DNA of 64,000 bases from an uncultured Treponemataceae bacterium. Lineage in GTDB: Bacteria; Spirochaetota; Spirochaetia; Treponematales; UBA12059. The notes below the pieces were generated by a model. That model did not search any database, had not been told where the DNA came from, and saw only the letters and a program-made list of their open reading frames with translations. This document shows positions 1 through 64,000 of this stretch, in pieces. The position numbers were made by a program, and so were the translations under genes. The first letter of the stretch is position 1. Each line of letters starts with the position of its first letter. Where the stretch lies: assembly GCA_964482955.1 (NCBI GenBank), contig CAYZZW010000001.1, forward strand, positions 95,780 to 159,779, in the 5' to 3' direction.

Positions 1-1827
1 CCGGAAACCGCCCACGATGCCGTAGGTCGGCAACAGGTACCAGGACGGCCCGAGCGCGAAATCCGCGGACACAAGGCGGCTGAAGCTCCACGACACGCGC
101 CCTTCGACCCGCGCCGAAAGGCCGAGTTTCCACCCTTCCACCGTCTCGGTCGTCGGAAACGCGTCGTATGTTCCGTCATAGCGGACGAAGACGGCGCCCG
201 CCTTGGGTCCGACGCCGAACGCGAGTTCGTCGGCGATCCACCGCCCCTCGGCGCCGAGTTCGAGTCCCCAGGCTTCCTGTTCGAGTTCGCCGTAAAAGCC
301 CTGGGTGGTCACGGAGCCGCCGGACGCGGCGCGCGAGACTTCGGCGGCCAGCGCCAGGCGGAACGGTTCCGCGAGGGTGACGTGGAGTTCGCCCGACAGC
401 GCGACGAAGCCGAGCGCGCCGGAGAGCGGCAGCTCGAGCGAGCCTTCGGGGAAGGTCTGGAATCCGGCCGCGAGCGCGAGGGCCCAGCTCGAGTATCCGG
501 CGAGCGCGAAGGGATCGTGCCCCAACTCGATCGACAGCTCCTCGTCCAGGTCGGCGTCCCGCAGGTCGATGCGGAGGCGTTCGTAGGCTTCGGCGACGAC
601 GCGGTCGCCGGGGGCCTGCGAGAGGGCTTCGGCCGCGATGAGGCCCGCGCCCCTCCGGTCGCCGTCCTTGAACGCCCGTTCGGCCTTCCCGACGAGGGCC
701 CGGGCGTACTCGGTCGCCGCGCGCGCGCGGAGCTCGATGAGGCGGCGGTCCGCCATGCGTTCGCCCTCGGATTCGAAATAGTCGTCGATGAGCCCGCACG
801 CGGCGCGCGGATCGCCCGAGGCGCGGAGGGCGTCCGCCCGCCTCGCCAGGTCGTCGCGGAGCGCCAGCGAGGTGCGTTCGAGGAAGCGGGAGACGTCGTT
901 CGCCAGGGCGTCGGCGTAGCGGCACCGGACGGCGTCGTGCGCGGCTCCCGCCGGCAGGACGATGATGGCGGCCTCGACGGCGTCGCGGGCGCGCGTGCCC
1001 AGGTTCCACGCGTCCTCGCCCCGCAGCTTCGCCGCCGCGTCGAGGGCTTCACGGCCCTCGCGGTACCAGCGCTCCGCCACGGCGACCCGCAGGTTTTCCC
1101 GGATCTCCTTGCCGGCCTTGCCGAAGGGATTCCGGGCCTGGAAGGCGTCCAGCCGGCGCTCGGCCTCTTCGTAGCGCCCGAGCGCGATGAGGGCCTTCAC
1201 GTTCTTTTCGGTGGCGCCGACCCAGGCGGCGACCGCGGTGTTGCCGATGCCCGCCGCGAGCGCCTCGATGTCCTGGATGAAGGTCGTCTGGAGCACGTCG
1301 GCTGACTCGGCCTGGAGCACGCGCGACGTGAGGGTTTCCTTGAGCATGAACGAGACGACGAGGCCGTCTTCCTTGTACAGCACGGAACCCGTCAGGCGGT
1401 AGTCGGGCTCCTGCCGTTCCATCGCGGTGTCGGAACCGGCCGCCTCGGCCGCGGCCTGCCGGCTTTCGTCGATGACGACGAGGAAGCTCGAGCGGGCGAG
1501 GCCGGTCCTCATGATCTCGGTGAGGAGCTGGGCCACCGGGTCGTCCGCGGGCTCGAAATCGCGTACCGCCACGACGGCGCCGACGCCCTCGTCGGGCCTG
1601 ATCGACTCGAACGCGGCGAAGGACGAGGCCTCGTCGGCGGACGCGGCGTCCGGAGTTCCGGAACCGGGGACGATCACCGTCGTCTGCGCCCGCGCGGGCG
1701 CCGGGACGAACGCGCACGCCAGCGCCATGGCGAGCGCCGTTCCGAACGCGCGCGCGCCCGGGGCGCACGCGGCACCCGCGCGAGGAGGAGCGCGGCGGAC
1801 GCGGAACGGTCCGACGGAGAAGTTCAC
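1..1827 (-). CDS. secreted / outer-membrane protein, paralog 1 of a tandem triad (partial; C-terminus runs off the left edge)
   Basis: This frame is open to position 1, so it is absent from the ORF track. My own translation of the minus frame reads (M)NFSVGPFRVRRAPPRAGAACAPGARAFGTALAMALACAFVPAPARA-QTTVIVPG..AVVAVRDFEPADDPVAQLLTEIMRTGLARSSFLVVIDESRQ.., then an Ala/Arg/Glu-rich helical middle and a Gly/aromatic beta-rich end. The architecture matches the two upstream genes. The GTG at 1825-1827 overlaps the upstream TGA (GTGA coupling). An alternative ATG lies at 1728. Confidence 0.6.
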   Translation of the reverse strand, partial: MNFSVGPFRVRRAPPRAGAACAPGARAFGTALAMALACAFVPAPARAQTTVIVPGSGTPDAASADEASSFAAFESIRPDEGVGAVVAVRDFEPADDPVAQLLTEIMRTGLARSSFLVVIDESRQAAAEAAGSDTAMERQEPDYRLTGSVLYKEDGLVVSFMLKETLTSRVLQAESADVLQTTFIQDIEALAAGIGNTAVAAWVGATEKNVKALIALGRYEEAERRLDAFQARNPFGKAGKEIRENLRVAVAERWYREGREALDAAAKLRGEDAWNLGTRARDAVEAAIIVLPAGAAHDAVRCRYADALANDVSRFLERTSLALRDDLARRADALRASGDPRAACGLIDDYFESEGERMADRRLIELRARAATEYARALVGKAERAFKDGDRRGAGLIAAEALSQAPGDRVVAEAYERLRIDLRDADLDEELSIELGHDPFALAGYSSWALALAAGFQTFPEGSLELPLSGALGFVALSGELHVTLAEPFRLALAAEVSRAASGGSVTTQGFYGELEQEAWGLELGAEGRWIADELAFGVGPKAGAVFVRYDGTYDAFPTTETVEGWKLGLSARVEGRVSWSFSRLVSADFALGPSWYLLPTYGIVGGFR

Positions 1828-3611
1828 AGATCGAATCCGATCGTCGCGCCGAGCGACAGGAACCGGGGCTTGTCGCACAGCTCGCGGGAAGGCGCGTTGA
1901 GCGGCAGGCGCTTCGACACCTGGAACCCGACGTGCATGCCGTCGGTCGGCATCCACGAGATCGAGCCGCCGAACGAGAGGTTCACGAGCCACGAGAACTC
2001 GTCGTCGACCGATTCGCCCGAACCGCTGAACGGCGCGCGCGACGAGCGGGCGAAGAAGAACGGCCCGGTGCCGAGATCCGCCTCCAGCCTGAGCACGTAC
2101 GAGAGGACGGTCAGCCGCGCGGCCACGCCGGCCGCCAGGTTGGCGTCGACCACCGTGTCCGAGAGGAGCGCGGTCACCGTCCCGGTGACGGGGTCCTTGG
2201 CCGTGCCGCGCGCCACGCCGCCGCCGCCGCGCAGGGCGCCGTACCAGCAGAGGTCGAAGCCGGTGAAGCTGAAGGGCATGGGGATCGTCAGGGGGAAGGG
2301 ACGTTCGTAGCGTCCCTCGATCGTGAGCACGGGTCCCACGTAATCGGTCACCCACCCGTCGTCCGCCGAGCCCGTGTGGTCGTAGGCGTCGATCGTGGTG
2401 GCGAGGGCGACCGCGTGGACGAGGGCGTCCGGTTTCTTCCGCGAGACGAACAGCCGCCGGTAATCGTAGGAGCGGAGTTCGTCGAGGTAGAGGCTGAAGC
2501 GTTCGCGCCCGGCGGCGTCGCGCTTTTCCGCCTTGACGACCTCGAGACGGAGCTTGAGGTATTCGGCGTCGTCCGGGACCAGGGCCAGCGCCTCGTCGAC
2601 GCTCGCCAGGGCTTCGCCGTACTTGCCGTTTTCGAGGTAGGTCTTCGCCTGGTGCGCCTTTTCGCGGGCGGCGATGCCCTTCCGGCAGCGCTCTTCGAGC
2701 AGCCTGCCGCGGCTCGACAGCGGCGCCGACGCCTTCAGCTTGTCGAGCAGGGCCTTTCCCACTTCGTATTTGCGCGCGTCGACGTAGCCCTCCACGCGGT
2801 CGAGCCGGTCTTCGACCGACTCCGCGAGGAAATTCGCGTACGCGTCCTGCAGGGCCGAGAGATACGCGGCGTAGGTTTCGTCGCGCGGATCGAGCTCGGT
2901 CGCCTCGCGCGCCGCGCGGATCGCCTCTTCGTACAGGTAGAGCTCCGCGGCCTTCTGCGCGTCCGCGTACCGGATGGCGGCGCGCGCGACGTTGATCTTC
3001 GCGCGGCGCTCCGCCATCGCGGCGGTCTCCGCTGGCTTGGCGGCGAGATAGAGGTCCAGGTAGCGCTCGGCGTTGTCCCAGTCCTTCGCGCGGATGAAGG
3101 CGTCGATCTGGTCGACCGACAGGTCGGCGCGCTGTCGGATCGCCACGCCGAGTCGCTTGGCGAGGTCGCTCATGCCCTTCACGAGCGCGGCTTCCGCGAA
3201 GGAGGTGTCCTTGCCGTACAGGTCCTTGCCCGTGTCCTTCGACAGGAGGCGCACGGTGACGGTCACCGTCGCGGTTCCCTTCGCCGCGCTGCGGGACGCG
3301 CGCGCGGAGACGATGAAGTCGGCCCGGGCCTTTTTGGCGAGTTCCAGCTGGACGCGCTCGTCGTCGGCCTTGAGGTCGAAACCGCCCTCGAGGGCGACGG
3401 CCTCGACGCGGTCCTGCGCGACGATCTCGATGCCGCCCTGCTCCATGAGCCGGGAGACGAGCGAGGCGCGGATCTGCTCCGCGAGGCTCGACGCGAAGTC
3501 GGAGCCGTGGAACACGGGCAGGACGATGATGGACTGCCGGGCCGTCTGGGCATGCGGCGCGGCGACGATGCCGATGACGAGGGCCGCCGCGAGGGCGATA
3601 CGGTGTTTCAT
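1824..3611 (-). CDS. secreted / outer-membrane protein, paralog 2 (signal peptide, periplasmic alpha/beta N-domain, TPR-like helical region, beta-rich C-terminus)
   Basis: Based on ORF 1824..3638. I moved the start to ATG 3611 (MKHRIALAAALVIGIVAAPHA-QT signal peptide). The N-domain pattern SIIVLPVF..G..IEIVAQDRVEAV resembles CsgG/LpoB/FlgO-type periplasmic domains (pattern recognition only). The C-terminus is rich in short Gly/aromatic strands. Confidence 0.6.
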   Translation of the reverse strand: MKHRIALAAALVIGIVAAPHAQTARQSIIVLPVFHGSDFASSLAEQIRASLVSRLMEQGGIEIVAQDRVEAVALEGGFDLKADDERVQLELAKKARADFIVSARASRSAAKGTATVTVTVRLLSKDTGKDLYGKDTSFAEAALVKGMSDLAKRLGVAIRQRADLSVDQIDAFIRAKDWDNAERYLDLYLAAKPAETAAMAERRAKINVARAAIRYADAQKAAELYLYEEAIRAAREATELDPRDETYAAYLSALQDAYANFLAESVEDRLDRVEGYVDARKYEVGKALLDKLKASAPLSSRGRLLEERCRKGIAAREKAHQAKTYLENGKYGEALASVDEALALVPDDAEYLKLRLEVVKAEKRDAAGRERFSLYLDELRSYDYRRLFVSRKKPDALVHAVALATTIDAYDHTGSADDGWVTDYVGPVLTIEGRYERPFPLTIPMPFSFTGFDLCWYGALRGGGGVARGTAKDPVTGTVTALLSDTVVDANLAAGVAARLTVLSYVLRLEADLGTGPFFFARSSRAPFSGSGESVDDEFSWLVNLSFGGSISWMPTDGMHVGFQVSKRLPLNAPSRELCDKPRFLSLGATIGFDL

Positions 3612-3625
3612 GCTGCCGCCGCCTT

Positions 3626-5041
3626 TCAGAAGGTCCATCCGGCCATGAGGCGGAGGCAGTACGCGGAATGGTCCATGTCGTTCGGATACCAGCGATAGTC
3701 GCCCTTGAGGGCCGTGAAGAAGCCCGTCCGTCCCTTGAACTTCGTCTCGAGCGCGACGAGACCGCCGAGCGTGCCGCCGGCTATGTACCCGCGGTCAGAG
3801 ACTCCGCCGAGCTGGACCGCGCCGCCGCCGTCGACGCCGACGCTCAGCACGAAGGGACCGACCTTGAAGCTTTCGGCCGCGAGCGGCGACAGGTACCCCT
3901 GCGCGAACAGGCTCATGCCGCCCGAGGCCAGTTCCTCGTAGCGGAGCGCCGCCCCGAGGTAGGCCACCCAGTTCACGACGCCCTTGCCGCCCTTCGGCGC
4001 GCGCGGGATCTGCCACGAGAACTCCGCGCCGAAATCGCCGCCCGGCAGGCCCACCGAAAAATCGGCCTGGTCGACGTCGAGCGAATAGGTCGCGGCGAGC
4101 CGCGTGCCCTCGACGGTCACCGTCTCGAGATCCTCCGACACCTGCCGCCAGAAGCCCGGGCGGTAGACGCCCTTGTCGAGTTCGGCTTCGCGCCGCGCCA
4201 TTTCGATGCGCTTGCGGTATTCCCACTCGACCTCGACCTCCGCGATTCGCTCGCGCCAGGCGTAGTAGCGCCCGTCGGGCTTGAGCGCGATGGCCTCGTC
4301 GATGCGGAGCCGGGCTTCCTTGAAGAGGCGCTGGGTCACGTACTTTTTCGACTGCGCGTAGTAGGTTTCCGAAAGGCCGACCGCGATGCGGTCGTAGGCG
4401 GCGCGCACTTCGTCGTCCGCCTTCGCGGTCCGGAGGTAGATGTCGATGGAACGCTTGGCTTCCGTCCAGTTCCGCGCCTTCACGAGCCGGTCGATGTCAG
4501 CCTTCGTGACCGTCTTGTTGAGCTCGAAGCCCTTTTCCTTGATGGACGCGGCCAGTTCGTTGATGGCCGAGGCGAGCTGCTCCTCGGCGGCGTAGATCGT
4601 GTTCGCGAACAGGATGCGGCCGGTGCGGAGGTCCACGAGACGCGAGGTGATGACGATCCGGTCGTAGAGCTTGCCGAAGCCGCAGATGAGGATGGCGCGC
4701 GCCCCCCGCAGGTTCACGTCGGTCGAGGCGTCCATCCGCGCGCCGGGATTGAGGAGCTGGAACGAGACTTCGTTGAGGATCTCGTTCGAGCGCTCGCGCT
4801 CGAGCACCTCGAACAGCGACGTGTTGGCCACGGCGGTCGTGACGAGCGCCGTGTAGGCGTCGATCTCGCGGCGCACCTGCGGATCCTTGCGGTCCGGATT
4901 GCCGAAGGGCGTCATTTCGGGGATGGCGATCGGGATTCCGACCGAGGAATCCCGAGGGATTCCGACCGATTCGGATTGGGTTTGGGCGAAGGCCGCGGAC
5001 GCGGCGAGCGCCACGAGCGCGGCGAGCAGGGTTTTGTTCAT
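3626..5041 (-). CDS. secreted / outer-membrane protein, paralog 3
   Basis: Based on ORF 3626..5125, with the start moved to ATG 5041 (MNKTLLAALVALAASAAFA-QTQ). The N-domain reads AILICGFGKLYDRIVITSRLVDLRTGRILF. The middle is helical. The C-terminus ends LRLMAGWTF; a terminal aromatic residue is typical of an OMP beta-signal. Confidence 0.6.
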   Translation of the reverse strand: MNKTLLAALVALAASAAFAQTQSESVGIPRDSSVGIPIAIPEMTPFGNPDRKDPQVRREIDAYTALVTTAVANTSLFEVLERERSNEILNEVSFQLLNPGARMDASTDVNLRGARAILICGFGKLYDRIVITSRLVDLRTGRILFANTIYAAEEQLASAINELAASIKEKGFELNKTVTKADIDRLVKARNWTEAKRSIDIYLRTAKADDEVRAAYDRIAVGLSETYYAQSKKYVTQRLFKEARLRIDEAIALKPDGRYYAWRERIAEVEVEWEYRKRIEMARREAELDKGVYRPGFWRQVSEDLETVTVEGTRLAATYSLDVDQADFSVGLPGGDFGAEFSWQIPRAPKGGKGVVNWVAYLGAALRYEELASGGMSLFAQGYLSPLAAESFKVGPFVLSVGVDGGGAVQLGGVSDRGYIAGGTLGGLVALETKFKGRTGFFTALKGDYRWYPNDMDHSAYCLRLMAGWTF

Positions 5042-5185
5042 GGATGAGATCGCTCCGTCGGAGGATAAGTGCGGGTACCCTACCACGGTTTCGGGCGCGT
5101 GTCCACGCGCCGAGGCGTCCGGCATCCCGTGGAATCGGGGTTCCGACGACGCCTGACGACAGATCTCCGCGAGTCCGACGAACTC

Positions 5186-7312
5186 CTAGGTCTTGAAACG
5201 GTCCACGCCCGACTTGAGGCGGCCCACGCTCTCGCGCGATTCCACGGCGAGCGAGGCCGTGTCGGTGGCGCTGCGCTGGATTTCGGACGTGCCCGCGGCC
5301 ATCTCGTTCATGCCGTTCTCGAGCTCCGTGGAGAGCCTGAGGAGGTTCTTCATCTCCTCGAGGATGACGCCCGAACCCTGCTGCATGAGCGTGGCGGATT
5401 CGCGCACCTTCTGCGCGTCCGCGTTGATCCCCACGAGCGAATCGAGCACCTGCGCGCTGCCGGAACTCTGCTCCTGCATCGCGTACTTCACCTCTTCCTC
5501 GAGGCGGCTCAGCACCTGGATCTGCTCGAGGATGTCGCCGAAGGTCCGCTCCGCGGTGCCCGAGCTGTCGACGACGGCTTCGATGACGCCGCGGATCTCC
5601 CGCACGTTCTGCGCGATGATCTTCGACTGCCTGGCCGCGTTTTCCGCGAGCTTGCGGATCTCGTCGGCGACCACGGCGAAGCCCTGCCCCGCCTCGCCGG
5701 CGTGGGCCGCCTCGATGGCCGCGTTCATCGCCAGGAGGTTCGTCTGCGCCGCGATGCCGGCGATGAGGTTGTTCGTGTCCTGCAGCGATTCCGACCGCTC
5801 GTCGACCTCGCGCACGCGGGTGGAGACGCCCTGGAGCGCGCTCTTGCCCTCGTCCGACTTGCCGAGCAGTTTTTCGTAATAGACGCCCATGCGTTCCACG
5901 TTGGCGGTGACGCTCTGGATGTTCGCCACCATCTCCTCGATGGAGCTCGACGACGTGGCCAGGCTTTCGCTCTGGCGCTCGACGTGGGCGTACAGGGCGT
6001 TCACGTTGCGGACGATCTCCTCGATCGTGGCGCTCGATTCCGTCACCGAGACGGCCTGGGTGCGCGTCTGCTGCTTGAGCGACTCGATGTTGGCCGCGAT
6101 CTGCCGCACCGACCCGGCCGTCTCCTCCATGTTGCCCGACAGCCTGATCGTCCCCTCCGCCATGGCCGCGGCTTCCCGTTTGACGCCCGCGACGAGTTCC
6201 CTGAGGGTGCCCATGAAGGAATTGAAGCCTCCGGCCAGCTGGCCGATCTCGTCGCGCGAATGGATGTCGATGGCGCGGGTGAGGTCTCCCTCGCCGCGTT
6301 CCAGGTCCGCGAGGCCGGTCGACAGGGCGTCGAGCCGCGAGGTGATGCTGCGGATCAGCGCGATGGACGACAGGACCGACACGGCCACGATGAACGCCAC
6401 GGCCGCGATCACCGCGAAGACCGTGAAGCGGGCGCGTGCGAGCGCGGCGTCGACGCTGATCTTCACCGAATCGAAATAAGCGTCCAGAATGCCCTGGATG
6501 CCCCCCACGACCTTCGCGAAGGCGTCAGCCGTCTCGTAATCGTCGATCATGGAGCCGTCCCGGAAGCCCGCCGCCGCCAACGCGGAGACGGTGTCCCGCA
6601 CGGTCGCCCATTCGGGCTGCAGGAGGAGTTCGTCGCGCATGGCGACGAGCTTCTCCGACAGGAGGAGCCCCTTGCCCTTGAGATAGCCCTCGATGCCCGC
6701 GTAGGACGTGAGCAGGTCCACGATGTCGGCCAGCTCCACGTCCTCGTCTTCCGCCGCGACCATGGCCACGAGCGCCGAGGTCTGGCCCGCGTACTCCTTG
6801 GACGCCTCGATGAGGTGGATGGACGTGAATTCCCGCCTGAAGGTGTCGTACGAAGAGTCGACCGCGTACTCGTAGGGCCGCATGAAGCCGTCGATGAGCC
6901 TCGTGTATTCGACGATGGCGGCCTTGGGATCGAGCCCGCGCGTGTCGATCGCCGTACGGAGCATGCCGAGCTTCTGCGGCAGGAGCTTGAGGTATTTCAC
7001 CAGGTCCTCGGGGAGGATGCCCGAGGCATACACCTCTTCCATGCCGTTCTTGATGACCAGGTCGGTTTCCACCGACTGTGCGGTCAGCTCGCCGCCCCCG
7101 ATGTCGAAGTTGAGGTACTGGACCGCCTTGCTGCGCTCGCCCTGCATGCCCGAGAGGAGGCCGCTCAGGGCCTTCACCACCATGTGGCTCCGGTGCGTGC
7201 GGTCGAACTTCGCGAGCTGATCCAGTTGCGTCACGAAAATGTTGCCGGCGAAGCCGAGCGAGAGGATGAGGGGAACGCCCATGAGCGCGAAGAGCCGTTT
7301 TCTGATCGTCAT
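5186..7312 (-). CDS. methyl-accepting chemotaxis protein with an NIT-like periplasmic sensor and a HAMP domain
   Basis: A 708-aa ORF. The MCP signalling hairpin is present (NLLAMNAAIEAAHAGEAGQGFAVVADEIRKLAE). The N-terminal TM is followed by a sensor with MQGERSKAVQYL, which resembles the NIT-domain signature. A second TM and a HAMP domain follow. Confidence 0.85.
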   Translation of the reverse strand: MTIRKRLFALMGVPLILSLGFAGNIFVTQLDQLAKFDRTHRSHMVVKALSGLLSGMQGERSKAVQYLNFDIGGGELTAQSVETDLVIKNGMEEVYASGILPEDLVKYLKLLPQKLGMLRTAIDTRGLDPKAAIVEYTRLIDGFMRPYEYAVDSSYDTFRREFTSIHLIEASKEYAGQTSALVAMVAAEDEDVELADIVDLLTSYAGIEGYLKGKGLLLSEKLVAMRDELLLQPEWATVRDTVSALAAAGFRDGSMIDDYETADAFAKVVGGIQGILDAYFDSVKISVDAALARARFTVFAVIAAVAFIVAVSVLSSIALIRSITSRLDALSTGLADLERGEGDLTRAIDIHSRDEIGQLAGGFNSFMGTLRELVAGVKREAAAMAEGTIRLSGNMEETAGSVRQIAANIESLKQQTRTQAVSVTESSATIEEIVRNVNALYAHVERQSESLATSSSSIEEMVANIQSVTANVERMGVYYEKLLGKSDEGKSALQGVSTRVREVDERSESLQDTNNLIAGIAAQTNLLAMNAAIEAAHAGEAGQGFAVVADEIRKLAENAARQSKIIAQNVREIRGVIEAVVDSSGTAERTFGDILEQIQVLSRLEEEVKYAMQEQSSGSAQVLDSLVGINADAQKVRESATLMQQGSGVILEEMKNLLRLSTELENGMNEMAAGTSEIQRSATDTASLAVESRESVGRLKSGVDRFKT

Positions 7313-7313
7313 G

Positions 7314-7931
7314 TCATCTCCCGAGCCAACGCGTGATGTGGGGCAGGAACGCCGCGAGGCACCCCAGGATCAGGGCGACGTCGCTCTTGGAAAACCGCCC
7401 GCCGCGGGCGGGCCGGACATCCGGAGACGACGCGTCGTTGTATTCAGTATACGCGGACACCAGCGCTTCGTCGAGGTCGAACATGAATCCTTTGCCGCTT
7501 TTCTCGGGCTTGAGCGAGCCCAGCGCCCCGTACACCGCGAAGGCTCGCCCGAGCAACCCGCCGAAACGTCCCGGAATCCGCAGCCCCGGCCGGATCGTCG
7601 CCTTGGAGACGAGCATGAGCCCCTCGAACGTGATCGCCTTTTCGAGCCCCTCGAGCAGGGCGGTTTCGGTGACGGAGAACGGCCCGAGGCGGGCGAGGAC
7701 CCGGCCGGCGGGCACGAGAAGATTGACGGCGACGATGCCGGCCGCCGTCAGGAGGGCGCGCGGCAACGAGAATTTCCGGCCTCCGAGGACGCAGAGCGCC
7801 GCCCCGACGGCCGCCAACGCGGCCTTGCCGGCCGTCGTCGGGCAGGTCGCGAGCGCGACCGAGAGGGCGGCGCCCGACGCGGCGAGGCGGCCCGGCCGGA
7901 AAACGCGGTCCAGGACGGGTTCAGGCGGCAC
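7314..7931 (-). CDS. hypothetical integral membrane protein
   Basis: A 205-aa ORF with a GTG start that overlaps the upstream stop. It has several hydrophobic segments. It sits between the Gx-transporter gene and the MCP gene, with a 1-nt gap to the MCP start. Confidence 0.5.
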   Translation of the reverse strand: MPPEPVLDRVFRPGRLAASGAALSVALATCPTTAGKAALAAVGAALCVLGGRKFSLPRALLTAAGIVAVNLLVPAGRVLARLGPFSVTETALLEGLEKAITFEGLMLVSKATIRPGLRIPGRFGGLLGRAFAVYGALGSLKPEKSGKGFMFDLDEALVSAYTEYNDASSPDVRPARGGRFSKSDVALILGCLAAFLPHITRWLGR

Positions 7932-8505
7932 CGGCGTCCTCCCGCAGCGAGGCGAAGAGCCGCGAGCGGTCCTCGAACGCGCGCGCGAAGAGCCCGAGCG
8001 CGACCCCGGTGGCGAGGCCCGTCCCCAGGAAGAAGGGGGCGGTGAGCGCCGCGCCGGCGCCGAACACGAACACGCCCGCGAGGAGGAGCTGGACGGAGTT
8101 GGACAGCGTCGCGCCGATCACCGACAGCCCGAGCGGCGAGACGAGCCGCCCGAACAGCCGGCGCGCGCCGAACATGGACAGCGCCGAGGCGAAGGTGCCG
8201 GCGAGGGAAAAGAGCGCGACGTAGGAGAAGAGCGAACCGGAGACCACGCTCATGCCTATCACCTTGACGAGCGCGAGGGCCAGGAACCAGCCGAAGGGCA
8301 GGAGGTCGACGGCGAGGAGGAGGGGCAGGTTGGCGATTCCGAGCCGCATGAACGGCAGGGGCTTGGGGATCATGTACTCGAGGGCCGAGAGGAAGAACGC
8401 GAGTCCCCCGAGGAAGGCCGTGACGCGCGCGAGCTTGGCGGACGATCGCGGCGGCGCGGGCAAGACCGACGAACTATCAGCGGACGATCGCGTCGGGAGC
8501 TCCAT
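7921..8505 (-). CDS. Gx transporter family protein (annotated historically as heptaprenyl diphosphate synthase component I)
   Basis: This is the C-terminal 194 aa of ORF 7921..8760, starting at the internal ATG 8505. The sequence (LEYMIPKPLPFMRLGIANLPLLLAVDLL.. and polytopic) matches my recollection of the Hpre_diP_synt_I family. The upstream 85 codons of the ORF are Arg/Ser/Pro junk that overlaps the NusG-II gene. Confidence 0.6.
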   Translation of the reverse strand: MELPTRSSADSSSVLPAPPRSSAKLARVTAFLGGLAFFLSALEYMIPKPLPFMRLGIANLPLLLAVDLLPFGWFLALALVKVIGMSVVSGSLFSYVALFSLAGTFASALSMFGARRLFGRLVSPLGLSVIGATLSNSVQLLLAGVFVFGAGAALTAPFFLGTGLATGVALGLFARAFEDRSRLFASLREDAGAA

Positions 8506-8848
8506 CGTCGCCGCCTCCTTCCACGCGGACCATGACGCCGTTCGGCAAGCAGGCCGTCCACTGGCCCGGCTTCGAGACGCGGCCGGCCGCGACGCAGGTC
8601 TGGTTGTCGCAGGGGGACGATTCGACGTACGCCGCGCCGTGGCCGACGCGGACCACCGTGGAGCCGAGGGGGCCCGGCACGTCGACCGTCCGGTCGCGGT
8701 CCAGGGGATAGATCCACGACTCGGTCTTCGTCTCGATGACGACGCGGGGTTCGCCGCCACGTCCGTACGCGAACGCGGCGGACGCCGCCACCGCCGCGAT
8801 CCCGACGATCACGAGCGCCACGTCGACCGCCGTCACCTTCGTCCGCAC
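8477..8848 (-). CDS. NusG domain II-containing protein (DUF1312-like), membrane anchored
   Basis: Based on ORF 8477..8968, with the start moved to GTG 8848 (MRTKVTAVDVALVIVGIAAVAA TM anchor). The motif AAYVESSPCDNQTCVAAGRVSKPGQWTACLPNGVMVRVEG is typical of NusG_II proteins that pair with Gx transporters. The upstream part of the ORF lies in a repeat. Confidence 0.6.
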   Translation of the reverse strand: MRTKVTAVDVALVIVGIAAVAASAAFAYGRGGEPRVVIETKTESWIYPLDRDRTVDVPGPLGSTVVRVGHGAAYVESSPCDNQTCVAAGRVSKPGQWTACLPNGVMVRVEGGGDDGAPDAIVR

Positions 8849-8896
8849 AGATACGCCCCCATTGTCGAAAGGCAACCACGGAGGCAGGGAGGTTCG

Positions 8897-9035
8897 GCCA
8901 CGGAGATCACGGAGAGAAGAAGGGGATAGGAGTATCGGAACGGAAAACCCAATTCCGATTTCCTCCATGAAGTCCTTTTAGCTCCGTGTCTCCGTGCCAA
9001 CGCTCGAGCGCTCGCTAAGCTTCGCTCCGTGGCTA
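8897..9035. repeat. H foldback element, copy a (CACGGAG/CTCCGTG variant) with an AACGCTCGAG..CTAAGCTTCGCTC tail
   Basis: The left arm is CCACGGAGATCACGGAG and the right arm is CTCCGTGTCTCCGTGCC. The tail recurs at 34324..34355. Confidence 0.7.
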
Positions 9036-9047
9036 AATTTTCATCGA

Positions 9048-9632
9048 TTAGTGGCAGCCGCCGCAGGAGCAGCCGTGTTCCTTCTCGTCGCCGTCGCCGC
9101 AGTCGCCTTCGCAGTCGCAGTCGTCGCCGCAGGCGTCGCCGCATTCCCCGTCACCGTCGCCGCAGCCGCAGGAGCAGGCGCCGTGGACGTGGCCGTGCGA
9201 AAGCTCTTCGGCGGTGGCCTCGCGGACGTCGAGCACCTTCACCGCGAAGTGGAGCGTGTCGCCGGCCAGCGGGTGGTTGGCGTCGACCGTGACCTGGTCG
9301 CCTTCGATGGCGGTGACCGTGAGGATGCCGGGACCCTCGTCGGTGCGGAACTGCGTGCCGACCTCGAGCTCGGGGAAATCCTTGAAGCGGTCCTTGGGGA
9401 CCTGGAAGACGAGATTGTCGTCGTACTCCCCGTACGCGTCCGCGGGCGGCACGGAACAGGCGACGTCGTCGCCGTTCGTCTTGCCGTCGAGATGCTTTTC
9501 GAGGCCGGGGATGATGTTGGCGTTGCCGTGCAGGTAGACGAGGGGTTCGCCTTCGGACGAATCGATGATTTCGCCTTCGTCGTTCTTGAGCGTGTACTCG
9601 ATGCTGACCACGCGGTCCTTTTCGATGACCAT
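9048..9632 (-). CDS. slyD: FKBP-type peptidyl-prolyl cis-trans isomerase SlyD with a Cys/Asp/His-rich metal-binding tail
   Basis: Based on ORF 9048..9725, with the start at ATG 9632 (MVIEKDRVVSIEYTLKNDEGEIIDSS..). The FKBP and IF domains are recognisable (ANHPLAGDTLHFAVKVLDV). The C-terminal tail is HGHVHGACSCGCGDGDGECGDACGDDCDCEGDCGDGDEKEHGCSCGGCH. Confidence 0.85.
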   Translation of the reverse strand: MVIEKDRVVSIEYTLKNDEGEIIDSSEGEPLVYLHGNANIIPGLEKHLDGKTNGDDVACSVPPADAYGEYDDNLVFQVPKDRFKDFPELEVGTQFRTDEGPGILTVTAIEGDQVTVDANHPLAGDTLHFAVKVLDVREATAEELSHGHVHGACSCGCGDGDGECGDACGDDCDCEGDCGDGDEKEHGCSCGGCH

Positions 9633-9804
9633 GATGACTCCTCTGGGGGCTGGATCGATGACCGGCGTCGCGTCGAGGCTTGGGCCGGAAAATCTTCTCA
9701 GGTGGGGGTATGACCGCGCCGTCACGTGCGGGCGGGATCCGGCACAATATATAGAAAAGACCGCGCCGAAACAAGTCCGGAGCCCGCCCGAACGCCAGTT
9801 TCCG

Positions 9805-10770
9805 TCAGGCGCGCCCGTAGAGGAGGCGGCCGGAGTCGAAGGACGCCCTGAGTTCGCCCTTTTCCGCCAGCCAGGCTAGGTACGACCTGATCGTGCTCCC
9901 GACGAGGGCGTACTGGGCGTGGTTCATGGACAGGCCGTGTCGCCGCGCGGCGAAGGCGAGGACTTCGTCGGGGCCCGACGGCTCGCCGCAGGCTTCGAGG
10001 CAGAGCTCGGCGGTTTCCAGCACGCGGGCCCGGTTGTACGCGACGAGCGGCCGGATGTCCCGGGTCGGCTCGGCGTGGCTCGGCACGAACCAGTCGGCCT
10101 CGAAGGCTTCGAGCAGGTCGAAGGTGCGGAGCTGGGCTTCGATGTCGCGCAGGTAGAAGATCCGGTACTTGTCGAGGATGGCCTCGGAGGCGACCGTGTC
10201 GGCGCAAAAGAGGACGCGATCCGGCGTGAAGACGCCGATCATCCCGAGGAAATGCCCCGGCAGGGGCACGAGGGATAGCTCCGTGCCTGGCACCTGAGTG
10301 CCCGGCACCATACCCGGACCGGTGTCTGACACCGTGCCTGGCACCTGAGTGCCTGGCACCTGAGTGCCCGGCACCGTGCCCGGCGCGTCCAGGATGTCGT
10401 CCACGGCGCAGGGTTCGGCCATGAGGAACTTGGTGCGCAGCGCCTTGGGGGGATACCCGCCCCAGAGCAGGGAGGGCTCGAGGAAGGGATGCTCGATCAC
10501 GGCGGCTTCGAGCGCGGTGGCGCCCACGCGGCAACCCGTCCGCGCGCGGACGAAAGCCGCGCCGCCCGAGTGATCGGCGTTCGAATGCGTGAGGACGAGG
10601 CGATCGACGCGGAGCCCGGCCGCCTCGACGGCCTTGAGGAGACGGCGGCCCGCGTCGGCGTCGTTGCCCGCGTCGACGAGGGTCGCGCCGCCCGAGCCGT
10701 CCGCGACGAGACCGAGGTTCGTGGGCCCGCGCGCGACCGCGGTGCCGCCCGCGAGGGTTTCGAAGGTCAT
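9805..10770 (-). CDS. MBL-fold metallo-hydrolase carrying an in-frame VPGTQ repeat insertion
   Basis: This is the C-terminal 321 codons of the artefactual 877-aa ORF 9805..12438. The start is ATG 10770 (MTFETLAGG..). It has the HxHxDH motif (LTHSNADHSGG) and a later PLPGH. The insertion GTVPGTQVPGTQVPGTVSDTGPGMVPGTQVPGTE is encoded by palindromic repeats. Confidence 0.8.
   Translation of the reverse strand: MTFETLAGGTAVARGPTNLGLVADGSGGATLVDAGNDADAGRRLLKAVEAAGLRVDRLVLTHSNADHSGGAAFVRARTGCRVGATALEAAVIEHPFLEPSLLWGGYPPKALRTKFLMAEPCAVDDILDAPGTVPGTQVPGTQVPGTVSDTGPGMVPGTQVPGTELSLVPLPGHFLGMIGVFTPDRVLFCADTVASEAILDKYRIFYLRDIEAQLRTFDLLEAFEADWFVPSHAEPTRDIRPLVAYNRARVLETAELCLEACGEPSGPDEVLAFAARRHGLSMNHAQYALVGSTIRSYLAWLAEKGELRASFDSGRLLYGRA
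10281..10386. repeat. P palindromes (GTGCC[T/C]GGCAC, GGTGTCTGACACC) in a 15-bp in-frame tandem arrangement inside the MBL-fold CDS
   Basis: Seven palindrome copies were read directly from the sequence. They encode VPGTQ-type pentapeptides on the minus strand. Confidence 0.85.
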
Positions 10771-10787
10771 GGACGAAGGGAAACGCC

Positions 10788-11477
10788 TTACGGCGCGCGG
10801 ACGGTTTCCACCATGTAGCTCACGCCGGCGCCGGAGGCGCCCGCGAGCTTCTTTTCGACGATGAAGACGAGGGTGCGCTCGTCCGGGGCCATGACGATGC
10901 GCCGGATCGCGTAGCCCGCCACCCCGTCGCGGCTGAAGGTCGGGTTGCCCGCTTCGAAGCGGCGCACGGCCCCGTCCTTCGTCGTGACCGACACGGAGAT
11001 GCCGAAGCTGGAACTGGCGTTCTTGCCCGACTCCGTCACGCTCTGGGACAGCTTCACCGCGTATTGGTCGCCCGTCTTGAAATCCTGGAAGGACAGCGCG
11101 TCCGTCTGCGGGGCCCCGTCGAGGAGTACGTACACGAGGCGGCCCTGGCGGAGGTGGTCGATCTTCCGCGTCTTCACGACGTCGAGCCGTTCCCCGTAGA
11201 GCGCGAAGATGGCGCCCGCGGGATCCTGGCCGGGCTCGAGCCGCGACGAGTACGAGCGGCGCGAAACGCCGTCCTTCACGAAGTCGTTGCGGCGGGTGTC
11301 GACCAGGTAGAGTTCCGCGTACGGCTGGCCGGAAGCCTCGTCGATGCCGTACTGCCCGAAGCAGAAAAAGGCGGAATCGGGCGAAAACCCGAGGTTGACG
11401 AAGGCGGGCACGTCGCCGGCCCACGCGGCCGCCGCGGCGGAGGCGATGATCGCCAGAACGAACAGGGTACGTTTCAT
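10788..11477 (-). CDS. hypothetical secreted protein (possibly DUF2259-like)
   Basis: A 229-aa ORF with signal peptide MKRTLFVLAIIASAAAAAWA-GD. The composition is protein-like. The family name is only a tentative recollection. Confidence 0.5.
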   Translation of the reverse strand: MKRTLFVLAIIASAAAAAWAGDVPAFVNLGFSPDSAFFCFGQYGIDEASGQPYAELYLVDTRRNDFVKDGVSRRSYSSRLEPGQDPAGAIFALYGERLDVVKTRKIDHLRQGRLVYVLLDGAPQTDALSFQDFKTGDQYAVKLSQSVTESGKNASSSFGISVSVTTKDGAVRRFEAGNPTFSRDGVAGYAIRRIVMAPDERTLVFIVEKKLAGASGAGVSYMVETVRAP

Positions 11478-11625
11478 CCGTGTGCTCCTCGTCTATGTAT
11501 CGGCGGCCTTTCGGGCCGCCATGAACACGAAAATCGCCGCGCGGACTTCGGATACGGCGAGCCGTGGCCGCGGCCACGGCTTGCCGAGGCTTGCCGCGGA
11601 CGCTCATTGAGGATACCCTGCGGCC

Positions 11626-12432
11626 ATGACGATCGCTTCGAGGATACGGCTCTACCGCGCGGGCTGGTTCGCGTCGCTCGCCGCCTTCGCGTCCTGGACC
11701 GCGGCGTTCGCGCGCGTGCTCATGGCCGACGGGGCGCTTACGCGCGCCGCGGACGCCCTCGGCGTCGGGCCCTCCGTCCTCGTCACGTGGATCGCCTCCG
11801 CGGGCGCGGCCTGCGCCGCGTCGCTCCTGGTGCTCGGGACGATGTCCTTCGCGTACCGCAAGACCGTGTCGGCGGAGCTCTTTTTCCTGTCGCTGTGGGC
11901 GTTTTCGCTCTCGTTCGAGGCGCTCCGCGGCCTGACGGTCCAAGGCGCGCTCAACGGCGTTCCGGCGACCTTCCACGCGGCCGTCACCCGCGTCGTCGTC
12001 ATCGCGCGTTTCTTCGGCCTCTTCGCCCTGTTCTGCGCGGGTCTCTACGCGAGCGGCTACCGCAACGACCGCATCGGCTCGGTCGTCCTCGTGGCGTTGC
12101 TGGCGGCGGTCGGCATCGGCGCGGGCATTCCGCTCGATTCCGCCGACCTGTCCACCCTGCCCCTCCTCCAGCGGCCGGCCTTCGGTTCGCTCCGCGCGCT
12201 CTTCGAGTCCGTCATCGCGCTCATCACGGTGGCCGATTTCGCCTACGCGTGGCTGTGGCGCGGCGAACGCGCGTACCGCCTGCCGGCTCCCGGCTCGGCC
12301 CTGGCCCTGGGCGGCTCCTGGCTCCTCCGCGTCGCCCCCGATCCGGCCCTCGCGGCGCTCGCCTTCGTCGCGGTCTGCGCGGGCGCCTTCCTCGTCCTCA
12401 AGCCGGTGCACGAGTACTATCTCTGGCAATAG
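11626..12432 (+). CDS. hypothetical polytopic membrane protein
   Basis: A 268-aa ORF with about 8 hydrophobic segments. It is divergent from the 10788..11477 gene. Confidence 0.6.
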   Translation: MTIASRIRLYRAGWFASLAAFASWTAAFARVLMADGALTRAADALGVGPSVLVTWIASAGAACAASLLVLGTMSFAYRKTVSAELFFLSLWAFSLSFEALRGLTVQGALNGVPATFHAAVTRVVVIARFFGLFALFCAGLYASGYRNDRIGSVVLVALLAAVGIGAGIPLDSADLSTLPLLQRPAFGSLRALFESVIALITVADFAYAWLWRGERAYRLPAPGSALALGGSWLLRVAPDPALAALAFVAVCAGAFLVLKPVHEYYLWQ

Positions 12433-12466
12433 GACCATCGCCCGACGCGTGCGGCGCCGCGCTTGC

Positions 12467-12665
12467 CGCGCCAGGGGGCGAAGGGGAAAGCCCGGAGCGT
12501 CGTACGGTAGTCGCCGCAGTCGCGTACTTGCGCGCGACTGCGGCGCCGCGGCGCAGGTACGTTCGCGAGGACTTGGACCGTAGCACCCAAGTCAAAAATC
12601 TACGTCCATGTAGATTTTTGACATCGCCGAACGCTACGCGTTCAGCTGGTGTGGTTCGCGCTCCC
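12467..12665 (-). repeat. K-element copy a (double hairpin GTCAAAAATC..GATTTTTGAC plus a conserved extension)
   Basis: CGCGCCAGGGGGCGAAGGGGAAAGCCCGGAG, then a 13-bp variable hairpin, then GAGGACTTGGACCGTAGCACCCAA, then GTCAAAAATCTAC-gtccat-GTAGATTTTTGAC, then CCGAACGC..GCGTTCAG. Confidence 0.75.
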
Positions 12666-12699
12666 TGCGCGAGGCTTCCAGTAAAGCGCTTCGCGCGCC

Positions 12700-12730
12700 A
12701 AAACACCCGGCGCGAAACGCCGGGTGTTTT
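12700..12730. terminator. bidirectional intrinsic terminator
   Basis: AAAACACCCGGCG-cgaaa-CGCCGGGTGTTTT, with A/T runs on both sides. It sits between convergent genes. Confidence 0.75.
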
Positions 12731-12751
12731 GATTTTATAGGTAGATGACTA

Positions 12752-13378
12752 TCAGGCGAAGAGGTAGCGGGCGAGGAAGCCGACCGACACGGGCAGGACG
12801 AGGTTGTCGTAATCCTTGAGCGGCAGGGCTTCGACGGCGGTGGCGAAGGCGGCGACGGCGAGCGCGGGGCCGAGGCGGCGCGACACGGCGTAACCGCTCA
12901 CGAGCACCGCGACGAAGCAGGCCAGGCTGCCTTCGACGGACTTGCCGCCCGTGAAGGGGATGCGGATGGTGCCGAAGAAGCGGCCCACGAGGCTGGAGAG
13001 GCCGTCGCCGAACGCGAGGGCGTAGATGGCCACGGAAGCCGCGGGGGACGGATAGAGGAGCAGCGACAGGAGGGCGCCGAGGCCGAGCGTGACGGGCCCC
13101 ATGACGAAGTGCCCGGCGTCGCGCTTGCGGGCGGCCATTGAGGTGAGCTTGCTCACCACGGCCACTTCGTAGCCCTGGATGCGCAGGGTTTCGCAGTACG
13201 TATACAGGATGACGCCGGAACCGAGCAGGGCCAGGGTGACGCCCAGGTTCCACGCGGCGAGCACGGGCACCGTGCCGATCAGCAGGTGGATGCTCTTGCG
13301 GAGAAGTTCGGTTCTGAGCTCGTTCGCGTACCGTGAGAGGCTGCGCTGACCCGCGAGCAGGGCTAGGATCTGTTCCAT
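12752..13378 (-). CDS. CTP-dependent polyprenol/diacylglycerol kinase or phosphatidate cytidylyltransferase family membrane protein
   Basis: Based on ORF 12752..13462 (TTG start), with the start moved to the internal ATG (MEQILALLAG..; codon 29). It is polytopic, with LAFGDGLSSLVGRFFG and GKSVEGSLACF motifs typical of the dolichol/phytol-kinase-CdsA superfamily. Confidence 0.6.
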   Translation of the reverse strand: MEQILALLAGQRSLSRYANELRTELLRKSIHLLIGTVPVLAAWNLGVTLALLGSGVILYTYCETLRIQGYEVAVVSKLTSMAARKRDAGHFVMGPVTLGLGALLSLLLYPSPAASVAIYALAFGDGLSSLVGRFFGTIRIPFTGGKSVEGSLACFVAVLVSGYAVSRRLGPALAVAAFATAVEALPLKDYDNLVLPVSVGFLARYLFA

Positions 13379-13444
13379 ATCATTGCTTCCGGCTGTATAC
13401 TTGCAAATATCATGCCAACCAATGATAGTTCGGCGATTATTCGA

Positions 13445-13467
13445 CAAATCGTTGATCATCAACGATT
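13445..13467. promoter_or_regulatory. perfect 23-bp palindrome AAATCGTTGAT-C-ATCAACGATTT (candidate operator)
   Basis: It lies in the low-GC stretch 70-90 bp upstream of the 12752..13378 gene start, and contains a central GATC. Confidence 0.35.
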
Positions 13468-13650
13468 TAGTTCCCGACGGCCCGGAAGCGCCGCGCCGGA
13501 CGGCCGACGTCTCGTCTACATTTTCAGACGCGAGGTGCGATAAAAGTCATACTGGCCGGGGACGGACCCCGTCGCGCCCTTCGCCCCTCATCCCCTCGCG
13601 GCCGGGCGCGGCGTGCCGCGGCGGGTTTTGCCTGCCGGACCGCGCTCGCC

Positions 13651-13679
13651 TTGACATGCTCCCGGCCGCCCGGTAGTAT
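13651..13679 (+). promoter_or_regulatory. sigma70-type promoter of tRNA-Val (TTGACA-N17-TAGTAT)
   Basis: A consensus -35 and a good -10 lie 18 nt upstream of the mature tRNA 5' end. Confidence 0.7.
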
Positions 13680-13696
13680 GCCAGCCGCCTACTGAC

Positions 13697-13768
13697 GGAC
13701 GATTAACTCAGCGGGAGAGTGCCACCTTCACACGGTGGAAGTCATTGGTTCAAATCCAATATCGTCCA
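13697..13768 (+). tRNA. tRNA-Val (anticodon CAC)
   Basis: A cloverleaf can be drawn by hand. The acceptor pairs GGACGAT/ATCGTCC, the D-loop is AGCGGGAGA, the anticodon stem is CCACC/GGTGG with loop TTCACAC, and the T-arm is GGTTCAAATCC. No CCA is encoded. A TTGACA-N17-TAGTAT promoter lies upstream and a terminator lies downstream. Confidence 0.9.
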
Positions 13769-13773
13769 TGCCG

Positions 13774-13803
13774 ACCCGGAACGCCGCGTTCCGGGTTTTT
13801 TTT
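13774..13803 (+). terminator. intrinsic terminator after tRNA-Val
   Basis: ACCCGGAACG-ccg-CGTTCCGGGT followed by T8. Confidence 0.8.
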
Positions 13804-13836
13804 CGTCCGAACACCGGTCCGACGCCCCGGACGGCG

Positions 13837-16800
13837 TCATTTCCGCTGCGCGGGACTGTCCCGGTAGGGCGCCCAGCCCTGCGGAAACTCCATCCGCTTG
13901 GGGATGAGCCGCTCGATGACGATGTCGATGCCGCGGCGCGGGTGCGTGACGGCGTCGATGTTGGTGGCGGCCGCGGCGCGGGTGCCGGGCCGGAGCATCG
14001 TCTTCGCGTCGCGGTCGATGGCGTCCCACAGCTCGAGCGATTCCGTCCACGCCGCCATCGCCGCGCCCCGCAGGGACGGATTCCCCGTGCGCTCGGCGGC
14101 CTTGTACAGCGCCGCGCCCAGGTTGTTGTCCGTGAACATGAGGAGCTGGACCAGCTCGTGGTGGACGTCGCGCGTCTGAGGCGCCACCGCGTCGAGCCGC
14201 TCGAGCTCGGAGCGGAGCCGTTCCGCGAGCGTCTCGTAGTAGCTCCGCGCGGCGAAGTAGTCTTCGCGGCGGTACAGGGCGTTCGCGATGGCGTAATCGA
14301 GGTAGTGGCGGTCCTCCGCGATGTCGAGTCCCGCGCGGTAGAAGTGCTCCACCGCCTTGGCGGGATCCTCCAGCGAGCCGACCGCGTAGTAGATGTAGCC
14401 GCGCTGGTAGTGCATGAGCGGCGTGTCGTAGCCGTTCAGGACGGCCTCCGCGAAGAGACGGAGCGCGCCCGCGTAGTCGTCGCGGTGGGCGATGCGGATG
14501 TCCGCCAGGTTGGCGTAGATGGCGCCGTAACGGCGGTTGCGGGCCAGGCGGCGCTCCTCGACGGCGCGCTCGTAGCGGGCGCGCGCCTTTTCGAAGAAGG
14601 TTTCCGCCGTGACGACCTCGCCCGTCCGGACGTAGTACTCGCCCGACCAGTTGAGCGCGTCGACGTAGCGCCCGATGTCCCGCGAGCGGAGGTTTTCCTT
14701 CGCCTCGAACGTGATGACGGCGTTGGACAGGGCTTTCCGCTCCTCGTCGGGATTGTCGGTCAGGCGGTAGTAGCGCGACATCTGGTAATGCGTGGCGGGG
14801 ATGGTCCGGTCGAGATCGGCCGAGCGCATGAGGATCTTGCGGACGTCCTGGAGCAGGTCGCGGTCGATGAGGTAGCCGCCGAGTTCCGTCAGGGTTTCCG
14901 CGGAGATCCTCGCCTTCCACGTGTCGGTGAAGTGGGCCTTGAGCGCGAGGATCTGGTCGGACTTGTCGACGCCGCGCCCCTGTTCGAGGCGGATGAAGTA
15001 GCGGAGCATGCGCTCGAGGTACGGGTCCTTCTGGCCGTACTTCTGCACGAGCGAGGCGTACGCGACGCGCGCCTCCTCGAACTTGTCGGGCTTGTCGCCG
15101 AGCGGATCCTCTTCCGCCCAGTCGAGCCAGGAATCGCCGAGGAGGAGCAGGGCGTCCTTGTTGTAGTAATCGCGGTCGAGCACGTATTCCCGGAGGATCC
15201 GCGCGGCTTCCGCGTAGTCGTACACCTCGTCCTTTTCGAGCCGCGCCCACTCGATCGCGGCCGCGTCGTCCGACGGCCAGCGCGCCAGGAGCCGCTCGTA
15301 CTTTTCGGCGGCCAGCTCGTAGCGGTGCTTCGCGACGTAGGCGCGGGCGTAGCGGTAGTACCACGGCTTCATCGGCCAGACCTTGTCGGCCTTGCCGAAA
15401 TGCTCTTCGGCTTCCGCGAAGGCGTCGTCGCGGACGCGTTCGTAGCCGCGCGCGTACCAGGAGTTGGCCTGGATCGGCCGCCAGACGAAGGTGTAGCCGA
15501 GCCAGAGGACGCAGAGCGCCGCGGCCAGGACGCCGAGTATCATGCCCGCCATGGGCAGTATCGTGTGGACGAACAGGTACGGGAAACTCCCGCGCTCCGC
15601 CTCGAAGGCGGCGCCGGTGCGCTTTTCGTAGCCCTTGGGGAGCTCGATCGGGCGCTTGAGGATGCGGCTGGCCCAGTCCGCGACGGCGGCGGCCGAATCG
15701 CCCTCCACGAGCATCCAGACGAGGCGCGCGCGTTGCTCGTCGGTGCCGTGGATGTTCGCGATGATGTCCTCGACGGCCAGGCGCAGGTTGAGCGGGAAGC
15801 CGAGGAGGCTGTCCTGGAGGTCGTCCACCTGCTCGTCCGAAAGCGAAACCGGCTTTACGGCTCCTTCGGGGAGCGGCGCTTCGGGTTCGCGTCGCTTTTT
15901 CTCGGGCTTTTTCCTGGGCGCCTCGGGTTCGGGCTTTTTCCTGGGCGCGTGGTCGCGGGAATCGAGTTCGCTGATGGTGAAATCGTCGGCGCCGAAGCTG
16001 CCGTCGCCGCCGAAGAAATCCGGCGATTCGGGAGCGGGTTCGGGTTCGGCATTGAAGTCGGGAGCGCCGCCGAGGCCGAAAGCCGCGCCGAAGTCGTCGT
16101 TCGTCTCGAAAGCGTCCGGGGCTTTCGGGGCCGATTGCGCGGCCTGCATTCCGGACGTCGGTTTGTCCAGGCCGAAAAAGTCGACGTCGCCGCCCAAGTC
16201 GATTTCGCCGAGTTCGGGCAAGGCTTCGAGGTCCGAGGGAGCTTCTTCGCCGGGTCCGCCCGTCGTGGCGACCGGTTCCGTTTCCGTTTCCGGTTCCGCC
16301 GCCCCGACGCCGAACAAGTCGTCGCCGAGACCGGGCAGTTCGAAGCCGCCCGCCCCGGACGGCGCGTTCTCCGGTTCTTCGGCCTCGGCCGCGGTTTCTC
16401 CGAAGCCCGCTCCGAAGTCGCCCGAGGAGAGTTCGTCCGACAGGCCGGCCAGCAAGCCCGCGGTTTCGTCCGCGCCGGATTCTGCGGGTCCGCCGTCGCC
16501 GAGCGGACTGGCGGGCTTGCCGTGGTCGACCATGCCCGGTCCGCCCTCGGGCGCGGCTTCGGCGCCGGTCTCGCCCGGCAGGGCTTCGATTTCGAAGCCG
16601 CCGAGGTCGATCGCGCCGGGTTCAATCGCGCGGGGTTCCGGCGCGCCGGGTGCTTCGGTCGCCGCGGGGGGCGCTCCGCCCAGATCGGCGAGCGCGGAGA
16701 GAAAGTCCGCGTCGACGCTTTCCGTCGGCACGGACGTCCCGGGTTCGGCAGTTTCCAAGGAAGCGGAGGTCGAGCTTTCGCCCAGATGATCGAGGTCGAT

Positions 16801-17127
16801 CCCTCCGAGGAACTCGTCGAAGGACACGTCCTCTGAGGAGGATACGTCCTCCGCAGGAGCGGGAGACGGCGGGGCGGGACGGCGGTCCAGCGCGGAAAAA
16901 TCGGGAACGCGCGCGGAAACCGGCGCCGCGCCTTCCTCGAAGGCTTGGGACGGTCCTTCGCCGGGAGCGCGCTCGGGCGGAGCGATGTCGACGAGGGTTT
17001 CGTTCCACTTCTTGAGCAGCTCTTCCTCGTGACCGAGAGGCCTGAGATCCTGCTTGAACCTCTCGATGTCCTGGAGCCGCGGCATAGACTTCCTCGGGCG
17101 CGTGATGCCCCGCCCTGCGGCGGGCAT
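13837..17127 (-). CDS. large single-pass membrane protein: ~400-aa acidic low-complexity region, one TM segment, long TPR-like domain
   Basis: A 1096-aa ORF; an alternative start is at MPRLQDIERFK (17085). It has a D/E/G/A/P-rich region with a PEPEAPRKKPE repeat and a TM segment (ILPMAGMILGVLAAALCVLWLGY). About 600 aa of Tyr/Trp/Arg-rich helical repeats typical of TPR follow. Confidence 0.7.
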   Translation of the reverse strand: MPAAGRGITRPRKSMPRLQDIERFKQDLRPLGHEEELLKKWNETLVDIAPPERAPGEGPSQAFEEGAAPVSARVPDFSALDRRPAPPSPAPAEDVSSSEDVSFDEFLGGIDLDHLGESSTSASLETAEPGTSVPTESVDADFLSALADLGGAPPAATEAPGAPEPRAIEPGAIDLGGFEIEALPGETGAEAAPEGGPGMVDHGKPASPLGDGGPAESGADETAGLLAGLSDELSSGDFGAGFGETAAEAEEPENAPSGAGGFELPGLGDDLFGVGAAEPETETEPVATTGGPGEEAPSDLEALPELGEIDLGGDVDFFGLDKPTSGMQAAQSAPKAPDAFETNDDFGAAFGLGGAPDFNAEPEPAPESPDFFGGDGSFGADDFTISELDSRDHAPRKKPEPEAPRKKPEKKRREPEAPLPEGAVKPVSLSDEQVDDLQDSLLGFPLNLRLAVEDIIANIHGTDEQRARLVWMLVEGDSAAAVADWASRILKRPIELPKGYEKRTGAAFEAERGSFPYLFVHTILPMAGMILGVLAAALCVLWLGYTFVWRPIQANSWYARGYERVRDDAFAEAEEHFGKADKVWPMKPWYYRYARAYVAKHRYELAAEKYERLLARWPSDDAAAIEWARLEKDEVYDYAEAARILREYVLDRDYYNKDALLLLGDSWLDWAEEDPLGDKPDKFEEARVAYASLVQKYGQKDPYLERMLRYFIRLEQGRGVDKSDQILALKAHFTDTWKARISAETLTELGGYLIDRDLLQDVRKILMRSADLDRTIPATHYQMSRYYRLTDNPDEERKALSNAVITFEAKENLRSRDIGRYVDALNWSGEYYVRTGEVVTAETFFEKARARYERAVEERRLARNRRYGAIYANLADIRIAHRDDYAGALRLFAEAVLNGYDTPLMHYQRGYIYYAVGSLEDPAKAVEHFYRAGLDIAEDRHYLDYAIANALYRREDYFAARSYYETLAERLRSELERLDAVAPQTRDVHHELVQLLMFTDNNLGAALYKAAERTGNPSLRGAAMAAWTESLELWDAIDRDAKTMLRPGTRAAAATNIDAVTHPRRGIDIVIERLIPKRMEFPQGWAPYRDSPAQRK

Positions 17128-17292
17128 GGGGGGAGCGCGCGGAATCGCGGGCGAATCCCGCTCCCTCCGTATAATAACGGAAGAATCCGCGTCATGTTAA
17201 GCTTTATCGTGCGTCCGCCGCCGGTTCGGTGCCGGGAACGCCGTTCGGCTTCATTCCCACGCGCTTTCTGCCGATATTGGAACGGTACGATC

Positions 17293-17997
17293 ATGCGGAA
17301 CACCACGCTCGCCCTGGCCCTCGCGATCATGACGCTCGCGGACGCCGCGGCCTTCGACGTCCAGTCCCTCTCCCTCCACCTGCACCTCGCGGGCCTGTCC
17401 CGCGCCGAGGCGCCGACGGTGATGGAGGATCAGGCCGTTTTTTCGGTCAAGGGCCCCTACCGCTCGGTGGGAGCCGCCTTCGAGCACGAGGGCTGGGCGA
17501 TCGTGCATGCCTTCGAGCGGAACGCCCAGGGCGTGTTCGTGCTGGCCCTGCCCCTCCCGCTCGACTCGGAAAACCCGCTGGCGTACCGGATCGTCGTCGA
17601 CGGCGTCTGGACCCGCGACCCGGCGAACCCGTCCTGGCGCCGCGATCCGCGCACCGCGCTGGACCTGTCCGTCCTGGCCGTGCCGCGGGTCAGCTCCGAG
17701 CGGCCCGGCCTCTACCGCCTCGTTTCCGAGGACGGCCGGCTCGTCCGCTTCCTCTGGAAAGGGGAACCCGGATCGGTCGTGACGGTGGCCGGCGACTTCA
17801 ACCAGTGGGATCCCTTCCTCCACGAGCTCCGGGAAACCGAGCCCGGCGTCTTCCGGCTCGATTTGGCCCTGCCCCCGGGCCGGCACCGTTACGCGTTCTT
17901 CTATCGCGGCGAATCCCGCGCCGACCCCCTGAATCCGTCGCACGAATTCACGAAAGACGGGATGGAAGTCTCGACGGTCGAGCTGCCCGCGTACTGA
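17293..17997 (+). CDS. secreted protein with a glycogen-binding (CBM48 / AMPK1_CBM-like) domain
   Basis: Based on ORF 16945..17997, with the start at ATG 17293 (MRNTTLALALAIMTLADAAA signal). The motif VTVAGDFNQWDPFLHEL..GVFRLDLALPPGRHRYAFFYRG is typical of CBM48/E-set. Confidence 0.65.
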   Translation: MRNTTLALALAIMTLADAAAFDVQSLSLHLHLAGLSRAEAPTVMEDQAVFSVKGPYRSVGAAFEHEGWAIVHAFERNAQGVFVLALPLPLDSENPLAYRIVVDGVWTRDPANPSWRRDPRTALDLSVLAVPRVSSERPGLYRLVSEDGRLVRFLWKGEPGSVVTVAGDFNQWDPFLHELRETEPGVFRLDLALPPGRHRYAFFYRGESRADPLNPSHEFTKDGMEVSTVELPAY

Positions 17998-18041
17998 GAA
18001 CCCGTCGGACCCGCGACCGCCGGATACGGGCCGCCAGGCCA

Positions 18042-18069
18042 TTGCCAACGCCGCGCTGACACCTATACT
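18042..18069 (+). promoter_or_regulatory. promoter TTGCCA-N16-TATACT, 10 nt upstream of ATG 18080 (very short or no leader)
   Basis: The hexamers were read directly from the sequence. There is no SD between the -10 box and the ATG. Confidence 0.5.
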
Positions 18070-18079
18070 TCCTTAATGT

Positions 18080-20143
18080 ATGGCACAACCCAGAATCGCC
18101 TTCCTGCGCCTCGCGCGTAACGCGAGCCTCGCCGACCTCGTCGTGGCCGGCGCCGCACTCGTCGTCTACGCCGCGGCTTTCTTCGTGTCGTTCCCCTTTT
18201 TCGGCCGCGTCGTCGGCGTCCTGGCCGTTTTCCCGATCTTCGCGCTCGTCCGCGTCGCCGGACTTCCGGGAGGCATCGCGGGCGGCGTCGCGGTCTTCGT
18301 CCTCGACACCGTCCTGTACGCCCTGCTCGGCTACGGGGAGTCCTTCCTGTCCGCGGCGCGCCTCACGAGCTGGGGGGCGGTCACCGGGCTCGGCCTCGTC
18401 TTCGGCTTCCTCGAGGAGGTCGAAAGCGCCCGCAGGCGCGGCGAGCGGGAATTCGCCCGGGCCCTCGAGAATTCGGGCGAAGGGGTCTGGGTCCTGGACG
18501 TGAAGCGAAACCGCCTGTCCGTGAGCCCGGGCTGGTTCAAGGTCGCGGGCTGCGACCCGGCCGTCGGGATCTCGACGCTGGACGGCTTCGCCTCCCGTCT
18601 CCACCCGGACGAAAGCCCCAGGGTGCTCGACGAATTCGAACGGCTCCGCTCCGGCGCCTCCCGCGACGCCGCGTTCGAATACCGCGTCCGAGGCGAGGAC
18701 GGTTCGTGGCGCTGGCTCCACACGCGGGGCTGCGTCGCGGCGCTCGGGCTCGACGGCGCGCCCGCCCGCCTCGTCGGGGTGTCCTGCGACATGACCGAGC
18801 GCAAGAACCACGAGGACCAGCTCGTCTTCCAGGCCTACCACGACCAGCTGACGCGACTGCCCAACCGCAAGGCCTTCTTCGAGCGGGCCGTGGAGATGCT
18901 CGCTTCGGCCGACCGCTCCGTGACCGAGCGCACGCGCTCCTTCGTCCTCCTCGACCTGGACGACTTCAAGCACGTCAACGACTCGATGGGGCACAAGGTG
19001 GGCGACCTCTGCCTCCGCGCCGCGGCCGAGCGCCTGCAGCGCGCGACCCGCCGCTCGGACTTCCTCTTCCACCTGGGCGCGAACGCCTTCATGGTCGTGC
19101 TGTCGCGGACGGCGGCCGAGACCGACGCCGCCGTGTTCGCCGACAAGACGATCGCGGCGTTCGCCGAGCCCTTCGCCGTCGAGGGCTTCCAGATCTACGT
19201 CGGGCTCAGCGCCGGCATCGCCCTCTACCCGCGGGACGGGCTCGACCCGCTCACGCTCATCCGCAAGGCCGAATCCGCCCTGCGCGAGGCGAAGCGGGAA
19301 CGGAACGCCTACCGCTTCTTCTCGCCCGAGATCCAGGAGCGGGCCAAGCGGCGCGTGGACCTGCTTTCGAGCCTCCGGAAGGCCGTCGCCGAGTCCGATT
19401 TCACGCTCGCCTACCAACCCATCCAGACCGCCGACGGGCGGATCGAGAGCCTCGAGGCGCTCATCCGCTGGAAACGCCGCGACACGGGCGACGCGGTCCC
19501 CCCCGGCGAGTTCATCCCGCTCGCGGAGGAATCGGGGCTCATCGTCCGCATCGGGCGCTTCGTCCTCGACCGCGCGTTGGCCGACCTCGTCCGCCTCTCC
19601 GCCCTGCCCGACCCGCCCTCGGTGGCGGTCAACGTGTCCGCGCGGCAGCTCCGCGACCGCACCTTCGTGGCCGGGCTCCGGACCGCGCTCGAGCGTTCGG
19701 GGGCGGATCCGCGCCGGCTCAGGCTCGAGATCACCGAATCGAGCTTCCTCGAGGCGACCGACGAGATCGCGGGACGGCTCCGCGCCATTCGCGAGCTCGG
19801 CGTGACGGTGTCCCTCGACGATTTCGGGACGGGCTATTCGTCGCTCGCCTACCTGCGCGACCTGCCCATCGACGAGATGAAGATCGACCGCCTGTTCGTC
19901 CGGGACCTGCCCGACCCGAAGGCGCGGGCCATCGTCGTGGCCGTGCTCGACCTGGCCCGGGGCTTGGGGAAGCGCGTCGTCGCGGAGGGCGTGGCGAGCG
20001 CGGAAGCCCGCGACTGCCTCGCGCGCCTCGGTTGCGAACGGTTCCAGGGCGAGTTCCTGTCCCCGCCCCGGCCGATCGAGGATTTGCTTCCCGCGTCGAC
20101 TCCGGTCCCGGGTATTGACGAATCGGGCGGAACTCCGCTATAA
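18080..20143 (+). CDS. membrane-bound PAS / degenerate GGDEF / EAL protein (probable c-di-GMP phosphodiesterase)
   Basis: A 687-aa ORF with N-terminal TM helices and a PAS region (WRWLHTRG). The GGDEF site is degenerate (HLGANAFMVV rather than GGDEF). The EAL domain looks intact (LEALIRW, DDFGTGYSSL, KIDRLFV). Confidence 0.85.
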   Translation: MAQPRIAFLRLARNASLADLVVAGAALVVYAAAFFVSFPFFGRVVGVLAVFPIFALVRVAGLPGGIAGGVAVFVLDTVLYALLGYGESFLSAARLTSWGAVTGLGLVFGFLEEVESARRRGEREFARALENSGEGVWVLDVKRNRLSVSPGWFKVAGCDPAVGISTLDGFASRLHPDESPRVLDEFERLRSGASRDAAFEYRVRGEDGSWRWLHTRGCVAALGLDGAPARLVGVSCDMTERKNHEDQLVFQAYHDQLTRLPNRKAFFERAVEMLASADRSVTERTRSFVLLDLDDFKHVNDSMGHKVGDLCLRAAAERLQRATRRSDFLFHLGANAFMVVLSRTAAETDAAVFADKTIAAFAEPFAVEGFQIYVGLSAGIALYPRDGLDPLTLIRKAESALREAKRERNAYRFFSPEIQERAKRRVDLLSSLRKAVAESDFTLAYQPIQTADGRIESLEALIRWKRRDTGDAVPPGEFIPLAEESGLIVRIGRFVLDRALADLVRLSALPDPPSVAVNVSARQLRDRTFVAGLRTALERSGADPRRLRLEITESSFLEATDEIAGRLRAIRELGVTVSLDDFGTGYSSLAYLRDLPIDEMKIDRLFVRDLPDPKARAIVVAVLDLARGLGKRVVAEGVASAEARDCLARLGCERFQGEFLSPPRPIEDLLPASTPVPGIDESGGTPL

Positions 20144-20144
20144 A
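20115..20144 (+). promoter_or_regulatory. promoter of tRNA-Phe (TTGACG-N18-TATAAA) embedded in the 3' end of the GGDEF-EAL gene
   Basis: The -10 box contains the TAA stop codon of the upstream CDS. The tRNA begins 13 nt after the -10 box. Confidence 0.6.
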
Positions 20145-20156
20145 GATCGCGCTTTC

Positions 20157-20229
<73 letters not shown>

Positions 20230-20237
20230 ACCGAAGG

Positions 20238-20270
20238 AAAGGCCACCCGGCGCGGGTGGCCTTTTCGTTT
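20238..20270 (+). terminator. intrinsic terminator after tRNA-Phe
   Basis: GGCCACCCG-gcg-CGGGTGGCC followed by TTTTCGTTT. Confidence 0.8.
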
Positions 20271-20282
20271 GGTCGGCGCCGG

Positions 20283-20311
20283 TTGAGCCGGACGGCCCGA
20301 TCGCCTATACT
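20283..20311 (+). promoter_or_regulatory. promoter TTGAGC-N17-TATACT for the kinase / HD-GYP regulator operon
   Basis: It lies about 40 nt upstream of the kinase start, and a GGGAGG SD follows. Confidence 0.55.
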
Positions 20312-20349
20312 GGAAGCCGCTGGCGGGCGAACGCCGCGACACGGGAGGC

Positions 20350-21888
20350 TTGGTGGAACGAGCGGAAAAACGCCGGACGGCGCGCGCGGTTCCGATCGGA
20401 CGCTCGATCGGGTTCCGCATCTACTCGTGGGCGCTCGCCTTCGCGGCCGTGCTGGTCATCGCCGCCGGGCTCGCCGTGCTGGCGGTAGAGACCCGCTCGG
20501 TCAGGCTCGCGCTCGACGCGGGGATCGAGCAGGTGCGCGTCCGGGTCTCGGAAGTCCTCCTCGAACCACTGTGGTCCTACTCGAAATCCCAGATCGAAAC
20601 CGTCATCCGCCTCGAGATGCAGAGCCGGGAAATCCTCTACATCTACGTCCTCGACGAGAACGGACAGCCGGTCGCCGGGCTCGCGCGGGACCGGAACGGC
20701 GCGGTGACGCCGCGCGAGGCCGCGGACAACGACTTCATCCTGAAGTCGCTGTACACGACGGTCCAATCGCACCTCACGCGCAACGATTTTCCCATCGGCC
20801 TCGTGGACATCGGCTTCACCGACGTCTTCGCCCGGCGCGAGATCGCCCGGCGCTTCCTCGCGGACGTGGGCCGCATGACCGTCGTCATCGCCCTCGTGCT
20901 CGGCTTCGCCCTCGCCATCCTCAAGGCGACCGCGTTCGACCCGCTCTCCCGGATGGTGGAGACGGTCCGGCGCTTCGGCGGCCGGGACTACGCGGCGCGC
21001 ATCCCGCCGCGGAAGCGTCGCGACGAGCTGTCCGAACTGGCGGACGCCTTTAACACGATGGCCGCGCTCATCGAGTCGCACTCGGTCGAGCTCGAGCGCC
21101 TCGTCGACGAGCGGACGAAGCAGCTCGTCGAATCGGAAAAACTGGCTTTCCTCGGCAGCCTCGTGGCCGGCGTCGCGCACGAGATCAACACGCCCGTCGG
21201 CGTCGCCGTGACCGCGGCGTCGCACCTGACCGAACGCACCGCGAATCTCCGCCGGGACTTCGAGGCGGACGACCTGACCAGGTCCGACCTGGCGTCCTAC
21301 CTGGCCGAGGCGGACGAAGCGGCGAGCATCATGCTCGCGAACCTCCGCCGCGCGGGCGACTTCGTCCGAAGCTTCAAGCAGGTGGCCATCGACCAGAGCC
21401 ACGAGGAACGACGCCTGTTCAAGCTGAAACCCTACGTCGAGGAGATCATCTTCTCGCTCAAGCCGCGGCTCAAGAAGACCAGGCACGTCGTCGACGTCGA
21501 CATTCCGGACGGACTCACGCTCAACACGATGCCGGGGCTCCTGTCGCAGATCGTCACGAACCTGGTGGTCAACTCGCTCGACCACGGCTTCGAAACGGAT
21601 CAAGCCGGCCGCATCGGCATTTCGGCGCGGGTATCCGACGGCAAACTCGTGTTCGTCTACCGGGACAACGGAAAGGGCGTGCCGCGCGAAATCCAGCACC
21701 GGATCTTCCAGCCCTTTTTCACGACGCGTCGCGACCGCGGGGGGACCGGGCTCGGTCTCTACATCATCGCGAACATAGCCACCAAGCTCTCCGGATCGGT
21801 CGCGTTCGCGAGCGAGCCGGGAGCCGGCGTCGAATTCACCGTGACCCTCCCGCCGGAGACGGTCGCGTCGCAGGGAGCCGACACATGA
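20350..21888 (+). CDS. sensor histidine kinase (two TM segments, HAMP-like linker, HisKA, HATPase_c)
   Basis: A 512-aa ORF. The H-box is LVAGVAHEINTPVG. The ATPase has N/G boxes (NLVVNSLDHGF, DNGKGV, GGTGLGL). The true start may be GTG 20353, 4 nt after a GGGAGG SD. The gene overlaps the downstream regulator by 4 nt (ATGA). Confidence 0.85.
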   Translation: MVERAEKRRTARAVPIGRSIGFRIYSWALAFAAVLVIAAGLAVLAVETRSVRLALDAGIEQVRVRVSEVLLEPLWSYSKSQIETVIRLEMQSREILYIYVLDENGQPVAGLARDRNGAVTPREAADNDFILKSLYTTVQSHLTRNDFPIGLVDIGFTDVFARREIARRFLADVGRMTVVIALVLGFALAILKATAFDPLSRMVETVRRFGGRDYAARIPPRKRRDELSELADAFNTMAALIESHSVELERLVDERTKQLVESEKLAFLGSLVAGVAHEINTPVGVAVTAASHLTERTANLRRDFEADDLTRSDLASYLAEADEAASIMLANLRRAGDFVRSFKQVAIDQSHEERRLFKLKPYVEEIIFSLKPRLKKTRHVVDVDIPDGLTLNTMPGLLSQIVTNLVVNSLDHGFETDQAGRIGISARVSDGKLVFVYRDNGKGVPREIQHRIFQPFFTTRRDRGGTGLGLYIIANIATKLSGSVAFASEPGAGVEFTVTLPPETVASQGADT

Positions 21889-23435
21889 GCGCAAAAGAGG
21901 ACGCGATGACCTTCGCCGAGGACCGGAAGCCCCCCGAGCAACAGGCTCGGGACGACAAATGGAACGTCCTCATCGTCGACGACGAGGACGAGGTCCATCA
22001 CGTCACGAAGCTCGTGCTTTCGGGCTTCTCCTTCATGGGCCGCGGCCTCCGCTTCCACAGCGCCTATTCCGCGGCGGAAGCGAGGCGCATCCTGGCCGAG
22101 CGCCAGGACATCGCGGTGGCGCTCCTCGACGTGGTCATGGAGGACGACAGCGCGGGGCTGACCCTCGTGCGCCACATCCGGGACGAACTGCGGAACCCGT
22201 ACATGCGCATCGTGCTCCGCACCGGCCAGCCGGGGCACGCGCCGGAAAGCCGGGTGATCCTCGAGTACGACATCAACGACTACAAAGAAAAGACCGAGCT
22301 GACGGCGCAGAAGCTCTTCACGACGATGGTGTCGTCCATCCGCTCGTACCGCGACATCATGACCATCGAGAAGAACCGGCGCGGGCTCGAGAAGATCATC
22401 GACGCCTCCGCGCGCATCTTCGAGATCCAGTCGCTCCAGAAGTTCGCCTCCGGCGTCCTCGAACAGCTCACGAGCCTCCTCAACATCGACCGCGACGCGA
22501 TCTACTTCAACGTCGGCGGCTTCACGGCCGTCATGGACGGCGCCGGTTTCCGCGTCCTCGCCGCGACGGGGCACTTCATCCCCATGATCGGGAAGGAAGT
22601 CGGCGAGATACTCACGCCGCCGCTGGCCGGCCTCGTGGAGAAGAGCGTCGCGGAGCGCCGGAGCGCCTACGACGACGAGGCCTACGTCGGCTACATCGAG
22701 ACGAAGTCGGGTTCCAAGAACATCATTTTCCTCGACAATTGCCCGGGCCTGTCGTCCATCGACATCGAACTCATCAACATCTACTGCATGAACGTGGCGG
22801 TGGCCTTCGAGAACATCTACCTGAACCGCGAGCTCGAGGAGACGCAGAAGGAGCTCATCTTCAAGCTCGGCGAGGTGATCGAAAGCCGCACCAAGGACCA
22901 GGACACGACCGACCACGTCCGGCGCGTGGCCACCCTCGTGCGCTTCCTGGCGATCGAGCTCGGCCTGCCGGAGGAGGAGGCCGAGCTCGTGAGCGTGGCC
23001 AGCGCCATCCACGACATCGGGAAGATCGCCATACCCGACGACATCCTCCTCAAGCCCGGCAAGCTCACGCCCTCGGAACACGACATGATGAAGCAGCACA
23101 CGGTCTTCGGGCGGCGGATGTTCGAGCACTCGAAGCGGAGCCTCTTCGGCGCCGCCACGCTGATCGCGTTCCAGCACCACGAAAACTGGGACGGCTCGGG
23201 CTACCCCACGGGCGCCTCGGGCGAGGACATCCCGCTCTACGCCCGGATCACCGCCATCGCCGACGTCTTCGACGCGATGACGCACAAGCGCGTCTACCGC
23301 GAGGCGGCCCTGTCGGCGGGCGAAGCCGTGGCCTACATCGAAGCCCAGGCCGGCAAGCAGTTCGACCCGAAACTCGTCGCCCTGTTTTCCGAAAAGCGGA
23401 AAGAGCTTGCGGCGCTGGCGGGCATCCGGCCTTGA
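21885..23435 (+). CDS. response regulator with REC, GAF-like and HD-GYP domains (c-di-GMP phosphodiesterase, RpfG type)
   Basis: A 516-aa ORF. The receiver reads VLIVDDEDEV..LLDVVMEDD. The HD-GYP domain has HDIGKIAIPD and HHENWDGSGYP. Confidence 0.85.
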   Translation: MSAKEDAMTFAEDRKPPEQQARDDKWNVLIVDDEDEVHHVTKLVLSGFSFMGRGLRFHSAYSAAEARRILAERQDIAVALLDVVMEDDSAGLTLVRHIRDELRNPYMRIVLRTGQPGHAPESRVILEYDINDYKEKTELTAQKLFTTMVSSIRSYRDIMTIEKNRRGLEKIIDASARIFEIQSLQKFASGVLEQLTSLLNIDRDAIYFNVGGFTAVMDGAGFRVLAATGHFIPMIGKEVGEILTPPLAGLVEKSVAERRSAYDDEAYVGYIETKSGSKNIIFLDNCPGLSSIDIELINIYCMNVAVAFENIYLNRELEETQKELIFKLGEVIESRTKDQDTTDHVRRVATLVRFLAIELGLPEEEAELVSVASAIHDIGKIAIPDDILLKPGKLTPSEHDMMKQHTVFGRRMFEHSKRSLFGAATLIAFQHHENWDGSGYPTGASGEDIPLYARITAIADVFDAMTHKRVYREAALSAGEAVAYIEAQAGKQFDPKLVALFSEKRKELAALAGIRP

Positions 23436-23516
23436 CCTTCGTCGCGCGCGCGATACATCATCGCCCGCCGGGCGCGCGTTGACTGCCCCGGCGTCCGTTC
23501 CCCCGGAGGTGCATCC

Positions 23517-24494
23517 GTGAAAGTCCTCGTCATCGGCGGCGCCGGCTACATCGGCAGCCACGTCGTCCTCCGCTTCCTCGACTCGGGCCACGTCGTCACG
23601 GTGTTCGACAACCTGTCCTCGGGACTCCGCGAAAACCTCTTTCCGGGCGTTCCCTTCGTCGAGGGCGACATCCTCGATCCGGCGGCCCTGACGGCCGCGA
23701 TGTCCGGCGGTTTCGACGCCGTCGTCCACCTGGCCGCGCTCAAGGCCGCCGGCGAATCCATGATCGCCCCGGAAAAATATTCCGTGAACAACCTCACGGG
23801 CGCCATCAACATCCTCAACGCGATGTGCGCGACGGGCGTCAAGCGCGTCGTCTTCAGCTCGACGGCGGCCGTGTACGGCGAACCAGCCTACCTGCCCATG
23901 GACGAAAAGCATCCGACCAACCCGGAAAACTACTACGGCTTCACGAAGCTCGAAATCGAGCGCATCCTGTCGTGGTACGACCGGCTGAAAGGCGTGCGCT
24001 ACGCGGCCCTGCGCTACTTCAACGCCACCGGCTACGACCCGGCCGGGCGCGTCGGCGGTCTCGAGCGGAATCCCGCGAACCTCCTGCCCGTCATCATGGA
24101 AACGGCCGTCGGCGTCCGCAAGGAACTCAGGATCTTCGGCGGCGACTACCCGACGAAAGACGGCACGGGCGTGCGCGACTACGTCCACGTCTCCGACCTG
24201 GCCGACGCGCACCTGTCGGCGCTCGAGGCGATCACGGCCACCGACGCGAGTCTCATGGTCAACCTGGGCTCCGAAACCGGGCTGTCCGTGAAGGAGATGC
24301 TGGAGGCGGCCCGCCGCGTCACCGGCCGCCCCATCCCGGCCGAAGTCGTGGCGCGACGGCCCGGCGACCCGGCCACCGTCGTCGCGTCCGCCGGCATGGC
24401 GCGCGACCTCCTCGGGTGGAAGGCCTCCCGCAGCGACCTGGACACCATCGTCTCGACCACCTGGAACGCGTACAAGCGCGCCTTCAAGCTCTGA
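23517..24494 (+). CDS. galE: UDP-glucose 4-epimerase
   Basis: A 325-aa ORF with a GTG start 7 nt after GGAGG. It has the Rossmann motif VIGGAGYIGSH and the YGFTK catalytic Tyr/Lys motif. The length is typical of GalE. Confidence 0.85.
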   Translation: MKVLVIGGAGYIGSHVVLRFLDSGHVVTVFDNLSSGLRENLFPGVPFVEGDILDPAALTAAMSGGFDAVVHLAALKAAGESMIAPEKYSVNNLTGAINILNAMCATGVKRVVFSSTAAVYGEPAYLPMDEKHPTNPENYYGFTKLEIERILSWYDRLKGVRYAALRYFNATGYDPAGRVGGLERNPANLLPVIMETAVGVRKELRIFGGDYPTKDGTGVRDYVHVSDLADAHLSALEAITATDASLMVNLGSETGLSVKEMLEAARRVTGRPIPAEVVARRPGDPATVVASAGMARDLLGWKASRSDLDTIVSTTWNAYKRAFKL

Positions 24495-24555
24495 CCCGAA
24501 ACGGCGCCGCGACGAACCCGACGCGGCGAACCGCGCTACCCCGAGGAGGGACACC

Positions 24556-25785
24556 ATGACCACGAAAGAACAGACCTTCAAATGGATCGAGGGCCGCAAG
24601 GACCTCGCGATCGAACTCGAAAGCCTGCTCACCGCGATACCCGCGATGGCCCCGGAATCCGGCGGCGACGGGGAGCTCGCGAAGGCCGAAGCCCTGGTCG
24701 CGTGGCTCAAGGCCCGCGGCATCTCCGACATCGAGCGCCACGACGCCCCCGACCCCCGCGCGAAGGGCGGCGTGCGCCCCAACATCGTCGCGACGATCAA
24801 GGGTTCGAAGCCCGGCAAGCGCTTTTGGGTGATGTCCCACCTGGACGTCGTGCCCGAGGGCGACCGCTCGCTCTGGAAGACCGATCCCTTCAAGGCCGAG
24901 GTGAAGGACGGGAAGATCTACGGCCGCGGCGTCGAGGACAACCAGCAGGGCCTCGTCGCGTCCGTGCTCGCCGCGCTCGCCCTCGTCGAGCACAAGATCG
25001 CGCCGCCGCACGACGTGAAGCTCCTCTTCGTCGCCGACGAGGAATACGGCTCGGTGTTCGGCATCCAGTGGCTCCTCGCGAACCGCTCGCTCTTCCAGAA
25101 GGACGATCTCATCGTCGTGCCGGACGGCGGCTGCGACACGGGCACCGACATCGAGGTGGCCGAGAAGAACATCTGCTGGTTCAAGGTGGCCACCAAGGGC
25201 AAGCAGTGCCACGCCTCCACCCCGGACGTCGGCGCCAACGCCTTCCTGGCCAACTGCGAGCTGGCGCTCCGCCTGCACGCGATGGAGACCGAAGTCTTCA
25301 CCGAGCGCAACAAGCTCTTCAACCCGGACCGCTCCACCATCACCCCGACCAAGAAGGACGCGAACGTCCCGAACATCAACACCGTCCCCGCGGACGACGT
25401 CTTCTACACGGACATGCGCGTCCTGCCCTGCTACTCCGTCGATAAAGTCATCGCCGAAAGCGAAAAGCGCATGCGCGAGGTGGAGAAGAAGTACGGCGTG
25501 ACGATGACGTACGAGATCATCCAGCGCAACGAAAGCCCCGCCACCCCGGTGGACAGCCCCGTCGTCACGGTCCTGTCCAAGGCGATCAAGGACGTCTACG
25601 GCGTCGACGCCCGCGCGGTCGGCATCGGCGGCGGCACCGTGGGCGCCTACCTCCGCAAGGCCGGCTACCCGTGCGTCATCTGGGCAAAGATGGCCGAGGT
25701 CGCGCACACCCCGAACGAGTTCGCCATCCTCGACAACATCCTGGGTGACGCGAAAGTCTTCGCGGCCCTCGCCTTGCGCGAGTAG
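24556..25785 (+). CDS. M20 family metallo-hydrolase (ArgE/DapE-like)
   Basis: A 409-aa ORF. The motifs MSHLDVVP, GRGVEDNQQG and ADEEYGS are typical of M20 peptidases/deacylases. An SD (GAGGAGGG) lies upstream. Confidence 0.75.
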   Translation: MTTKEQTFKWIEGRKDLAIELESLLTAIPAMAPESGGDGELAKAEALVAWLKARGISDIERHDAPDPRAKGGVRPNIVATIKGSKPGKRFWVMSHLDVVPEGDRSLWKTDPFKAEVKDGKIYGRGVEDNQQGLVASVLAALALVEHKIAPPHDVKLLFVADEEYGSVFGIQWLLANRSLFQKDDLIVVPDGGCDTGTDIEVAEKNICWFKVATKGKQCHASTPDVGANAFLANCELALRLHAMETEVFTERNKLFNPDRSTITPTKKDANVPNINTVPADDVFYTDMRVLPCYSVDKVIAESEKRMREVEKKYGVTMTYEIIQRNESPATPVDSPVVTVLSKAIKDVYGVDARAVGIGGGTVGAYLRKAGYPCVIWAKMAEVAHTPNEFAILDNILGDAKVFAALALRE

Positions 25786-25874
25786 GCGGACGACTGCGCG
25801 GACGGCGCGTCACCGGGTGACGCCCAGGTGTTCGCGGCGTTGGCCCCGCGGGAATAAGCCCAGGACGAAGAGTT

Positions 25875-25930
25875 GCCACGAAGGACACGAAGTTCAGCCG
25901 CGAAGGGCACGAAGGAAGAGAAGAAGTAAT
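25875..25930. repeat. H element, copy b (left arm only)
   Basis: GCCACGAAGGACACGAAGttcaGCCGCGAAGGGCACGAAGGAAGAG. Confidence 0.7.
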
Positions 25931-25955
25931 ATAGTTTGAAGGCGTACTTACAGAG

Positions 25956-25986
25956 GCCCGCGGCGAATGTGCCGCGGGCTTTTTTC
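25956..25986 (+). terminator. intrinsic terminator after the M20 hydrolase gene (also the first part of the putP-flanking repeat)
   Basis: GCCCGCGGC-gaatgt-GCCGCGGGC followed by T6. Confidence 0.8.
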
Positions 25987-26115
25987 AAATTGGGCGTCGA
26001 GCGGAGCGAGACGGAAGGGGTAGCGGAAAGGAAAACCGTCGCGGACGCGGCGGCTTTCCTTGGAGCGAGGGGAAGACCTTCCCCTCCATAAAAATCGCGG
26101 GCGCTCCGGCGCGGG
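25956..26115 (+). repeat. putP-flanking direct repeat, upstream copy (uninterrupted)
   Basis: It consists of the terminator hairpin, then GGGCGTCGAGCGGAGCGAGACGGAAGGGGTAGCGGAAAGGAAAACCG, then ~30 nt, then GGAAGACCTTCCCCTCCATAAAAATCGCGGGCGC. Confidence 0.8.
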
Positions 26116-26134
26116 TCGAAGCCGCGGGAAAGAC

Positions 26135-26162
26135 TTGACGCGCGGCGGTGACCGGGGATAAT
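26135..26162 (+). promoter_or_regulatory. promoter TTGACG-N16-GATAAT upstream of putP (~140-nt leader with a GGGAGTCC/GGACTCCC hairpin)
   Basis: The hexamers were read directly from the sequence. Confidence 0.5.
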
Positions 26163-26302
26163 CGAATCGGGAGTCCGACGGACTCCCGGCCGGCGTCGTC
26201 CGGCGCAGCGATACCGGGCATCGTCCACCGCGCCGAGTCCCGACGCGTCTACGCGAACCCCGTCGGCCCCGCGCACGGTTCCCGTCCCGAAGGAGAACGA
26301 GC

Positions 26303-27862
26303 ATGAGCAGCGAGAACCTGCAGCACCTCGTTTCGATGGTCCTCTACATCGGCGTGGTCATCGGCATCGGCGTGTATTACGCCAAACGGGCCAGCGAAAG
26401 CAGCGCCAACTATCTCATCGGAGGCCGCTCGATGGGCCCCTGGATCGTCGCCATGGGCGCCGAAGCCTCCGACATGAGCGGCTGGCTCCTCATGGGCCTT
26501 CCGGGCGTCGCGTACTTCTTCGGGCTGGCGGACGCCTTCTGGACGGCGCTCGGCCTGGCCATCGGCACGTACTTGAACTGGCTCTTCGTGGCGAAGCGAC
26601 TCAGGCAGTACTCCGCGGTCGCCAACGACTCGATCACCATCCCTGACTTCCTGTCCAACCGGTTCAAGGAGAAGGGCAAGGTCCTCATGCTCGTCGCCGC
26701 CGCGTTCATCATCGTCTTCTTCACCGTCTACACGGCCAGCTGCTTCGTGACCACCGGCAAGCTCTTCAACAGCATGTTCGGCATCGGCTACAGATCGATG
26801 ATGGTGGTCGGCGCGCTGTTCGTCGTCGCGTACACGTTCATCGGCGGCTTCCTCGCGGAGAGCGCCTCCGACTTCATGCAAGGCTGCATCATGATCCTCG
26901 CCCTCTCCCTCGTGCTCGTCTTCGGCGTGGCGGCCGCGGGCGGCATCGGCAAGGTGGCCGAAAACGTCAGGGACTTCCCCGGCTTCCTCGAGTTCTTCGG
27001 CATGGCGACGCCGGACCTGGCGAACGGCGTCCAGAAGGTCGCCGCGGGCAAACCGCTCTTCGCGGCGACGACGCCCTACGGTCTCCTCGTCATCATTTCC
27101 ACGATGTCGTGGGGCCTCGGCTACTTCGGCATGCCCCAGGTCCTCACGAAGTTCATGTCCATCCGCAAGACCGGCGAGATCGCGCTGTCCCGCCGCATCG
27201 CCATGGTGTGGGTGGTGATCTCCATGGGCGCCGCCGTGGCCATCGGGATCATCGGGCGCGCCCTCGATCCGGCGCTGCTCCTCACGCAGGCCAAGGCCGA
27301 GACGATCTTCATCGAGCTGTCGCGGAGCTTCTTCCCGCCGCTCCTCGCCGGCGTGGTCATGGCCGGCATCCTCGCGGCGACCATCAGCTCGTCGGACTCC
27401 TACCTGCTCATCGCGGCCTCCGCCTTCTCGAAGAGCATCTACCAGCACGTGGTCAAGAAGGACGCGAGCGACAAGGCCGTGCTCCTCATGTCGAGGCTCT
27501 GCCTCTGCGCGATCGCGGTCGTGGCCATGGTCATCGCCCTCGACGAGAACAGCGTCATCTTCAAGGTGGTGTCGTTCGCGTGGGCGGGCTTCGGCGCGAC
27601 CTTCGGCCCGGTCATGCTCTTCTCGCTCTTCTGGAAGCGCACCACCCACGCGGGCGCGGTCGCCGGCATGCTCGCGGGCGGCGGCATGGTCTTCTTCTGG
27701 AAGCTCGTCATCCGGCCGCTCGGCGGCGTGTGGGGCATCTACGAGCTGTTCCCGGCCTTCGTCGTCTCCTGCGCGGTGATCGTCGTCGCGTCCCTCCTGT
27801 CGAAGGTCCCGTCGAAGGAGATCCAGGACGAATTCGAGAAAGCCAGGAAGTTCGAGTGCTGA
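26303..27862 (+). CDS. putP: sodium/proline symporter
   Basis: A 519-aa ORF of the SSS family with about 13 TM segments. The motifs YLIGGRSMGPWIVAMGAEASDMSGWLLMGLPG are PutP-like. An SD (GAAGGAG) lies upstream. Confidence 0.8.
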   Translation: MSSENLQHLVSMVLYIGVVIGIGVYYAKRASESSANYLIGGRSMGPWIVAMGAEASDMSGWLLMGLPGVAYFFGLADAFWTALGLAIGTYLNWLFVAKRLRQYSAVANDSITIPDFLSNRFKEKGKVLMLVAAAFIIVFFTVYTASCFVTTGKLFNSMFGIGYRSMMVVGALFVVAYTFIGGFLAESASDFMQGCIMILALSLVLVFGVAAAGGIGKVAENVRDFPGFLEFFGMATPDLANGVQKVAAGKPLFAATTPYGLLVIISTMSWGLGYFGMPQVLTKFMSIRKTGEIALSRRIAMVWVVISMGAAVAIGIIGRALDPALLLTQAKAETIFIELSRSFFPPLLAGVVMAGILAATISSSDSYLLIAASAFSKSIYQHVVKKDASDKAVLLMSRLCLCAIAVVAMVIALDENSVIFKVVSFAWAGFGATFGPVMLFSLFWKRTTHAGAVAGMLAGGGMVFFWKLVIRPLGGVWGIYELFPAFVVSCAVIVVASLLSKVPSKEIQDEFEKARKFEC

Positions 27863-27896
27863 CCTGAACCGAGTCGCCGGATCGGTCCGGCGGAAC

Positions 27897-27926
27897 GCCC
27901 GCGGCGATGAGCTGCGGGCTTTTTTC
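27897..27926 (+). terminator. intrinsic terminator after putP (a repeat of the 25956 terminator)
   Basis: GCCCGCGGC-gatga-GCTGCGGGC followed by T6. Confidence 0.8.
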
Positions 27927-28084
27927 AATTGGGGCGTCGAGCGGAGCGAGACGGAAGGGGTAGCGGAAAAGAAAACCGGCGCGCACGCGCTCGAAAAGAA
28001 GGTTCGTGCAGGGATGACGCGATGCGCGACAGCGCATGAATCAATCCATTCCTCTCGGCAAACGACGCGAAGCGGCGTATGCAC

Positions 28085-28155
28085 GAACCACACGCGCCGA
28101 ACGCACGGCGTTCGGCGATGTCAAAAATCCGCATGGACGCGGATTTTTGACTGGG
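28085..28155 (+). repeat. K-element copy b (core only), nested inside the putP-flanking repeat
   Basis: GAACCACACGCGCCGAACGCacgGCGTTCGGCGATGTCAAAAATCCGCatggacGCGGATTTTTGAC. Confidence 0.75.
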
Positions 28156-28212
28156 GAAGGCTTTCCCCTCCATAAAAATCGCGGGCGCCCTTTCGGGGCG
28201 CCCGGAGCGATG

Positions 28213-28590
28213 CTAGACGGCTTTGGCCATGGTGCCGTCGGATTTCTTGTCCGGCAGGGGCATGTCGTCCAGCTCGCCCTTGGCGAACTGGGTGACGATC
28301 TCCCGCACCGGACCCACGGCGCCCCGCACGACGCAAACGCGGCGGGCGTGGTACATGTGGATCGTATCGGCCTCTATCCTCATCACGATCAGGTGGGTCA
28401 CTCCCCGCCTGGCGAGCTCGTTGGCGGTGTCGGCGGGGCTTTTCACCCCTCCGTCGGCCGGAGCCTCGACTTGGTACTCTTCGACGGAATCGACGGAGTA
28501 GTCGGACGCGAGCGTGTACAACATGAAACGCCCGCTCGTTTCGACATGCTCCTCGACTACACCCTCCCCGGTCGGCACGGCGATGATCAT
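28213..28590 (-). CDS. NifB/NifX family iron-molybdenum cluster-binding domain protein
   Basis: Based on ORF 28213..28608, with the start moved to ATG 28590 (MIIAVPTGEG..), 7 nt after AAGGAGG. It has the small alpha/beta fold pattern of the dinitrogenase FeMo-cofactor-binding family (GRFMLY.., VTHLIVMRI). No nif genes are nearby. Confidence 0.65.
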   Translation of the reverse strand: MIIAVPTGEGVVEEHVETSGRFMLYTLASDYSVDSVEEYQVEAPADGGVKSPADTANELARRGVTHLIVMRIEADTIHMYHARRVCVVRGAVGPVREIVTQFAKGELDDMPLPDKKSDGTMAKAV

Positions 28591-28674
28591 CGTCGAACCT
28601 CCTTGCAAACCTTGATGCTAAACCCCCGTCCGGGGGGCCGGAGCGGCCGCTGAACCAACGGCCGTTATTGATAC

Positions 28675-28703
28675 GATATAGCACCGATCGGGCATGTGTT
28701 CAA
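28675..28703 (-). promoter_or_regulatory. promoter TTGAAC-N17-TATATC for the NifX-like gene
   Basis: Read on the minus strand, between the left arm of the H repeat and the AAGGAGG SD. Confidence 0.5.
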
Positions 28704-28733
28704 GGATTATTTTGGCCGACTTTGAAAGAAATC

Positions 28734-28885
28734 CACCACGAAGGACACGAAGGTTTTGCCACGAAGAGCACGAAGAAGAGGAAATGTGGTTATCGGGAAC
28801 CGGTGGCTTTTCCCTTCTTCTTCCCCCTTCTTCCCCTTCGTGATCTTCGTGGCTGAACTTCGTGTCCTTCGTGGCTGTTTTCCTC
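28734..28885. repeat. H foldback element, copy c (complete)
   Basis: The left arm is CCACGAAGGACACGAAGgttttGCCACGAAGAGCACGAAGAAGAGG. The centre is about 30 nt. The right arm is CCTTCTTCCCCTTCGTGATCTTCGTGGCtgaaCTTCGTGTCCTTCGTGG. Confidence 0.8.
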
Positions 28886-28945
28886 ATCGTCAGTCTTCTA
28901 TACTTTCGGGAGCGGGCGCCCGGCAGGCGCCGCGGGAGGCTTTCG

Positions 28946-30598
28946 ATGAGGAAGAAAATCGCAGTGGCGGCGTTCCTGCTCTTGGCGGCGGTCTTCGCGG
29001 CGGCGGCCGCGGACATCTGGGTGGCCGCGGGCGGGACGGGACGCGGCAAGGCCAAGGACGATCCCATGCCCGAGCTCTGGAAGGCGGTGGAGCGGGCCGA
29101 GCGGGGCGACGTGATCCACGTGGCGGAAGGCACCTACAACGGCAAGGCGGGCTCCGGCCACTGGATCGTCAAGGTGCCGAACCTGACCATGGTCGGCGGC
29201 TACAACAAGGACTTTTCCGAGCGGAATCCCTTCAAGTACCTCACCGTCCTCGAACGGGCCAAGGATTTCCGCGGGGATTGGGTGGGCTTGCCGGAAGCCA
29301 TGGTGGCGGGCGACGCCGACCACTCCGACTTCACGCTCGACGGCTTCGTCCTCGATTGCACGAGCCGCAACGCCTACGGCAACCGCGGACTCCTCCTCAA
29401 GGCTCCCACCTACCTGGGCATGGCCGTCCAGACGAACTCGAAAAACACGAAAATCCGGAACTGCGTCATCCTGAACCCCGCGGGCGACGGCATCTACTGC
29501 ACCTGGCAGGGGCCAGAAAACGAAGTCACGAACTGCTTCGTCGTGAACACGCTCTATTCGGCCATCGAGACGCGCTCGAACCAGCCCGGCGCCGTCGTGA
29601 ACATCAAGAACAACACCATCGTGTACGGCTGGTTCTATCCGTCCAAGGGCGGCGCGACGGGCGTCTTCGCGGGCAGCCAGGGCACGACCATCGTCGACTC
29701 CAACGTGATCGCCTTCATGCAGACCGAGGGCGGCGAGGACGGCTTCGCGGTCAAAAACAGTTTCGGGAACGCGGACACCGTCATGAAGAACAACGTGTTC
29801 TTCTCGCTCACGGGCGGCTACTACAAGTACATGGACCAGAACAAGCAGAACCTCATCGCGTGGAAAAAGTCCGACCTGGACGATCTCAACGACGAGGACT
29901 ACTGCGAAGACTACATGCTCGCCGAATCCGGGGACAACCGCGAAGCCGACCCGGGCCTCGTCCCCGACAAGGACTTCGCCGGCAAGTTCGCGAACTACAT
30001 CGCCTCCGAGCCCGGCAAGCTGAACATGGACGCGATGAACGAGTGGCGCCGCGCCATGGGCCTGCCCCTGCAAGCCGAACCCGGCAAGGCGCGCGAAAAC
30101 TACGCCTTCGCCTACCCGCGCTCCGGCATCGTCGGGCTCGCCTCCAAGATCAAGGGCGTCGGCGTCCAGCTGTCCGGCCCGTTCGCGGAATACGCGTCGC
30201 AAGCCGCGGCGGAAAAGCCCGCCAGCTACGAGGAAGTCGCCTTCGACAGCTTCAAGAAGGGCAACGCGAACTCCAAGGGCACAAACGGCAAGGCCGTCCA
30301 GTTCCGCGCGGGCCTCGGCGACAAGAAGACGACCTTCGAGCTCGCGGAAGCCCCGGTTTCGGACTACTACTGCGTGATGCTCATGCTGCCCGGCGCCACG
30401 TCCACGTCCACGCGCGACTTCGTGTACGGCTACATCCTGAAAGGCTCGCCCGCGGACAAGGACTGGATCAAGCTCGAAAAGAAGAAAGCTGACACCTGGA
30501 AAGACGGCGTCGTGATCAAGGGCAAGGTGTACGACTTCAAGAACCAGGCGTACCCGTACCCTGTCGGCGTCATCGTCGATTCGATTTCCAATAAGTAA
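28946..30598 (+). CDS. secreted right-handed parallel beta-helix repeat protein
   Basis: Based on ORF 28862..30598, with the start at ATG 28946 (MRKKIAVAAFLLLAAVFAAAAA signal; GGGAGG SD). It has repeated NTKIRNCVI / VTNCFVVN / IKNNTIVY / VMKNNVFF motifs typical of pectate-lyase-like beta-helices. A terminator lies downstream. Confidence 0.65.
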   Translation: MRKKIAVAAFLLLAAVFAAAAADIWVAAGGTGRGKAKDDPMPELWKAVERAERGDVIHVAEGTYNGKAGSGHWIVKVPNLTMVGGYNKDFSERNPFKYLTVLERAKDFRGDWVGLPEAMVAGDADHSDFTLDGFVLDCTSRNAYGNRGLLLKAPTYLGMAVQTNSKNTKIRNCVILNPAGDGIYCTWQGPENEVTNCFVVNTLYSAIETRSNQPGAVVNIKNNTIVYGWFYPSKGGATGVFAGSQGTTIVDSNVIAFMQTEGGEDGFAVKNSFGNADTVMKNNVFFSLTGGYYKYMDQNKQNLIAWKKSDLDDLNDEDYCEDYMLAESGDNREADPGLVPDKDFAGKFANYIASEPGKLNMDAMNEWRRAMGLPLQAEPGKARENYAFAYPRSGIVGLASKIKGVGVQLSGPFAEYASQAAAEKPASYEEVAFDSFKKGNANSKGTNGKAVQFRAGLGDKKTTFELAEAPVSDYYCVMLMLPGATSTSTRDFVYGYILKGSPADKDWIKLEKKKADTWKDGVVIKGKVYDFKNQAYPYPVGVIVDSISNK

Positions 30599-30624
30599 AT
30601 ACGCGCCGCTTTCGAATGTGGGCG

Positions 30625-30670
30625 CCCCGCCCGTGGAACGTCTTCGACGCTCCACGGGCGGGGATTTTTT
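30625..30670 (+). terminator. intrinsic terminator after the beta-helix gene
   Basis: CCCCGCCCGTGGA..TCCACGGGCGGGG followed by ATTTTTT. Confidence 0.75.
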
Positions 30671-30710
30671 GCGCGGAACGCGCTTGAAGAAAATGCCCGT
30701 GCACGACGCA

Positions 30711-30860
30711 CGGACCACACCAGCTGAACGCCCTGCGTTCAGCGATGTCAAAAATCTACAGGGACGTAGATTTTTGACTTGGGTGTTCCGCTGCAAATCC
30801 TCGGCGCGTCGTTCCTCCGCGCCTCCGGTTTTTCCGCTTCACCCCCTGGCGCTCGTCCTC
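30711..30860 (+). repeat. K-element copy c (core plus extension)
   Basis: GGACCACACCAGCTGAACGCcctGCGTTCAGCGATGTCAAAAATCTACagggacGTAGATTTTTGACTTGGGTG.., ending ..CACCCCCTGGCGC. Confidence 0.75.
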
Positions 30861-30877
30861 GTTACGCCTTCCGGGAA

Positions 30878-31648
30878 TTACCTGGGTCCTTTCGGCAAAA
30901 GCGCGTCGATGCGCGTCAGGGCGTCCGACGCGCCGAGCGGCACGCGGAGAGTGGCGATCGAGTCCGTGAACTCGGTGGGCTCCGGGTTGATCTCGATCAC
31001 CGCGCCGCCGCGACGACGCGTCTCGGCGGGCACGTCGGCCGCCGGATAGACGAGCCCCGTCGATCCGATGACGAGGCACGCGTCGGCTTCCGCGGCCGCG
31101 GCGAAAGCCCGGTCGAGGGCTCCGCGGGGAATGCCTTCGCCGAAAAACACGAAGTCGGGTTTGTAGATGCCGCCGCAGGCGCAGCGCGGCGGCAGGGTCT
31201 TGAGCAGGGCTGGATCGGCCGGCACCCGCTTTCCGCAACTCAGGCACACGAGGCGTTTCGTCGAGCCGTGGAACTCAACCACATTCCGGGATCCCGCCGC
31301 TTCGTGGAGCCCGTCGATATTCTGCGTGACGACGAGCGTGAGCCGTCCTTCCCGTTCCCACGCGGCGAGGATTTCGTGCGCGCGGTTCGGTTTCGCCGTC
31401 CCCATCGACTCGTAAAAGATAGCCCTGATGGTTTCCCAGGATTCTTCCGGGTTCATGAGGAAGAACGGCAGCTCGAGGAGTTCCGGATCGTAACGTTCCC
31501 AGACGCCGCCCGGACCCCGGAACGGCGGGATGCCGCTTTCGACGGAGATGCCCGCGCCCGTGAAGGCGTAGAGGCGCTTCGAAGCCGCGACGATCGAGGC
31601 GGCTTCCTTCAGGACCGCGTCGAGCCCGTCGCTGTCGCCCCGCGTCAT
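30878..31648 (-). CDS. cobB: NAD-dependent protein deacylase (Sir2/CobB family)
   Basis: A 256-aa ORF with GAGISVESGIPPFRG, TQNIDGLH and the Zn-ribbon CLSCG..CACGG. Confidence 0.85.
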   Translation of the reverse strand: MTRGDSDGLDAVLKEAASIVAASKRLYAFTGAGISVESGIPPFRGPGGVWERYDPELLELPFFLMNPEESWETIRAIFYESMGTAKPNRAHEILAAWEREGRLTLVVTQNIDGLHEAAGSRNVVEFHGSTKRLVCLSCGKRVPADPALLKTLPPRCACGGIYKPDFVFFGEGIPRGALDRAFAAAAEADACLVIGSTGLVYPAADVPAETRRRGGAVIEINPEPTEFTDSIATLRVPLGASDALTRIDALLPKGPR

Positions 31649-31673
31649 GCCGACCTCCGATCCCTATGCCGGC

Positions 31674-32387
31674 TCAATTGCCGAGCCGTTCCACGTCGGC
31701 CGCGCCGGAGACGTCCTTCGTGAGCTTCGGATCGCCGTAGTAGCGGATGTTGGCCGCACCGCTCGCGTCCACCGCGAGTTCGACCGCCGCGCGGACGGTC
31801 AGTTCGCAGGCGCCGGACGCGTCGACGCGCACGACGTCGGCTTCGAGCGCAGCGGAGTCCACGTCCGCCGCCCCGGATACGTCGAACGACAGCCGATCGG
31901 CGGCCCCGGAGAGCTTCGCGTCGAAGCTGCCGGACGACCCGATGCGGATCTCGTCGTATTCGAGCCAGGCTTCCAGTTCGGAGGCGCCCGAGGCGTCGAG
32001 CTCGAAGCGCTTGCCGCCGAAGCCGCGCTTGATCGAGACGTCGCACGCGCCGGACAGCGCCATCCGCTCGAGCGACGGCGTGGTGATCTCGATCTTGAGG
32101 GTCTTGAACGAGGTGACGCGCACGTTCTTCTTGAAGCGCAGGTACAGGGTGCCGTCCTTCACGACGGTTTCGTAGTCCTTGATCAAATTGGAGTCGAGCG
32201 TGACGACGGCGACGCTGCCCTGGCCCTGCGCGACGACGATGTCGCCCGCGCCGGAGCAGTCGATCTTCGTGAAGGCGGGGAGCGCCCGCGTCTCGGTGGA
32301 CGGCTTGCCGTTGCCCGCCTCCCCGAAGGCGAAATAGGCCGCGACCGCCAGGCAGACGATCACGAGTATGGTGGTTTTCGTTTTCAT
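31674..32387 (-). CDS. DUF2807 / head GIN domain-containing secreted protein
   Basis: A 237-aa ORF with an N-terminal signal/anchor. It has repeated SGAxD(V/I) beta-solenoid units (SGAGDIVV, SGACDVSI, SGASELEA, SGAADVDS, SGAANIRY). Confidence 0.6.
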   Translation of the reverse strand: MKTKTTILVIVCLAVAAYFAFGEAGNGKPSTETRALPAFTKIDCSGAGDIVVAQGQGSVAVVTLDSNLIKDYETVVKDGTLYLRFKKNVRVTSFKTLKIEITTPSLERMALSGACDVSIKRGFGGKRFELDASGASELEAWLEYDEIRIGSSGSFDAKLSGAADRLSFDVSGAADVDSAALEADVVRVDASGACELTVRAAVELAVDASGAANIRYYGDPKLTKDVSGAADVERLGN

Positions 32388-32541
32388 GGATCCTCCGGAT
32401 ACCGGCCCTCAGGCCGTGCGTTGTCCGATTCGCCTCGGGCGACATCGGGTCCGCGCCGTATCCGTCCCCCGTGCGGGCGGAGGCCTACGGCGCGACGCTT
32501 CCATGTTATCGCATTTCCCCGCGCTATTCCACGAGCGCCCC

Positions 32542-32571
32542 TTGCGGACGGCGCCGCCCGCGGGCTACGGT
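32542..32571 (+). promoter_or_regulatory. leaderless-type promoter TTGCGG-N18-TACGGT-N6-ATG (RlmI-like gene)
   Basis: The -10 box ends 6 nt before the ATG and there is no SD. Confidence 0.4.
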
Positions 32572-32577
32572 AGCGGC

Positions 32578-33795
32578 ATGGACACACCCGCCCACGTCCG
32601 CCTCAAACCCCGCGAAGAAACGCGGCTCCTCCACGGTCACCCGTGGGTCTACGACAACGAGATCGCCTCCGTCGAACCGGCGAATCCCGCGCCCGGAGCC
32701 GAGGTCACCGTGCTCGCGTCGAAGGGCCGCCTCGTCGGCTCGGGACTCTGGAGCCCGAAGTCGAAGATCCGCGTCCGCCTCCACGCGCGCGACGAGCGTC
32801 CCTGCGACGCGGCCTTCCTCCGCGCGGCCATCGACGCGGCTCTCAGGCGGCGCGCGCGCTTCCGCGACATCGGCCGCGAATCCGCCCGGCTCGTCTTCGG
32901 GGAGGCCGACGGCCTCCCCGGCCTCATCGTCGACTCCTTCGTATCGGCGGATCCGGGCGGCGGAACCGGCGCGCGCTACCTCTCGGTCCAGATCCTGTCC
33001 GCGGGGATGGAAGCCAGGCGTGACGCGATTCTCGCGACGCTCGCGGAGCTGTTGGCGCCCGCCGGCATCGTCGAGCGCTCGGACGCCCCCGTGCGCGCGC
33101 TCGAAGGCCTCGAGACGCGCGTCGGCGTCGCGGCGGGCGCGGTGCCCGAACGCGTCGTCATCCGGGAAAACGGGCTTTTGTTCACGGTGGACCTGGCCGG
33201 CGGCCAGAAAACCGGGTGGTTCCTCGACCAACGGGACAACCGCCTGGCGGCGGCCCGCTACGCCAAGGGCGTCAAAGTCCTCGACATGTTCTGCAACGCG
33301 GGCGGTTTCGCGCTCTGCGCGGCGAAGGCCGGCGCGGCGTCGGTGCTGGCGGTGGACGCCTCCGAGGACGCCGTGGCCGCCGTCAAGGCCAACGCCGACC
33401 TGAACGGCCTCGGCGGTCTCGTGACGGCGAAGGCGGCGAACGCCTTCGACTTCCTGCGCGACCTTGAGGCCTCGGGCGAACGCTTCGGCCTCGTCGTGCT
33501 CGATCCCCCCGCCTTCGCCAAGAATCGCGCGGCCTTCGCGGGCGCGCGGCGCGGCTACAAGGAGATCAACCTGCGCGCCCTCAAGCTGCTCGAGCCCGGC
33601 GGCGTGCTGACGACCTTTTCGTGTTCGTACTGGATGGGGCGCGAGGAATTCCGGAGCGTGCTCGGCGAGGCGGCGGCGGACGCGAAAGCCAGGGTGCGTC
33701 TCCTCGAGTCGCGGACGCAGGCTCCCGACCACCCGATCCTGCTCGGCTACCCGGAAAGCGAATACTTGAAGTGCCTGATCGCGGAGCGCGAATAA
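32578..33795 (+). CDS. class I SAM-dependent rRNA (cytosine-C5) methyltransferase, RlmI-like
   Basis: Based on ORF 32368..33795, with the start at ATG 32578 (MDTPAHVRLKPREETRLLHGHPWVYDNEI, a PUA-like N-terminus). The SAM-binding region is VLDMFCNAGGFAL and the catalytic region is DPPAF. Confidence 0.75.
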   Translation: MDTPAHVRLKPREETRLLHGHPWVYDNEIASVEPANPAPGAEVTVLASKGRLVGSGLWSPKSKIRVRLHARDERPCDAAFLRAAIDAALRRRARFRDIGRESARLVFGEADGLPGLIVDSFVSADPGGGTGARYLSVQILSAGMEARRDAILATLAELLAPAGIVERSDAPVRALEGLETRVGVAAGAVPERVVIRENGLLFTVDLAGGQKTGWFLDQRDNRLAAARYAKGVKVLDMFCNAGGFALCAAKAGAASVLAVDASEDAVAAVKANADLNGLGGLVTAKAANAFDFLRDLEASGERFGLVVLDPPAFAKNRAAFAGARRGYKEINLRALKLLEPGGVLTTFSCSYWMGREEFRSVLGEAAADAKARVRLLESRTQAPDHPILLGYPESEYLKCLIAERE

Positions 33796-33842
33796 CGGAA
33801 CGACGAGTCGTCGCAGCCCGGATTCCTCACAACAAGTTCGGG

Positions 33843-34136
33843 CTAACCGAGGGCGAGGACGCGCTTCACCTGCTCTTCGCTGACGCCGAAGATGCGCTTG
33901 AGCTCGTCGCCCGTCGTATAGTGCGTGCCGGCCTTCGCGTTGTAGCCGTCGACGACGAGCTTGATCTCCGCGTCGTTCTTGGCGTAGAGCGCCGAGGAAA
34001 ACGCCGCGCGGAACAGGCCCTTGTCGAGGAGTTCCTTCGTCGACAGCTTGCCGTAGCTCCGCTTGGCGTTCGCGTCCACGACCGCCGCCGGCCCGTCGAA
34101 CCCGATCGTAAAAATGAAATCTTCCCTGCTGATCAT
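33843..34136 (-). CDS. hypothetical small protein (97 aa)
   Basis: The composition is protein-like (MISREDFIFTIGFDGPAAVVDANAKRSYGKLSTKELLDKG..). A leaderless-type promoter, TTGTCT-N17-TACTAT-N6-ATG, lies upstream. I recognise no family. Confidence 0.55.
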   Translation of the reverse strand: MISREDFIFTIGFDGPAAVVDANAKRSYGKLSTKELLDKGLFRAAFSSALYAKNDAEIKLVVDGYNAKAGTHYTTGDELKRIFGVSEEQVKRVLALG

Positions 34137-34142
34137 GGAGCT

Positions 34143-34171
34143 ATAGTACCGACGTCAACATCGGCAGACAA
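34143..34171 (-). promoter_or_regulatory. leaderless-type promoter TTGTCT-N17-TACTAT-N6-ATG (97-aa gene)
   Basis: Read on the minus strand. The -10 box ends 6 nt before ATG 34136. Confidence 0.5.
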
Positions 34172-34178
34172 GAGCTTT

Positions 34179-34360
34179 ACCACGAAGGCCACGAAGTGCA
34201 GCCACGAAGGTCACGAAGGAAGAATGGTAGGAAAAAAGGGAAATATCATTCTTCGGATTTCAGATTCCGATTCTTCCAACCTCTTATCCCCTTCGTGTCC
34301 TTCGTGGTCAAACCTTCGTGCCCTAACGCTCGAGTACTCACTAAGCTTCGCTCGTGGTGA
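34179..34360. repeat. H foldback element, copy d (complete, with tail)
   Basis: ACCACGAAGGCCACGAAGtgcaGCCACGAAGGTCACGAAGGAAG .. CCCCTTCGTGTCCTTCGTGGtcaaaCCTTCGTGCC, followed by the AACGCTCGAGTACTCACTAAGCTTCGCTCGTGG tail. Confidence 0.8.
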
Positions 34361-34365
34361 AATAC

Positions 34366-34527
34366 TCAGTCCGCGGGGCTGAAGCTGTCTTTGCCGACGC
34401 CGCAGGTGGGGCAGACCCAGTCGGCGGGAATCTTCTCGAACGGCGTGCCCGCCGCGATGCCGCCGTCGGGATCGCCGACCGCCGGATCGTAGATGTAGCC
34501 GCACACGTCGCACACGTACTTCTTCAT
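34366..34527 (-). CDS. rubredoxin
   Basis: Not in the ORF track (53 aa). My translation is [53 protein letters not shown], with the two CxxCG knuckles of rubredoxin. Confidence 0.9.
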
Positions 34528-34616
34528 GTCCATCTCCTCGTCGTTTGTGGTTTATTCCGCGACACGCGCGGCTTCGGTTCGCGGGCGGAAGCGCGCCCGA
34601 AGGCGCGCCGCCCGGA

Positions 34617-34991
34617 TTACGCCTTCCAGAGCCCGTGCAGGTTGCAGTATTCCCGGGCTTCCACCTTGGCCGCCTTCACCGCGAAGAAGGCTTCCGGCCT
34701 GTCCCCGGGCTTCAAGTACGCGCGGTAGACCATCCCGTCCGCGACCAGCTCGATGAACTCGATGTAGTGCTTGTCCTCCATCGGGTGCGCGACGGCGCCG
34801 ACGCTCACCTTGTAGCCGTCCGCCGTCTTTTCGATCACCGGCACGTGCTTTTCCTTGGCCGCGTCGACGGTGTTCTCGACGAGCAGCTTCATGGGCTGTC
34901 CGCAGCACACGAGCGTGCCGCCGGAGGCGTGCACCACCTCGACGATGTTGCCGCACACTTCGCACTTGTACACTTGTCCGCGTTGGGTCAT
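34617..34991 (-). CDS. dfx: desulfoferrodoxin (2Fe superoxide reductase)
   Basis: A 124-aa ORF. The N-terminal desulforedoxin motif is [15 protein letters not shown]. Centre II has the ligands HVPV and EYCNLHGLW. Confidence 0.9.
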
Positions 34992-35004
34992 GTCGGTCTC
35001 CTTC

Positions 35005-35586
35005 TTACCAGTTTTCGGCCAGTACTTCGTAGTACGCTTGGGGATGCGCGCAGGCCGGGCACGCCTTGGGCGGTTCGGTTCCTTCGGTCACGTAGCCGCA
35101 GTTCATGCAGCGCCAGACGGTTTTCTCGTCGCGCTTGAAGACCGTGCCGTCCTCCACCCGCTTGAGGAGCTTTTCGTAGCGGCGCGCGTGCTGCTTTTCG
35201 GCCACGGCGATGGATTCGAACACGATCGCGATCTCGTTGAAGCCTTCTTCCCGCGCGACCTTCGCGAAGGACGGGTACATCTCCTTCCACTCGTGGTTTT
35301 CGCCTTCGGCCGCCGCCTTGAGGTTTTCGGCCGTGGTCCCGATGGTGCCGAAGGGGAAGGATCCGGCGATCCCGACCTCGCCGCCGTCCATGAAGGAGAA
35401 CAGGCGCTTGGCGTGTTCCTTTTCCTGCTCCGCGGTCTCGAGGAAAATCTGCGAGATCTGCCAGTACCCGTCGTTCCGGGCCTTGCCCGACCAGAACGTG
35501 TACTTGTTGCGCGCCTGCGACTCGCCGGCGAACGCCGCCATGAGATTCACGGCGGTTCTCGTGCCTTTCAGACTTTTCATGGCCAC
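35005..35586 (-). CDS. rbr: rubrerythrin
   Basis: A 193-aa ORF. It has ferritin-like ExxH motifs ([15 protein letters not shown]) and a C-terminal rubredoxin-like CMNCG..CPAC. An SD (GAGGAG) and a TTGCTT-N17-TATACT promoter lie upstream. Confidence 0.9.
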
Positions 35587-35639
35587 TCCTCACGTTTCGA
35601 ATCGGGCACATCGAGCCGGTGCCCGCCGGATCGTCGATA

Positions 35640-35668
35640 AGTATAATAACTGGCCGCTCGGGAAGCAA
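35640..35668 (-). promoter_or_regulatory. promoter TTGCTT-N17-TATACT of the rbr-dfx-rubredoxin operon
   Basis: Read on the minus strand. A ~50-nt leader follows, with a GGGCACCGGCTCGATGTGCCC hairpin and a GAGGAG SD. Confidence 0.55.
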
Positions 35669-35758
35669 AGCGATGCCGGACGTTTCAGCGCGCGTTTGGC
35701 CGCCCGCGCCGGCGCCCGCCCGCTGGCGGCGCGGACGCCCTTCGTGTATCATCCCGCC

Positions 35759-36637
35759 ATGCGCAAGGATCTTGCCCGCGAGGCCGCCGGCCTCATCGCC
35801 ATGGCCGCGTGCGCCTTCCTCTGGAGCACGTCGGGCCTTCTCATCAAGCTGGTCGACTGGAATCCCTTCGCCATCGGCGCCGGGCGCAGCCTCGTCGCCT
35901 TCCTCTTCATCCTCGCGTGGGTCAGGAAGCCCCGCTTCACCTTCTCGTTCGCGCAGGTCGCGGCGGGGGCGGCGAGCGCAGGCATGATGATCCTCTTCGT
36001 CTACGCGAACAAGGCGACGACCTCGGCCAACGCGATCCTGCTCCAGTACGGCGCCCCCGTCTTCACGGCGATCTTCGGCGCCCTCGTCCTCAAGGAAATC
36101 CCCCGCACCGAGCACTGGCTCGCCTTCGCGGCGGTGATCGGGGGCATGATCCTCTTCTTCCTCGGGGACCTCGGCGGCGGCACGGCGGCTGGCAACGCGG
36201 CCGCCATCGTCTCGGGAATCTTCTTCGCGCTGTACATCGTGTTCATGCGGAAGCAGAAGGACGGATCGCCCCTCGAGTCGGCCCTCATCGCGCACGCGTT
36301 GACCGCCCTCGTGTCGTTCGCCTTCTGCCTCTTCCTGCCCGCCCCGAAGCCCACGGCGACGTCGGTCCTCGCGGTGCTGGCCCTCGGCGTCCTCCAGATC
36401 GGACTGGCCACGGTGTTCTTCGCGTTCGGCATCAAGCGCGTCTCGGCGGTGCAGAGCGTCATCGCCTCGGGCATCGAGCCGGTGTTCAATCCGGTGTGGG
36501 TGTTCCTGGCGATCGGGGAAAAACCTGCCGCCAACGCCCTCGCGGGCGGCGCGGTCATCGTGGCCGCGGTGATCGTGTCGTCGATCGTGTCGGTCGGCCG
36601 CGACGCGAAGGCCGCCCGCCTCGAGAGTCGCGCGTAG
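35759..36637 (+). CDS. DMT superfamily (EamA-like) transporter
   Basis: Based on ORF 35210..36637, with the start at ATG 35759 (MRKDLAREAAGLIAMAACAFLWSTSG). It has ten hydrophobic segments in a duplicated EamA pattern. Confidence 0.75.
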   Translation: MRKDLAREAAGLIAMAACAFLWSTSGLLIKLVDWNPFAIGAGRSLVAFLFILAWVRKPRFTFSFAQVAAGAASAGMMILFVYANKATTSANAILLQYGAPVFTAIFGALVLKEIPRTEHWLAFAAVIGGMILFFLGDLGGGTAAGNAAAIVSGIFFALYIVFMRKQKDGSPLESALIAHALTALVSFAFCLFLPAPKPTATSVLAVLALGVLQIGLATVFFAFGIKRVSAVQSVIASGIEPVFNPVWVFLAIGEKPAANALAGGAVIVAAVIVSSIVSVGRDAKAARLESRA

Positions 36638-36711
36638 CGGACGATTCCGCCCGCGGCTTCCGTCGCGGCGAAAGCAGCGGCTTGCCCGTTGAAGGAAGCC
36701 GCGGCCTCCCG

Positions 36712-37932
36712 CTATTCCCCGTTTCCGGCGGCAGCGGCCGCGGCGAGGATCCGCACGGACGCCGCGCGGTCCAGGAGGCTCATGCGGTAGAACGTGGTCC
36801 GGTTGCGGCCGGACGCCTTCGAGACGTAGAGGGCGCGGTCGGCCCGCTCGATGATGCTCGACACCCCCGCGATGGACGATTCGTCGAAGAGGCAGCAGCC
36901 GACGCTCACCGTCACCGAGAGCTTCTCGCCCTTGAACGGCACCGACAGGCGTTCGGCGGCCAGCCGGATGCGTTCGGCGACGTCGATCAGGATGCGCTCG
37001 TCGCAGTCCACGACCAGCACGCAGAACTCCTCGCCGCCGAAGCGCGCCGCCACGTCCTCCGTGCGGATGGCCTGCTTGACCGTGCCGGCGAGGGCGCGGA
37101 GCACTTCGTCGCCGGCCAGGTGTCCCCAGGTGTCGTTGAAGGTCTTGAAGTGGTCGATGTCGATCATCACGAGACCCGCGCGCTCGTCGTGCCGCATGAC
37201 GCGCCCGATCTCCTGCTCGACGCGGCCCGCGAAGAAGTAGTGGTTGTAGAGGCCCGTCTTGCCGTCCGTGATCGAGCTCTCGTGGTGCAGGCTGTTCTGG
37301 ATGCCCACGGAGAGGAAACGGATGAAGCGGTCCGCGTACATGCGCTCCGCGTCGGAGTATTCGTCGCCCACGAGCTTCTTTCCGAGCAGGACGAGCCCGT
37401 ACAGCCCCCCGATCCCGTGCATCGGGAAGACATGGCGGAAATCGAAAGCCCGGAGCTCGTCCCCGAGGAGTTCCGGCCCGAACGCCGTCTCGATCTCCTC
37501 GATGTCCGCGGGCGCCGTCCGGTCCCCGAAAAAAGACTTCAGGGGCTTGAAGCACTTTTCCGGGACGAGGTCGTTGCTTTTTTCCATGTTGCGGTAGCAA
37601 TACTGGTTGATCGACCCGCCCTGCGGGGGCTCGATGAGGAAGGCCAGGTGCATGGGGATGAAGCGCTCGAGGATGCGCGCGATGACGAACTCGAGCATCT
37701 CGGCCACGTTCGCCTTGCCGAACAGGGCCGTGGCGTCGTTGATGAGCGTGTCGAGCTCGCGGTTCTCCTTGCGGAGGCCGGCCAAGTCGTCCAACGCGCC
37801 GGTCTTGTCGAGGTAGTTGAAGCGCTCGAGGAAGGCCGAGTCCACCTTGCCGGAGCGGGGATCGGCGTCTTTGACTTCATCCACGCCCACCAGTATACAC
37901 GACGGCTCGCGGCTTGTCGTCGGGCAATTCAA
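36712..37932 (-). CDS. diguanylate cyclase (GAF-like N-domain + GGDEF with an intact I-site)
   Basis: A 406-aa ORF. The active site is GGEEF, with RTED exactly 5 residues upstream (RxxD I-site). DHFKTFNDTWGH is also present. The exact start is uncertain. Confidence 0.8.
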   Translation of the reverse strand: MNCPTTSREPSCILVGVDEVKDADPRSGKVDSAFLERFNYLDKTGALDDLAGLRKENRELDTLINDATALFGKANVAEMLEFVIARILERFIPMHLAFLIEPPQGGSINQYCYRNMEKSNDLVPEKCFKPLKSFFGDRTAPADIEEIETAFGPELLGDELRAFDFRHVFPMHGIGGLYGLVLLGKKLVGDEYSDAERMYADRFIRFLSVGIQNSLHHESSITDGKTGLYNHYFFAGRVEQEIGRVMRHDERAGLVMIDIDHFKTFNDTWGHLAGDEVLRALAGTVKQAIRTEDVAARFGGEEFCVLVVDCDERILIDVAERIRLAAERLSVPFKGEKLSVTVSVGCCLFDESSIAGVSSIIERADRALYVSKASGRNRTTFYRMSLLDRAASVRILAAAAAAGNGE

Positions 37933-37954
37933 GCGTTTTGGGGATTATCGGGAG

Positions 37955-38127
37955 GGTGCGGCGGACGATGTCGGAACGAATCAACCGAAGCGGTGGTGGT
38001 ATAGCTATCCACGCCGAATAGGCGAGAGTACTCGCAATATTCGGCGTGGATAGCTATACCACCACCCAGCGGTCGAATGCTGTACGTCATTGGGCGCCGG
38101 GTATCCCCGGTAATGCCGCATGACGGC
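37955..38127 (+). repeat. S-element copy C (structured repeat; candidate ncRNA or MITE)
   Basis: 5' GGTGCGGCGGACGATGTC.., a 29/29-bp hairpin at 37992..38066 (GGTGGTGGTATAGCTATCCACGCCGAATA / loop GGCGAGAGTACTCGCAA / perfect complement), and 3' ..GCCGCATGACGGC. Confidence 0.8.
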
Positions 38128-38344
38128 AGTGATGCCGGACGAGAAGCGGGGGCATGTATCCTGGCGGACTTTGGACTAGCTAAGACCCGGCTCATACGAT
38201 TCAAACAAGCTGGCGCCACCTTGACCCGGTAAGGCCGCACGCCTTGCCACGGGCCGATGGCCCGTGGCGGCGACGAGCTTCTTTCGTCGACCCCCTAAAG
38301 CGAAAGAATCGCCACAAGCTTTCGTTTACTAAGTACCGCCCGGA

Positions 38345-38432
38345 AGCTTCCTATCCCTAAATCCTTTCTCCCTCTTCCTTCGTGTTCTTCGTGTTCTTCG
38401 TGTTCTTCGTGTCCTTCGTGGTTGCCTTTCCG
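38345..38432 (+). repeat. H element, copy e (right arm; 9-bp unit CTTCGTGTT x3 plus variants)
   Basis: AGCTTCCTATCCCTAAATCC..CTCTTCCTTCGTGTTCTTCGTGTTCTTCGTGTTCTTCGTGTCCTTCGTGG. Confidence 0.8.
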
Positions 38433-38471
38433 CGGGACGCCCGGGAGCCGAAGACGTGGCGGCCGCGGGGG

Positions 38472-38501
38472 TTGATGCGGGGCGGGTGGGTGGGCGAGAA
38501 T
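38472..38501 (+). promoter_or_regulatory. leaderless-type promoter TTGATG-N18-GAGAAT-N7-ATG (marC-family gene)
   Basis: The -10 box ends 7 nt before ATG 38509 and there is no SD. Confidence 0.4.
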
Positions 38502-38508
38502 TGGGTGC

Positions 38509-39111
38509 ATGGAACAGACGTTCGCGTCGGCGACGATATTGCTCATCCTCATCACCGATCCCCTCGGAAACATCCCGCCGTTCATCTCGGCGCTCGGGCG
38601 CGTCAAACCGGAGCGGCGCGTGATCGTCGTGCTGCGCGAGTGCGCCATCGCGTTCGTCACGCTGACCGTGTTCATGCTCTTCGGGCGGAACATCCTCGAA
38701 ACCCTGCATTTGAGCCAGGACACGCTCAAGGTGGCCGGCGGCGTGATCCTCTTCCTCATCGCGATCAACATGATCTTCCCGGGTTCCGGCGCGAAGATCA
38801 GCGACGAATCGGGCGGCGAGCCGTTCATCGTGCCCATCGCGATCCCGCTCATCTCGGGTCCCTCCGCCATGGTCACGGTCATGCTCATCTCCGCGTCCGC
38901 TCCCGAGCGCATGCTCGAATGGTTCGGCGCGCTCACGATCTCGATCGCGGTGACCACGGTGGTCTTCCTCGCGTCGGGCAAGCTGCGCGACCTCCTCGGG
39001 CATCACGCCATCGCCGCGCTCGAACGCCTCATGGGCCTCGTCCTCACGGCGATCTCGATCGAGATGCTCCTCGGCGGCACCGCCAACTACATCAAGACCC
39101 TGATACGCTGA
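38509..39111 (+). CDS. MarC family membrane protein (UPF0056)
   Basis: A 200-aa ORF. The N-terminus ILLILITDPLGNIPPFIS and the six TM segments are typical of MarC. Confidence 0.8.
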   Translation: MEQTFASATILLILITDPLGNIPPFISALGRVKPERRVIVVLRECAIAFVTLTVFMLFGRNILETLHLSQDTLKVAGGVILFLIAINMIFPGSGAKISDESGGEPFIVPIAIPLISGPSAMVTVMLISASAPERMLEWFGALTISIAVTTVVFLASGKLRDLLGHHAIAALERLMGLVLTAISIEMLLGGTANYIKTLIR

Positions 39112-39115
39112 AGGT

Positions 39116-39225
39116 CCCGCGCCAGGGGGCGAAGCGTAAAGCCCGGAGTCCGCGCGGATACGCGCGGACGAGGACTTGCAGCGCAGCACCCGACCTCCGC
39201 GCGTTCCGCGCGGAGGTGGCGCCCA
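39116..39225 (-). repeat. K-element variant (extension only; the GTCAAAAATC hairpin is replaced by CCTCCGCGCG-ttc-CGCGCGGAGG)
   Basis: CGCGCCAGGGGGCGAAGCGTAAAGCCCGGAG, then TCCGCGCG-gatac-GCGCGGA, then GAGGACTTGCAGCGCAGCACCC. It starts 5 nt after the marC-family stop codon. Confidence 0.65.
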
Positions 39226-39261
39226 TAGAACGCGCTCTTCCCCCAATGGACAACGATCCCG

Positions 39262-40437
39262 TCACAGGTCGGGCGGCGGGCCTTGGCGCGAGCCGCCGGA
39301 GCCGTGGCCCGTTTCGGCGTTTTCGGGAAAACGCAGGACGAAGCTCGTGCCGCCGGGCGACGACACGGAAAACGTGCCGCGGAGGCCTTGCGCCAGCACC
39401 ATGAGGATCTTCATGCCGAGCCCGCTTTCCCCGTCGGGTTTCGCGGCCTCGCCGTCCGCGGTCCCGGACAGGCCGCGTCCGTTGTCGGCAACGCGAAGCA
39501 CGCAATCGCCGTCGGCCCTGCCGAGGGTCACCTTGACGCGAGGATCGTCCACGCCGTCGAAAGCGTGCTTCATCGCGTTGGTCACCGCCTCGTTGATGAA
39601 GAGCCCGATCGAGACCGCGGTGTCGATCGGCATGACGCCGAGCCCCGCTTCGATTTCGGCGGCGATGTGGACGCCCTTGCCGTTGTAGAACGAGGCGATT
39701 TCCTTGACGAGCGCGGGGACGTAGTCCGACGGGTCGACGCCGGGGGAGTGGGCGCTCCGGTAGAGGCGATCGTGGACGAGGGCGATGGCGAAGATCCTGC
39801 GCGTGAGCTCGTTGGCGGCCTCCACGAAGGCGGGATCGTCCGAGCGGTTCCGCTGGAGGCGCACGAGGCTGATGACGACGTTGAGGTTGTTCTTCACGCG
39901 GTGGTGGAGTTCGGCGAGGAGGAGTTCGCGATCGGCGACGGCCTTGCGGAGCGAAAGCTCGGTGACCGCGCGCTTGTCGATCTCCGCGTCGAGGCGCTTG
40001 AAATAGTCTCCGAGGAGTCCGAGCAGCACGCCGAGCGTGACGCCCGAGATTTCGGCGATGAGCTTGCTCGCCGGCGAGAATTCCGGGTGGCCGATCAGGG
40101 AAAAGAGCAACAGGTTGGCGGGCAGGCCCAGGATCCCGGCGACGGTGCCTCCGACGAGCCCGTAGGTGAGGGCGGCGACGGCGAGCGGCAGCATGACCGC
40201 GTAGTTCGACGAGACGGCGAGCGCGGGGCCGAACGCGAGGATGACGGCCGCGTACAGTCCCGCGGCGACGAGGTTGCTCGCCACGCGGTGCCCGAGGACG
40301 GCGAGGCGGAGAACCGACCCCGCGCGCTTTCCGACGAGTTCGCTGAACGCCTCGGTCCGCGTATCCGACGCCATGACGTGTACCTCCGCCCGTGCTCGCG
40401 CGGAACGGCGGGCGAAAAGTCGTCCGGCGCTGTTCAT
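39262..40437 (-). CDS. membrane sensor histidine kinase (HisKA_2 type)
   Basis: A 391-aa ORF; an alternative start is ATG 40374. It has N-terminal TM helices, the H-box LLAELHHRVKNNLNVVISLVRLQ, and a HATPase region (NEAVTNAMKHAF, DNGRGL, GLGMKI). Confidence 0.8.
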   Translation of the reverse strand: MNSAGRLFARRSARARAEVHVMASDTRTEAFSELVGKRAGSVLRLAVLGHRVASNLVAAGLYAAVILAFGPALAVSSNYAVMLPLAVAALTYGLVGGTVAGILGLPANLLLFSLIGHPEFSPASKLIAEISGVTLGVLLGLLGDYFKRLDAEIDKRAVTELSLRKAVADRELLLAELHHRVKNNLNVVISLVRLQRNRSDDPAFVEAANELTRRIFAIALVHDRLYRSAHSPGVDPSDYVPALVKEIASFYNGKGVHIAAEIEAGLGVMPIDTAVSIGLFINEAVTNAMKHAFDGVDDPRVKVTLGRADGDCVLRVADNGRGLSGTADGEAAKPDGESGLGMKILMVLAQGLRGTFSVSSPGGTSFVLRFPENAETGHGSGGSRQGPPPDL

Positions 40438-40541
40438 TCCGCGATGTTGTGCAGTATACTGTATACCGATGGTTCGCGCCGGTCCCGGCGCTGACCCGGT
40501 TCGGGGGTACGAACCGACGCCGTCCGTCGGAGCGGGAGCTG

Positions 40542-40910
40542 ATGTCGCAGAAATCCATCCTGATCGTGGAAGACGAGCCCATCGTCGGGCTCGAAATGGA
40601 AGAGACGCTCGTCCGTCTCGGGTACGCGGTGCCCGAGGTCGTGACGTCGGGCGACAAGGTCCTCGAAGCCGCGCTCCGGCACAAGCCGGACCTCATCGTC
40701 ATGGACATCCACCTGAACAGCTTCATCGACGGCATCGACGCCGCGGTCAGGCTCAAGCTGCTGTGGAAATGCCCGATCGTCTACGTCACCGCGTACCCGA
40801 ACGACCGCATCCGGGAGCGCGCGATGAAAACCTCGCCCGCAGCCTACCTCTTGAAGCCCCTCGACGAAAACGAACTCCGCGCCGCCATCGACGAAAGCCT
40901 GAGCGCCTGA
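40542..40910 (+). CDS. single-domain response regulator (CheY-like receiver)
   Basis: Based on ORF 40392..40910, with the start at ATG 40542 (MSQKSILIVEDEPIVG..DLIVMDIHL..YLLKPL). It is divergent from the HisKA_2 kinase gene. Confidence 0.85.
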   Translation: MSQKSILIVEDEPIVGLEMEETLVRLGYAVPEVVTSGDKVLEAALRHKPDLIVMDIHLNSFIDGIDAAVRLKLLWKCPIVYVTAYPNDRIRERAMKTSPAAYLLKPLDENELRAAIDESLSA

Positions 40911-40919
40911 AGCGCCGCC

Positions 40920-41750
40920 TCAAGCGGGCCGGAAGCGGCCCCGCGCAGCGATCTGTCCCGATCGCCTGAGTTCCGCCACGATCGCGCCGTCCGGAGTCGC
41001 GGCCGAGTACGCTTCGATATCGTCCCCCGACAGGATCTCCGCGCGGAACTCCACCGCCAGCCCGGCGAACATCCGGTCGAGACCGCGATGCGTCCGGGCG
41101 TCGCCTTCGGACCGCAGGTCCGCGGACTGAAAGTCAACGGACCGAAGGTCGACGGACTGAAAGTCAACGGACCGGAGGTCCGAGGCGTCCGACGCCGCGT
41201 CGGCGAGCCAGTCCACGATGTGCGCGTTGTTGACGTGTCCGTTGTGGTCGACATGGCGCGGCCGGGCGCGCAGGGCATAGCGTAACGCCGCCGATTCCGC
41301 GTCCGGCATGGAAAAATCGCGGTCCGCGACCGGACACGGTTCGGGGCACGACAGCCCCGGCGGCAGCACCTTTTCCGGCCGGACGGGACGCCGCGCCGCC
41401 ACATCGACGACGAGGTAGGCGTAGACCGCCCGCGCGAGCACGGAGCCGTCCTCGCGCTTCACGCGGAAACAGCGGAGCGCGAAGAGGCGCTCGAGACCGA
41501 TCGGCCAGGTTTCCACGAGAATCCGCTCGCCCTCGACGGGGCTTTCGTCCACGCGGACGTCCGTCTTCGAGAGCATCCAGGTCATCCCGTTTTCCATCAG
41601 GTGCTCGACGCCGACGCCGAGCGAGGTGGCGTGGTAGCCCGCGGCTTCCTGCAGGTAGTTCGACAGCGCGAAGGGGCGGATCGGTCCGCCGTAGCCGCAG
41701 TCGTAGCCGCGCACGTCGTACGGAACGAGGAGGGGTGTGACGTCGGGCAT
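40920..41750 (-). CDS. acyl-ACP thioesterase family protein with an internal tandem-repeat linker
   Basis: A 276-aa ORF with a double hotdog pattern (MTWMLSKTDVRV..ILVETWP; RPRHVDHNGHVNNAHIVDW). The in-frame repeat is SDLRSVDFQSVDLRSVDFQSADLRS. Confidence 0.65.
   Translation of the reverse strand: MPDVTPLLVPYDVRGYDCGYGGPIRPFALSNYLQEAAGYHATSLGVGVEHLMENGMTWMLSKTDVRVDESPVEGERILVETWPIGLERLFALRCFRVKREDGSVLARAVYAYLVVDVAARRPVRPEKVLPPGLSCPEPCPVADRDFSMPDAESAALRYALRARPRHVDHNGHVNNAHIVDWLADAASDASDLRSVDFQSVDLRSVDFQSADLRSEGDARTHRGLDRMFAGLAVEFRAEILSGDDIEAYSAATPDGAIVAELRRSGQIAARGRFRPA
41090..41185. repeat. in-frame 30-bp tandem repeat inside the acyl-ACP thioesterase CDS
   Basis: GGACTGAAAGTCAACGGACCGAAGGTCGAC occurs about 2.5 times. 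It encodes SVDFQSVDLR-type decapeptides on the minus strand. Confidence 0.75.
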
Positions 41751-41754
41751 GAGG

Positions 41755-42894
41755 TCAGTCCTTGCCGGTAAGGTACGCGTGCGCGTCGCGCAGGCGCTCG
41801 ACGATGGCGATGGTCTGCGGGCACTTCGAGAGGCATTCGCCGCAGGCGACGCAGCGGTCGGCTCCCGCGCCCTTGTCGGCGAACATCGCCTTGTACCATT
41901 TCGAGTTCGATTCGCGCGTGCCGAACATCTCGGAGGCGTTCCAGAGGTTGAAGGCTTCGGGGATGTTGACGCCGTTCGGGCAGGGCATGCAGTATGCGCA
42001 CCCGGTGCACGGTACCTTCACGCGCTCGCGGTAGATCGCGCGCGCGCGGTCGTAGACTTCCTTTTCCTTCGCGCCGATCATGTTCGCGCGCGCCGACGAG
42101 GCCACCGCGGCGTTTTCCATGATCTCGCGCGCGGAGCCCGTGCCCGACAGCGTCACGACGACTTCCTGCGGGTCGAGCGCGAAGCGGAGCGCCCACTCCA
42201 CCGGCATGCGCGGCGTCGGGTACGACGCGAAGGCCTCGCGCACCGGCATGGGCGGACTCACGAGAGCTCCGCCGCGGAGCGGTTCCATCACCACGACGCC
42301 GATCCCCTTCGAGCCCGCGTACTTGACGCCGTCGATGCCGGCCTGGTGCTCAGTGTCCACGTAGTTGTACTGGACCTGGCAGAAATCCCAGCGGTACGCG
42401 TCCACGATCTCCTTGAAGACCTTGTTCGACCAGTGGTAGGAAAAGCCCGCGTGGCCGATGCGGCCGTCTCGTTTTGCCTTCTCGAGAAATTCGAGCGCGC
42501 CGTTCCGCTTGACGTTTTCCCAGCGCCCCGCGTTGAGGGCGTGGAGGAGGTAGAAGTCGATGTGGTCGGTCTTGAGCTTCAAAAGCTGTTCGTCGAGGAA
42601 GCGGTCGAAATCTTCCGGTTTTTCCACGAGCCACACGGGCGACTTGGTCGCCAGGTACACCTTGTCGCGGAGGCCCAGCCGCGACACCGCGTCGCCGACG
42701 TAGGGCTCGCTCGCGCCGCCGTGGTAGGCGTACGCCGTGTCGAAGTAGTTGACGCCGCACTCGACGGCGGTCTTCACCATCTCGTCGGCGGCCGCGACGT
42801 CGATGGCGCCGTCTTTCTGGGGCAGGCGCATAAAACCGAGGCCGAGGGCCGAGACTTCGAGGTCCGGATCCGAGGGGAACGATCTGTACAGCAT
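41755..42894 (-). CDS. aldo/keto reductase with a C-terminal 4Fe-4S ferredoxin domain
   Basis: A 379-aa ORF. The AKR N-terminus has GLGFMRLP and DTAYAYHGG. The C-terminus has CTGCAYCMPCP and CVACGECLSKCP. Confidence 0.8.
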   Translation of the reverse strand: MLYRSFPSDPDLEVSALGLGFMRLPQKDGAIDVAAADEMVKTAVECGVNYFDTAYAYHGGASEPYVGDAVSRLGLRDKVYLATKSPVWLVEKPEDFDRFLDEQLLKLKTDHIDFYLLHALNAGRWENVKRNGALEFLEKAKRDGRIGHAGFSYHWSNKVFKEIVDAYRWDFCQVQYNYVDTEHQAGIDGVKYAGSKGIGVVVMEPLRGGALVSPPMPVREAFASYPTPRMPVEWALRFALDPQEVVVTLSGTGSAREIMENAAVASSARANMIGAKEKEVYDRARAIYRERVKVPCTGCAYCMPCPNGVNIPEAFNLWNASEMFGTRESNSKWYKAMFADKGAGADRCVACGECLSKCPQTIAIVERLRDAHAYLTGKD

Positions 42895-42936
42895 GGCGCC
42901 ATTATACGGCGCGGCCGGCTCTCCGTGAAGTGGGCG

Positions 42937-44577
42937 CTATTCCTCGACCGAGGAGGAGGTCCCGAGGGCGGCGCGGAGGTCTTCGACGCTCCGGCCGTTT
43001 TCCTCGCCGATGTCGCGCAGGCCGCCGAGGGCGCCGCTCATCGCCTCGAAGCAGGCCAGCGTGGCGCGGCAGCGCTCCATGACCGCCGACGAGGTCTTTT
43101 CGACCTCCCGGATGCTCTCGGACGAGCGCCCGATGGCCCCGCGCGACAGCGTCATGGCCTGCTTCGTCGGCTCGGAAAGCGAGGCGGCGCGCGTGGCCGC
43201 CGCCGCGATGTCGCCCGCGCCGAGCGAAATCTCCTCGACGCCGCCCAGGAGCTCGCCGATCATGCCCGCGACGTCCCGCGTCTCCGCCGCGATGCGCTTG
43301 AAGTACTTTTCCAGCCGGTCGTCCTCGGCCTCGATCTTCCCGATGCTCTCGCGCGTGTCCTTGAGCGTGTCGGCGATCACGCGCGAGCTGCGCGACGTCT
43401 CCTCGGCCAGCTTGCGGATCTGGTCCGCGACTACAGCAAAGCCGCGGCCCGCCACCCCCGCGTGCGCCGCCTCGATCGACGCGTTCATGCCGAGCAGGTT
43501 GGTGCGGTCGGCCACGTCGACGATGAAAGTCGACAGTTCGAGCATGCGGTCCGCGGAATCGAGGGCTTCCTGCACCGCGCGCCTGATCGAGGCGATTCGC
43601 CCCTCGCCGTCGCGGGCCAGGTCCGTGAGGCCGTCGACCGAATCGCGCTTTTCCTTCGTCCGCGAGCCGATGGTCCGGATGGACGCCGCCATCTGCTCGA
43701 TCGCGGCCGACACCGCGTCCACTTCCTTCGAATACCCGACGAGCGCCTCGGACACCGTGTCCTGGCCGCGCACCGCTTTGTCGTTGTCCGCCACCGAGCG
43801 GCCGAGCGCGGTCTCGAGCCCCGCCGCCCCCGTCTCGATGCCGCGGACCGCGTCCTCCGCGGAGCGGATCGCGTCCGTCGTGGCGCCGATGGACGACAGG
43901 AGCCGCTTGCCGATCGCGTCCGCCTGTTCGCGCACCCGCCCGACCGCGCGCTCCATGGTCTCGCGGCGGGTCCGCTCGTTCAGCGCGTCGCGCTCGACGC
44001 GCTCGACCAGCTTCACCTGGTTGGCAACGATGGAACGGCCGAAGAGACCGCCCGCGATGATCATGATCGCGCTCGTCACCAGCGACTGGATGTCGAGCAG
44101 GGTCGGGGGCAGTCCGGAGGGCCGGAGCGTGTCGAAGACATAGATGACGCCGATCGCGCCGAGGTTGAGCACCATGAGGACGAGAGGCTGAATGGGACGG
44201 GAGGAGATGAGCGCGGTCGTAATGAGGAGGAAACCGCCGAGCGTTCCGAAGACATAGGCCTCGTAGATGTTTTTGTACTCGTCGTACTTGATCGCCAGGA
44301 ACATGACCGCGAACAGGCCGTAAGCGAAAACGCTCGACGCCACGCGGTACAGCCCCGCGCGAAGGAGCCCGAGCACGACGGCGCAAAAACAGGCGAAACC
44401 CGCCAGCAGACCGGCCACCGCCACGGCACCCGTCAGTGCCATGACCGCCGCCAGCGCCACGGCGAGCGAACCGATAGAAAGCGTCACCGAGGCGAGCGTC
44501 CCGCTCTTCGAGCGGACGATCATGGACGCCGCGACGTACGGCTTCGTGAAATAGCTGACCAGGGGATTCGCTGCCAT
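42937..44577 (-). CDS. methyl-accepting chemotaxis protein with a polytopic membrane N-terminus
   Basis: A 546-aa ORF with about 6 TM segments. The MCP signalling domain follows ([33 protein letters not shown]). Confidence 0.85.
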
Positions 44578-44662
44578 CGACCGCTCCGACGTTACCCGTT
44601 TGCGCGCACGCGCGACCGGGTAATTCTAAATCTTTAAAAACGGGAATGCAAAGGCGGCAAGG

Positions 44663-45235
44663 TCAAAAACTGGCTATAAAGAAGACGCCAAGGAGGAGAA
44701 GGGTCTCCCGCGTCGGGTCGTCGAGCGTCGGCTCGACCTTGGAAAGCTCGTCCACGTACCAGTAGAACAGGCCCAGCTTCGGGTCGATGCGGAACACGTA
44801 TTCGGAAAAGTCGCGGGCGGCGGCGTGCGCGCCGAACAAGAGCTTCGCAAGACCCTTGGCCAGCGCGACGAAACGCGGATAGGCGTCACGCGCGGCGCGG
44901 GCGCGGAAAGCCTCGACGAACGACTCGAGCGAAAAAGCCACGTCGGCCTTGAGCTCCTCGTCGTGCTTTTCCACCCAGGTCTTGTCCACGAGGAGCAGCG
45001 TATTCTCGCGGAAGGCGCCCACGAGCGCGTCCACGCGCGCGGCGCGGTCGCCCGGCGAGCCCGTGACGAAGCGGGAGAATTCGCCCGGGTTCCCGAGCAC
45101 GTTCGCGAACGCGACCGCGTATTGCTCGCGCAGGAGCGCGCTGTCGGAACCCGCGAGGAGCGGAAAGATCTCGAACGCCGCGCGCTCGACTTCCGCGGCG
45201 GCGGGATCGTCCGTCACGTACCCGGTGAAAACCAT
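44663..45235 (-). CDS. hypothetical protein (190 aa)
   Basis: This is the last 190 codons of the artefactual 1668-aa ORF 44663..49669, starting at ATG 45235 (MVFTGYVTDDPAAAEVERAAFEIFPLL..). The composition changes there from Arg/Gly-rich junk to protein-like. Confidence 0.5.
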   Translation of the reverse strand: MVFTGYVTDDPAAAEVERAAFEIFPLLAGSDSALLREQYAVAFANVLGNPGEFSRFVTGSPGDRAARVDALVGAFRENTLLLVDKTWVEKHDEELKADVAFSLESFVEAFRARAARDAYPRFVALAKGLAKLLFGAHAAARDFSEYVFRIDPKLGLFYWYVDELSKVEPTLDDPTRETLLLLGVFFIASF

Positions 45236-45422
45236 GCGCGTAGAGTGCCGAAGCCCGCCCCTCCGTGTCAATACTGCGAGTAACGCAGGGGGCGCCATCA
45301 TCCGGTACGCGGTCGCCGACGCCGGACGCGCCCCCTGGCCCGCGCCTCCTCGGGCTCCGCCCTGCGGGGTCGCGTGCCTCCCCGCGGCCTGCCGGGCGCG
45401 CGGAGGCCGCATCCGTGCGGCG

Positions 45423-45451
45423 TTGCGCGCGGAAGCCGCGGACGGTATCAT
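45423..45451 (+). promoter_or_regulatory. leaderless-type promoter TTGCGC-N17-TATCAT-N6-ATG (DUF4954-like gene)
   Basis: The -10 box ends 6 nt before ATG 45458 and there is no SD. Confidence 0.5.
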
Positions 45452-45457
45452 TGAACC

Positions 45458-47683
45458 ATGAACGACATCAAGGTCCTGCCGTACGCGAGCCTCGGCTCCG
45501 GCTTCGTCCCGCCCGAGTTCATCCCCGAGGGCGCCGACGAGCACTACCTCCGCGACGAAAAACTCCGCAAGCCGAAAGACTCCTACCGGCGCCTCCGCTC
45601 CGAGGAGATCGAGACGCTCGCCCTGCGCGGCAACGCCTGCTCGGACTGGGACCAGGTGCTCGTGCGCGACCCCTTCGATCCGACGCTCGTGCGCGACTGC
45701 GACTTTTCCGGCCTCGTGCGCCTCGGGTCCATCGTCCGCTCCGTCGTCGAGCACCACGACCTCACCGTGCCCGCGGGCCTCTCGAACTCGCGGATCGTCT
45801 CCTGCGACATCGGCGACGGCTGCGCCGTCCACGACTGCGACTACCTGGCGCACTACTCGGTCGGCGACGGCTGCGTCCTCATCGGCAACGGCGAGATCCA
45901 CGCCACGAACCACGCGAAGTTCGGGAGCGGCGTCGTCATGGACGGCGAGGACGAGGCCGTGCGCGTGTGGATCGACGTGATGAACGAGGCCGGCGGCCGC
46001 TCCATCCTGCCCTTCGACGGCATGATCGCGGCGGACGCGTACCTGTGGGCCAAGCGCCGCGGGAACGCGAAGCTGATGGAGCGCTTCACGGCCATCACGC
46101 AAGCCGGTTTCGACACGCGCCGCGGCGCCTACGGCGAGATCGGCGACCATTGCGTGCTCAAGCACAACCGCATCGTGAAGGACGTCCGCATCGGTCCCTG
46201 CGCCTACGTGAAGGGCGCCAACAAGCTCAAGAACCTCACCATCCACTCGAGCGACCGCGAGCGCACGCAGATCGGGGAGGGCGTCGAGCTGGTGAACGGC
46301 ATCGTCGGCTACGGCTGCCGCGTCTTCTACGGCGTGAAAGCCGTCCGCTTCGTCCTCGGGAACAATTCCGCGCTCAAGTACGGCGCGCGCCTCATCCACT
46401 CCGTGCTCGGCGACAACTCCACGGTGTCGTGCTGCGAAATGCTCAACAACCTCGTATTCCCGGCGCACGAGCAGCACCACAACACGAGCTTCCTTATCGC
46501 CGCGCTCGTCCGCGGCCAGTCCAACATGGCCGCCGGCGCCACCATCGGCTCCAACCACAACTCGCGCGCCAACGACGGCGAGATCGACGCCGGCCGCGGC
46601 TTCTGGCCCGGCCTGTCCACGTCGCTCAAGCACTCGTCGCGCTTCGCCTCGTACGTCCTTCTGTCCAAGGGCGACTACGAGCACGAGCTCGACGTCCCCC
46701 TGCCCTTCTGCCTCGTCTCCGACGACCGGGCCCGCGACCGCCTCGTCCTCATGCCGGCGTACTGGTGGCTCTACAACATGTACGCGCTCATGCGGAACGA
46801 AGCGAAGCTCGGGAAGCGCGACACGCGCCTCACGAAGGTCCAGCGCACGGAGCTCTCGCCCTTCGCGCCGGACACCGCGGAAGAAATGTTCCGCGGCATC
46901 GCCTTGCTGGAAACCTGGGCAGGACGCGCCGCGTGCCGCCGCGACGGCAAACGCGCGCCCGACACCGAGGCCGCGCTCCGCGCCGAAGGGACGCGGCTCC
47001 TCTCGCTGCCCGCGGAGGAACTCGATGGCGTCGACATCCTCGCGGACGGCGTGGAAAACTCGAACCGCCCCGCCGTCGTGCTCAAGGCCGGCAAGGCGTG
47101 GAAAGCCTACAAGCGCATGATCCGCTTTTACGCCGCGCGCGCCGTCGTGGACGCCTTCGACGCCCGACCCGAACCGGACCTCGAAATCCTCGCGGACCTC
47201 TTCGCCCTTCCGCGCGTCCGGTCGTGGGAAAATCTCGGCGGCCTCGTCACGCCGCGCTTCCGCGTCGACGAACTCGAGCGGAAGATCGCCGAAGGGGAAC
47301 TCGCGTCGTGGGACGCCATCCACGCCGCGTACGACGCCATGGCCGCGGACTACCCGCGCGACCGCCTCGCGCACGCCTGCGCCTGCCTCCGCGACCTCGA
47401 GCCCGCGGACGGCGGGAAGACGGCGTGGCCCGGCGCCCTCGTCGCGGAACTGGCCCGCTTCGCCGAAACCACCGACTGGATCGCCGAGCAAGTGTTCATC
47501 ACCCGCAAGAAGGACTACGACAACCGCTTCCGCAAGTCGACCTTCGAGAGCGACGCCGAACAGCGCGCCGTCTCCGGCGACCCCGCGTCGAATCCCTTCG
47601 TCCTCCAGACCAGAGCAGACATGGCGAGCTTGAAAGCGCGCGCGGAACGGCTGGCAGAAAGGCTGAAGAAGGGAAGACGGTAA
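45458..47683 (+). CDS. large left-handed beta-helix-like protein (DUF4954-like)
   Basis: A 741-aa ORF with a hexapeptide-like periodicity (IGDGCAVHDC, VGDGCVLIGNGEI, IGEGVELVNGIV, LGDNSTVSCCEM, AGATIGSNHNSRANDGE). The family name is a recollection and has not been verified. A leaderless-type promoter lies upstream. Confidence 0.6.
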   Translation: MNDIKVLPYASLGSGFVPPEFIPEGADEHYLRDEKLRKPKDSYRRLRSEEIETLALRGNACSDWDQVLVRDPFDPTLVRDCDFSGLVRLGSIVRSVVEHHDLTVPAGLSNSRIVSCDIGDGCAVHDCDYLAHYSVGDGCVLIGNGEIHATNHAKFGSGVVMDGEDEAVRVWIDVMNEAGGRSILPFDGMIAADAYLWAKRRGNAKLMERFTAITQAGFDTRRGAYGEIGDHCVLKHNRIVKDVRIGPCAYVKGANKLKNLTIHSSDRERTQIGEGVELVNGIVGYGCRVFYGVKAVRFVLGNNSALKYGARLIHSVLGDNSTVSCCEMLNNLVFPAHEQHHNTSFLIAALVRGQSNMAAGATIGSNHNSRANDGEIDAGRGFWPGLSTSLKHSSRFASYVLLSKGDYEHELDVPLPFCLVSDDRARDRLVLMPAYWWLYNMYALMRNEAKLGKRDTRLTKVQRTELSPFAPDTAEEMFRGIALLETWAGRAACRRDGKRAPDTEAALRAEGTRLLSLPAEELDGVDILADGVENSNRPAVVLKAGKAWKAYKRMIRFYAARAVVDAFDARPEPDLEILADLFALPRVRSWENLGGLVTPRFRVDELERKIAEGELASWDAIHAAYDAMAADYPRDRLAHACACLRDLEPADGGKTAWPGALVAELARFAETTDWIAEQVFITRKKDYDNRFRKSTFESDAEQRAVSGDPASNPFVLQTRADMASLKARAERLAERLKKGRR

Positions 47684-47694
47684 GGGGATTCTCG

Positions 47695-49635
47695 CTACAC
47701 CGTATACCGGTCCAGCGCCGCGCCGAGATCCTGGATGGACGCGAAGGTGTCGTCGTAGGAGGCGTTGATCTTCCCGAAGAGGTCGGCGATGACGTCCATG
47801 CCGGCCACCACGCCGCGGTTCGCCTCGCCGGTCTGCGCCACGAGGGCGGACAGCTTTCCGAGCGCGTTGGACAGGACGCCCTTCATCTCGGCGATCCGGT
47901 CCGACGCCTCGCGCATGCGCACGTTGATGGAGCGGAGCTCGGCTATCTCGGCCAGCGTCTCCTTGGCGGCGGCGCTTTCGCGCGCGCTCGATTCGGAGAT
48001 CTGCTGCATGCCCGCGCCCGTGGCGGAGAGTTCCTCGAGAATGGACGCAAACACGGCGCTGATGCGGGCGTTCAGCTCCTCGACGGCCTGGTTCCGCTCG
48101 ATGATGCCCTTCACGAAATTCTCGATCTCCGTGGCCGCGGACGCCGTGCTCACGGACAGCTTCCGCACCTCGCCCGCCACGACCGCGAAGCCCTTGCCCG
48201 CCTGGCCCGCGTGCGCGGCCTCGATGGACGCGTTCATCGCCAGCAGGTTCGAGCGCTGCGACACTTCCATGATCATCGACGCCATCTCGCGGATCTTCGC
48301 GTTGGCCTCCACCATGGCGCGGTTCGCCGCCACGAGGTCCGCCACGCCGCGCTCGCCCGAGCGCAGGTCGTGCGCGAGCCCCTCGAAGCGCCCCGCCGTG
48401 CCCACCGCCAGGTCGCTCGCGTTGCGGAACGACTCCGCCATGGCGCCCATGGAGAGCGACACCTTTTCGATGAACTCGCTCTGCCCCTTCGAGCGCTCGA
48501 GCGTCTCGTCGATGGAGCCGATGAGCTTGCCGAAATCCTTCGATACTTCGGTGATGACCGCCGCTTCTGCTTTTTCGTTCTCCTGGAGCCCGGCCACCTT
48601 TCCGGCCACGCGCTCCGCCTGCTCCTTCGAGCGGTCCACCAGCTCCTTCGTGCGCTCGCCCGCGCCCCGCACGCCCTTCTCCGCCCTCCCGATGGCGATG
48701 AAGCTGTCGCGCAGGTGGTCCAGGACGCGGTTGACGCCGGAGGTCATGTAGCCGATGTCGTCGTAACTGATGATGTAGATCCGCTTCGAGAGGTTCATCG
48801 AGCCGGAAGCCAGTTCGTCCACCTGTTTCTGGAGGTGCTTGATGTGCGCCTGGTTTTCCGCGAGCAGGGTGACGAGCACGCCCACCGCGATGGCGGCCAG
48901 CAGGACGAAAAACGGCACGTAATGCCGTGCGGCTTCCGCGAGGGCCATGGGCGGCATGCCGCGCTCGACCATGATGAAATAGTAGGCGAACGCTCCCGCC
49001 AGGAACACGAACACCACGAGCACGAGGAGGGCGACCGGCGCGCCGAGCTTGGCGAAGGTCTTGTCCGTGCGCTTTTCGCCGTCCAGCACGGTGATCCCCA
49101 TGGCGTATTTCGCGTCGATCCACGCCAGGTTGACCATGCGCGCCGTGATGATGCCGTTCAGGACGCCGTACGCGACGCTGAGCATGTAGCGGAACCCCCA
49201 GAACACGGGGTCGGGCGCGACGCCCCGCAGCGTCGCCATGACCATGTTCAGGAAACCGCCGAACACGTACGCGACGATGCCAATGACGAACAGGAAACTC
49301 TCGATGGACCGGAACGCCTTCATCGAGCGTTCGACCGTCGCCGCGTCGAGCGAACCGCCGCAGGCGATGGATTTCAGGGCCTTGGCGATGGGGCGGTAAA
49401 ACAGGTAGACGAACGCCGTTGCCGCCGGCCCGATGAACAGCACCACGGAGATCATGCGCCGCCAGAACTCCGCGGTCTCCTCCTTGCCCATGATGAAAAA
49501 GGCGGGCAGCAGGGCCGAATAGGCGAAAATCGACAGGTAGATGCTGGCGAAGGTGGCGGCGAGCACCTTGATCGTTATCTTGCGGGTATCCTTGCACTTT
49601 CCGGTCGTGCCGGAATCGTCCATGACGTTTTCCAT
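47695..49635 (-). CDS. methyl-accepting chemotaxis protein with a polytopic membrane N-terminus
   Basis: A 646-aa ORF with multiple TM segments. The signalling domain is [32 protein letters not shown]. Confidence 0.85.
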
Positions 49636-49748
49636 AACGCCATTGTAGCGAAAACCGCGCGGCCTGCAAGCGCTTTCGTTACACTCGATTTACCGGTTTA
49701 GCGGGACGTGCCGTTCCGTCCGCCCCGGCCGCCGCGCGCCCCGACCGG

Positions 49749-49780
49749 AAAAAAACGGCCGCCGGATTGCACCGGCGGCC
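49749..49780 (-). terminator. intrinsic terminator after serC
   Basis: On the minus strand: GGCCGCCGG-tgcaat-CCGGCGGCC followed by a T7 run. Confidence 0.75.
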
Positions 49781-49802
49781 GCGTCGAATCGCGTAAAAAG
49801 CG

Positions 49803-50897
49803 TTACGCCTTGTTCTTGGCCATGAAGTCCTGCATGAACTGCACGGTGTATTCCACGTCCTTGAGGGACACGGCGTTGTACGCGGACAGGCGGATGCCGC
49901 CCATGGAGCGGTAGCCCTTCGTCTGCACGATGCCGGCGGCCTTCGCGTCCTTGATGAACTTGTCGTCCAGCTCCGGCGTGGGGAGCTTGAAGTCGATGTT
50001 CATCCACGAGCGCGAATCGACGTTCGCGAGTCCCTTGTAGTAGCCGTTCGAGCCGTCGATCGCCGAGTACAGGAGCTTCTGCTTCTGCTCGTTGATCTTG
50101 CCCATAGCGGCCAGGCCGCCGTTCTTCTTGAGCCACTTCATCACGAGGTTGAGGATGTAGATGGAGAAGCAGGGCGGCGTGTTGAACATGGACTGCTTGT
50201 CCTTGAACACCTTGTACGACATCATCGTGGGCAGGTCGTCGTGCGCCTTCATGAGGAACTCGTCCTTCATCGCCACGACCGTCACGCCCGACGGGCCGAG
50301 GTTCTTCTGGGCGCCGGCGTAGATCATGCTGAACTTCGTGAAGTCGAGCGGGCGGCTGAAGATGTCGGACGACATGTCGCAGACGAGCGGCTTGCCCTTC
50401 ACGTCGGGGATGTAGCTCCACTCGGTGCCGCACACCGTGTTGTTGCTCGTGTAGTGCACGTACTCGGCGGCGGGATTGAGCTTGAGGTCGCCCTGCTTCG
50501 GGATGGCCACGAACTTCTCGCCCTCGAGCTCCATGTTCGCCGGGTGCGTGATCGTGCCGAAGCGCTTGGCTTCCTTCACCGCGGCCTTGGACCAGTTGCC
50601 CGTGACGATGTAGTCGGCCTGCTTGCCCGCGCCGAGGAAGTTCATCGGCAGCATGAGGAACTGCGTGGACGCGCCGCCCGTGGTGAAGAGGACGTTGTAG
50701 TCCTTCGGAAGGCCGGCCAGCTCGCGGAACAGGTCCATCGTCTCCATGTGGAGCGCGTCGTATTCCTTGCCGCGGTGCGACACTTCCATCACGGAACAGC
50801 CGGTGCCGTTCCAGTCGAGCATTTCGTCGCGCGCCTGCTCGAGCACTTCGACGGGGATCGCCGCGGGTCCGGCGCTGTAGTTGATCACTCGCTTCAT
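49803..50897 (-). CDS. serC: 3-phosphoserine aminotransferase
   Basis: A 364-aa ORF. The N-terminus is INYSAGPAAIPVEVL and the PLP lysine region is YAGAQKNLGPSG. A terminator lies downstream at 49749..49780. Confidence 0.9.
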   Translation of the reverse strand: MKRVINYSAGPAAIPVEVLEQARDEMLDWNGTGCSVMEVSHRGKEYDALHMETMDLFRELAGLPKDYNVLFTTGGASTQFLMLPMNFLGAGKQADYIVTGNWSKAAVKEAKRFGTITHPANMELEGEKFVAIPKQGDLKLNPAAEYVHYTSNNTVCGTEWSYIPDVKGKPLVCDMSSDIFSRPLDFTKFSMIYAGAQKNLGPSGVTVVAMKDEFLMKAHDDLPTMMSYKVFKDKQSMFNTPPCFSIYILNLVMKWLKKNGGLAAMGKINEQKQKLLYSAIDGSNGYYKGLANVDSRSWMNIDFKLPTPELDDKFIKDAKAAGIVQTKGYRSMGGIRLSAYNAVSLKDVEYTVQFMQDFMAKNKA

Positions 50898-51005
50898 ATC
50901 AGTCTCCTTTGTATGGGGATGGGGGATGTCTCCCCCCTCGCTCCAAAGTCCTCGCCGCCCGGACGCAAGGTCCGCGCGGCTCCGGGCTTTTCCGCGACCC
51001 CCCTC

Positions 51006-51878
51006 TTACTTGCCGGCGTAGGCCTTCACGCGATCGACGATGCAATCGCCGAGGCGGAGGAGGTTCTCTTCGGTCGAGGCGCCGAGGTGCGGCGTGAGGA
51101 CCGTCTTCGGGGCCGTGAGGAGCGGCGAGCCCTCGGGCGGCTCCTTGTTGAACACGTCGGCCGCGTAGCCGCCGAGCTGGCCGCTCTTGAGCGCCGCCAC
51201 CACGTCGTCCTCGACGATGAGCTGGCCGCGGGCCGTGTTGATGACGCGCGCGCCCTTCTTCATCTTGGCGATGGCGGCCGCGTTGATCATGCCCTTCGTC
51301 TCGTCCGTGAGCGGCGTATGCAGCGAGATGTAATCGGACTGCTTGAACACCTCGTCCAGGCTGACCATCTGGGCCGCGTCGGACTTCTCGACGTACTTGT
51401 CGTACGCGATCACCTTCATGCCGAAGGCCTTGGCGCGGGACGCCACTTCGCGCGCGATGCGCCCGATGCCGACGAAACCGATCGTCTTGCCGGACAGCTC
51501 GACGCGCTCGAGTTCCTTCTTGAGCCACTTGCCCTGCTTCATGGAGGCGTCCGCCTCCGCGACGTTGCACGGCATGGAAATCATGAGGGCGAAGGCCAGC
51601 TCGGCGACCGCGAGGCTCGACGCCTCGGGGGTGTTGTCCACCTTGATGTTCTTCGTCTTGGCGTACTCGACGTCGATCGTGTCCACGCCCACGCCGCCGC
51701 GGATGATGTACTTGAGCTTGGGAGCCTTGTCCATCATCGCCTTGTCCACCTTGGTCTTGGACCTGACGACGATGACTTCGGCGTCCGCGACGCGGTTCAT
51801 GTCTGTCGTCAGCTCGCCGAAGGCCTTGAGGCGATCGGGAAGGTCGGGCGCGAAAGCGTCGGCCAGCAGAATAACCAT
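51006..51878 (-). CDS. serA: D-3-phosphoglycerate / 2-hydroxyacid dehydrogenase (short form, no ACT domain)
   Basis: Based on ORF 51006..51980, with the start moved to ATG 51878 (MVILLADAF..), 7 nt after AGGAGG. The NAD site is GFVGIGRIAREVA and the catalytic region is LTPHLGAST. Its position next to serC supports the assignment. Confidence 0.75.
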   Translation of the reverse strand: MVILLADAFAPDLPDRLKAFGELTTDMNRVADAEVIVVRSKTKVDKAMMDKAPKLKYIIRGGVGVDTIDVEYAKTKNIKVDNTPEASSLAVAELAFALMISMPCNVAEADASMKQGKWLKKELERVELSGKTIGFVGIGRIAREVASRAKAFGMKVIAYDKYVEKSDAAQMVSLDEVFKQSDYISLHTPLTDETKGMINAAAIAKMKKGARVINTARGQLIVEDDVVAALKSGQLGGYAADVFNKEPPEGSPLLTAPKTVLTPHLGASTEENLLRLGDCIVDRVKAYAGK

Positions 51879-52087
51879 TGCGTTCCTCCTGGTCTGGGCG
51901 TTGTAATGATAAACCGCCCGTTTTTCGGCGGCCGTGACGAGAAAATCCTGAAACTGAACCCCAGACCTCCATATAAGCACGGTTTCCGCGTATCGTCAAC
52001 CATGAGACGTCTCCGCGTGCCGCCAGACGGTTCGCCCTTCCGCCCTGCGGCTCAGATTACAACGAGCGGGCTTAAACCGAGAGAAGA

Positions 52088-52261
52088 ATGCGGCGGACGG
52101 GTGTCGAACCGGATCAACCCGGGTTTGGGGCATACAAGTACCCGTGACGAATAGGCGAGAGTACTCGCGATATTCGTCGCGGGTACTTGTATGCCCCAGC
52201 CGGCGGTCGCAACCGTTTCGCCATCGGGCGCGGCCTGACGCCAGTAAAGCCGCACGACGGC
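52088..52261 (+). repeat. S-element copy B
   Basis: ATGCGGCGGACGGGTGTC.., a hairpin at 52127..52197 (26/27 bp, loop GGCGAGAGTACTCGCGA), and ..GCCGCACGACGGC. Confidence 0.8.
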
Positions 52262-52323
52262 AAGCAGGCCACATCTCTGTAGTGCGGTTCCATCTTGCAC
52301 CAGGCTCCGGCCGGCATTAACCC

Positions 52324-52454
52324 GGTGTCTGACACCTTTTCGTCGGTGTCTGACACTTTCCCGCCGGGTGCCTGGCACCTTCTCGTCCGACCGGTGCCTG
52401 GCACCTGCTGCGGACTGGTGCCTGGCACCTTTACGTTCGGCCGGTGCCTGGCAG
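52324..52454. repeat. array of six P palindromes (2x GGTGTCTGACAC[C/T], 4x GGTGCCTGGCA[CC/G]) at 21-26 bp spacing
   Basis: The copies start at about 52324, 52345, 52367, 52393, 52417 and 52443. The array is intergenic, between S-element B and the stop codon of the PtsN-like gene. Confidence 0.85.
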
Positions 52455-52461
52455 CGGCGGT

Positions 52462-53004
52462 TCAACCGTTTTCCCAGGAGCGTTCGACGTCTTCGACGAA
52501 GGCGAGGAGGCGGGATTGGGCCGGGCGTTCGGCGAGGAGGGCGCGGAAGTCATCCATGCGGCAGAGGTAAGAGAGGCGGGAAAGCGTCGCGAGGTGGTTC
52601 TTCGAAGAGGCGGAGAGGATGAGGAAAAGTACGGAGACCGGCGTGCGGTCGAGGGCGCCGTATTCGACGGGGGGATCGAGGAAGAACACTGCGACGCGCT
52701 CGTCGGCTTCGTCTCGCAGCAAGGGTGTCCGCGGATGTGGAAACGCGATACCGCGCCCGACCGCGGTCGAATTCATCGCTTCGCGGTCGAGAAGGGCGGC
52801 GAGCAAGCCAGGCTTGTCCGTTCCCTGCGCCAGGTCGAGCAGATCGACCGCGCGCTCCAGCACCAGCGAGACCGCCGCGGTGGCCCTTCCTGCACCCCCG
52901 GCGCTGCCGTGTGCTGATGCGTCGTAGTCGAGGGCGCTACCCGGCGCGGCTAGGCGGTGGACGCCGCCGCGCGTCATCAGCGTACCGATCGAAGCTTGCG
53001 GCAT
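52462..53004 (-). CDS. PTS EIIA type-2 domain protein (PtsN-like)
   Basis: A 180-aa ORF. GRGIAFPHPR carries the phosphorylatable His, and VLFLILSASSKNHLATLSRL is typical of the family. The exact start is uncertain. Confidence 0.7.
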   Translation of the reverse strand: MPQASIGTLMTRGGVHRLAAPGSALDYDASAHGSAGGAGRATAAVSLVLERAVDLLDLAQGTDKPGLLAALLDREAMNSTAVGRGIAFPHPRTPLLRDEADERVAVFFLDPPVEYGALDRTPVSVLFLILSASSKNHLATLSRLSYLCRMDDFRALLAERPAQSRLLAFVEDVERSWENG

Positions 53005-53026
53005 GGCGCCCGAACCGCCGTCCAGC

Positions 53027-53554
53027 CTAAAAGGTGCGAAGTTCCATGCCGGGCCAGCGCGTTTCCAGCTCGGCGGAAATACCGGCGTCGAACGAGCGCG
53101 ACAGCGCGACCGGCAGCAGGAACGTGAAGTTCCGCGTCATGGTGTAGGTGCCGATGTACGTAATGGTGCCCGGCTCGACTATCAGGTTTTCTTTCGGGAT
53201 GTCCGGATATACGCAATCCGCCAAGATGGTTTTCTTGCCGTCCGGGCGGTAGTGGTACATGTAAAACGCGAATATTTCGTATTCGCCGGCTTCCAGCTCG
53301 AACAAGCCCTCGAGCGTGTCCCCTGACAGAACGTACTGGAACACCTTGCCGTCTGAGACGCGGTGCAATTCCACCATGAGCCGGTCCGCCGTCTTTCCGG
53401 TCTCGCCGGTCTGCCGCGCGTACAGGTAGGCTTTGGCCGGATCGACGTCGGGCTGACTACGCGTGGCGTACACACGTTTGGACATGGACACGCAGGAAGC
53501 AAGGATGAGCGCTGTCGCTACAGCCGCGATGATGTATTTGGTTACGATGCGCAC
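53027..53554 (-). CDS. hypothetical lipoprotein
   Basis: A 175-aa ORF with a GTG start after a GGAG SD. It has a lipobox (ALILASC). Confidence 0.6.
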   Translation of the reverse strand: MRIVTKYIIAAVATALILASCVSMSKRVYATRSQPDVDPAKAYLYARQTGETGKTADRLMVELHRVSDGKVFQYVLSGDTLEGLFELEAGEYEIFAFYMYHYRPDGKKTILADCVYPDIPKENLIVEPGTITYIGTYTMTRNFTFLLPVALSRSFDAGISAELETRWPGMELRTF

Positions 53555-53657
53555 GATACGACTCCGTTTGAAACACAGTCTTGTGCCGACTTACGCCGGC
53601 CCGTCCAGCATGGCGGGCGGGCGAAGGCGTGTCAATCAGCGTCAAACGCGCCCGGAT

Positions 53658-53685
53658 AAAAAAGCGCCCCCGTTGCCGGGGGCGC
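53658..53685 (-). terminator. intrinsic terminator after the porin gene
   Basis: On the minus strand: GCGCCCCCG-gcaa-CGGGGGCGC followed by T6. Confidence 0.8.
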
Positions 53686-53708
53686 CCACTATCAGGAACT
53701 AAGCGAGC

Positions 53709-55205
53709 TTAGTACTCGATGGTGCAGGAGACGGTGAAGAGACCCTTGTCGACGTCCTTGTGGAAGGGCGTGACGAAGAGGTATTCGTCGTCGGCGAGGG
53801 AGCCGGCTTCGAACTGGACGTTGAACGTCGTCTTGGCGATGACGTTGATGTCAGCACCGACCACGATGTGGAGACCGTTGTCCGTGTCGACGTCCTTGGC
53901 GCCGTAGAGACCGTAGTCGAAACCGGCGTACGGCTTCACGGTCTTGCCTTCTTCAATGGCGTACTCGTATTCGGCGTAAGCGCCGAGCATAACGGGCATG
54001 CCTTCCATGGCGGGGTTTTCCTCGTCAAGGAGGTGAAGGGCGTTCACGTAGGCGGTGGCGCCGAGACCGGGGACAAAGCCTTCGGCCGTGTCTTCGGAAA
54101 CCTTGAACCCGAGGTTGAGAACGGAAGTGTCCTTGTCCTGGGTGTGGTAGATGTCGGCGCCGACGGTGTTCTCGGTGGCCGGAACGAAGTACACGCTGAG
54201 GGTAGCGCTGTCCTTGTTCGCCATCGTGTAGGTGGCGGCGAGGCTGATGTCCATGACGGGGTCGAGCTCGCCGGCGATCACGACGTCGAGACCGGCGCCG
54301 ATTTCCACGCCTTCCATCGGCTTCACGGTGATGCCGAGGCCAGCGCCCTTGTTGGCGCCTTCGGCGGCGTCCCAGAGGTCGGCGAAGACGCCGATCACGA
54401 CTTCGACCATCTCCATCGGGGTGATGGTGACATCGGCGCCGATCATGTACTTGGCATCGACGTTGTTCGTACCAGCGGGATCACCGGGGGTGGCGGGGGT
54501 AACGACACCGTACACCTCACCGACAGCGATACCACCATCACCGGCCGCCCACGGAGCGTGGGTGGCGGTGTTGATGTAGCCGGCCGCGATGGCGTCAGCC
54601 TCAGGAATGGCGGCCGTAGCGACAACCCAGCTCACGGACGCGGGGGTGTCGGTGCCGGCAGCGGTGGCGCTGTCATAGGAACCATCGGAGCCGATGTTGA
54701 GGTTGAACTTCACCATCTCGGTGTCGTAACCGACGGAGATGCCGCCCACGGTGCTGGTGGCGCCGGTTTCGGACTGCCACGAAGCGTCTTCCCACGCGTC
54801 CACGCTGACCGGCTCGAACATGGTGGCCATGTTGTAGCCGAAGCTGGGCTCGGAGTAGATGCCGACCCAGAGGGCGCCGGCGATGATCTTGGCGGTGATG
54901 GACGGCGCGGTGTACTTAACGGTGCCGGCGGCGATGTTCTCGGTCTTGCCCGTCATGATGGCCTTGAAACCGTCGAACTCGATCCAGCCGTACACGCCCT
55001 CGAGACCTTCAGTGGCCTTGGTGGTCTTGGCGACGAGCGGGATGGTCAGGGCGAACGACGCGTCGTTCAGGAAGCCATGCGAATCATCGTTGAGGTTGTA
55101 ACCCCAAGTAACCGAGGCGTCTCCCTCGATGGTCCACGTCTCGCCTTCGGCGAAGGCGATACCGGTCAAGCAGAGAGCAAGAAGCAGCACGATAGCTTTC
55201 TTCAT
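53709..55205 (-). CDS. abundant outer-membrane beta-barrel protein / porin (Msp/Tpr-like by pattern)
   Basis: Based on ORF 53709..55301, with the start at ATG 55205 (MKKAIVLLLALCLTGIAFA-EGE), 7 nt after AGGAGGA. It has alternating Gly/aromatic strands and a terminal ..SCTIEY. A near-consensus promoter (TTGACA-N17-TATACT) and a strong terminator flank it. Confidence 0.65.
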   Translation of the reverse strand: MKKAIVLLLALCLTGIAFAEGETWTIEGDASVTWGYNLNDDSHGFLNDASFALTIPLVAKTTKATEGLEGVYGWIEFDGFKAIMTGKTENIAAGTVKYTAPSITAKIIAGALWVGIYSEPSFGYNMATMFEPVSVDAWEDASWQSETGATSTVGGISVGYDTEMVKFNLNIGSDGSYDSATAAGTDTPASVSWVVATAAIPEADAIAAGYINTATHAPWAAGDGGIAVGEVYGVVTPATPGDPAGTNNVDAKYMIGADVTITPMEMVEVVIGVFADLWDAAEGANKGAGLGITVKPMEGVEIGAGLDVVIAGELDPVMDISLAATYTMANKDSATLSVYFVPATENTVGADIYHTQDKDTSVLNLGFKVSEDTAEGFVPGLGATAYVNALHLLDEENPAMEGMPVMLGAYAEYEYAIEEGKTVKPYAGFDYGLYGAKDVDTDNGLHIVVGADINVIAKTTFNVQFEAGSLADDEYLFVTPFHKDVDKGLFTVSCTIEY

Positions 55206-55272
55206 TGCTATCCTCCTTACGAAAATACGGGGAAGAACCGACGGTTCGTTGTGTCCCCTTCCATTTTCCAGG

Positions 55273-55301
55273 AGTATAGAACTCGTAAAAATCGATGTCA
55301 A
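55273..55301 (-). promoter_or_regulatory. near-consensus promoter TTGACA-N17-TATACT of the porin gene
   Basis: Read on the minus strand within an AT-rich island. A ~60-nt leader and an AGGAGGA SD follow. Confidence 0.7.
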
Positions 55302-55462
55302 GGATTATTTGTAACCTTCGGCGGCCAGGATTTTTTGATTCTTTCGTCTTGCATGCGGCGCATTTCGTTATCTGACAGAACATTACTAAAACCGGCCCAA
55401 TTTGCGGCACTTTGACATAATTAAAATAAATGTAAAAGAACAGAATAAATCGGTACACGAGC

Positions 55463-55501
55463 GGCGGGACTTGTTCACCCCGTGAACAAGTCCCGCCTTT
55501 T
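55463..55501 (+). terminator. plus-oriented terminator-like hairpin with no annotated plus-strand gene upstream
   Basis: GGCGGGACTTGTTCAC-ccc-GTGAACAAGTCCCGCC followed by TTTT on the plus strand only. Confidence 0.45.
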
Positions 55502-55538
55502 CATCGATGCCGCGGGTCGGGAGCTCCGCTCCAAGTCC

Positions 55539-56738
55539 TTATGCTTTGGACCACTCGCGGACGGCGCGGGCGAAGGCTTCCGCGCTGTTAGTTATGGAAG
55601 ATTCCGAAACGCAGTAGGCCATGCGGAACCAGCCGGGGCAGCCGAAGCCGACGCCGGGGACGGCCAGGATGTTGTATTTCTTGAGATGCATGACGAAGTC
55701 GACGTCGTCCACGCTCGGGCCGCCCGCGGGCACCTGGCAGAAAAGGTAAAAGGCGCCTTCGGGCTTCGTGAAGGCGATGCCGGCCTTCCGGACGATGTCC
55801 GAGAGGAGGTCGCGGCGGCGACAGTAGCTCGTGGTATCCGCCATGCAGCCTTCCAGCTTCACGACGACCCGCTGCATGAGGGCGGGGGCGTTCACGAAGC
55901 CGAGGGTGCGGTTGGACATGGCCAGGCCGTCCAGGAGGAGCTTGCGGTCCGCGCAGGCGGGGGAAACGGCCAGATAGCCGATGCGTTCGCCGGGCAGGGA
56001 GAGGCTTTTCGAGTAGCTGTACGCCACGACGGTTTCCGGGTACGCGTCCATGATGGGCGGGGCGACGGCGCCGTCGTACACGAGTTCGCGGTAGGGTTCG
56101 TCGACGACCAGATAAGGAAGGCGGCCGCAGGCTTGGCCGTGTTTCAGGAGGGCCGCGGCGATGGCTTCGATGTCCGTACGGCTGTAGATGCGGCCAGTGG
56201 GGTTGTTCGGGGTGTTGACGATGAGGGCGGCGGTGCGCGGGGTGAGGGCGCGCGCGATGGCGTCCACGTCCGGGGAAAAGTCGGGCTTGGTGGCGACGCC
56301 GACGAGGTGGCCGCCGTGGTTCTTGATGTACGGCCCGTATTCCGCGAAGTAGGGCTTCAGGACGATGACTTCATCCATGGGGTTGAGGATGGTCCGCAGG
56401 AGGACGTTGAGGGCGCCGGCGGCCCCCACCGTGACGATGATGCCGTCGGCTTTCAAGTCCACGGCGTGGTCTTTGGAGGTCTTGCGGGCGGCGGATTCGC
56501 GCATGGGCATGAAGCCGGCGTTGGACAGGTAGCCGTGGAGTCCTTTTTCGGGGGAGGACGCCAGCTCGAGAAGGGCTTTTTTGAACTCGGCGGGAGGTTC
56601 CACGTCCGGGTTGCCCAAGGAAAAGTCGTAGACTTTGTCCGGTCCGAACTGGGCGCGGAGCTTGGCGCCTTCTTCGAACATCTTGCGGATCCACGAGGAT
56701 TTTTCGAGATCGGTGCGTATGGAGTCGGCTACCGGCAT
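55539..56738 (-). CDS. pyridoxal phosphate-dependent aminotransferase (class I, AspC/AlaT-like)
   Basis: Based on ORF 55539..57074, with the start at ATG 56738 (MPVADSIRTDLEKSSWIRKMFEEG), after a GGAGGA SD. It has NPNNPTG-type (NTPNNPTGR) and SYSKSLSLPGERIGY motifs. Confidence 0.85.
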   Translation of the reverse strand: MPVADSIRTDLEKSSWIRKMFEEGAKLRAQFGPDKVYDFSLGNPDVEPPAEFKKALLELASSPEKGLHGYLSNAGFMPMRESAARKTSKDHAVDLKADGIIVTVGAAGALNVLLRTILNPMDEVIVLKPYFAEYGPYIKNHGGHLVGVATKPDFSPDVDAIARALTPRTAALIVNTPNNPTGRIYSRTDIEAIAAALLKHGQACGRLPYLVVDEPYRELVYDGAVAPPIMDAYPETVVAYSYSKSLSLPGERIGYLAVSPACADRKLLLDGLAMSNRTLGFVNAPALMQRVVVKLEGCMADTTSYCRRRDLLSDIVRKAGIAFTKPEGAFYLFCQVPAGGPSVDDVDFVMHLKKYNILAVPGVGFGCPGWFRMAYCVSESSITNSAEAFARAVREWSKA

Positions 56739-56890
56739 GGGTTCCTCCGTCGAACGAGTTTCTACCATATATATGCGTGGTATTCGGTCGATCAAACCGA
56801 CCGAATGTCGGGGCGGCGGCCGGCGACGCGGAAGTGTACCACGGCTTTTGGTATCAAGCCACTGCGATTCGCGTAACCGGAGCGTAGTTC

Positions 56891-57127
56891 GAGGCGATTC
56901 GGGGGTGTGCGGCGGACGAGTGTCGGACCGGATGGACCGGGGCGTGGGGCATACCAGTACCCATGACGAATAGGCGAGAGTACTCGCAATATTCGCCATG
57001 GGTACTGGTATGCCCCACCCGACGGTCGCATGCGGTGCGCCATCGGGAGCCGGATGGCCCCGGAAACGCCGCACGACGGCTCGCAGATCGAACGAATCGC
57101 GGTGGGCTTGGTTGGGCTATGGACCGA
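56891..57127 (+). repeat. S-element copy A (longest form, with an outer GCGATTCG/CGAATCGC pairing)
   Basis: A hairpin at 56946..57016 (26/27 bp) has the same apical module. GTGCGGCG at 56907 is complementary to CGCCGCAC at ~57067. Confidence 0.8.
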
Positions 57128-57145
57128 CCAGTAAGACACCCCACC

Positions 57146-57184
57146 GGTGCCTGGCACCCTCTGGCCGACCCGGTGCCTGGCACC
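57146..57184. repeat. two P palindromes (GGTGCCTGGCACC) 26 bp apart
   Basis: They lie directly to the right of S-element A and upstream of the Rpn gene. Confidence 0.8.
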
Positions 57185-57238
57185 ACGTGCCCATGCGCCA
57201 ATGCCCTCCTCCGCCGTTACTCAGGCGGAGGCACCACC

Positions 57239-58213
57239 ATGTCACAGTCTTTCAAGTTGCTCGATGTGTTCGTCCGATGGCTGTTCTCGCGGCCGGGCAA
57301 CGAGCAGATCCTGCTCGCGTTCCTGAACGCCGTCATGCGCGACGCGAAGGAGACGGAACTCGCCGCGGTCAAGGTCTTGAACCCTTTCAATCCCGGCGAA
57401 TACAAGGGCGAAAAGGAGTTCATCCTGGACGTCGCCGCGAAGGATTCGCACGGCCGTCTCTTCGACTTCGAAATCCAGTCGTACCGCGAGGAGGATTACG
57501 CCAAGCGGGCGCTCGCCTACTGGGCGCGGCTCCATGCGAGCCAGCTCCGGAAAGGCGACGACTACCTCGACGTCCATCCGACCGTCGGCGTCCACCTGTG
57601 CGACTACAACAACCATCCCGAGATCGCGGAAGGTCACCTGATCGTCGACGCCACCTTTCGCGGCCATCCCGACATTCTCGCCTCGGACGACTTCCAGCTC
57701 CATTTCGTCGAGCTGCCGAAATACTACGACCGTTCGGGCAAGCGAGGGCTGTCGGACTTGGAAAAGTGGGCCGTATGGTTTACTTTTGAACCGGAGAAGG
57801 ACGACACCATGAGCGACCGCCCCTGGCTCCCGGAAGACCTCCGGGACGACCCCCAGTTCATCGATCTCGAAAAGCAATACCGCGAGTTCTGCACGGACGA
57901 AGAGCTCCGCTACATCGCCGAAAGCCGTTTCCGCTTCATCACCGACGTCGCGAACGAAAAGTCGTGGGCCCGGCGCCATGGTTTCGCCGAGGGCAAGGAA
58001 CAAGGTCTTGCTGTAGGAAAAGCTGAAGGCAGGGTCGAAGGCAGGGTCGAAGGCAGGGCTGAAGGCAGGGCTGAAGGCAAAGCCGAAGGGAAAATCGAAG
58101 GTTTGGAAGAAGGCAAATTGGAAGTCGCACGCAAGCTCAAAGCCGCGGGCATGTCCATAGAGCAGATTGTCGAGTTTACCGGACTTGAGCCAACCGCGAT
58201 TCAAGGGCTTTGA
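57239..58213 (+). CDS. Rpn family recombination-promoting nuclease / putative transposase (PD-(D/E)XK; T. denticola-type family)
   Basis: Based on ORF 56963..58213, with the start at ATG 57239 after GGAGG. The N-terminus is FKLLDVFVRWLFSRPGNEQILLAFLNAV. The nuclease core is ILDVAAKDSHGRLFDFEIQ. The C-terminal repeat EGRVEGRVEGRAEGRAEGKAEGKIEGLEEGKLEVARKLK is typical of this family. The GC content looks lower than in neighbouring genes. Confidence 0.75.
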   Translation: MSQSFKLLDVFVRWLFSRPGNEQILLAFLNAVMRDAKETELAAVKVLNPFNPGEYKGEKEFILDVAAKDSHGRLFDFEIQSYREEDYAKRALAYWARLHASQLRKGDDYLDVHPTVGVHLCDYNNHPEIAEGHLIVDATFRGHPDILASDDFQLHFVELPKYYDRSGKRGLSDLEKWAVWFTFEPEKDDTMSDRPWLPEDLRDDPQFIDLEKQYREFCTDEELRYIAESRFRFITDVANEKSWARRHGFAEGKEQGLAVGKAEGRVEGRVEGRAEGRAEGKAEGKIEGLEEGKLEVARKLKAAGMSIEQIVEFTGLEPTAIQGL

Positions 58214-58221
58214 TCTTCGTT

Positions 58222-58590
58222 GAGGCGATTCGGAGGTGTACGGCGGACGAGTGTCGGACCGGATGGACCGGGGCGTGGGGCATACCAGTACCCATGACGA
58301 ATAGGCGAGAGTACTCGCAAAGCAACGTCGCGGGCAGCAATTCGAAGCACTGAAAACCCTCGTGACGCTTTCCGGAAAGGTGCGGCGATTTTATTAGGAC
58401 CGTATAGGTCGGGTCCTGTCGCTGAAAAAAGCATGGTATCATTCGGAGTACCTCACGATACCATGCTTTTTTCACGCCACCCGACCCGACGCATTCGATC
58501 CTACAAGCTGGCGCCGGATGGCCTCAGAAACGCCGCACGACGGCTCGGAGGCCAACGAATTGCGGCGGGCTTTATTCGACTATGGATCGG
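58222..58590 (+). repeat. S-element D: a truncated unit D1 (58222..58320) joined to a divergent complete unit D2 (58374..58590)
   Basis: D1 is nearly identical to the left half of copy A and stops exactly after the apical module GGCGAGAGTACTCGCAA. D2 has GGAAAGGTGCGGCGA.., a different hairpin, and the conserved right flank GCCGGATGGCC..CGCCGCACGACGGC. Confidence 0.75.
58425..58472. terminator. bidirectional terminator-like hairpin (the hairpin of divergent S-element unit D2)
   Basis: AAAAAAGCATGGTATC-16 nt loop-GATACCATGCTTTTTT. Confidence 0.55.
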
Positions 58591-58597
58591 CCCGAGG

Positions 58598-58712
58598 CAG
58601 CCTATCTTTAACCCTCTTCACCTCTTCTCCGTGATCTCCGACTTTCTCCGTGTTTTCGCGGTGAGTCTTGCACGAAGGGGCATCTTCGTGCCGAGGCCGT
58701 GAAGGCCACGGT
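58598..58712. repeat. H element, copy f (mixed CTCCGTG / CACGAAG arms)
   Basis: CTCTTCTCCGTGATCTCCGACTTTCTCCGTG..GCACGAAGGGGCATCTTCGTGCC..GTGAAGGCCACGG. Confidence 0.65.
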
Positions 58713-58740
58713 TGCGGAAGAGGCGGGGGCGTGCGACAAT
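58712..58740 (+). promoter_or_regulatory. leaderless-type promoter TTGCGG-N17-GACAAT-N7-ATG (DUF4230-like gene)
   Basis: The -10 box ends 7 nt before ATG 58748. Confidence 0.45.
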
Positions 58741-58747
58741 CGGGCGT

Positions 58748-59392
58748 ATGAAGGTTTCGAGCGTCGTGGGAATCGTGGCGTCGGCGGCCGCGGTCGTGGC
58801 GGTAGCGGTCGCCGTGATCGCGGTGGCGGTTACGAAAAAAGCGCCGTCGCCGGAAGTCGTGAAGCGCGAATTCACGGCGTACGTGGAAACGTTGGCGCCC
58901 GCCGGGTGGCTCGTCCTGGTCGAGGGGCGCGAGCGCCTGGTCGTGCGGGATACCGTGAAGGGCCAGCTGTTCGGGAACACGATGCTCGGGGAGTTCCTCA
59001 AGATACGGTCGGACGCGGTCATCGAAGTCGAAGCGTGGGCGGACACGCTGTACGGCGTGCGGCTCGAGCCTGCCGCTTGGTCGTTCGCGGTCGACCCGCG
59101 ACCGAAGCGGCTGTCCGTATCGGCGCCGGCGCTCGAAGCCCGTACGCCGGCCATCCTCACCGAAACGATCACCGTCCGGCTCGTCGACAAATCGATACTC
59201 GTGAACGAGGCGAAGGTCGCGGAATCGATGAAAGCGGCGCTCACCGCGCGTTTCATCGAATACGCCGCAAGCCGCGCGGGCGCGGCGGATACCCAGACGA
59301 AGGCCACGGACGGTCTGCGGAATATCGTAATGGGCTTTTTGAAGAAAGCGGACCTTGTCGCGGAAGCGGTGGACGTGACGTTCGGGCGATAG
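58748..59392 (+). CDS. membrane-anchored hypothetical protein (DUF4230-like)
   Basis: Based on ORF 58712..59392, with the start at ATG 58748 (MKVSSVVGIVASAAAVVAVAVAVIAVAV TM). The leaderless-type promoter TTGCGG-N17-GACAAT-N7-ATG lies upstream. The family name is tentative. Confidence 0.55.
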   Translation: MKVSSVVGIVASAAAVVAVAVAVIAVAVTKKAPSPEVVKREFTAYVETLAPAGWLVLVEGRERLVVRDTVKGQLFGNTMLGEFLKIRSDAVIEVEAWADTLYGVRLEPAAWSFAVDPRPKRLSVSAPALEARTPAILTETITVRLVDKSILVNEAKVAESMKAALTARFIEYAASRAGAADTQTKATDGLRNIVMGFLKKADLVAEAVDVTFGR

Positions 59393-59590
59393 GAAAGGTG
59401 CGGCGAACTATATCGAAGCGGATTGACCGGGACCTGGGGCATACAAGCACCCGCTACAAATAGGCGAGAGTACTCGCAATATTTGTAGTGGGTACTTGTA
59501 TGCCCCACCCGGCTGGTTCATTCGGTTCGTCATCGGGAGCCGGATGTCCCCAGTAACGACGCACGACGGCACGCAGGCCGCCGAATCGCG
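59392..59590 (+). repeat. S-element copy E
   Basis: It starts at the last base of the TAG stop of the upstream gene. The hairpin at 59436..59506 pairs 25/27 bp and has the same apical module. The 3' end is ..GACGCACGACGGC..CGAATCGCG. Confidence 0.8.
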
Positions 59591-59737
59591 TTCAGCTCCA
59601 TTTCATAAAGACCAAACTATACGACCGCGGACAGTCTCATGCGTTTTCCTAAATACCCTCACGCTATCCCCGAAGCTCGTCGATTCACTGAGTCCGAACA
59701 AACCGCGGCGAGCTAATAAGGACTAAGGACCGTCAAA

Positions 59738-59812
59738 GCCTTCCTATCTTAAGCCCTCTTACTCTTCCTTCGTGTCCTTCGTGTCCTTCGGGTCCTTCGT
59801 GGTAGATTTTCC
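59738..59812 (+). repeat. H element, copy g (right arm)
   Basis: GCCTTCCTATCTTAAGCCCTCTTACTCTTCCTTCGTGTCCTTCGTGTCCTTCGGGTCCTTCGTGG. Its left part aligns with copy e. Confidence 0.8.
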
Positions 59813-59847
59813 TCGGCGGATCGGTTTCATCGGCGGTCGGTTTCTTC

Positions 59848-59877
59848 TTGAACAGCGGGGGTGAAAAGCCGTACTAT
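59848..59877 (+). promoter_or_regulatory. leaderless-type promoter TTGAAC-N18-TACTAT-N7-ATG (bactofilin)
   Basis: The -10 box ends 7 nt before ATG 59885. This supports that start over GTG 59861. Confidence 0.5.
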
Positions 59878-59884
59878 CGGGGGC

Positions 59885-60253
59885 ATGAGCGACATTCAGA
59901 TCTCCAACATCGACGAGGATCTCCTCGACACGGTGCTGGCGCCGGACGTCGAGTTCTCCGGAACCATCGTCTTCAAGAAGCCCTTCATGATCAAAGGCCG
60001 CGTGAGCGGCGTCATCAAGGCCGAAAGCGAGCTGTTCATCGACGACAAGGCCGTGGTGGAAGCCTCCATCACCGCGGAGTCCGTATCGGTGCGCGGCACG
60101 GTCAAGGGCGACATCGTGGCCCGCAAGCGGGTGGACCTGTTCGCCTGCTGTTCGGTGCAGGGCGACATCACCGCGCCCGAGGTGGCGATGGAGACGGGCT
60201 GCCACTACAACGGCATCTGCACGATGACGGGCAAGCGGGATGACGTCCGCTAG
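59885..60253 (+). CDS. bactofilin (polymer-forming cytoskeletal protein)
   Basis: Based on ORF 59861..60253, with the start preferred at ATG 59885 (MSDIQISNIDED..). It has the beta-helical repeat FSGTIVF..IKGRVSGVI..VVEASITAESVSVRGTVKGDIVA..VQGDITAPEVAME. Confidence 0.8.
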   Translation: MSDIQISNIDEDLLDTVLAPDVEFSGTIVFKKPFMIKGRVSGVIKAESELFIDDKAVVEASITAESVSVRGTVKGDIVARKRVDLFACCSVQGDITAPEVAMETGCHYNGICTMTGKRDDVR

Positions 60254-60866
60254 GACCGCGCTCGCGGCGGCGCTCCTGGCCGTCGCCGTCTCGGCGTTCG
60301 CGCAGACGAAGCCGGACGCCCTCAGGTCGTACCTGAACGGCCGCTACGAGGAAGCCCGCGTCATCTGCCTGTCCGAGATCGACAAGGATCCCCGCAACCT
60401 CGAGTCGTACGTCGTGCTGTCGTGGAGCCTCGTGGCCTTGGGCAAGTACTCGGACGCCGAGCTGTACGCGCGCAAGGCCTACGACACGATCCGCAAGGAT
60501 CCCCGAATCATCGAAACCCTCGGCGAGGCGGCGTATTTCCTCGGCAAGAACGACGACGCGCTCCGCTGGTTCCAGACGTACATCAACGTCCTGCCGGAGG
60601 GCGCGCGGATCAACCTCGTCTACTACTACATGGGCGAAGTCTTCATCCGCTCCGGCAAGTACAACCGCGCGGACATCGCGATCCGCACGGCGCTCCAGTT
60701 CACGCCGAACAACGCGCTCTGGTGGGCGCGGCTCGGCTACGCGCGCGAAAAGACCGGCGAGCTCCGCTACGCGCTCGAAGCGTACGAGCGGGCGCTGTCA
60801 TACAACCCGCAGCTCTCCGACGCGGCGCTCGGCAAGGAGCGCGTTTCCCGGGAGCTCGGCCTCTAG
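60240..60866 (+). CDS. secreted tetratricopeptide repeat protein
   Basis: A 208-aa ORF with signal peptide LAAALLAVAVSAFA-QT. TPR units are present (YEEARVICL, ALGKYSDAELYARKAY, SGKYNRADIAIRTAL, ALEAYERAL). It overlaps the end of the bactofilin gene. Confidence 0.75.
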   Translation: MTSARTALAAALLAVAVSAFAQTKPDALRSYLNGRYEEARVICLSEIDKDPRNLESYVVLSWSLVALGKYSDAELYARKAYDTIRKDPRIIETLGEAAYFLGKNDDALRWFQTYINVLPEGARINLVYYYMGEVFIRSGKYNRADIAIRTALQFTPNNALWWARLGYAREKTGELRYALEAYERALSYNPQLSDAALGKERVSRELGL

Positions 60867-62279
60867 ATGTCCTTTTCCGCCCGGTTCCGCACCTTCGGGT
60901 GCAAACTCAACCAGATCGAGACCGAATCGCTCGAAGCCGCCTTCGCGAAGGCCGGCTTCGACGTGGTCGCGCGCGGCGCGGCGTCGGCGTACGTGGTCAA
61001 CACCTGCACGGTGACGAGCATGGCCGAGCAGAAGGCCAGGCGCGAAATCCGCCAGTTCCTCCGCGAGTCGCCGGAGGGCGTGGTCGTGGTCACGGGCTGC
61101 TACGCTTCCGTGTCGGAAGCGGACGTGACCGCGCTCGGCCCCCGCGTGGTCGTCGTACCCGGCGGCTTCAAGTCGGCGGTGCACGCGCTCGCGCACGACC
61201 TGGCCGAAGCCCTGTCGAAGGGGCTCGACCCCTTCGACGCCGCCCGCGCCTTCGTGGACGCCGCCCGCGGCCGCCCGGTCGATCCCTTCGCCTTCGCCCC
61301 GGAACGCTTTTCCTTCCATTCGCGCGCGTCGCTCAAGGTCGAGGACGGCTGCGACAACCGCTGCGCGTATTGCCGCGTCTGCATCGCGCGGGGGAACGCC
61401 GTGTCGCTCGATCCGGACACCGCCGTGGCGCGAGCGCGGGAGCTCGAGGCCACGGGCGCGCGCGAGATAGTCCTCACCGGCGTGAACTTGAGCCAGTACC
61501 GACACGGGAAGCTCGGCTTCGCCGGCCTCGTGGCGAAGCTGGCCGAGGGCACGGAGCGGGTCCGTTTCCGGATTTCCTCGTGGGAACCGGACAAGGCCGA
61601 CGACGAATTCCTGGCCGCCTTCGCCCATCCGCGCGTCTGCGCGCACGTCCATCTGTCGGCACAGTCGGGCAGCGATTCGGTCCTCGCCCGAATGGGGCGG
61701 CGCTACGATTCGGCGCTCCTGGCGGACGCCATCGCCAAGATCAGGCAAGTCAAGGGCGATCCCTTCATCGGTTTCGACGCCATCGCGGGCTTTCCCGGCG
61801 AGACGGACGCCGAAGCCGCGGAGAGCGCCGCGTTTTTTAAAGAAGCCGAACCGGCGTGGATCCACGCCTTCGTGTTTTCACCCAGGCCCGGCACGCGGGC
61901 GGATTCGATGAAACCGCGGGTACCGGAGCGGATAGCGACGGAACGGGCGCGGGCCTTGGCCGAGATCGGAAGGGCCGGACGGATGACCTACGCCCGCCGC
62001 TGGATCGGAAAGACGCTCGACGCCATCGTCGAAGGCGCTGGCGAAGCCGACGAAGACGACGCGCCGCCCGCGGGCGCCGACCCCATCGGATCCGACACGT
62101 CACGACCGGGCTGCCGCCTGGCGCTTTCGGACAACTACCTCCGCCTGGCCATCCCCGACCGGAAGCCGGACGGCTCGACCCCGAAACCGGGAACTCTCGA
62201 ACGCTTCCGCGCGCTGGACGCGGCGGGCGACGGCTCGGGGCGGCCGGGCACCCCGGATCTTTCGGCGTGTTTTACCTGA
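60867..62279 (+). CDS. mtaB: radical SAM methylthiotransferase, MtaB-like (tRNA t6A37 methylthiolation)
   Basis: A 470-aa ORF. The UPF0004 N-domain is TFGCKLNQIETESL, the radical SAM motif is CDNRCAYCRV, and a TRAM-like C-terminus follows. The ATG directly follows the upstream TAG. Confidence 0.8.
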   Translation: MSFSARFRTFGCKLNQIETESLEAAFAKAGFDVVARGAASAYVVNTCTVTSMAEQKARREIRQFLRESPEGVVVVTGCYASVSEADVTALGPRVVVVPGGFKSAVHALAHDLAEALSKGLDPFDAARAFVDAARGRPVDPFAFAPERFSFHSRASLKVEDGCDNRCAYCRVCIARGNAVSLDPDTAVARARELEATGAREIVLTGVNLSQYRHGKLGFAGLVAKLAEGTERVRFRISSWEPDKADDEFLAAFAHPRVCAHVHLSAQSGSDSVLARMGRRYDSALLADAIAKIRQVKGDPFIGFDAIAGFPGETDAEAAESAAFFKEAEPAWIHAFVFSPRPGTRADSMKPRVPERIATERARALAEIGRAGRMTYARRWIGKTLDAIVEGAGEADEDDAPPAGADPIGSDTSRPGCRLALSDNYLRLAIPDRKPDGSTPKPGTLERFRALDAAGDGSGRPGTPDLSACFT

Positions 62280-62379
62280 CGCGCGCGCTACAGTACTATA
62301 CAAAGGGGATGTGTCCCCATCGCGCGAAGGCGGAAGCGTCGGAATCGCCATACGCGCGGAAAAGGAACGGACGATCGGC

Positions 62380-63507
62380 ATGAAACGGCTCGCGTGTTTC
62401 GCCACAGGCATACTTCTCGCGGCCCTCGCGGGCGCCCAGAGCGCGGTCTTTCCCGCGTTCCGCCCCCGCGACGCCCGCTCCGTCGCCGTGGCCGACGTCT
62501 TCCGCTCGGTGTCCTCCGGCACCGACTCGTTTTTCGGGAATCCCGCCGGCTACATCGGCGCCGACCGCGACATCCTCGTCTTCGGCGCCCAGTCGTGGGC
62601 GTACGCGCGCGGATCCGAAGCCCTCGTCGGCATGCTCCCGAAGGCGCTCGACGGCGGGACGATGTCCGCCCCCGGCGACGACTTCCGCGGCTTCGGGCTC
62701 GGCTTCAAGCTGGGCGCGGGCTACGCCGGACGCGGCGTCGGGCTCGGGCTGTTCGTCGGTCGCGATTCCTACACGGCGCGGGACGATTCCGAGGAATCCA
62801 CCGCGGACGCGATCTTCTGCGGCGTGTTCGGCGCCGCCATCCCCGTCGACGTGCCCCTGGGAAAGCTGCGCTTCGGCGCCGATATCCGGCCGTTCTACCG
62901 CCTGCGCGGCGCGACGGACCCGGCCGCGGTCGACGCCTTCGCCGCGTCGGGCGGCGACTACGACGACCTGCTCGGCGGCACTCGGGCGCTGTCCGGCGTC
63001 GGCGTCGCCCTCAACGCGGGCCTTATCTGGGACGTCGACGACGCGTTCGCGGTCGGCTTCATGGCCCGCGACATCTCGCCGAGCTTCCCCGTCGTGGAAT
63101 CCACGGTGGACGAACGCCTCGGCTCGCTGTTCGGCGCCGAAGACGGGGACTTCCCGAAGGCCGGCACCGCCCTCCTCGAACCCGACATCGCGCTGGGCGT
63201 CTCCTGGCGGCCCGTTCCGGCGGGCGCGCTCCGCGACCGCGTCGATCCGCGCGTCGGCGCGGAGTTCGGCGAACTGTACGCCCTCGTCACCGGCGCGGGC
63301 GGCTTTTTCGATTCGCTTTCGGTCGGGGCCGAAGTCACCCTCGCCAAGACCCTGGCGCTCCGCGCCGGCCTCAACGGCGGACGACCGTCGTTCGGCGTCG
63401 GGCTCAGGCTGCTCGCGCTCGACCTCGACGCGGCGGTGTTTTCGCTGTCGCAAGGCGGGGACGAGCGCGCGGGACTCGCGGTCCGCGCCAACGTCCGGCT
63501 GCAGTAG
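62380..63507 (+). CDS. hypothetical outer-membrane beta-barrel protein
   Basis: Based on ORF 62311..63507, with the start at ATG 62380 (MKRLACFATGILLAALAGA-QS). It has Gly/Ala/aromatic alternating strands and ends AVRANVRLQ. Confidence 0.55.
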   Translation: MKRLACFATGILLAALAGAQSAVFPAFRPRDARSVAVADVFRSVSSGTDSFFGNPAGYIGADRDILVFGAQSWAYARGSEALVGMLPKALDGGTMSAPGDDFRGFGLGFKLGAGYAGRGVGLGLFVGRDSYTARDDSEESTADAIFCGVFGAAIPVDVPLGKLRFGADIRPFYRLRGATDPAAVDAFAASGGDYDDLLGGTRALSGVGVALNAGLIWDVDDAFAVGFMARDISPSFPVVESTVDERLGSLFGAEDGDFPKAGTALLEPDIALGVSWRPVPAGALRDRVDPRVGAEFGELYALVTGAGGFFDSLSVGAEVTLAKTLALRAGLNGGRPSFGVGLRLLALDLDAAVFSLSQGGDERAGLAVRANVRLQ

Positions 63508-63638
63508 CGCGACATGACGCGGGCGCCCGCAGACCGCCATTTGGCGGGCAAGACGGACGGCGTTCGTGCCGATACTATCGAATGGGATCGATACGGGCCG
63601 CGGCGCGCCACCAGGGCGACCGCCCCGGGAGGTACGCG

Positions 63639-64000
63639 ATGAAACGGAGCCTAGTGGCAGCGATGGCGGTCGCGTTGGCGGTCGCCACGTCCTGCCAGGA
63701 CTTTTTCACGAACTCGCTCGGGACCTTCGCCGCGCGCGACAAGTACGACCTGGACAAGGTCACGGAGAGTCAGGCGCTCGACATCGCCTCGATCGCGTAC
63801 GCGAACCGCGACGCCGCCCTGGCGCGCGCCCTGCTGCCGCGCATGGCCGAACTCGTCGCGGACGACGCGGACGACCCGACGCTGCTCGTCGCCGCGCTCC
63901 GCGTCGCGAACCTGGCGAGCGGAATCGACGACGCCATCGCGGACGCGATGGCGGAAATCGGTTTCGCGGTTCTGACCGGCGGCGACCTCGACCCGTCGTA
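63639..64000 (+). CDS. hypothetical lipoprotein (partial; continues past the right edge)
   Basis: ATG 63639 lies 7 nt after GGGAGG. My translation is MKRSLVAAMAVALAVATSCQDFFTNSLG.. (lipobox VATSC). The frame is open to position 64000, so it is absent from the ORF track. Confidence 0.6.
   Translation, partial: MKRSLVAAMAVALAVATSCQDFFTNSLGTFAARDKYDLDKVTESQALDIASIAYANRDAALARALLPRMAELVADDADDPTLLVAALRVANLASGIDDAIADAMAEIGFAVLTGGDLDPS

Follow-up and report, generated by a model that had tools for sequence, protein, structure and literature searches.

An MBL-fold hydrolase gene found in the stretch of Treponemataceae DNA considered here (64,000 nucleotides, hereafter referred to as the window) contains an array of short palindromes that is read in frame. 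On balance, this array probably belongs to the same short palindromic family as do the intergenic arrays of the window and would have grown at VPGT codons native to the gene. Most likely, the resulting insert represents "selfish" DNA, either neutral or slightly deleterious, and not an adaptation.

Results

An intact MBL-fold gene contains a palindrome array

The coding sequence in question (Table 1) offers a stop-free translation that includes the stretch DAPGTVPGTQVPGTQVPGTVSDTGPGMVPGTQVPGTELSLVPLPGH. Only two Pfam families were matched by the protein, namely, Lactamase_B (PF00753; E = 1.2e-20, 74.7 bits vs. a cutoff of 22.7, residues 14-232) and Lactamase_B_2, and the best Foldseek matches of the AF2 model (overall pLDDT 92.7, pTM 0.90) were the MBL-fold proteins 5i0p, 5u8o, 2zo4 and LACTB2. 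The canonical H-x-H-x-D-H metal motif was not found in the protein. Rather, residues 61-67 read T-H-S-N-A-D-H, such that the second histidine of the motif is replaced by asparagine. This replacement is seen across the subfamily, with H62, D66 and H67 being invariant and N64 nearly so. This HxNxDH subfamily presents the MBL fold but may differ in terms of metal chemistry. The original prediction had allowed for the gene being a pseudogene. This idea was rejected, given how the ORF is intact, the family-invariant residues are all present and the predicted fold is confident.

Two independent Logan assemblies, SRR10083292 and SRR10083294, yield exactly the same protein, and a contig from the first of these aligned to positions 8347-11427 of the window with 0 mismatches. 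As the array region recurs in independent assemblies, the array is unlikely to be an assembly artefact. The array is the same in the window and in the two assemblies, such that the length variation predicted for it was not seen in these three sources.

Within the window, the pattern GTGYCYGRCAC was observed 13 times, as compared to the 0.31 occurrences expected, with six copies appearing in the gene (starting at positions 10283, 10298, 10322, 10334, 10349 and 10364), another five within 52325-52428 and the remaining two within 57147-57183. If one mismatch is allowed, the gene contains a further copy at 10376 (GTGCCCGGCGC), so that the gene indeed holds the seven palindromes first described, corresponding to GTGYCNGRCAC at 10283..10386. 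The strict 13-mer GGTGYCTGRCACC was matched seven times in the window (0 expected), with the only genic match, at 10321, being of the TCTGA variant. On the coding strand, the units of the array, each 12 to 15 bp long, encode APGT, VPGTQ, VPGTQ, VPGT, VSDT, GPGM, VPGTQ and VPGTE. Tandem Repeats Finder delineated a 15-bp array at 10283-10376, in line with the period initially reported. Still, 15 bp is not the sole genic period, because the copies are spaced 15, 24, 12, 15, 15 and 12 bp apart, every one of these values being a multiple of 3. Nor could the 15-bp period be upheld as an adaptation to the reading frame, as intergenic arrays elsewhere often show the same period. A 26-mer is duplicated within the array, and two or three of the genic copies are C/G-centred, which is atypical of the palindrome family. 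The expectation that the mRNA would form hairpins was in agreement with RNA folding of the array, where the predicted minimum free energy was -79.4 kcal/mol, as opposed to -64.0 kcal/mol in shuffles (z = -3.6). Folding of the array as DNA yielded z = -4.0.

TABLE 1. Positions of the MBL-fold gene, the palindrome arrays and related features in the window.
Feature	Position	Strand	Description
MBL-fold hydrolase gene	9805..10770	-	321 aa, intact; every family-invariant residue present
In-frame palindrome array	10279..10386	-	Seven copies of GTGYCNGRCAC (one with a mismatch) and one degenerate unit, GGTCCGGGTATG
VPGTE unit at the native V-P-G-T-x position	10279..10293	-	GTG CCA GGC ACG GAG
Extra segment relative to homologs	10294..10374	-	81 bp, 27 codons, residues 133-159; from homolog alignments
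15-mer CCGGTGTCTGACACC (VSDT unit)	10319..10333		Exact match to unit 1 of the intergenic array
Intergenic array 1	52324..52454		Two GGTGTCTGACAC(C), three GGTGCCTGGCACC and one GGTGCCTGGCAG; spacings of 21, 22, 26, 24 and 26 bp
Intergenic array 2	57146..57184		Two GGTGCCTGGCACC copies, 26 bp apart

The array occupies the position of a native VPGT motif

Alignment with 70 homologs revealed an insert of 27 residues (+81 bp), where the choice of which copies count as new is arbitrary, the flanking unit having the same motif. The loop concerned comprises 31 residues in ~55 of 72 homologs and 58 residues in the present protein. Among 530 homologs, the nearest of which (P0002, 297 aa) is 66-72% identical, the array insert was found in this lineage only. 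The insert directly precedes the PLPGH strand, the far end of which bears the PLPGH histidine, and both the insertion and its loop position were thus as foreseen. Structure prediction likewise agreed, with the insert (pLDDT 44-67) corresponding to a loop predicted as disordered, within a fold that is elsewhere modelled with confidence; only residues ~131-160 were modelled as low-confidence coil, with the remainder scoring above 90.

The family consensus around the insert site reads ..PPCxVPGTxLxAxPLPGHF, and VPGTE or VPGTx is native at this site in many homologs sharing 50-72% identity. In a syntenic ortholog, the motif is encoded by GTT CCG GGG ACA GAG (GTTCCGGGGACA) and is unexpanded, and no palindromes were found in the 33 kb surrounding the MBL locus of that ortholog. 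GTN-CCN-GGN-ACN is self-complementary by virtue of the genetic code, and VPGT is hence what the palindrome encodes on either strand. Of 10 paired positions in the VPGT codons, eight are self-complementary by the code, and a perfect palindrome is obtained if Val is encoded by GTG and Gly by GGC. In either orientation, the palindrome encodes V-P-G-T and its variant V-S-D-T. Under the codon usage of this genome, the probability of VPGT being encoded by GTGCCNGGCAC is 0.29, and that of its being encoded by GTGCCWGGCAC is 0.018. Since VPGT(E) is a family-wide native motif found exactly at the insert site and is palindromic by the code, the array does not lie at a random site, and would thus have grown from, or been seeded at, native VPGT codons and not at a naive site. 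As such, the view that a palindrome had colonised a coding region stands insofar as the frame was kept and kinship with the intergenic arrays is seen, but has to be amended in that native VPGT(E) codons were already there.

The same MBL loop contains unrelated inserts of 16-54 aa in Rectinema-type homologs. These were considered as palindrome arrays and rejected, being non-palindromic and presenting GC3 values like those of the rest of the gene. Because unrelated, non-palindromic inserts are found there, the loop can be regarded simply as a position that tolerates insertions.

The genic array resembles the intergenic arrays

The two intergenic arrays in the 64 kb were confirmed by palindrome counts at the positions originally given. 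One lies at a gene 3' end, starting 8 nt away from where a PTS EIIA-like gene (52462..53004, - strand) terminates, and the other, 55 nt upstream of a gene annotated as encoding a PDDEXK_2 "transposase" (57239..58213, + strand), lies between divergent genes. Tandem Repeats Finder identified 21- and 26-bp arrays at 52323-52453, and the spacings of the copies are in accord with the 21-26 bp period assigned to these regions.

The 15-mer CCGGTGTCTGACACC was matched only twice in the window, at 10319 and 52322 (0 expected), and includes the compensated palindrome variant GTGTCTGACAC. A 14-mer, GTGCCTGGCACCTG, is also common to the gene and the intergenic array, as is the presence of both palindrome variants together; elsewhere, such mixing was rare (15/132 arrays), with a single canonical copy being found. 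Outside the arrays, GTNCCNGGNAC occurs once in the 64 kb, and VPGT was not encountered in the 13.7k aa of the other window ORFs. In terms of codon usage, CCA (2% of Pro codons) appears in three VPGT units, ACT (3% of Thr codons) in three units and TCA (1% of Ser codons) in the VSDT unit, with GGT also being among the rare codons of the genic units. GC3 is 0.72 in the insert vs. 0.91 in the remainder of the gene (Fisher p = 0.003). CCA and CCT together account for 6% of Pro codons in this genome, and the insert nonetheless contains W-centred copies. A W centre is found in 425/433 intergenic copies in other genomes (about 98%) and has a chance of ~0.06 per event under host codon usage, with the caveat that the W-centred genic copies are duplication descendants and not independent, such that the codon argument reflects few events. 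Rare A/T-ending codons, the 15-mer match and the same mix of two variants, which is specific to this genome, together tie the genic array to the intergenic palindrome family, and the initial interpretation is partly right.

These same observations bear on pure native slippage, whereby the 15-bp VPGTE unit was duplicated, the palindromy derives from the codons and the likeness to the intergenic arrays is coincidental. Such slippage would account for the array lying exactly at an ancestral VPGT(E) motif that is self-complementary by the code and often encoded as a palindrome, and head-to-tail 12- and 15-bp units together with a duplicated 26-mer are typical of the process. Indeed, a Streptomyces ORF presents a (VPGT)x3 tract encoded in the same manner, where element involvement was not demonstrated. 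Slippage alone does not, however, predict the rare codons and lowered GC3 of the insert, the W centre so prevalent in the intergenic family, a shared 15-mer with its compensated variant, the mixing of the same two variants in both places when this is rare elsewhere, or the fact that VPGT repeats and the palindrome are otherwise missing from the 64 kb. Slippage as the whole explanation is accordingly considered unlikely.

Related palindromes occur in other genomes

Arrays of GGTGCCWGGCACC and GGTGTCWGACACC are present in many phyla, mainly at gene 3' ends, and are dispersed, with many per genome. Such arrays lie between convergent genes in 18/47 (p = 0.03) and 32/66 (p = 3e-5) instances, and gaps between divergent genes are depleted of them. 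The core is flanked by G at position -1 and C at position +11 in 60-80% of copies. A crude background derived from 870 kb of flanks contained ~5 unrelated palindrome pairs, a level at which hundreds of arrays in 596 Gb are possible for many GC-rich palindromes. Because this background is too crude, the sameness of the palindromes across phyla is judged only from the unselected W centre and the G and C flanking the core. A search of the literature for the exact palindrome sequences returned nothing in a bacterial context, and a scan of viral contigs was uninformative, with 0 matches to GTGCCWGGCAC and 4, 1 and 0 matches to control palindromes.

Palindromes were also found within other genes. 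A SrkA/YihE kinase from a gammaproteobacterial MAG (E = 7e-80 to 1zyl) contains an in-frame 16-aa insert of the same palindrome, an independent invasion of a conserved loop in another phylum. SrkA orthologs carry arrays of GGGACWGTCCC or GTACCTGGTAC at this very loop. The ancestral SrkA loop (..AFNGQTLL.. in E. coli; also P0138, P0141 and P0181) is without VPGT, yet gained 1-3 palindrome units. In species related to the SrkA carrier, a different palindrome is found in the same loop in other frames. All 8/8 genic cases seen read VPGT or VSDT. In one locus (L255), single periods are not always multiples of 3; it is their sum that must be. The statement that only a frame-preserving register is tolerated thus applies to each spacing in the MBL gene, but elsewhere to the summed length only. 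"VPGTVPGT" in an RsmB sequence was rejected as a second insertion in light of gap-free alignment to PDB homologs, and represents an in-frame occurrence only.

When ORFs within 2 kb of arrays at 120 loci were compared by all-against-all BLAST, no protein family was conserved beside the arrays, the largest cluster comprising five loci, and no mobilising gene or enzyme was identified. With no family being found at more than five of the 120 loci, the palindrome as an operator or centromere site of a neighboring gene was rejected. The absence of a conserved neighbor also weighs against de novo insertion of a mobile REP-like element by a dedicated enzyme, e.g., a RAYT-type or PD-(D/E)XK transposase, into an essentially random loop, with the native VPGT being irrelevant. 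Such an enzyme would explain how the SrkA loop, lacking VPGT, acquired units, how a related species gained a different palindrome in other frames, why arrays are dispersed in many copies and why a PDDEXK_2 "transposase" gene lies so close to intergenic array 2. At the same time, it is very improbable that an element would hit the gene's only VPGT site by chance when VPGT is otherwise lacking from the proteins of the window, neither a target-site duplication nor element ends can be seen, and the unit is merely 11-13 bp long, all of which make enzymatic insertion decidedly unlikely. Finally, selection for the loop or for mRNA hairpins (e.g., as a flexible tether or lid, in translation regulation or for contingency-type length variation) could draw on the strong mRNA structure, the varied length of this loop in other MBL lineages and an array that is identical in three sources, but is highly improbable given an insert that is disordered by prediction, lies where the strand leading to the PLPGH histidine begins, is confined to this lineage, is poor in codon usage, has periods that are all in frame and hence permit no on/off switching, and shows no length variants in the three sources.

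Several functions were considered for the arrays of the window. At gathering thresholds, Rfam detected two tRNAs only in the entire window, and chance matches below threshold were all that a permissive scan of 51950-52550 produced, leading to the rejection of a known RNA family. Terminator function was rejected, since a weak terminator pattern was matched by two copies only. Sigma-54 sites (TGGCAC-N5-TTGC) were rejected because the -12 element, TTGC, is missing or mis-spaced in the window arrays, and because palindrome arrays are abundant in Actinomycetota, which are not known to possess sigma-54; composite Planctomycetaceae palindromes alone approach the spacing sought.

Discussion

Proposed origin of the insert

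Assuming that the genic array belongs to the palindrome family, whose genic and intergenic members alike would share the core GTGYCWGRCAC and the full form GGTGYCWGRCACC, the following course of events can be envisaged. The array would have originated at the sole spot in the MBL gene where native VPGT codons already mimic the palindrome. This native look-alike would have been turned into, or exchanged for, the W-centred form of the element, presumably by homology-based seeding, with the W-centred form then possibly being amplified to ~7-8 units by repeat- or hairpin-mediated events. Candidate routes for such amplification include replication slippage, template switching, and unequal or ectopic recombination with other copies, with segmental duplication of a 26-mer probably corresponding to one such step. 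Only those events leading to a net length divisible by 3 (here, +81 bp) would have survived, giving rise to a surface loop, rich in Pro, Gly and Thr and predicted as disordered, upstream of the strand carrying the metal-ligand His of PLPGH. Both the translated sequence and the model suggest that the enzyme is intact with the insert in place. As no intermediate array states were seen and the nearest ortholog is 66-72% identical, the order of these events cannot be reconstructed.

More tentatively, ultra-short, 11-13 bp W-centred palindromes may form an undescribed cross-phylum class that assembles 3'-end arrays via a shared sequence- or hairpin-specific process and repeatedly seeds in-frame inserts into surface loops of enzymes with housekeeping roles. 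This class, the make-up of which is put forward with considerable reserve, would mostly present C-W-G centres, as in GGTGCCWGGCACC, GGTGTCWGACACC, GGGACWGTCCC and GTACCWGGTAC, and would seed the MBL and SrkA loops, with VPGT/VSDT quartets serving both as landing pads and as the sole tolerated frame. It is conceivable, if speculative, that such palindromes are a general and unrecognised generator of loop-length variation.

If true, then very short palindromic repeats lengthen the loops of conserved enzymes, doing so repeatedly at the same structural positions across lineages. The self-complementarity of VPGT would mean that the same benign peptide is encoded in either orientation and that native VPGT codons mimic the element. 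As such, a symmetry of the genetic code would provide a concrete and testable way in which selfish DNA could alter the length of proteins, and would also account for the recurring VPGT, VSDT, GTVP, GDCP and GQSP peptides in predicted proteins. In practice, inserts of this sort can be a source of error when sequences are annotated or aligned, or when function is called from structure, and flag loops that are tolerant of engineering. With related palindromes acting likewise in other bacteria, palindrome-driven growth of protein loops is real, if probably neutral.

Comparison with known systems

In cyanobacteria, HIP1 (GCGATCGC) is a very short palindrome abundant both in genes and between them. 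Unlike the arrays considered here, HIP1 is dispersed one copy at a time and is not known to build up tandem arrays by which proteins are lengthened. Canonical REPs are imperfect palindromes of 20-40 bp, are species-specific, and often present a GTAG/CGTC tag and a cognate RAYT transposase. Like REP/BIME elements, the present palindromes are short, GC-rich, multi-copy, clustered and hairpin-capable and, in other genomes, favor gaps between convergent genes and are depleted from those between divergent genes. They nonetheless differ in having a perfect 11-13 bp core with a W centre, with the same core being found across phyla and with no RAYT having been identified in the 64 kb. The designation "REP-like" may suit the palindromes in terms of location but probably not in terms of canonical REP anatomy. 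Slippage-type intragenic repeats are similar in being head-to-tail, in measuring multiples of 3, and in deriving from an adjacent native motif within a disordered loop, yet would not be expected to show the foreign codon usage or the identity with intergenic arrays, compensated variant included, seen here.

PARCELs are tandem coding repeats with DNA dyad symmetry that are patchily distributed over distant taxa and are thought to be mobile within and between genomes (PMC2996958). Despite sharing these traits of tandem coding repetition, dyad symmetry and patchy distribution, PARCELs comprise a 25-residue amphipathic domain in dedicated and often membrane-targeted repeat proteins and have no intergenic counterpart arrays, whereas the MBL array is based on a Pro/Gly/Thr-rich unit of 4-5 residues inside an enzyme loop.

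Rickettsia palindromic elements (RPEs) are found inside unrelated housekeeping ORFs, where they are translated and were judged to be compatible with the fold of the host protein (PMC10969869). As with RPEs, the present palindromic family is found between genes and, in frame, inside ORFs, and the MBL insert occupies what AF2 predicts to be a fold-compatible surface site, the insert alone being low-confidence coil. RPEs, however, are MITE-like elements of ~100-150 bp that encode a conserved peptide of 30-50 aa and are limited to Rickettsia, whereas the MBL array consists of an 11-13 bp tandem unit found in many phyla, with the insertion site coinciding with a native motif spelled out by the palindrome. 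By analogy, and with these differences in mind, the MBL insert may be viewed as comparable to RPEs.

The palindromic repeat is expanded within the MBL gene

The degenerate palindrome GTGYCYGRCAC occurs 13 times in the 64-kb window, as compared to 0.31 copies expected, with all 13 copies falling in the MBL gene or in two intergenic arrays. As originally predicted, the CDS holds seven palindromes, namely six plus a one-mismatch copy, and the remainder of the GTGYCYGRCAC copies lie in the intergenic arrays, spaced by 21, 22, 26, 24, 26 and 26 bp. Tandem Repeats Finder detected an array of 15-bp period in the MBL gene and arrays of 21- and 26-bp period at 52323-52453. The genic spacings are, however, 15, 24, 12, 15, 15 and 12 bp, such that the predicted 15-bp frame-keeping period describes only part of the array; frame preservation acts on total length, with no special 15-bp register. 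The CDS, open for 321 codons, translates as ...APGT VPGTQ VPGTQ VPGT VSDT GPGM VPGTQ VPGTE LSLVPLPGH..., and its product is an MBL-fold protein (match to Pfam Lactamase_B, E=1.2e-20). As the 26-mer GTGCCTGGCACCTGAGTGCCCGGCAC appears twice (10283-10308 and 10349-10374), at least one segmental duplication took place in the genic array.

Given that a contig of Logan assembly SRR10083292 (L001) is identical to the window base for base and that the exact MBL protein is encoded in two independent Logan assemblies (SRR10083292 and SRR10083294), the genic array is not an assembly artefact. Differences in array length, as proposed for a length-variation hotspot, were not seen among the window and these two assemblies.

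The link between peptide and palindrome lies in the genetic code. In GTN-CCN-GGN-ACN, encoding V-P-G-T, 11-mer pairs 1/11, 2/10, 4/8 and 5/7 are complementary regardless of the wobble bases, and when Val is GTG and Gly is GGC, the codons form a perfect palindrome. Indeed, the palindrome encodes V-P-G-T in the same frame on either strand, while the variant GTGTCWGACAC encodes V-S-D-T. With the codon usage of this genome, the probability of VPGT being encoded as GTGCCNGGCAC is 0.29 and as GTGCCWGGCAC is 0.018, the latter being low since CCA and CCT comprise only 2% and 4% of Pro codons.

Coordinates of repeats and associated genes
Feature	Contig	Position	Remarks
MBL gene	window	9805..10770 (-)	
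Palindrome copies, 11 bp, + strand	window	10283, 10298, 10322, 10334, 10349, 10364	within 10283-10386
One-mismatch palindrome copy	window	10376	MBL gene
Intergenic array 1	window	52324-52454	
Intergenic array 2	window	57146-57184	
~190-nt repeat	window	37939-38133, 52072-52267, 56891-57086, 58222-58550, 59381-59576	five copies
CTTCGTG(T/C)(T/C) / complement CACGAAGG short tandem repeats	window	38378-38420, 59766-59801, 25865-25914, 28836-28877, 34180-34219	intergenic
Intergenic repeat pair	window	25967-26049 / 27907-27989	92% identical
Intergenic repeat pair	window	28081-28156 / 30708-30783	83% identical
PD-(D/E)XK 'transposase' gene	window	57239-58213	PDDEXK_2, E=1e-34
12-bp tandem repeat	window	58025-58089	(EGRx)n tract
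FKBP-type isomerase gene	window	9048-9725 (-)	downstream of MBL gene
6-21 bp tandem repeats	window	9085-9169	isomerase tail
SrkA/YihE loop site	L039	823-872	
SrkA/YihE loop site	L252	10286-10324	
SrkA/YihE loop site	L255	408-491	
SrkA/YihE loop site	L254		gene 6096-7079
SrkA/YihE loop site	L253		gene 10001-11056
Composite palindromes	L013	5994-6189	one Planctomycetaceae MAG
Composite palindromes	L030	1522-1715	same MAG
Composite palindromes	L033	3835-4029	same MAG
Composite palindromes	L097	5532-5716	same MAG
Composite palindromes	L108	4604-4819	same MAG
Three-copy array	L074	3621-3681	Rossellomorea vietnamensis

The array is an insertion at a native VPGT site

A search of 5.8 billion proteins yielded 530 homologs of the MBL protein, the closest besides the protein itself being P0002 (Spirochaetes MAG; 297 aa; 66-72% identity), whose gene shares a DUF2259 neighbour with the window MBL gene. 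In a 72-sequence alignment, the segment from ..MAxPS.. to LPGHF comprises 31 residues in ~55 members (consensus ..PPCxVPGTxLxAxPLPGHF), as opposed to 58 residues in the window MBL protein, confirming an insert of +27 aa (+81 bp). What is repeated is the native motif, VPGTE being found at the identical position in homologs P0002, P0004, P0013, P0017, P0020, P0021 and P0084, and VPGTQ in P0024. The ortholog codons for VPGTE (GTT CCG GGG ACA GAG) do not form a perfect palindrome, and the ortholog locus contains neither the expansion nor any palindrome copy in the surrounding 33 kb. In members of a Rectinema-type clade, this loop carries inserts of 16-54 aa that are unrelated, indicating that it is generally insertion-tolerant; in the DNA of these inserts, no palindrome-built units were found and GC3 is like that of the remainder of the gene.

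AlphaFold2, run with the same alignment, modeled the MBL protein with a pLDDT of 92.7 and a pTM of 0.90, low pLDDT being confined to residues ~131-160 (block means of 53, 44 and 67). This stretch is predicted to lack secondary structure and to lie between strands 125-127 and 166-169, the latter terminating in PLPGH, whose His is a conserved metal ligand. The model thus agrees with the predicted placement of the insert in a loop before the PLPGH strand and, judging from topology, the insert would be at the strand end distal to the metal site. With the ORF intact and all family-invariant residues present, no sign of a pseudogene was seen. Foldseek neighbours were the uncharacterised MBL-fold proteins 5i0p, 5u8o, 6ao1 and TTHA1429, with LACTB2 and PqsE also being near; the nearest solved structures are of uncharacterised proteins. 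Members of this subfamily present T-H-S-N-A-D-H at residues 61-67 in place of the canonical HxHxDH, the replacement of the second motif His by Asn being nearly invariant over the 72 homologs. Cys80 is also conserved, and a helical extension of ~90 residues is found at the C-terminus.

At the RNA level, the array has a minimum free energy of -79.4 kcal/mol vs. -64.0 ± 4.3 for shuffled sequences (z=-3.6), while DNA folding gave z=-4.0. Strong folding is therefore predicted, in line with the mRNA hairpins proposed earlier.

Origin of the genic array

Four observations favour the genic array being related to the intergenic arrays. The codon usage of the insert (CCA x3; TCA x1, 1% of Ser codons; ACT x3, 3% of Thr codons; GGT x2) is foreign to the MBL gene, GC3 being 0.72 vs. 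0.91 in the remainder of the gene (Fisher p=0.003). The rare A or T at the genic palindrome centres is what the intergenic family requires, the centre of 433 other-genome copies among the matches listed being A in 229, T in 196, G in five and C in three. The 15-mer CCGGTGTCTGACACC has just two occurrences in the window, at 10319 and 52322, and the 14-mer GTGCCTGGCACCTG is found in three genic copies and at 52394. In addition, the C..G (GTGCCWGGCAC) and T..A (GTGTCWGACAC) variants, a compensated double change apart, are mixed in both the intergenic array and the MBL gene; among the matches listed, only 15 of 132 T..A metagenome arrays showed mixing, for the most part with half-variant copies, and one canonical copy was present. 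Finally, outside the arrays, GTNCCNGGNAC appears once in the window, and no VPGT was found in 13.7k aa of other confident window ORFs.

A purely foreign origin is argued against by how improbable it would be for an element to land on the one native VPGT present in the gene. Native look-alike codons serving as seed would account for both kinship and position. Such codons would have been converted to the element form and then amplified by the same repeat- or hairpin-driven processes as build the intergenic arrays, and genic copies containing a C/G centre (CCG) may be native or ameliorated. Homology seeding together with slippage or template switching is thus the mechanism we infer, with somewhat better than even confidence. 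As such, colonisation of the coding region is partly supported, namely in that a palindromic repeat of the genome has expanded in frame within a gene that looks functional, although this expansion would have grown from native palindrome-spelling codons.

The palindrome family in other bacteria

When GTDB genomes, one per species, were scanned for pairs of GTGCCTGGCAC copies separated by 2-16 nt, at least 120 matches were obtained, those listed including Thermoleophilia, Acidimicrobiia, Planctomycetota, Acidobacteriota, Myxococcota, Gammaproteobacteria, Verrucomicrobiota, Clostridia and cultured Bacillaceae; at least 120 metagenome contigs matched the T..A variant. Arrays of GGTGCCWGGCACC and GGTGTCWGACACC were in this manner seen in many bacterial phyla (genome contigs L005-L124 and metagenome contigs L132-L251). 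Among the matches listed, shared features that the search did not impose are a W centre, G preceding the palindrome (-1) in 66-75% of copies and C following it (+11) in 60-80%, which gives GGTGYCWGRCACC, conserved cores with variable spacers, and a preference for periods of 15, 18 and 21-26. In a GC-phase test, arrays listed were mostly found where coding frame or strand changes, with an excess between convergent genes (18/47, p=0.03; 32/66, p=3e-5) and depletion between divergent genes, pointing to a REP-like, 3'-end location. No conserved protein family was found beside the arrays listed, and the arrays may represent either a single family or several convergent ones.

A Planctomycetaceae MAG contains the palindromes within a larger, perfect composite palindrome of ~55 nt (GGTGCCTGGCACGTGCCGTGCAGTGCCAGGCACTGCACGGCACGTGCCAGGCACC), which is found in pairs ~143-163 nt apart around non-conserved sequence, with TGGCACG-N4-GTGCA parts resembling sigma-54 promoters on both strands. 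The Rossellomorea vietnamensis array is directly downstream of a gene encoding a 446-aa protein whose N-terminus, judged by eye, we take to be sigma-54-like (RpoN/SigL); this proximity is probably coincidental.

Other genic cases were also encountered. Contig L039, from a gammaproteobacterial MAG, contains three GTGCCWGGCAC copies, with periods of 18 and 21, within a SrkA/YihE kinase gene; relative to the E. coli protein of solved structure (1zyl, E=7e-80), these copies correspond to a 16-residue insertion, eevpgteavpgtfgtv. This loop is hypervariable among 27 close orthologs (70-94% identity): P0138, P0141, P0181 and the E. coli protein have short loops without VPGT, the only VPGT of P0129 is encoded by a different W-centred palindrome, GTACCTGGTAC, and P0151, P0146 and P0124 contain one to four GGGACWGTCCC copies, those of P0146 being in three frames (GQSP, GTVP and GDCP; spacings 28, 16 and 29), with only the total in frame. 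Across Steroidobacteraceae-like Gammaproteobacteria, one SrkA/YihE loop holds W-centred palindromes that differ between species (GTGCCWGGCAC, GTACCTGGTAC or GGGACWGTCCC) encoding VPGT, GTVP, GDCP or GQSP peptides, the L255 insert holding three reading frames. VSDT arrays are in frame in four metagenomic ORFs, and one Streptomyces ORF contains a (VPGT)x3 tract. Wherever the two palindromes were seen in genes (eight cases), the frame read is that of VPGT or VSDT (random-frame probability (1/3)^8 = 1.5e-4), consistent either with the alternative frames, rich in Cys/Arg/Trp/His, being selected against or with native codons having acted as seeds. Such W-centred mini-palindromes may comprise a candidate class, spanning phyla, by which enzyme loops are recurrently remodelled.

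Other repeats in the window

The ~190-nt repeat, two copies of which are ~57 nt upstream of palindrome arrays, folds into a long hairpin with an invariant centre, AATAGGCGAGAGTACTCGC, and compensatory changes in 13 of 63 predicted pairs (four aligned copies, that at 58222 omitted). No Rfam family was matched at threshold; this repeat may represent either a structured RNA or a MITE-like element. The CTTCGTG(T/C)(T/C) repeats are a second short-repeat family of the genome, two being downstream of 190-nt hairpin copies, and the 28081-28156 pair includes a terminator-like hairpin (AAAAATCCGC..GCGGATTTTT). The PDDEXK_2 gene starts 55 nt past intergenic array 2 and encodes a C-terminal (EGRx)n tract; no link between this 'transposase' and arrays was found in other genomes. 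The FKBP-type isomerase has a repeat-encoded Cys/Gly/Asp/His-rich tail (..GACSCGCGDGDGECGDACGDDCDCEGDCGDGDEKEHGCSCGGCH), presumably similar to SlyD-type metal-binding tails.

Comparison with known systems

Among the papers searched by palindrome sequence, none contained these palindromes in a bacterial context. The arrays are located as are REP/BIME, although their anatomy is not that of canonical REP, such that 'REP-like', as originally predicted, holds for location only. PARCELs are likewise dyad-symmetric coding repeats of patchy distribution, yet comprise 25-residue domains of dedicated proteins (PMC2996958). The closest analogue of the genic array is the Rickettsia palindromic element, a palindromic repeat inserted in frame in a large number of unrelated genes and considered to be tolerated structurally (PMC10969869); relative to that element, the unit described here has a tenth of the length, is arrayed in tandem and is found across lineages.

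What the first reader, a model, noticed from the sequence alone, without database searches (positions are those of the whole stretch)
37955..59590. A family of ~170-240 nt multi-helix repeats with compensatory stem changes around an invariant GCGAGAGTACTCGC apical module (6 units in 22 kb)
The units are C (37955), B (52088), A (56891), D1/D2 (58222) and E (59392). They share one architecture. A 5' GTGCGGCG is complementary to a 3' CGCCGCAC(GACGGC). Small hairpins change sequence but stay paired: GAC-gagt-GTC in A becomes CGA-actata-TCG in E, and CCGG-N5-CCGG occurs in several versions. A central 27-29 bp hairpin has an apex that is always AATA-GGCGAGAGTACTCGC(A/G)A-TATT, which is itself a GCGAG/CTCGC mini-stem. 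The long stem of C (GGTGGTGGTATAGCTATCCACGCC) shares almost nothing with that of A (GGGGCATACCAGTACCCATGAC), yet both pair (29/29 and 26/27). B and E show further compensated differences. A conserved apex with conserved closing helices and freely covarying stems is the signature of a selected structure in RNA or ssDNA. Decaying MITE copies would not show it. I do not recognise the element as any RNA family or repeat class I know, and there is no transposase, RT or integrase next to any copy.
Basis: partly seen in the sequence, partly recalled or inferred. Interest (0 to 1): 0.72.

Follow-up and report, generated by a model that had tools for sequence, protein, structure and literature searches.

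The report
Lineage-specific palindromic intergenic repeat family
A spirochaete genome carries several copies of a ~245-base hairpin-forming intergenic repeat with an invariant loop motif; it behaves like a young, recombining selfish DNA repeat rather than a proven new RNA gene, and only its central hairpin shows paired changes.

Summary
The repeat family is real. GCGAGAGTACTCGC occurs five times, always on the + strand. There are four intact units (C, B, A, E), a variant (D2) and two decayed copies (D1, C2). The central 29-bp hairpin is 98% paired, and 16 of its 34 pairs change on both sides. The 25-nt apex is 96-100% identical, against 69-83% for the scaffold.

The multi-helix model is not supported. 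The closing helix, the small hairpins and the outer rod pairs show no double-sided change and are 75-91% paired.

No Rfam family matches. The apex has only chance hits in genome, metagenome and viral collections. Unit E is missing from the same intergenic spacer in two related spirochaete assemblies. In a strain about 1% diverged, both arms of the unit A hairpin are replaced.

An Rpn-family PD-(D/E)XK gene, annotated as a putative transposase, lies between A and D. The published work I read argues that Rpn proteins are defence nucleases, not transposases.

Best reading (0.5): a lineage-restricted REPIN/MITE-like palindromic DNA repeat. Its apex is a protein recognition site, and its stem stays paired through whole-hairpin gene conversion, palindrome-correcting template switching, or selection on a folded single strand. 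A structured RNA is not excluded (0.2). Interest is moderate.

The parts
37934..38186 (+). Unit C: intact, with a divergent and perfectly paired central stem. Core 37956-38128, central hairpin 37993-38065, apex 38022-38035.
   Evidence: (189.8 bits)
38176..38270 (+). C2: decayed remnant, the right-hand part of a D2-type unit, lying directly after unit C.
   Evidence: (family D8)
52066..52318 (+). Unit B: intact. Core 52088-52262, central hairpin 52126-52198, apex 52155-52168. The apex variant is ...CGCGATATT.
   Evidence: (194.4 bits)
56888..57135 (+). Unit A: intact. Core 56907-57081, central hairpin 56944-57018, apex 56974-56987. The outer pairing is GCGATTCG (56893) with CGAATCGC (57097).
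   Evidence: (205.1 bits)
57239..58213 (+). rpn gene: Rpn-family PD-(D/E)XK nuclease, annotated as a 'putative transposase', with 4-aa EGRx repeats. It lies between A and D1. It is probably a hitch-hiking defence gene rather than the mobilising enzyme.
   Evidence: PMC10400941
58219..58335 (+). D1: decayed unit. Its left arm plus apex is 98% identical to A-left over 99 nt. Of the right arm only CGTCGCGGG survives.
   Evidence: family D1; 28 bits
58362..58593 (+). D2: variant unit with the same 5' and 3' scaffold. Its central hairpin is replaced by a terminator-like A6-stem-T6 hairpin (58425-58472) whose loop keeps GAGTAC.
   Evidence: (70.6 bits)
59376..59640 (+). Unit E: intact. Core 59398-59571, central hairpin 59435-59507, apex 59464-59477. 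Its 5' flank supplies the last codons and the stop codon of the upstream gene. The unit is absent from the same spacer in relatives.
   Evidence: (197.6 bits)

Best explanation
The units are copies of a lineage-restricted, non-autonomous palindromic DNA repeat, a REPIN/BIME/MITE-like 'foldback' element of about 245 bp, in the chromosome of an uncultured high-G+C spirochaete.

Each copy has three parts. The first is a moderately conserved scaffold carrying short inverted termini (GTGCGGCG ... CGCCGCAC). The second is a central hairpin of about 29 bp. The third is an invariant 25-nt apex (AATA-G-GCGAG-AGTA-CTCGC-AA-TATT).

Inferred mechanism: the apex is the recognition site of a trans-acting protein that is not encoded in this window, and this protein sees the element when one strand folds back on itself, for example during replication or recombination. 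The stem only has to pair. Its sequence therefore drifts or is exchanged, and pairing is restored in three possible ways: en-bloc gene conversion of the whole hairpin from other copies, palindrome-correcting template switching, and/or selection on the folded strand.

What is shown: the family exists, the apex is constrained, changes in the central stem are paired, decayed copies exist, unit E is absent from orthologous sites in relatives, and the A hairpin differs on both arms between close strains.

What is inferred: mobility, the single-stranded DNA form, and the existence and nature of the protein partner.

The rpn gene between A and D is most simply a passenger that arrived or moved by recombination between repeat copies.
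For: (1) Repeat behaviour. The window holds four intact copies, one variant and two decayed copies, partly in tandem (C-C2, D1-D2) and all intergenic.
(2) Restricted distribution. The 18-nt apex gives only unrelated chance hits in one genome for each of 185,579 bacterial and archaeal species, in the JGI metagenomes and in IMG/VR. There is no blastn match in plasmids or phages. The only relative found is a strain of the same species (L014).
(3) Presence varies by lineage. The spacer between gene10 and bactofilin is 493 nt with unit E here. It is 50 nt and 79 nt without any unit in two relatives with 64% and 69% protein identity, and the bactofilin promoter-like sequence is retained in all three. 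The covariance model finds no copy in 20 kb of the syntenic relative.
(4) Hairpin swap. The background divergence to the sister strain is about 1% (L023 is 98.7% identical, and L014 is about 99% identical over 57037-57940). Yet the unit A hairpin differs at 12 positions in about 75 nt, on both arms, and remains paired. Stepwise compensation cannot do this in that time, whereas en-bloc replacement can.
(5) Constraint pattern. The apex is 96-100% identical and the scaffold 69-83%. The A, B and E stems are 72-88% identical, similar to the scaffold. Only the C stem is an outlier, at 40-52%.
(6) Covariation is confined to the one long inverted repeat. The helices that would make the unit more than a palindrome show none.
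(7) No strand bias. Mismatches are 2 G.T and 2 A.C, and the ssDNA fold energies of the two strands are equal, -38.1 against -39.4 kcal/mol.
(8) Precedent. REPINs show compensatory changes and tandem clusters (PMC3116915). REP dimers can have structured spacers, and CGTC-type REPs have been reported in Spirochaetes (PMC3733652).
(9) No Rfam match at gathering or at permissive thresholds.
Against: No target-site duplication or sharp insertion boundary could be defined.

No Y1/HUH/DDE transposase, RAYT, integrase or reverse transcriptase lies in the 64 kb. The rest of the genome could not be read.

The genome-wide copy number is unknown.

The conservation pattern is the reverse of REPINs, which have conserved stems and a variable spacer. 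Here the apex is conserved and the stem is free.

All copies share one orientation, and four of the five unit loci sit upstream of, and co-oriented with, a + strand gene. That would also fit a transcribed element.

The + strand RNA folds are 4-8 kcal/mol more stable than the - strand folds for the cores.

The origin of the completely different but perfect C stem is not explained by any observed donor.
Confidence: 0.5

Rival explanations
1. A family of structured non-coding RNAs (small RNA genes or cis-acting UTR elements) transcribed from the + strand. The apex stem-loop would be a protein- or RNA-binding module and the long helix a selected structure.
For: The hairpin is very stable (z = -9 to -11). 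The apex is invariant. The central stem changes in pairs. All copies are on the + strand, and four of the five unit loci are co-oriented with the next downstream gene. The + strand folds are slightly better than the - strand folds. No known family matches, so it would be new.
Against: There is no promoter-like site and, except in D2, no terminator-like tail around the units. No helix other than the palindrome covaries. Mismatches show no G.U preference. Decayed copies exist. Unit E is absent in relatives with 64-69% protein identity, and the apex is absent from all public collections searched. Unit B lies between two - strand genes, where read-through transcription would produce the other strand. 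The whole-hairpin swap between close strains is a DNA recombination signature.
Confidence: 0.2
2. Folded single-stranded-DNA recombination sites (attC-like or att-like) that bracket exchangeable single-gene cassettes such as rpn. The invariant apex would be the crossover or recognition core.
For: The layout is A-rpn-D-gene10-E, with units in one orientation flanking single genes. A 102-nt direct repeat (A-left plus apex, and D1-left plus apex, 98% identical) brackets rpn, which is the footprint of a circle carrying one unit that recombined with a resident unit. The junction between the 99%-identical and the diverged sequence in the strain comparison falls inside unit A. rpn genes are reported to move by recombination or hitch-hiking, not by their own transposition (PMC10400941). 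A synteny break with the relative lies exactly here.
Against: No integrase or recombinase is in the window. There are no RYYYAAC/GTTRRRY cores. In attC sites the conserved part is the base and the apex varies, which is the opposite of what is seen here. gene10 is conserved next to bactofilin in relatives that lack units, so it is not a cassette. Units B and C flank ordinary chromosomal genes.
Confidence: 0.12
3. A double-stranded DNA binding site. The 27-bp quasi-palindrome GAATAGGCGAGAGTACTCGCAATATTC would be an operator or architectural site for a dimeric protein, embedded in a repeat that has been duplicated locally. The long stems would be by-products of palindrome-perfecting mutation.
For: The apex is the only strongly constrained part. 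It is nearly dyad-symmetric (GCGAG N4 CTCGC with AATA/TATT). The units lie in promoter-containing spacers. The genome is rich in other short intergenic palindromes and tandem motifs.
Against: An operator needs no 29-bp perfectly paired extension or 245-nt scaffold. The asymmetric centre (AGTA, and G opposite AA) is conserved in one orientation in every copy. Unit E is an insertion relative to other lineages rather than part of a conserved regulon.
Confidence: 0.08
4. Retron-like or other reverse-transcriptase template RNAs (msr-msd type). These have paired 5' and 3' ends, small 5' hairpins and one long hairpin.
For: The overall layout resembles a retron ncRNA, with a terminal inverted pair, a long variable hairpin and a size of 170-250 nt. 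This resemblance is from my own knowledge of retrons.
Against: No reverse transcriptase lies in the window, and none is next to any copy. The terminal helix shows no covariation. There are several tandem and decayed copies. No Rfam match was found.
Confidence: 0.03

Closest known systems
REPINs / REP dimers (BIME-type palindromic intergenic repeats mobilised by RAYT/TnpA-REP)
   Same: Both are intergenic, multi-copy and lineage-specific. The whole unit folds into one long hairpin. Part of the hairpin needs only to pair and shows compensatory changes. Tandem clusters and decayed singletons occur. Both have short inverted termini. A CGTC lies next to the right terminus on the - strand (GCCGTC-GTGCGGCG). 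(PMC3116915; PMC3733652.)
   Different: The unit is two to three times longer, about 245 nt against about 100 nt. The conserved part is the apex and the variable part is the stem, the reverse of REPINs. No RAYT was seen, although the rest of the genome was not readable. All copies have one orientation. Copy number is unknown.
Bacterial MITEs that are imperfect palindromes over their whole length (ERIC, Correia/NEMIS, RPE, RUP)
   Same: The size range of 100-250 bp is similar. Both have inverted termini, an intergenic location, a hairpin fold when single-stranded or transcribed, presence or absence between lineages, and insertion at gene ends. Unit E supplies the stop codon of gene10.
   Different: No target-site duplication and no parent insertion sequence were found. 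MITE centres are usually not the best-paired or most conserved part. The hairpin stem is replaced while the scaffold is kept.
Integron attC sites
   Same: In both, structure rather than stem sequence is conserved, the copies share an orientation, and they flank single genes.
   Different: There is no IntI gene and no RYYYAAC/GTTRRRY cores. In attC the conserved region is at the base and here it is at the apex. The units are far longer and branched. The flanked genes include non-cassette core genes.
Quasipalindrome template-switch correction and arm-to-arm gene conversion of inverted repeats
   Same: This offers a selection-free route to 'compensated' changes and perfect stems (PMC7202029).
   Different: It is a mutational process, not an element class. 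It explains pairing but not the invariant apex or the spread of copies.
rpn (Rpn/YhgA-like, TIGR01784) toxin-antitoxin defence genes
   Same: The gene between A and D scores well above the thresholds of both family models, PF12784 (119.4 bits against a 27.4-bit cut-off) and TIGR01784 (128.8 bits against 52.1). Its 4-aa repeat region varies between strains, as described (PMC10400941).
   Different: [quoted passage not shown] Here rpn sits between two copies of a structured repeat. The closest other homologue (50% identity, L015) has no unit in its short flanks.

Membership tests
Any Rfam 15 RNA family | Covariance-model score at or above the family's gathering threshold | tested here: not met
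   The only hits in the window are two tRNAs. In permissive mode, the units give only chance hairpin hits such as miRNA precursors, with E-values of 0.02-3 and scores far below gathering.
REPIN / REP | Two inverted conserved REP modules that pair into one hairpin around a spacer that needs only to pair | tested here: inconclusive
   The whole unit folds as a rod with inverted GTGCGGCG/CGCCGCAC termini. However, the conserved element is the apex and the variable element is the stem. The outer pairs are only 75-91% paired.
REPIN / REP | GTAG or CGTC tetranucleotide tag at one end of the palindrome | tested here: inconclusive
   CGCACGACGGC is present at the 3' end of all intact units, which gives GCCGTCGTGCG on the - strand. 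The stem and loop dimensions of CGTC REPs (8-9 bp, 4-5 nt) are not matched.
REPIN / REP | A RAYT (Y1 transposase) gene in the genome flanked by the same repeat, and tens to hundreds of copies | not testable with these tools
   Only 64 kb of the genome is readable. No Y1 transposase is in the window.
MITE | Terminal inverted repeats | tested here: met
   GTGCGGCG / CGCCGCAC, plus the outer GCGATTCG / CGAATCGC in A.
MITE | Target-site duplication flanking each copy | tested here: inconclusive
   No consistent direct repeat is seen at the alignable boundaries. Only unit E shows GTTCGG...GTTCAG. The boundaries themselves are uncertain.
MITE | Empty orthologous sites in related genomes | tested here: met
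   Unit E is absent between gene10 and bactofilin in L016 and L018. These relatives are distant, and the extra 440 nt here also holds other repeats.
Integron attC | R''/R' cores (RYYYAAC ... GTTRRRY), an IntI gene and attI nearby | tested here: not met
   No such cores lie at the unit ends (read directly). No integrase is in the window.
Retron msr-msd | Adjacent reverse transcriptase gene | tested here: not met
   No RVT-family hit in any scanned ORF.
Intrinsic terminator | G+C-rich hairpin followed by a U/T run | tested here: not met
   The scan finds only the apex mini-stem of unit E, which is followed by AATATTTGTA. No T run follows the long stems. Only D2's substitute hairpin is flanked by A6 and T6.

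The most novel reading that the evidence does not exclude
The units are a new kind of apex-addressed hairpin element. A protein would recognise the invariant GCGAG-AGTA-CTCGC loop module on a folded single strand (DNA or RNA). The freely exchangeable 25-bp stem would carry copy-specific information, such as a target or partner-specifying sequence, or a self-priming fold-back that regenerates the second arm at each copying. Under this reading, the hairpin swaps between strains and the capture of the rpn defence gene would be outcomes of an active, previously undescribed recombination or mobilisation system.
Probability: 0.12. Interest if true: 0.75.

Novelty: new variant of a known kind. Interest (0 to 1): 0.38.

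Why it matters
If the main reading holds, this is one more lineage-specific palindromic repeat, with two instructive features.

First, it is a worked example in which 'covariation around a conserved loop' arises in repeat DNA. Between near-identical strains it arises by replacement of the whole hairpin, so it is a caution against reading such signals as evidence for an RNA.

Second, an rpn defence gene sits between two copies of the repeat, at a synteny break. rpn genes are reported to lack flanking repeats and to move by unknown hitch-hiking, so this gives a concrete and testable vehicle.

If the novel reading holds, the invariant apex would identify the recognition site of an unknown hairpin-binding recombinase or nuclease.

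Tried and rejected
- Exact scans for the 18-nt apex in genome contigs, metagenome contigs and viral contigs gave only unrelated chance matches, checked by eye.
- blastn of unit A against plasmids and phages found nothing.
- Rfam at gathering and at permissive thresholds found nothing relevant.
- I tried to link the units to Rpn. The 50%-identical homologue (L015) and a 31% homologue from another MAG (L024) have no unit. Rpn as the mobilising enzyme is rejected as unlikely on this result and on PMC10400941.
- I tried to obtain more copies through neighbouring proteins. All 90% clusters of the flanking genes are singletons. Logan and ENA contigs of the same species are short and break inside the hairpins.
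- I looked for an integrase, reverse transcriptase or transposase among about 40 ORFs of the window. None was found except rpn. PADLOC gave no hit.
- Small ORFs in the units, as in type I toxin-antitoxin systems, are not conserved because the stems vary (inspection).
- I considered attC, retron, IS200/IS605-PATE, protelomerase target, CsrA-sponge and IHF-site readings. Each fails on a defining feature, as set out in the membership table and the report.
- The C stem has no second match in the window that could be a target or a donor.


Full report
**What is there**

The 14-mer GCGAGAGTACTCGC occurs five times in the window. All five are exact and on the + strand, at 38022, 52155, 56974, 58305 and 59464. 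Shuffles expect 1.2 matches at up to two mismatches.

Around these sites lie four intact, alignable units: C, B, A and E. Their pairwise scaffold identity is 69-83%. A covariance model built from them scores the four at 190-205 bits. It scores D2 at 71 bits and D1 at 28 bits, and nothing else in the 64 kb exceeds 15 bits.

Homology starts about 20 nt before GTGCGGCG and runs about 55 nt past CGCACGACGGC. In A the two flanks pair with each other (GCGATTCG with CGAATCGC), so a unit is about 245 nt, roughly 56888-57135 for A.

D1 is not a clean half-unit. After the apex it keeps CGTCGCGGG, the first nine bases of a right arm, and then loses the rest. D2 has the family scaffold, but its central hairpin is replaced by an A6-stem-T6 hairpin whose loop still contains GAGTAC. 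A further decayed D2-type right end (C2, 38176-38270) follows unit C directly.

**Is the structure real?**

The central hairpin is far more stable than chance. As RNA the whole units give z = -9 to -11. As ssDNA the 75-nt hairpins fold at -33 to -40 kcal/mol, with z = -12 to -15.

On the model-guided alignment of five sequences, 98.1% of central-hairpin cells are paired and 16 of 34 pairs change on both sides. No shuffle out of 500 reaches this, and slid controls give 0-1 such pairs.

That is where the support ends:
- The GTGCGGCG/CGCCGCAC helix has no double-sided change and is 90.6% paired.
- The GAC/GTC and CCGG/CCGG hairpins and the 3' CCGG hairpin have none either, and are 75-85% paired.
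- The 'compensation' quoted for unit E needs a different register.
- The alternative rod-like pairing of the outer arms also has no double-sided change, and eleven of its pairs depart only by broken cells.

Most of the covariation comes from one copy, C. Its stem is 40-52% identical to the others while its scaffold is 71-83% identical. The stems of A, B and E are 72-88% identical, which is no more diverged than their scaffolds.

The clearest sign of constraint is the 25-nt apex, at 96-100% identity.

The four non-Watson-Crick cells in the central stems are two G.T and two A.C on the + strand. The two strands fold equally well as ssDNA. As RNA the + strand cores are 4-8 kcal/mol better. This is at most a weak strand signal.

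**Context**

The window comes from an uncultured high-G+C spirochaete. It has an Msp-type porin, and its relatives are named Spirochaetes bacterium.

The genes around the units are ordinary chromosomal genes: a GGDEF protein, MarC, a 2-hydroxyacid dehydrogenase, PTS EIIA, an aminotransferase, bactofilin and chemoreceptors. None of the roughly 40 ORFs scanned is an integrase, a reverse transcriptase or a classical transposase.

It is an Rpn-family PD-(D/E)XK nuclease (PF12784, E = 2.6e-34; TIGR01784, E = 3.3e-37). According to PMC10400941:
- the authors consider it highly unlikely that they function as transposases;
- they encode a toxic nuclease with an intragenic antitoxin and a hypervariable 4-aa repeat;
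- they probably move by recombination or by hitch-hiking.

The gene here has EGRV/EGRA/EGKA repeats.

**Relatives and evolution**

The 18-nt apex has only unrelated chance matches in one genome for each of 185,579 bacterial and archaeal species, in the JGI metagenomes and in IMG/VR. Plasmids and phages give no match.

One 1.4-kb ENA contig (L014) carries the same layout: the right half of unit A, the two GGTGCCTGGCACC palindromes, rpn, D1, and the start of D2. It comes from a sister strain. An ENA contig from a neighbouring accession is 98.7% identical over marC, and L014 is about 99% identical to the window from 57037 to 57940.

Against that background of about 1% divergence, three parts differ sharply:
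- The unit A hairpin differs at 12 positions in about 75 nt, on both arms, and still pairs.
- The rpn repeat and C-terminal region differs strongly, as expected for RpnS.
- D1/D2 are about 88% identical, and the D1 apex carries a mutation (GCGAGCGTACTCGC).

Replacing a whole hairpin within so little time is a recombination event, not stepwise compensation. The L014 stem combines states seen in B and C.

In two more distant relatives (64% and 69% identity in gene10), the spacer between gene10 and bactofilin is 50 nt and 79 nt and holds no unit. Here it is 493 nt and holds unit E plus another repeat. The promoter-like TTGNAC...CCGTACTATC is kept in all three.

The 5' flank of unit E supplies the last codons and the stop codon of gene10. 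Synteny with the relative holds downstream of gene10 and breaks just upstream, where A, rpn and D sit.

A-left plus apex and D1-left plus apex form a 98%-identical direct repeat of about 100 nt that brackets rpn.

**Interpretation**

The family shows these properties together:
- lineage restriction;
- intergenic tandem and decayed copies;
- absence from orthologous spacers;
- rapid exchange between copies;
- covariation confined to the one long inverted repeat;
- no strand-specific mismatch bias.

These are the properties of a palindromic DNA repeat of the REPIN/BIME/MITE kind. In the REPIN precedent, compensatory changes in the part of the hairpin that only needs to pair are 'common' in elements regarded as mobile DNA (PMC3116915). 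REP dimers with structured spacers, and CGTC-type REPs in Spirochaetes, are documented (PMC3733652). Quasipalindrome template switching offers a selection-free way to perfect stems (PMC7202029).

I therefore read the units as a new variant of that kind (confidence 0.5). The invariant apex would be the recognition site of an unidentified protein that acts on the folded strand.

What does not fit neatly:
- The conservation pattern is the reverse of REPINs, with a conserved apex and a free stem.
- The units are large.
- All copies share one orientation.
- No target-site duplication was found.
- No mobilising gene is visible, although the rest of the genome could not be read.

A transcribed structured RNA remains possible (0.2). 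So does an att-like recombination site that brackets rpn (0.12). A duplex operator (0.08) and a retron-like RNA (0.03) are less likely.

**Verdict**

It is wrong in its claim of several covarying helices and in its claim that no transposase-annotated gene is adjacent.

The inference that such a pattern excludes a mobile repeat is not sound.

Interest is moderate. This is an undescribed, narrowly distributed repeat family with an unusual conservation pattern and a suggestive link to the movement of an rpn defence gene.

Noticed in passing
window 10282-10375, 52324-52454, 57146-57184: 13-nt perfect palindromes, GGTGCCTGGCACC and GGTGTCTGACACC, occur in arrays with a period of about 25 nt. There are 24 pattern matches against 0.75 expected. 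Two arrays lie just 3' of units B and A, and a third stands alone. The array next to A is identical in strain L014.
   Followed up: partly
window 25877-25914, 28737-28873, 34181-34306, 38378-38420, 59768-59801: A 9-nt tandem motif, CTTCGTG(K)(Y)C, occurs on both strands with 16 matches against 0.2 expected. It lies in intergenic spacers, including those downstream of units C and E. It is a separate abundant repeat and is not tied to the units.
   Followed up: partly
window 12584-12622, 28113-28151, 30740-30778: Repeated terminator-like hairpins of the form GTCAAAAATC...GATTTTTGAC. The last two sit within a 76-nt repeat that is 83% identical (28081 and 30708).
   Followed up: no
window 25967-26049 and 27907-27989: An 83-nt direct repeat, 92% identical, brackets the sodium:solute symporter gene (26303-27862).
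   Followed up: no
window 57239-58213 (rpn), repeats about 58010-58110: The Rpn-family gene carries tandem 4-aa repeats (EGRV, EGRA, EGKA, ...). Their number and sequence differ from the sister strain L014, while the N-terminal nuclease domain is about 99% identical. This matches the published hypervariable RpnS antitoxin region.
   Followed up: partly
window about 56800-58745, compared with L016 9400-10000: Gene order matches Spirochaetes MAG GCA_026398615.1 downstream of gene10 (bactofilin, TPR, radical SAM). It breaks immediately upstream, exactly where units A and D and rpn lie.
   Followed up: partly
L011 1-299, compared with window 59440-59738: One Logan contig of the same organism joins the CTTCGTG repeat upstream of bactofilin to unrelated sequence that carries a signal-peptide gene fragment. 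It is either a strain rearrangement at the repeat or an assembly chimera.
   Followed up: no
L014 ends; L020-L022 ends (window 58465 and 59521): Short-read contigs from several samples start or stop inside the central hairpins of A, D2 and E. These palindromes break assemblies, so copies are probably under-represented in metagenome assemblies.
   Followed up: partly
window 13837-17127 (-), 1824-3638 (-): Two long ORFs with high third-position G+C (1096 aa and 604 aa) have no Pfam match at E <= 1e-5.
   Followed up: no

Follow-up and report, generated by a model that had tools for sequence, protein, structure and literature searches.

In the genome of an uncultured Treponemataceae bacterium, a gene for an Rpn-family PD-(D/E)XK nuclease lies between copies of a dispersed hairpin repeat, here termed the S-element. 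The arrangement raises the question of whether the repeats delimit a dedicated unit of mobility or recombination, as a sequence-only reading of the locus had proposed, or whether gene and repeats have come together in some other way. The data examined comprise 64 kb of this genome (the window) and one 1.4-kb sister contig. We favour, with some reservation, the answer that an Rpn gene and lineage-restricted S repeats occur side by side, and that the cassette-like appearance is a by-product of repeat spread and recombination, rather than the signature of a new mobile unit.

The Rpn gene and its leader

The gene (57239 to 58213, + strand) encodes a protein of 324 amino acids, of the type also annotated as 'putative transposase'. 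Its assignment to the Rpn family (TIGR01784 / PF12784 PDDEXK_2 / COG5464) by the sequence-only reading is borne out, as the protein exceeds the curated profile cutoffs, scoring 128.8 bits against TIGR01784 (3e-37, cutoff 52.1) and 120.4 bits against PF12784 (1e-34, cutoff 27.4). The PD-(D/E)XK-type catalytic pattern D ... E-x-Q/K is present, and in an alignment of 17 homologous sequences residues D64, E78 and Q80 are invariant, together with D9 and R90. Downstream, the C-terminal region contains 12-nt tandem repeats (58025 to 58101, + strand, detected by TRF) that encode 4-aa units of the form xEGR/K. In the alignment, the number of these units varies from 0 to 12, and it differs even between close relatives.

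Rpn (YhgA-like) proteins are recombination-promoting nucleases, represented by RpnA-E of E. coli and the plasmid-borne RpnP2 (Kingston et al. 2017, PMC5350276; Zhong et al. 2023, PMC10400941). The window protein resembles the E. coli type in its PD-(D/E)XK N-terminal domain with a conserved D...E-x-Q, in C-terminal 4-aa repeats that differ in number between close relatives, and in a divergent helical or helix-turn-helix tail. Like its E. coli counterparts, the gene also forms a single-gene accessory locus with patchy distribution, and lacks terminal inverted repeats or a target-site duplication of its own. In contrast to them, the protein belongs to the PF12784/TIGR01784 branch instead of PF04754, and the locus is not part of a defence island. 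PADLOC returned no match for it. The window Rpn gene is solitary (Pfam scans of the remaining window genes detected no second Rpn), has intact catalytic residues, and specifies the hypervariable 4-aa tract that is typical of the family, with a helical domain at the C-terminal end. Homology makes it most likely that the product is an Rpn-type toxic DNase that restrains itself. Sequence identity is at most 34% to anything except proteins on two metagenome contigs, and the closest other homologue, on contig L002, is 50% identical. Searches for viral relatives, and for relatives of solved structure by sequence, were negative.

A check for an internal start left M191 (57809 to 57811, + strand) as the sole plausible candidate ATG. 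It is preceded by the SD-like sequence GGAGAAGGA and would give a predicted C-terminal product of 134 amino acids. M191 lies 67 residues ahead of the repeats and is missing from the 50%-identity homologue (P0002), and between residues 192 and 288 there is no in-frame ATG, GTG or TTG. The starts of characterised RpnS proteins are located 8-20 residues before the repeats (PMC10400941). An RpnS-type internal start is therefore not evident, because neither a methionine codon nor GTG or TTG is found at this distance.

The gene had also been described as less GC-rich than its neighbours. This is correct for the overall composition (59.3%, compared to 66.3% for the window), but does not extend to the third codon positions of the N-terminal domain, which are host-like (GC3 0.83). 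The low GC content is due to the amino acid composition (GC2 0.37) and to the C-terminal 89 codons (GC3 0.56).

Between the end of the upstream S-element and the Rpn ATG, approximately 110 nt apart, there are two GGTGCCTGGCACC palindromes, 26 nt from each other (57146-57158 and 57172-57184; 0.07 chance matches expected in the window), as the earlier reading had stated. The same motif also occurs in arrays at 52326-52455 and 10282-10380. A sigma-54 promoter in GGTGCCTGGCACC was considered and rejected by inspection, since the GG-N10-GC spacing is not observed. Closer to the gene, a predicted hairpin formed by CCUCCGCC and GGCGGAGG (57208 to 57231, + strand) would sequester the Shine-Dalgarno sequence 8 nt 5' of the ATG. 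The fold of 57186-57250 has an energy of -21.2 kcal/mol (z -2.2), and the hairpin is identical in the sister contig.

The S-elements as a repeat family

S-elements are approximately 210-250 nt long, and the window contains six copies, between 37.9 and 59.6 kb and all on the + strand. The copy upstream of the Rpn gene, S-element A (56891 to 57130), is a complete long hairpin with a closing stem at 56893-57103 and a 3' tail module that extends to about 57130. Its RNA fold has an energy of -150.5 kcal/mol (z = -9.6), and it aligns with the other copies, with an nhmmer score of 188 bits on the + strand versus 57 bits on the - strand. The apical loop carries the 21-nt motif AATAGGCGAGAGTACTCGCAA (56969 to 56989, + strand), which folds into a mini-hairpin GCGAG-AGUA-CUCGC (z -4.5). 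The motif has five matches in the window, against 0.00 expected, and is exact in four of the five copies, with one mismatch in the fifth.

Downstream of the Rpn gene, the sequence D1 (58222 to 58320, + strand) starts 8 nt past the TGA stop codon (58211-58213). D1 consists of an orphan left half alone: its 99 nt are 98% identical to 56891-56989 and share 80 identical nt with the left half of A, they stop directly after the apical loop, and nhmmer aligns them to model positions 2-102 only. No right arm follows. The claim that S-element sequence flanks the gene in direct orientation is thereby confirmed. Further downstream, D2var (58374 to 58590, + strand) is a complete variant S-element, which retains the base GGTGCGGCG...CGCCGCACGACGGC and the tail, but has a different upper stem (nhmmer 36 bits over the full model, fold -92 kcal/mol). 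Its top is a perfect stem of 18-20 bp between A6 and U6 (58423 to 58474, -30.1 kcal/mol, z -8.1), reminiscent of a bidirectional terminator. The idea that D1 and D2var are parts of a single element split by an insertion was rejected, as the former is an orphan left half and the latter a complete hairpin.

The remaining copies, all complete and on the + strand, lie between the GGDEF and MarC genes (S38k, 37951 to 38134), between the 2-hydroxyacid dehydrogenase and PTS-EIIA genes (S52k, 52083 to 52268), and at the stop codon of hyp214 (S59k, 59390 to 59600, nhmmer 193.5 bits). The neighbours of the S copies (GGDEF, MarC, 2-Hacid_dh, PTS_EIIA_2, aminotransferase, hyp214 and bactofilin) are for the most part ordinary genes, which argues against a suggested preference of the elements for accessory genes. 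Of the 29 intergenic gaps that measure 50 nt or more, 5 contain S-elements. Under random placement, the probability that a gene named beforehand is bracketed is about 0.025, about 0.7 bracketed genes are expected per such window, and S sequence in three consecutive gaps has a probability of about 0.02-0.07. Like Rpn, hyp214 is also bracketed by S-elements. The bracketing of Rpn is thus only weakly beyond chance, with a mild local enrichment of S sequence around Rpn and hyp214.

S-elements share many properties with REP/BIME/REPIN, ERIC, Neisseria Correia and Rickettsia RPE repeats and with MITEs. They are non-coding, multi-copy, intergenic and hairpin-folding, are often located right after stop codons, are lineage-specific and differ in presence from one relative to another, and they recombine among themselves and disrupt assemblies. 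A REP unit consists of 20-40 nt, with stems of 8-9 bp, a loop of 4-5 nt and a terminal tag (PMC3733652). The S-element, at ~210 nt, is far longer, and unlike the other repeats it is one long hairpin, with a conserved apical loop and base, and an upper stem that is variable but compensated. It is also not a CGTC-tagged REP or REPIN: a CGTC adjoins the stem base on the - strand, but the basal 8-mers are about 160 nt apart. With respect to MITEs, terminal inverted repeats are present, the whole S-element being an imperfect inverted repeat, and the element is absent from an orthologous site, the gap between hyp214 and bactofilin, in two relatives (L252 and L255). When the boundaries of the five full copies were aligned, no direct repeats indicative of a target-site duplication were seen, a weak negative since the boundaries are fuzzy. 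The 64-kb window contains no parent IS or transposase with matching ends, and Pfam scans of it detected no transposase or integrase. To our knowledge, a cognate transposase for S-elements has not been described.

Outside the window, the exact loop motif had no matches in 185,579 species-representative genomes, JGI metagenomes and IMG/VR, and an S profile search of ~70 kb of sequence from relatives found nothing. A degenerate gapped S pattern matched 238 loci, none of which agreed with the S profile, so that these are chance matches in GC-rich DNA. A small ORF within the S-element was rejected, as indels between copies break the reading frame. The window has no usable GC skew for an assessment of replication-strand bias. 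S-elements are an undescribed, lineage-restricted dispersed repeat, with a long compensated hairpin, a near-invariant loop and uniform orientation.

In the upper stem, 12 of 34 pairs have compensatory double changes and 94.8% of cells are paired, and none of 500 shuffles reaches this. The loop motif and the compensated pairs indicate selection or templated homogenisation, and S-elements may thus be more than passive repeats. They could primarily work as structured RNAs or as cis-elements, for instance as 3'-UTR stabilisers or terminators, as insulators between genes, or as an sRNA family, in which case the placement next to Rpn would reflect expression control of a toxic gene and not DNA mobility. 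Besides the loop and the stem, this would be in agreement with the single orientation of all six copies, which is that of the downstream + strand genes in four of five gaps, with the two copies that begin 0-8 nt past a stop codon, and with the terminator-like top of D2var and the SD-sequestering hairpin before Rpn. We nevertheless regard it as doubtful. The two strands hardly differ in how well they fold, with G-U counts that are similar and no G-U asymmetry, and in palindromes, compensation between the arms is produced at the DNA level as well. A search for promoter-like sites was negative, and S52k is antisense to both neighbours. At gathering score, the Rfam matches in the window are limited to two tRNAs, and even at E<=10 only chance-level miRNA and lncRNA matches were added. 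Moreover, relatives in which the genes and the promoter are retained have no S-element in the orthologous gaps. Half copies, tail duplications and a copy number that breaks assemblies are what selfish repeats typically show.

Comparison with related contigs

The S-element and Rpn arrangement recurs in a separate metagenome contig (the sister contig L001, from another sample, k=141), which runs continuously from the loop of S-element A through Rpn and D1 into D2var. Divergence between the two loci is uneven. Positions 57028-57945 are 98.9% identical, whereas identity falls to 82% in the upper stem of S-element A, where both arms have changed without loss of pairing, and the D1/D2var region is also only ~82% identical. 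Within Rpn, the N-terminal domain is ~99% identical and the C-terminal helix-turn-helix region only ~52%, and the window gene has four more 12-nt units, which amounts to a 48-nt indel. This difference matches the hypervariability in repeat number reported for Rpn proteins (PMC10400941). The D1 breakpoint at the hairpin apex is the same in both loci, but the 5' part of the window D1 matches the A of the window, and that of the L001 D1 does not. Judged from these sequences, the mosaic pattern suggests that S copies have undergone gene conversion and that the Rpn C-terminus, variable in its repeats, has been swapped, a feature known for Rpn proteins.

Relatives suitable for a synteny comparison are distant, at 60-86% amino acid identity. 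The gene hyp214 (58748 to 59392, + strand) encodes a membrane-anchored protein of 214 amino acids without annotated function. Its homologues (62-69% identity) are found directly upstream of bactofilin-TPR-MtaB in L252 and L255, and it is a member of this conserved backbone, not of an island. The 56.9-59.6 kb block is therefore not one insertion, contrary to what had been considered. The gap between hyp214 and bactofilin measures 492 nt in the window and contains an S-element, whereas L252 and L255 have no element there, and gaps of 49 and 79 nt, respectively. The insert of ~455 nt is composite, and consists of the S hairpin, tails and 9-nt repeats. Upstream of hyp214, relatives L252-L254 have BrkB-Metallophos, which is absent from the window, and upstream of the aminotransferase, L004 and L005 have a membrane protein of 175-179 amino acids, which is also absent. 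The segment from S-element A through Rpn to D1 sits at the synteny breakpoint. By way of the aminotransferase, the closest relatives (73% and 59%) have only that gene in common, so that this route to synteny is uninformative alone, and the comparison was made through hyp214 instead.

Possible origins of the arrangement

The identities, the copy distribution, the empty sites, the mosaic pattern and the synteny break are direct observations. According to the explanation that we favour, S-elements would have colonised many intergenic gaps of this genome, regardless of the identity of the neighbouring genes. The bracket then arises because S copies fill three consecutive gaps and because the left half of A is duplicated after Rpn, as D1, which may have been kept, or re-made, nearly identical to A by gene conversion. 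S copies would act as portable homology, and recombination between them, rather than a dedicated recombinase, probably best explains the mosaic divergence, the orphan half-element and the fact that the Rpn segment coincides with a break in synteny. The 99-nt direct repeat encloses a unit of 1,331 bp, made up of one full S hairpin and Rpn. Since this unit is at the breakpoint, recombination between S copies may have placed Rpn there, and it could also remove it. According to the published analysis, rpn genes lack both terminal inverted repeats and target-site duplications, their ends vary, and they do not move autonomously (PMC10400941). How they move is an open point, for which recombination or hitch-hiking has been proposed (PMC10400941), and the explanation fits this published view.

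Alternatively, the right arm of A, the palindromes, Rpn and the left arm D1 could form a 1,331-bp gene cassette that is able to circularise and moves in and out of S-elements by recombination in the left arm or apical loop. The route could be Campbell-type, via the 99-nt homology, or attC-like and hairpin-directed, possibly with help from the Rpn nuclease. This is unlikely, although the 98% identity of the flanking direct repeat, the position at a synteny breakpoint and the open question of rpn movement (PMC10400941) are consistent with it. The 0.9-kb block of high identity inside flanks of ~82% could also be taken to indicate a recent exchange of the core of the unit. However, the left edge of this block is in the middle of the right arm (57028) and not at the loop, and both upper-stem arms differ, which implies that the loop was not the crossover point. 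There is only a single instance, as L001 represents the same locus and not an independent insertion. No right arm follows D1, S-elements are found without Rpn at 37.95, 52.08 and 59.39 kb, where they flank core genes, and the 50%-identity Rpn homologue on L002 has no S-element in its flanks. A recombinase or integrase, target-site duplications and attC-type R/L core sites were not found. For these reasons, the original proposal of S-elements as borders of a dedicated unit is not supported. In its favour, and against the explanation by repeat spread, a D1 cut precisely at the apex in both genomes and a unit of 1,331 bp are what a cassette would predict.

There are similarities to integron cassettes (ORF and attC), namely an imperfect palindrome that is structured and comes straight after an ORF, a uniform orientation, a structure that is more conserved than the stem sequence, and a hypothetical circle composed of an ORF and one hairpin. 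In contrast to integron cassettes, S-elements flank core genes with their own promoters and there is no cassette array. Membership in the attC class was rejected, as no RYYYAAC is present in or near any copy, and there is a single stray GTTRRRY. The window genes scanned contain no IntI or integrase domain, and core genes separate the S-elements. A more specific version, in which the 1,331-bp unit is circularised and exchanged between S-elements at the left arm or apex, without a dedicated integrase and with Rpn possibly acting on extruded hairpins, is even less probable. If true, it would represent a hairpin-addressed route for rpn gene mobility, and only the cassette or nuclease-substrate reading would come as a surprise to specialists.

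It is hardly credible that the arrangement stems from mis-joining of the metagenome-assembled genome at repeats, even though every Logan short-read contig of this genome ends within an S hairpin, the 80 nt shared by A and D1 make the path ambiguous for short k-mers, and the exact Rpn protein is on record from the NCBI contig only and not from Logan, because the independent L001 crosses the segment, L003 has A-specific SNPs beside the aminotransferase, and L249-251 together with L246 confirm the D2var-hyp214-S59k-bactofilin joins. Recombination among dispersed S repeats thus appears to be the better explanation, and it makes the locus a concrete case of an rpn gene at a synteny breakpoint, with hairpin repeats that provide direct homology on both sides and with signs of gene conversion. 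Its value as a worked case is modest. As for the S-elements, they may or may not act as RNA, and they fragment the short-read assemblies of this spirochaete.

S-elements as a dispersed hairpin repeat

The S-elements are best explained as a dispersed hairpin repeat that is restricted to one lineage and of the same kind as REP, ERIC and MITE, although they are longer than such repeats and their conservation pattern is unusual. S-element A (56891-57130, + strand), upstream of the Rpn-family PD-(D/E)XK nuclease gene, forms a hairpin of ~180 nt (-150.5 kcal/mol, z = -9.6). When the window was scanned with a profile made from the full copies, exactly six members were found, all on the + strand: four complete elements (profile bounds 37951-38134, 52083-52268, 56902-57087 and 59393-59577), the left half D1 (58233-58335) and the complete variant D2var (58375-58551). 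Scores are 177-194 bits on the + strand and 48-63 bits on the - strand, so that the orientation is well defined. The window has five occurrences of the 21-nt apical motif AATAGGCGAGAGTACTCGCAA (four of them exact and the fifth with one mismatch; 0.00 expected). Two-sided changes affect 12 of the 34 pairs of the upper helix and 94.8% of cells are paired, which none of 500 shuffles matches; in the lower helices it is the sequence that is conserved, without covariation. The elements match none of the Rfam families searched, and the loop motif was absent from species-representative genomes, JGI metagenomes and IMG/VR. A degenerate S pattern returned 238 loci, all chance matches. The conserved 3' tail module (CGAAyGAATCGCGG...GACTAaGGACCG) is set off from the hairpin by 120-170 nt of additional sequence in two gaps (59596-59740 and 38150-38340), and appears to be duplicated in the 59.6-kb gap.

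The S-elements may have a role at the RNA level. They are uniformly oriented and start at stop codons, with a near-invariant loop and a compensated stem. However, both strands fold without asymmetry, one copy is antisense to its neighbours, and the elements are missing from orthologous gaps.

S-elements are not specific to Rpn. They also occupy the GGDEF/MarC, 2-hydroxyacid dehydrogenase/PTS-EIIA and hyp214/bactofilin gaps (hyp214 encodes a 214-aa membrane-anchored protein 3' of D2var). Of the 29 intergenic gaps that measure 50 nt or more, 5 contain S-elements. For a gene named beforehand, being bracketed has P~0.025, and a window of this kind is expected to hold ~0.7 bracketed genes; hyp214 is likewise bracketed. 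Other direct repeats, 25967-26049/27907-27989 (83 nt, 92% identity) and 28081-28156/30708-30783 (76 nt, 83%, with a terminator-like hairpin), bracket an SSF symporter gene and the genes that follow it; Rpn is therefore not the only gene in this genome to be framed by intergenic repeats.

The Rpn gene and its surroundings

The Rpn gene (57239-58213, + strand) encodes 324 aa and is best regarded as an ordinary, solitary and accessory member of its own family. The protein scores 128.8 bits against TIGR01784 (cutoff 52.1) and 120.4 bits against PF12784 (PDDEXK_2). An alignment with 16 homologues shows no variation at D9, D64, E78, Q80 and R90, indicating that the catalytic core is intact. After the sister metagenome contig L001, the next homologue, on contig L002, is 50% identical and its flanks are free of S-elements; no other homologue exceeds 34% identity. 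The sequence-only reading correctly described the gene as less GC-rich (59.3% versus 66.3% for the window), but only the last 89 codons (57944-58213, GC3 0.56) are atypical; the N-domain is neighbour-like (GC3 0.83). The sole candidate for an internal start is M191, with GGAGAAGGA upstream. It lies 67 aa 5' of the repeats, outside the 8-20 aa of characterised RpnS starts (PMC10400941), and the 50% homologue does not share it. In several homologues that are more distant, a methionine stands closer to the repeats; this gene has none there. The hairpin CCUCCGCC...GGCGGAGG (57208-57231), identical in L001, covers the Shine-Dalgarno sequence 8 nt 5' of the start codon and might hold back translation of a toxic nuclease.

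Downstream, the proposal of a single element split by insertion does not hold. D1 (58222-58320) halts directly past the loop (…CTCGCAA / AGCAACG), and is an orphan left half without a matching right arm downstream. D2var (58374-58590) is a self-contained hairpin with the base and tail of the family and a different top, a perfect 18-20-bp stem between A6 and U6. This stem (58423-58474), between Rpn and hyp214, looks like a bidirectional intrinsic terminator.

Synteny and probable recombination

L001 (ENA ERZ27286469, 1,431 bp) has the order of the window, from the loop and right arm of A through the palindromes, Rpn and D1 to where D2var begins, and D1 breaks off at the same point in both. Divergence is mosaic: 82% identity in the upper stem of A (56960-57027), where changes on both arms keep pairing; 98.9% across the lower right arm, palindromes and Rpn N-domain (57028-57945); and ~82% in the D1/D2var region (58214-58445). 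The Rpn C-terminus (from 57946) lacks four 12-nt repeats in L001, and its HTH region is only ~52% identical. Divergence of ~50% over 57944-58213, against ~99% identity in the N-domain, indicates that the C-terminus was probably swapped by recombination, in agreement with the hypervariable repeat/C-terminal domain of Rpn proteins (PMC10400941). The 5' part of D1 matches A in the window, but not in L001, which suggests that S copies exchange sequence. Recombination between copies is the best-supported account of why the left halves are nearly identical, why divergence is mosaic and where the breakpoint lies, and agrees with the published conclusion on rpn genes, that they lack defined ends and move by recombination or hitch-hiking (PMC10400941).

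The distances and identities reported around Rpn all hold, and the observation itself is confirmed. Its interpretation as a cassette or mobile unit is of low probability, although it has some appeal: the unit between the 99-nt direct repeats amounts to one full hairpin plus Rpn, and the D1 cut falls at the apex of the hairpin. Yet the arrangement has a single instance, without recombinase, attC-like core sites or target-site duplications, and the edge of the block of high identity to L001 lies away from the loop. Among the remaining genes of the window, Pfam scans found chemotaxis, c-di-GMP, transport and metabolic functions, but no transposase, integrase or second Rpn. Mis-assembly is unlikely, because L001 and short-read Logan contigs independently back each join. 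The latter, from the same genome (SRR10083292-96), match the window at 100% identity and end inside S hairpins (e.g. L003, 52182-56939); L003, L246 and L249-L251 stop there at k-mer distance from shared sequence. S-elements limit the contiguity of short-read assemblies in this lineage.

The window belongs to the chromosome of an uncultured spirochaete and has 66% GC. Its aminotransferase gene (55542-56741) is matched at 100% on an NCBI contig of 161 kb; the next best matches, in Spirochaetia/Treponema MAGs, are 73% and ~60%. In relatives, a 175-179-aa membrane protein is conserved 5' of the aminotransferase (L004, L005), and BrkB-Metallophos 5' of hyp214 (L252-L254). Both are absent from the window, placing the 2-kb A/Rpn/D1/D2var segment exactly at the junction of two synteny blocks. 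The series BrkB-cNMP, Metallophos, hyp216, bactofilin, TPR, MtaB, 373-aa of L252 (GCA_026398615.1) is collinear with 58.8-64 kb of the window. Between hyp and bactofilin lie 492 nt in the window, against 49 nt for L252 and 79 nt for L255, and all three share the bactofilin promoter TTGxxx-N17/18-TAxTAT-N8-ATG. With gene order and promoter kept and the relatives' gap short, S59k, the S-element in this gap, is together with the modules that trail it an insertion specific to this lineage; hyp214 belongs to the backbone. The 56.9-59.6 kb block is not a single insertion. The promoter (TTGAAC-N18-TACTAT; 59849-59887, L252 10664-10703, L255 500-540) lies 8 nt 5' of the ATG, a spacing that suggests leaderless or near-leaderless mRNAs; -10-like boxes are also found near the MarC and hyp214 start codons.

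Other small repeats in the same gaps

Gaps with S-elements also hold arrays of GGTGYCTGRCACC and of the 9-mer TCCTTCGTG. The former, a 13-nt palindrome, is arrayed at 20-26 nt spacing (10282-10380, 52326-52455 and 57146-57184). The first array is in frame within an MBL-fold (PF00753) gene (9805-12438, - strand) and encodes PGTVPGTQVPGTQVPGT..., similar to the intragenic palindromic RPE of Rickettsia. TCCTTCGTG (complement CACGAAGGA) is found in many intergenic gaps, as tandem arrays and as inverted pairs, at 25873-25934, 28728-28882, 34176-34311, 38369-38444 and 59766-59816, and in L004 at 770-850 and 2170-2290. The orthologous hyp214-bactofilin gaps of L252 and L255 lack them. Three arrays lie 3' of an S-element and immediately 5' of a gene promoter, and a related purine-rich motif is present in gaps of the 73%-identity relative.
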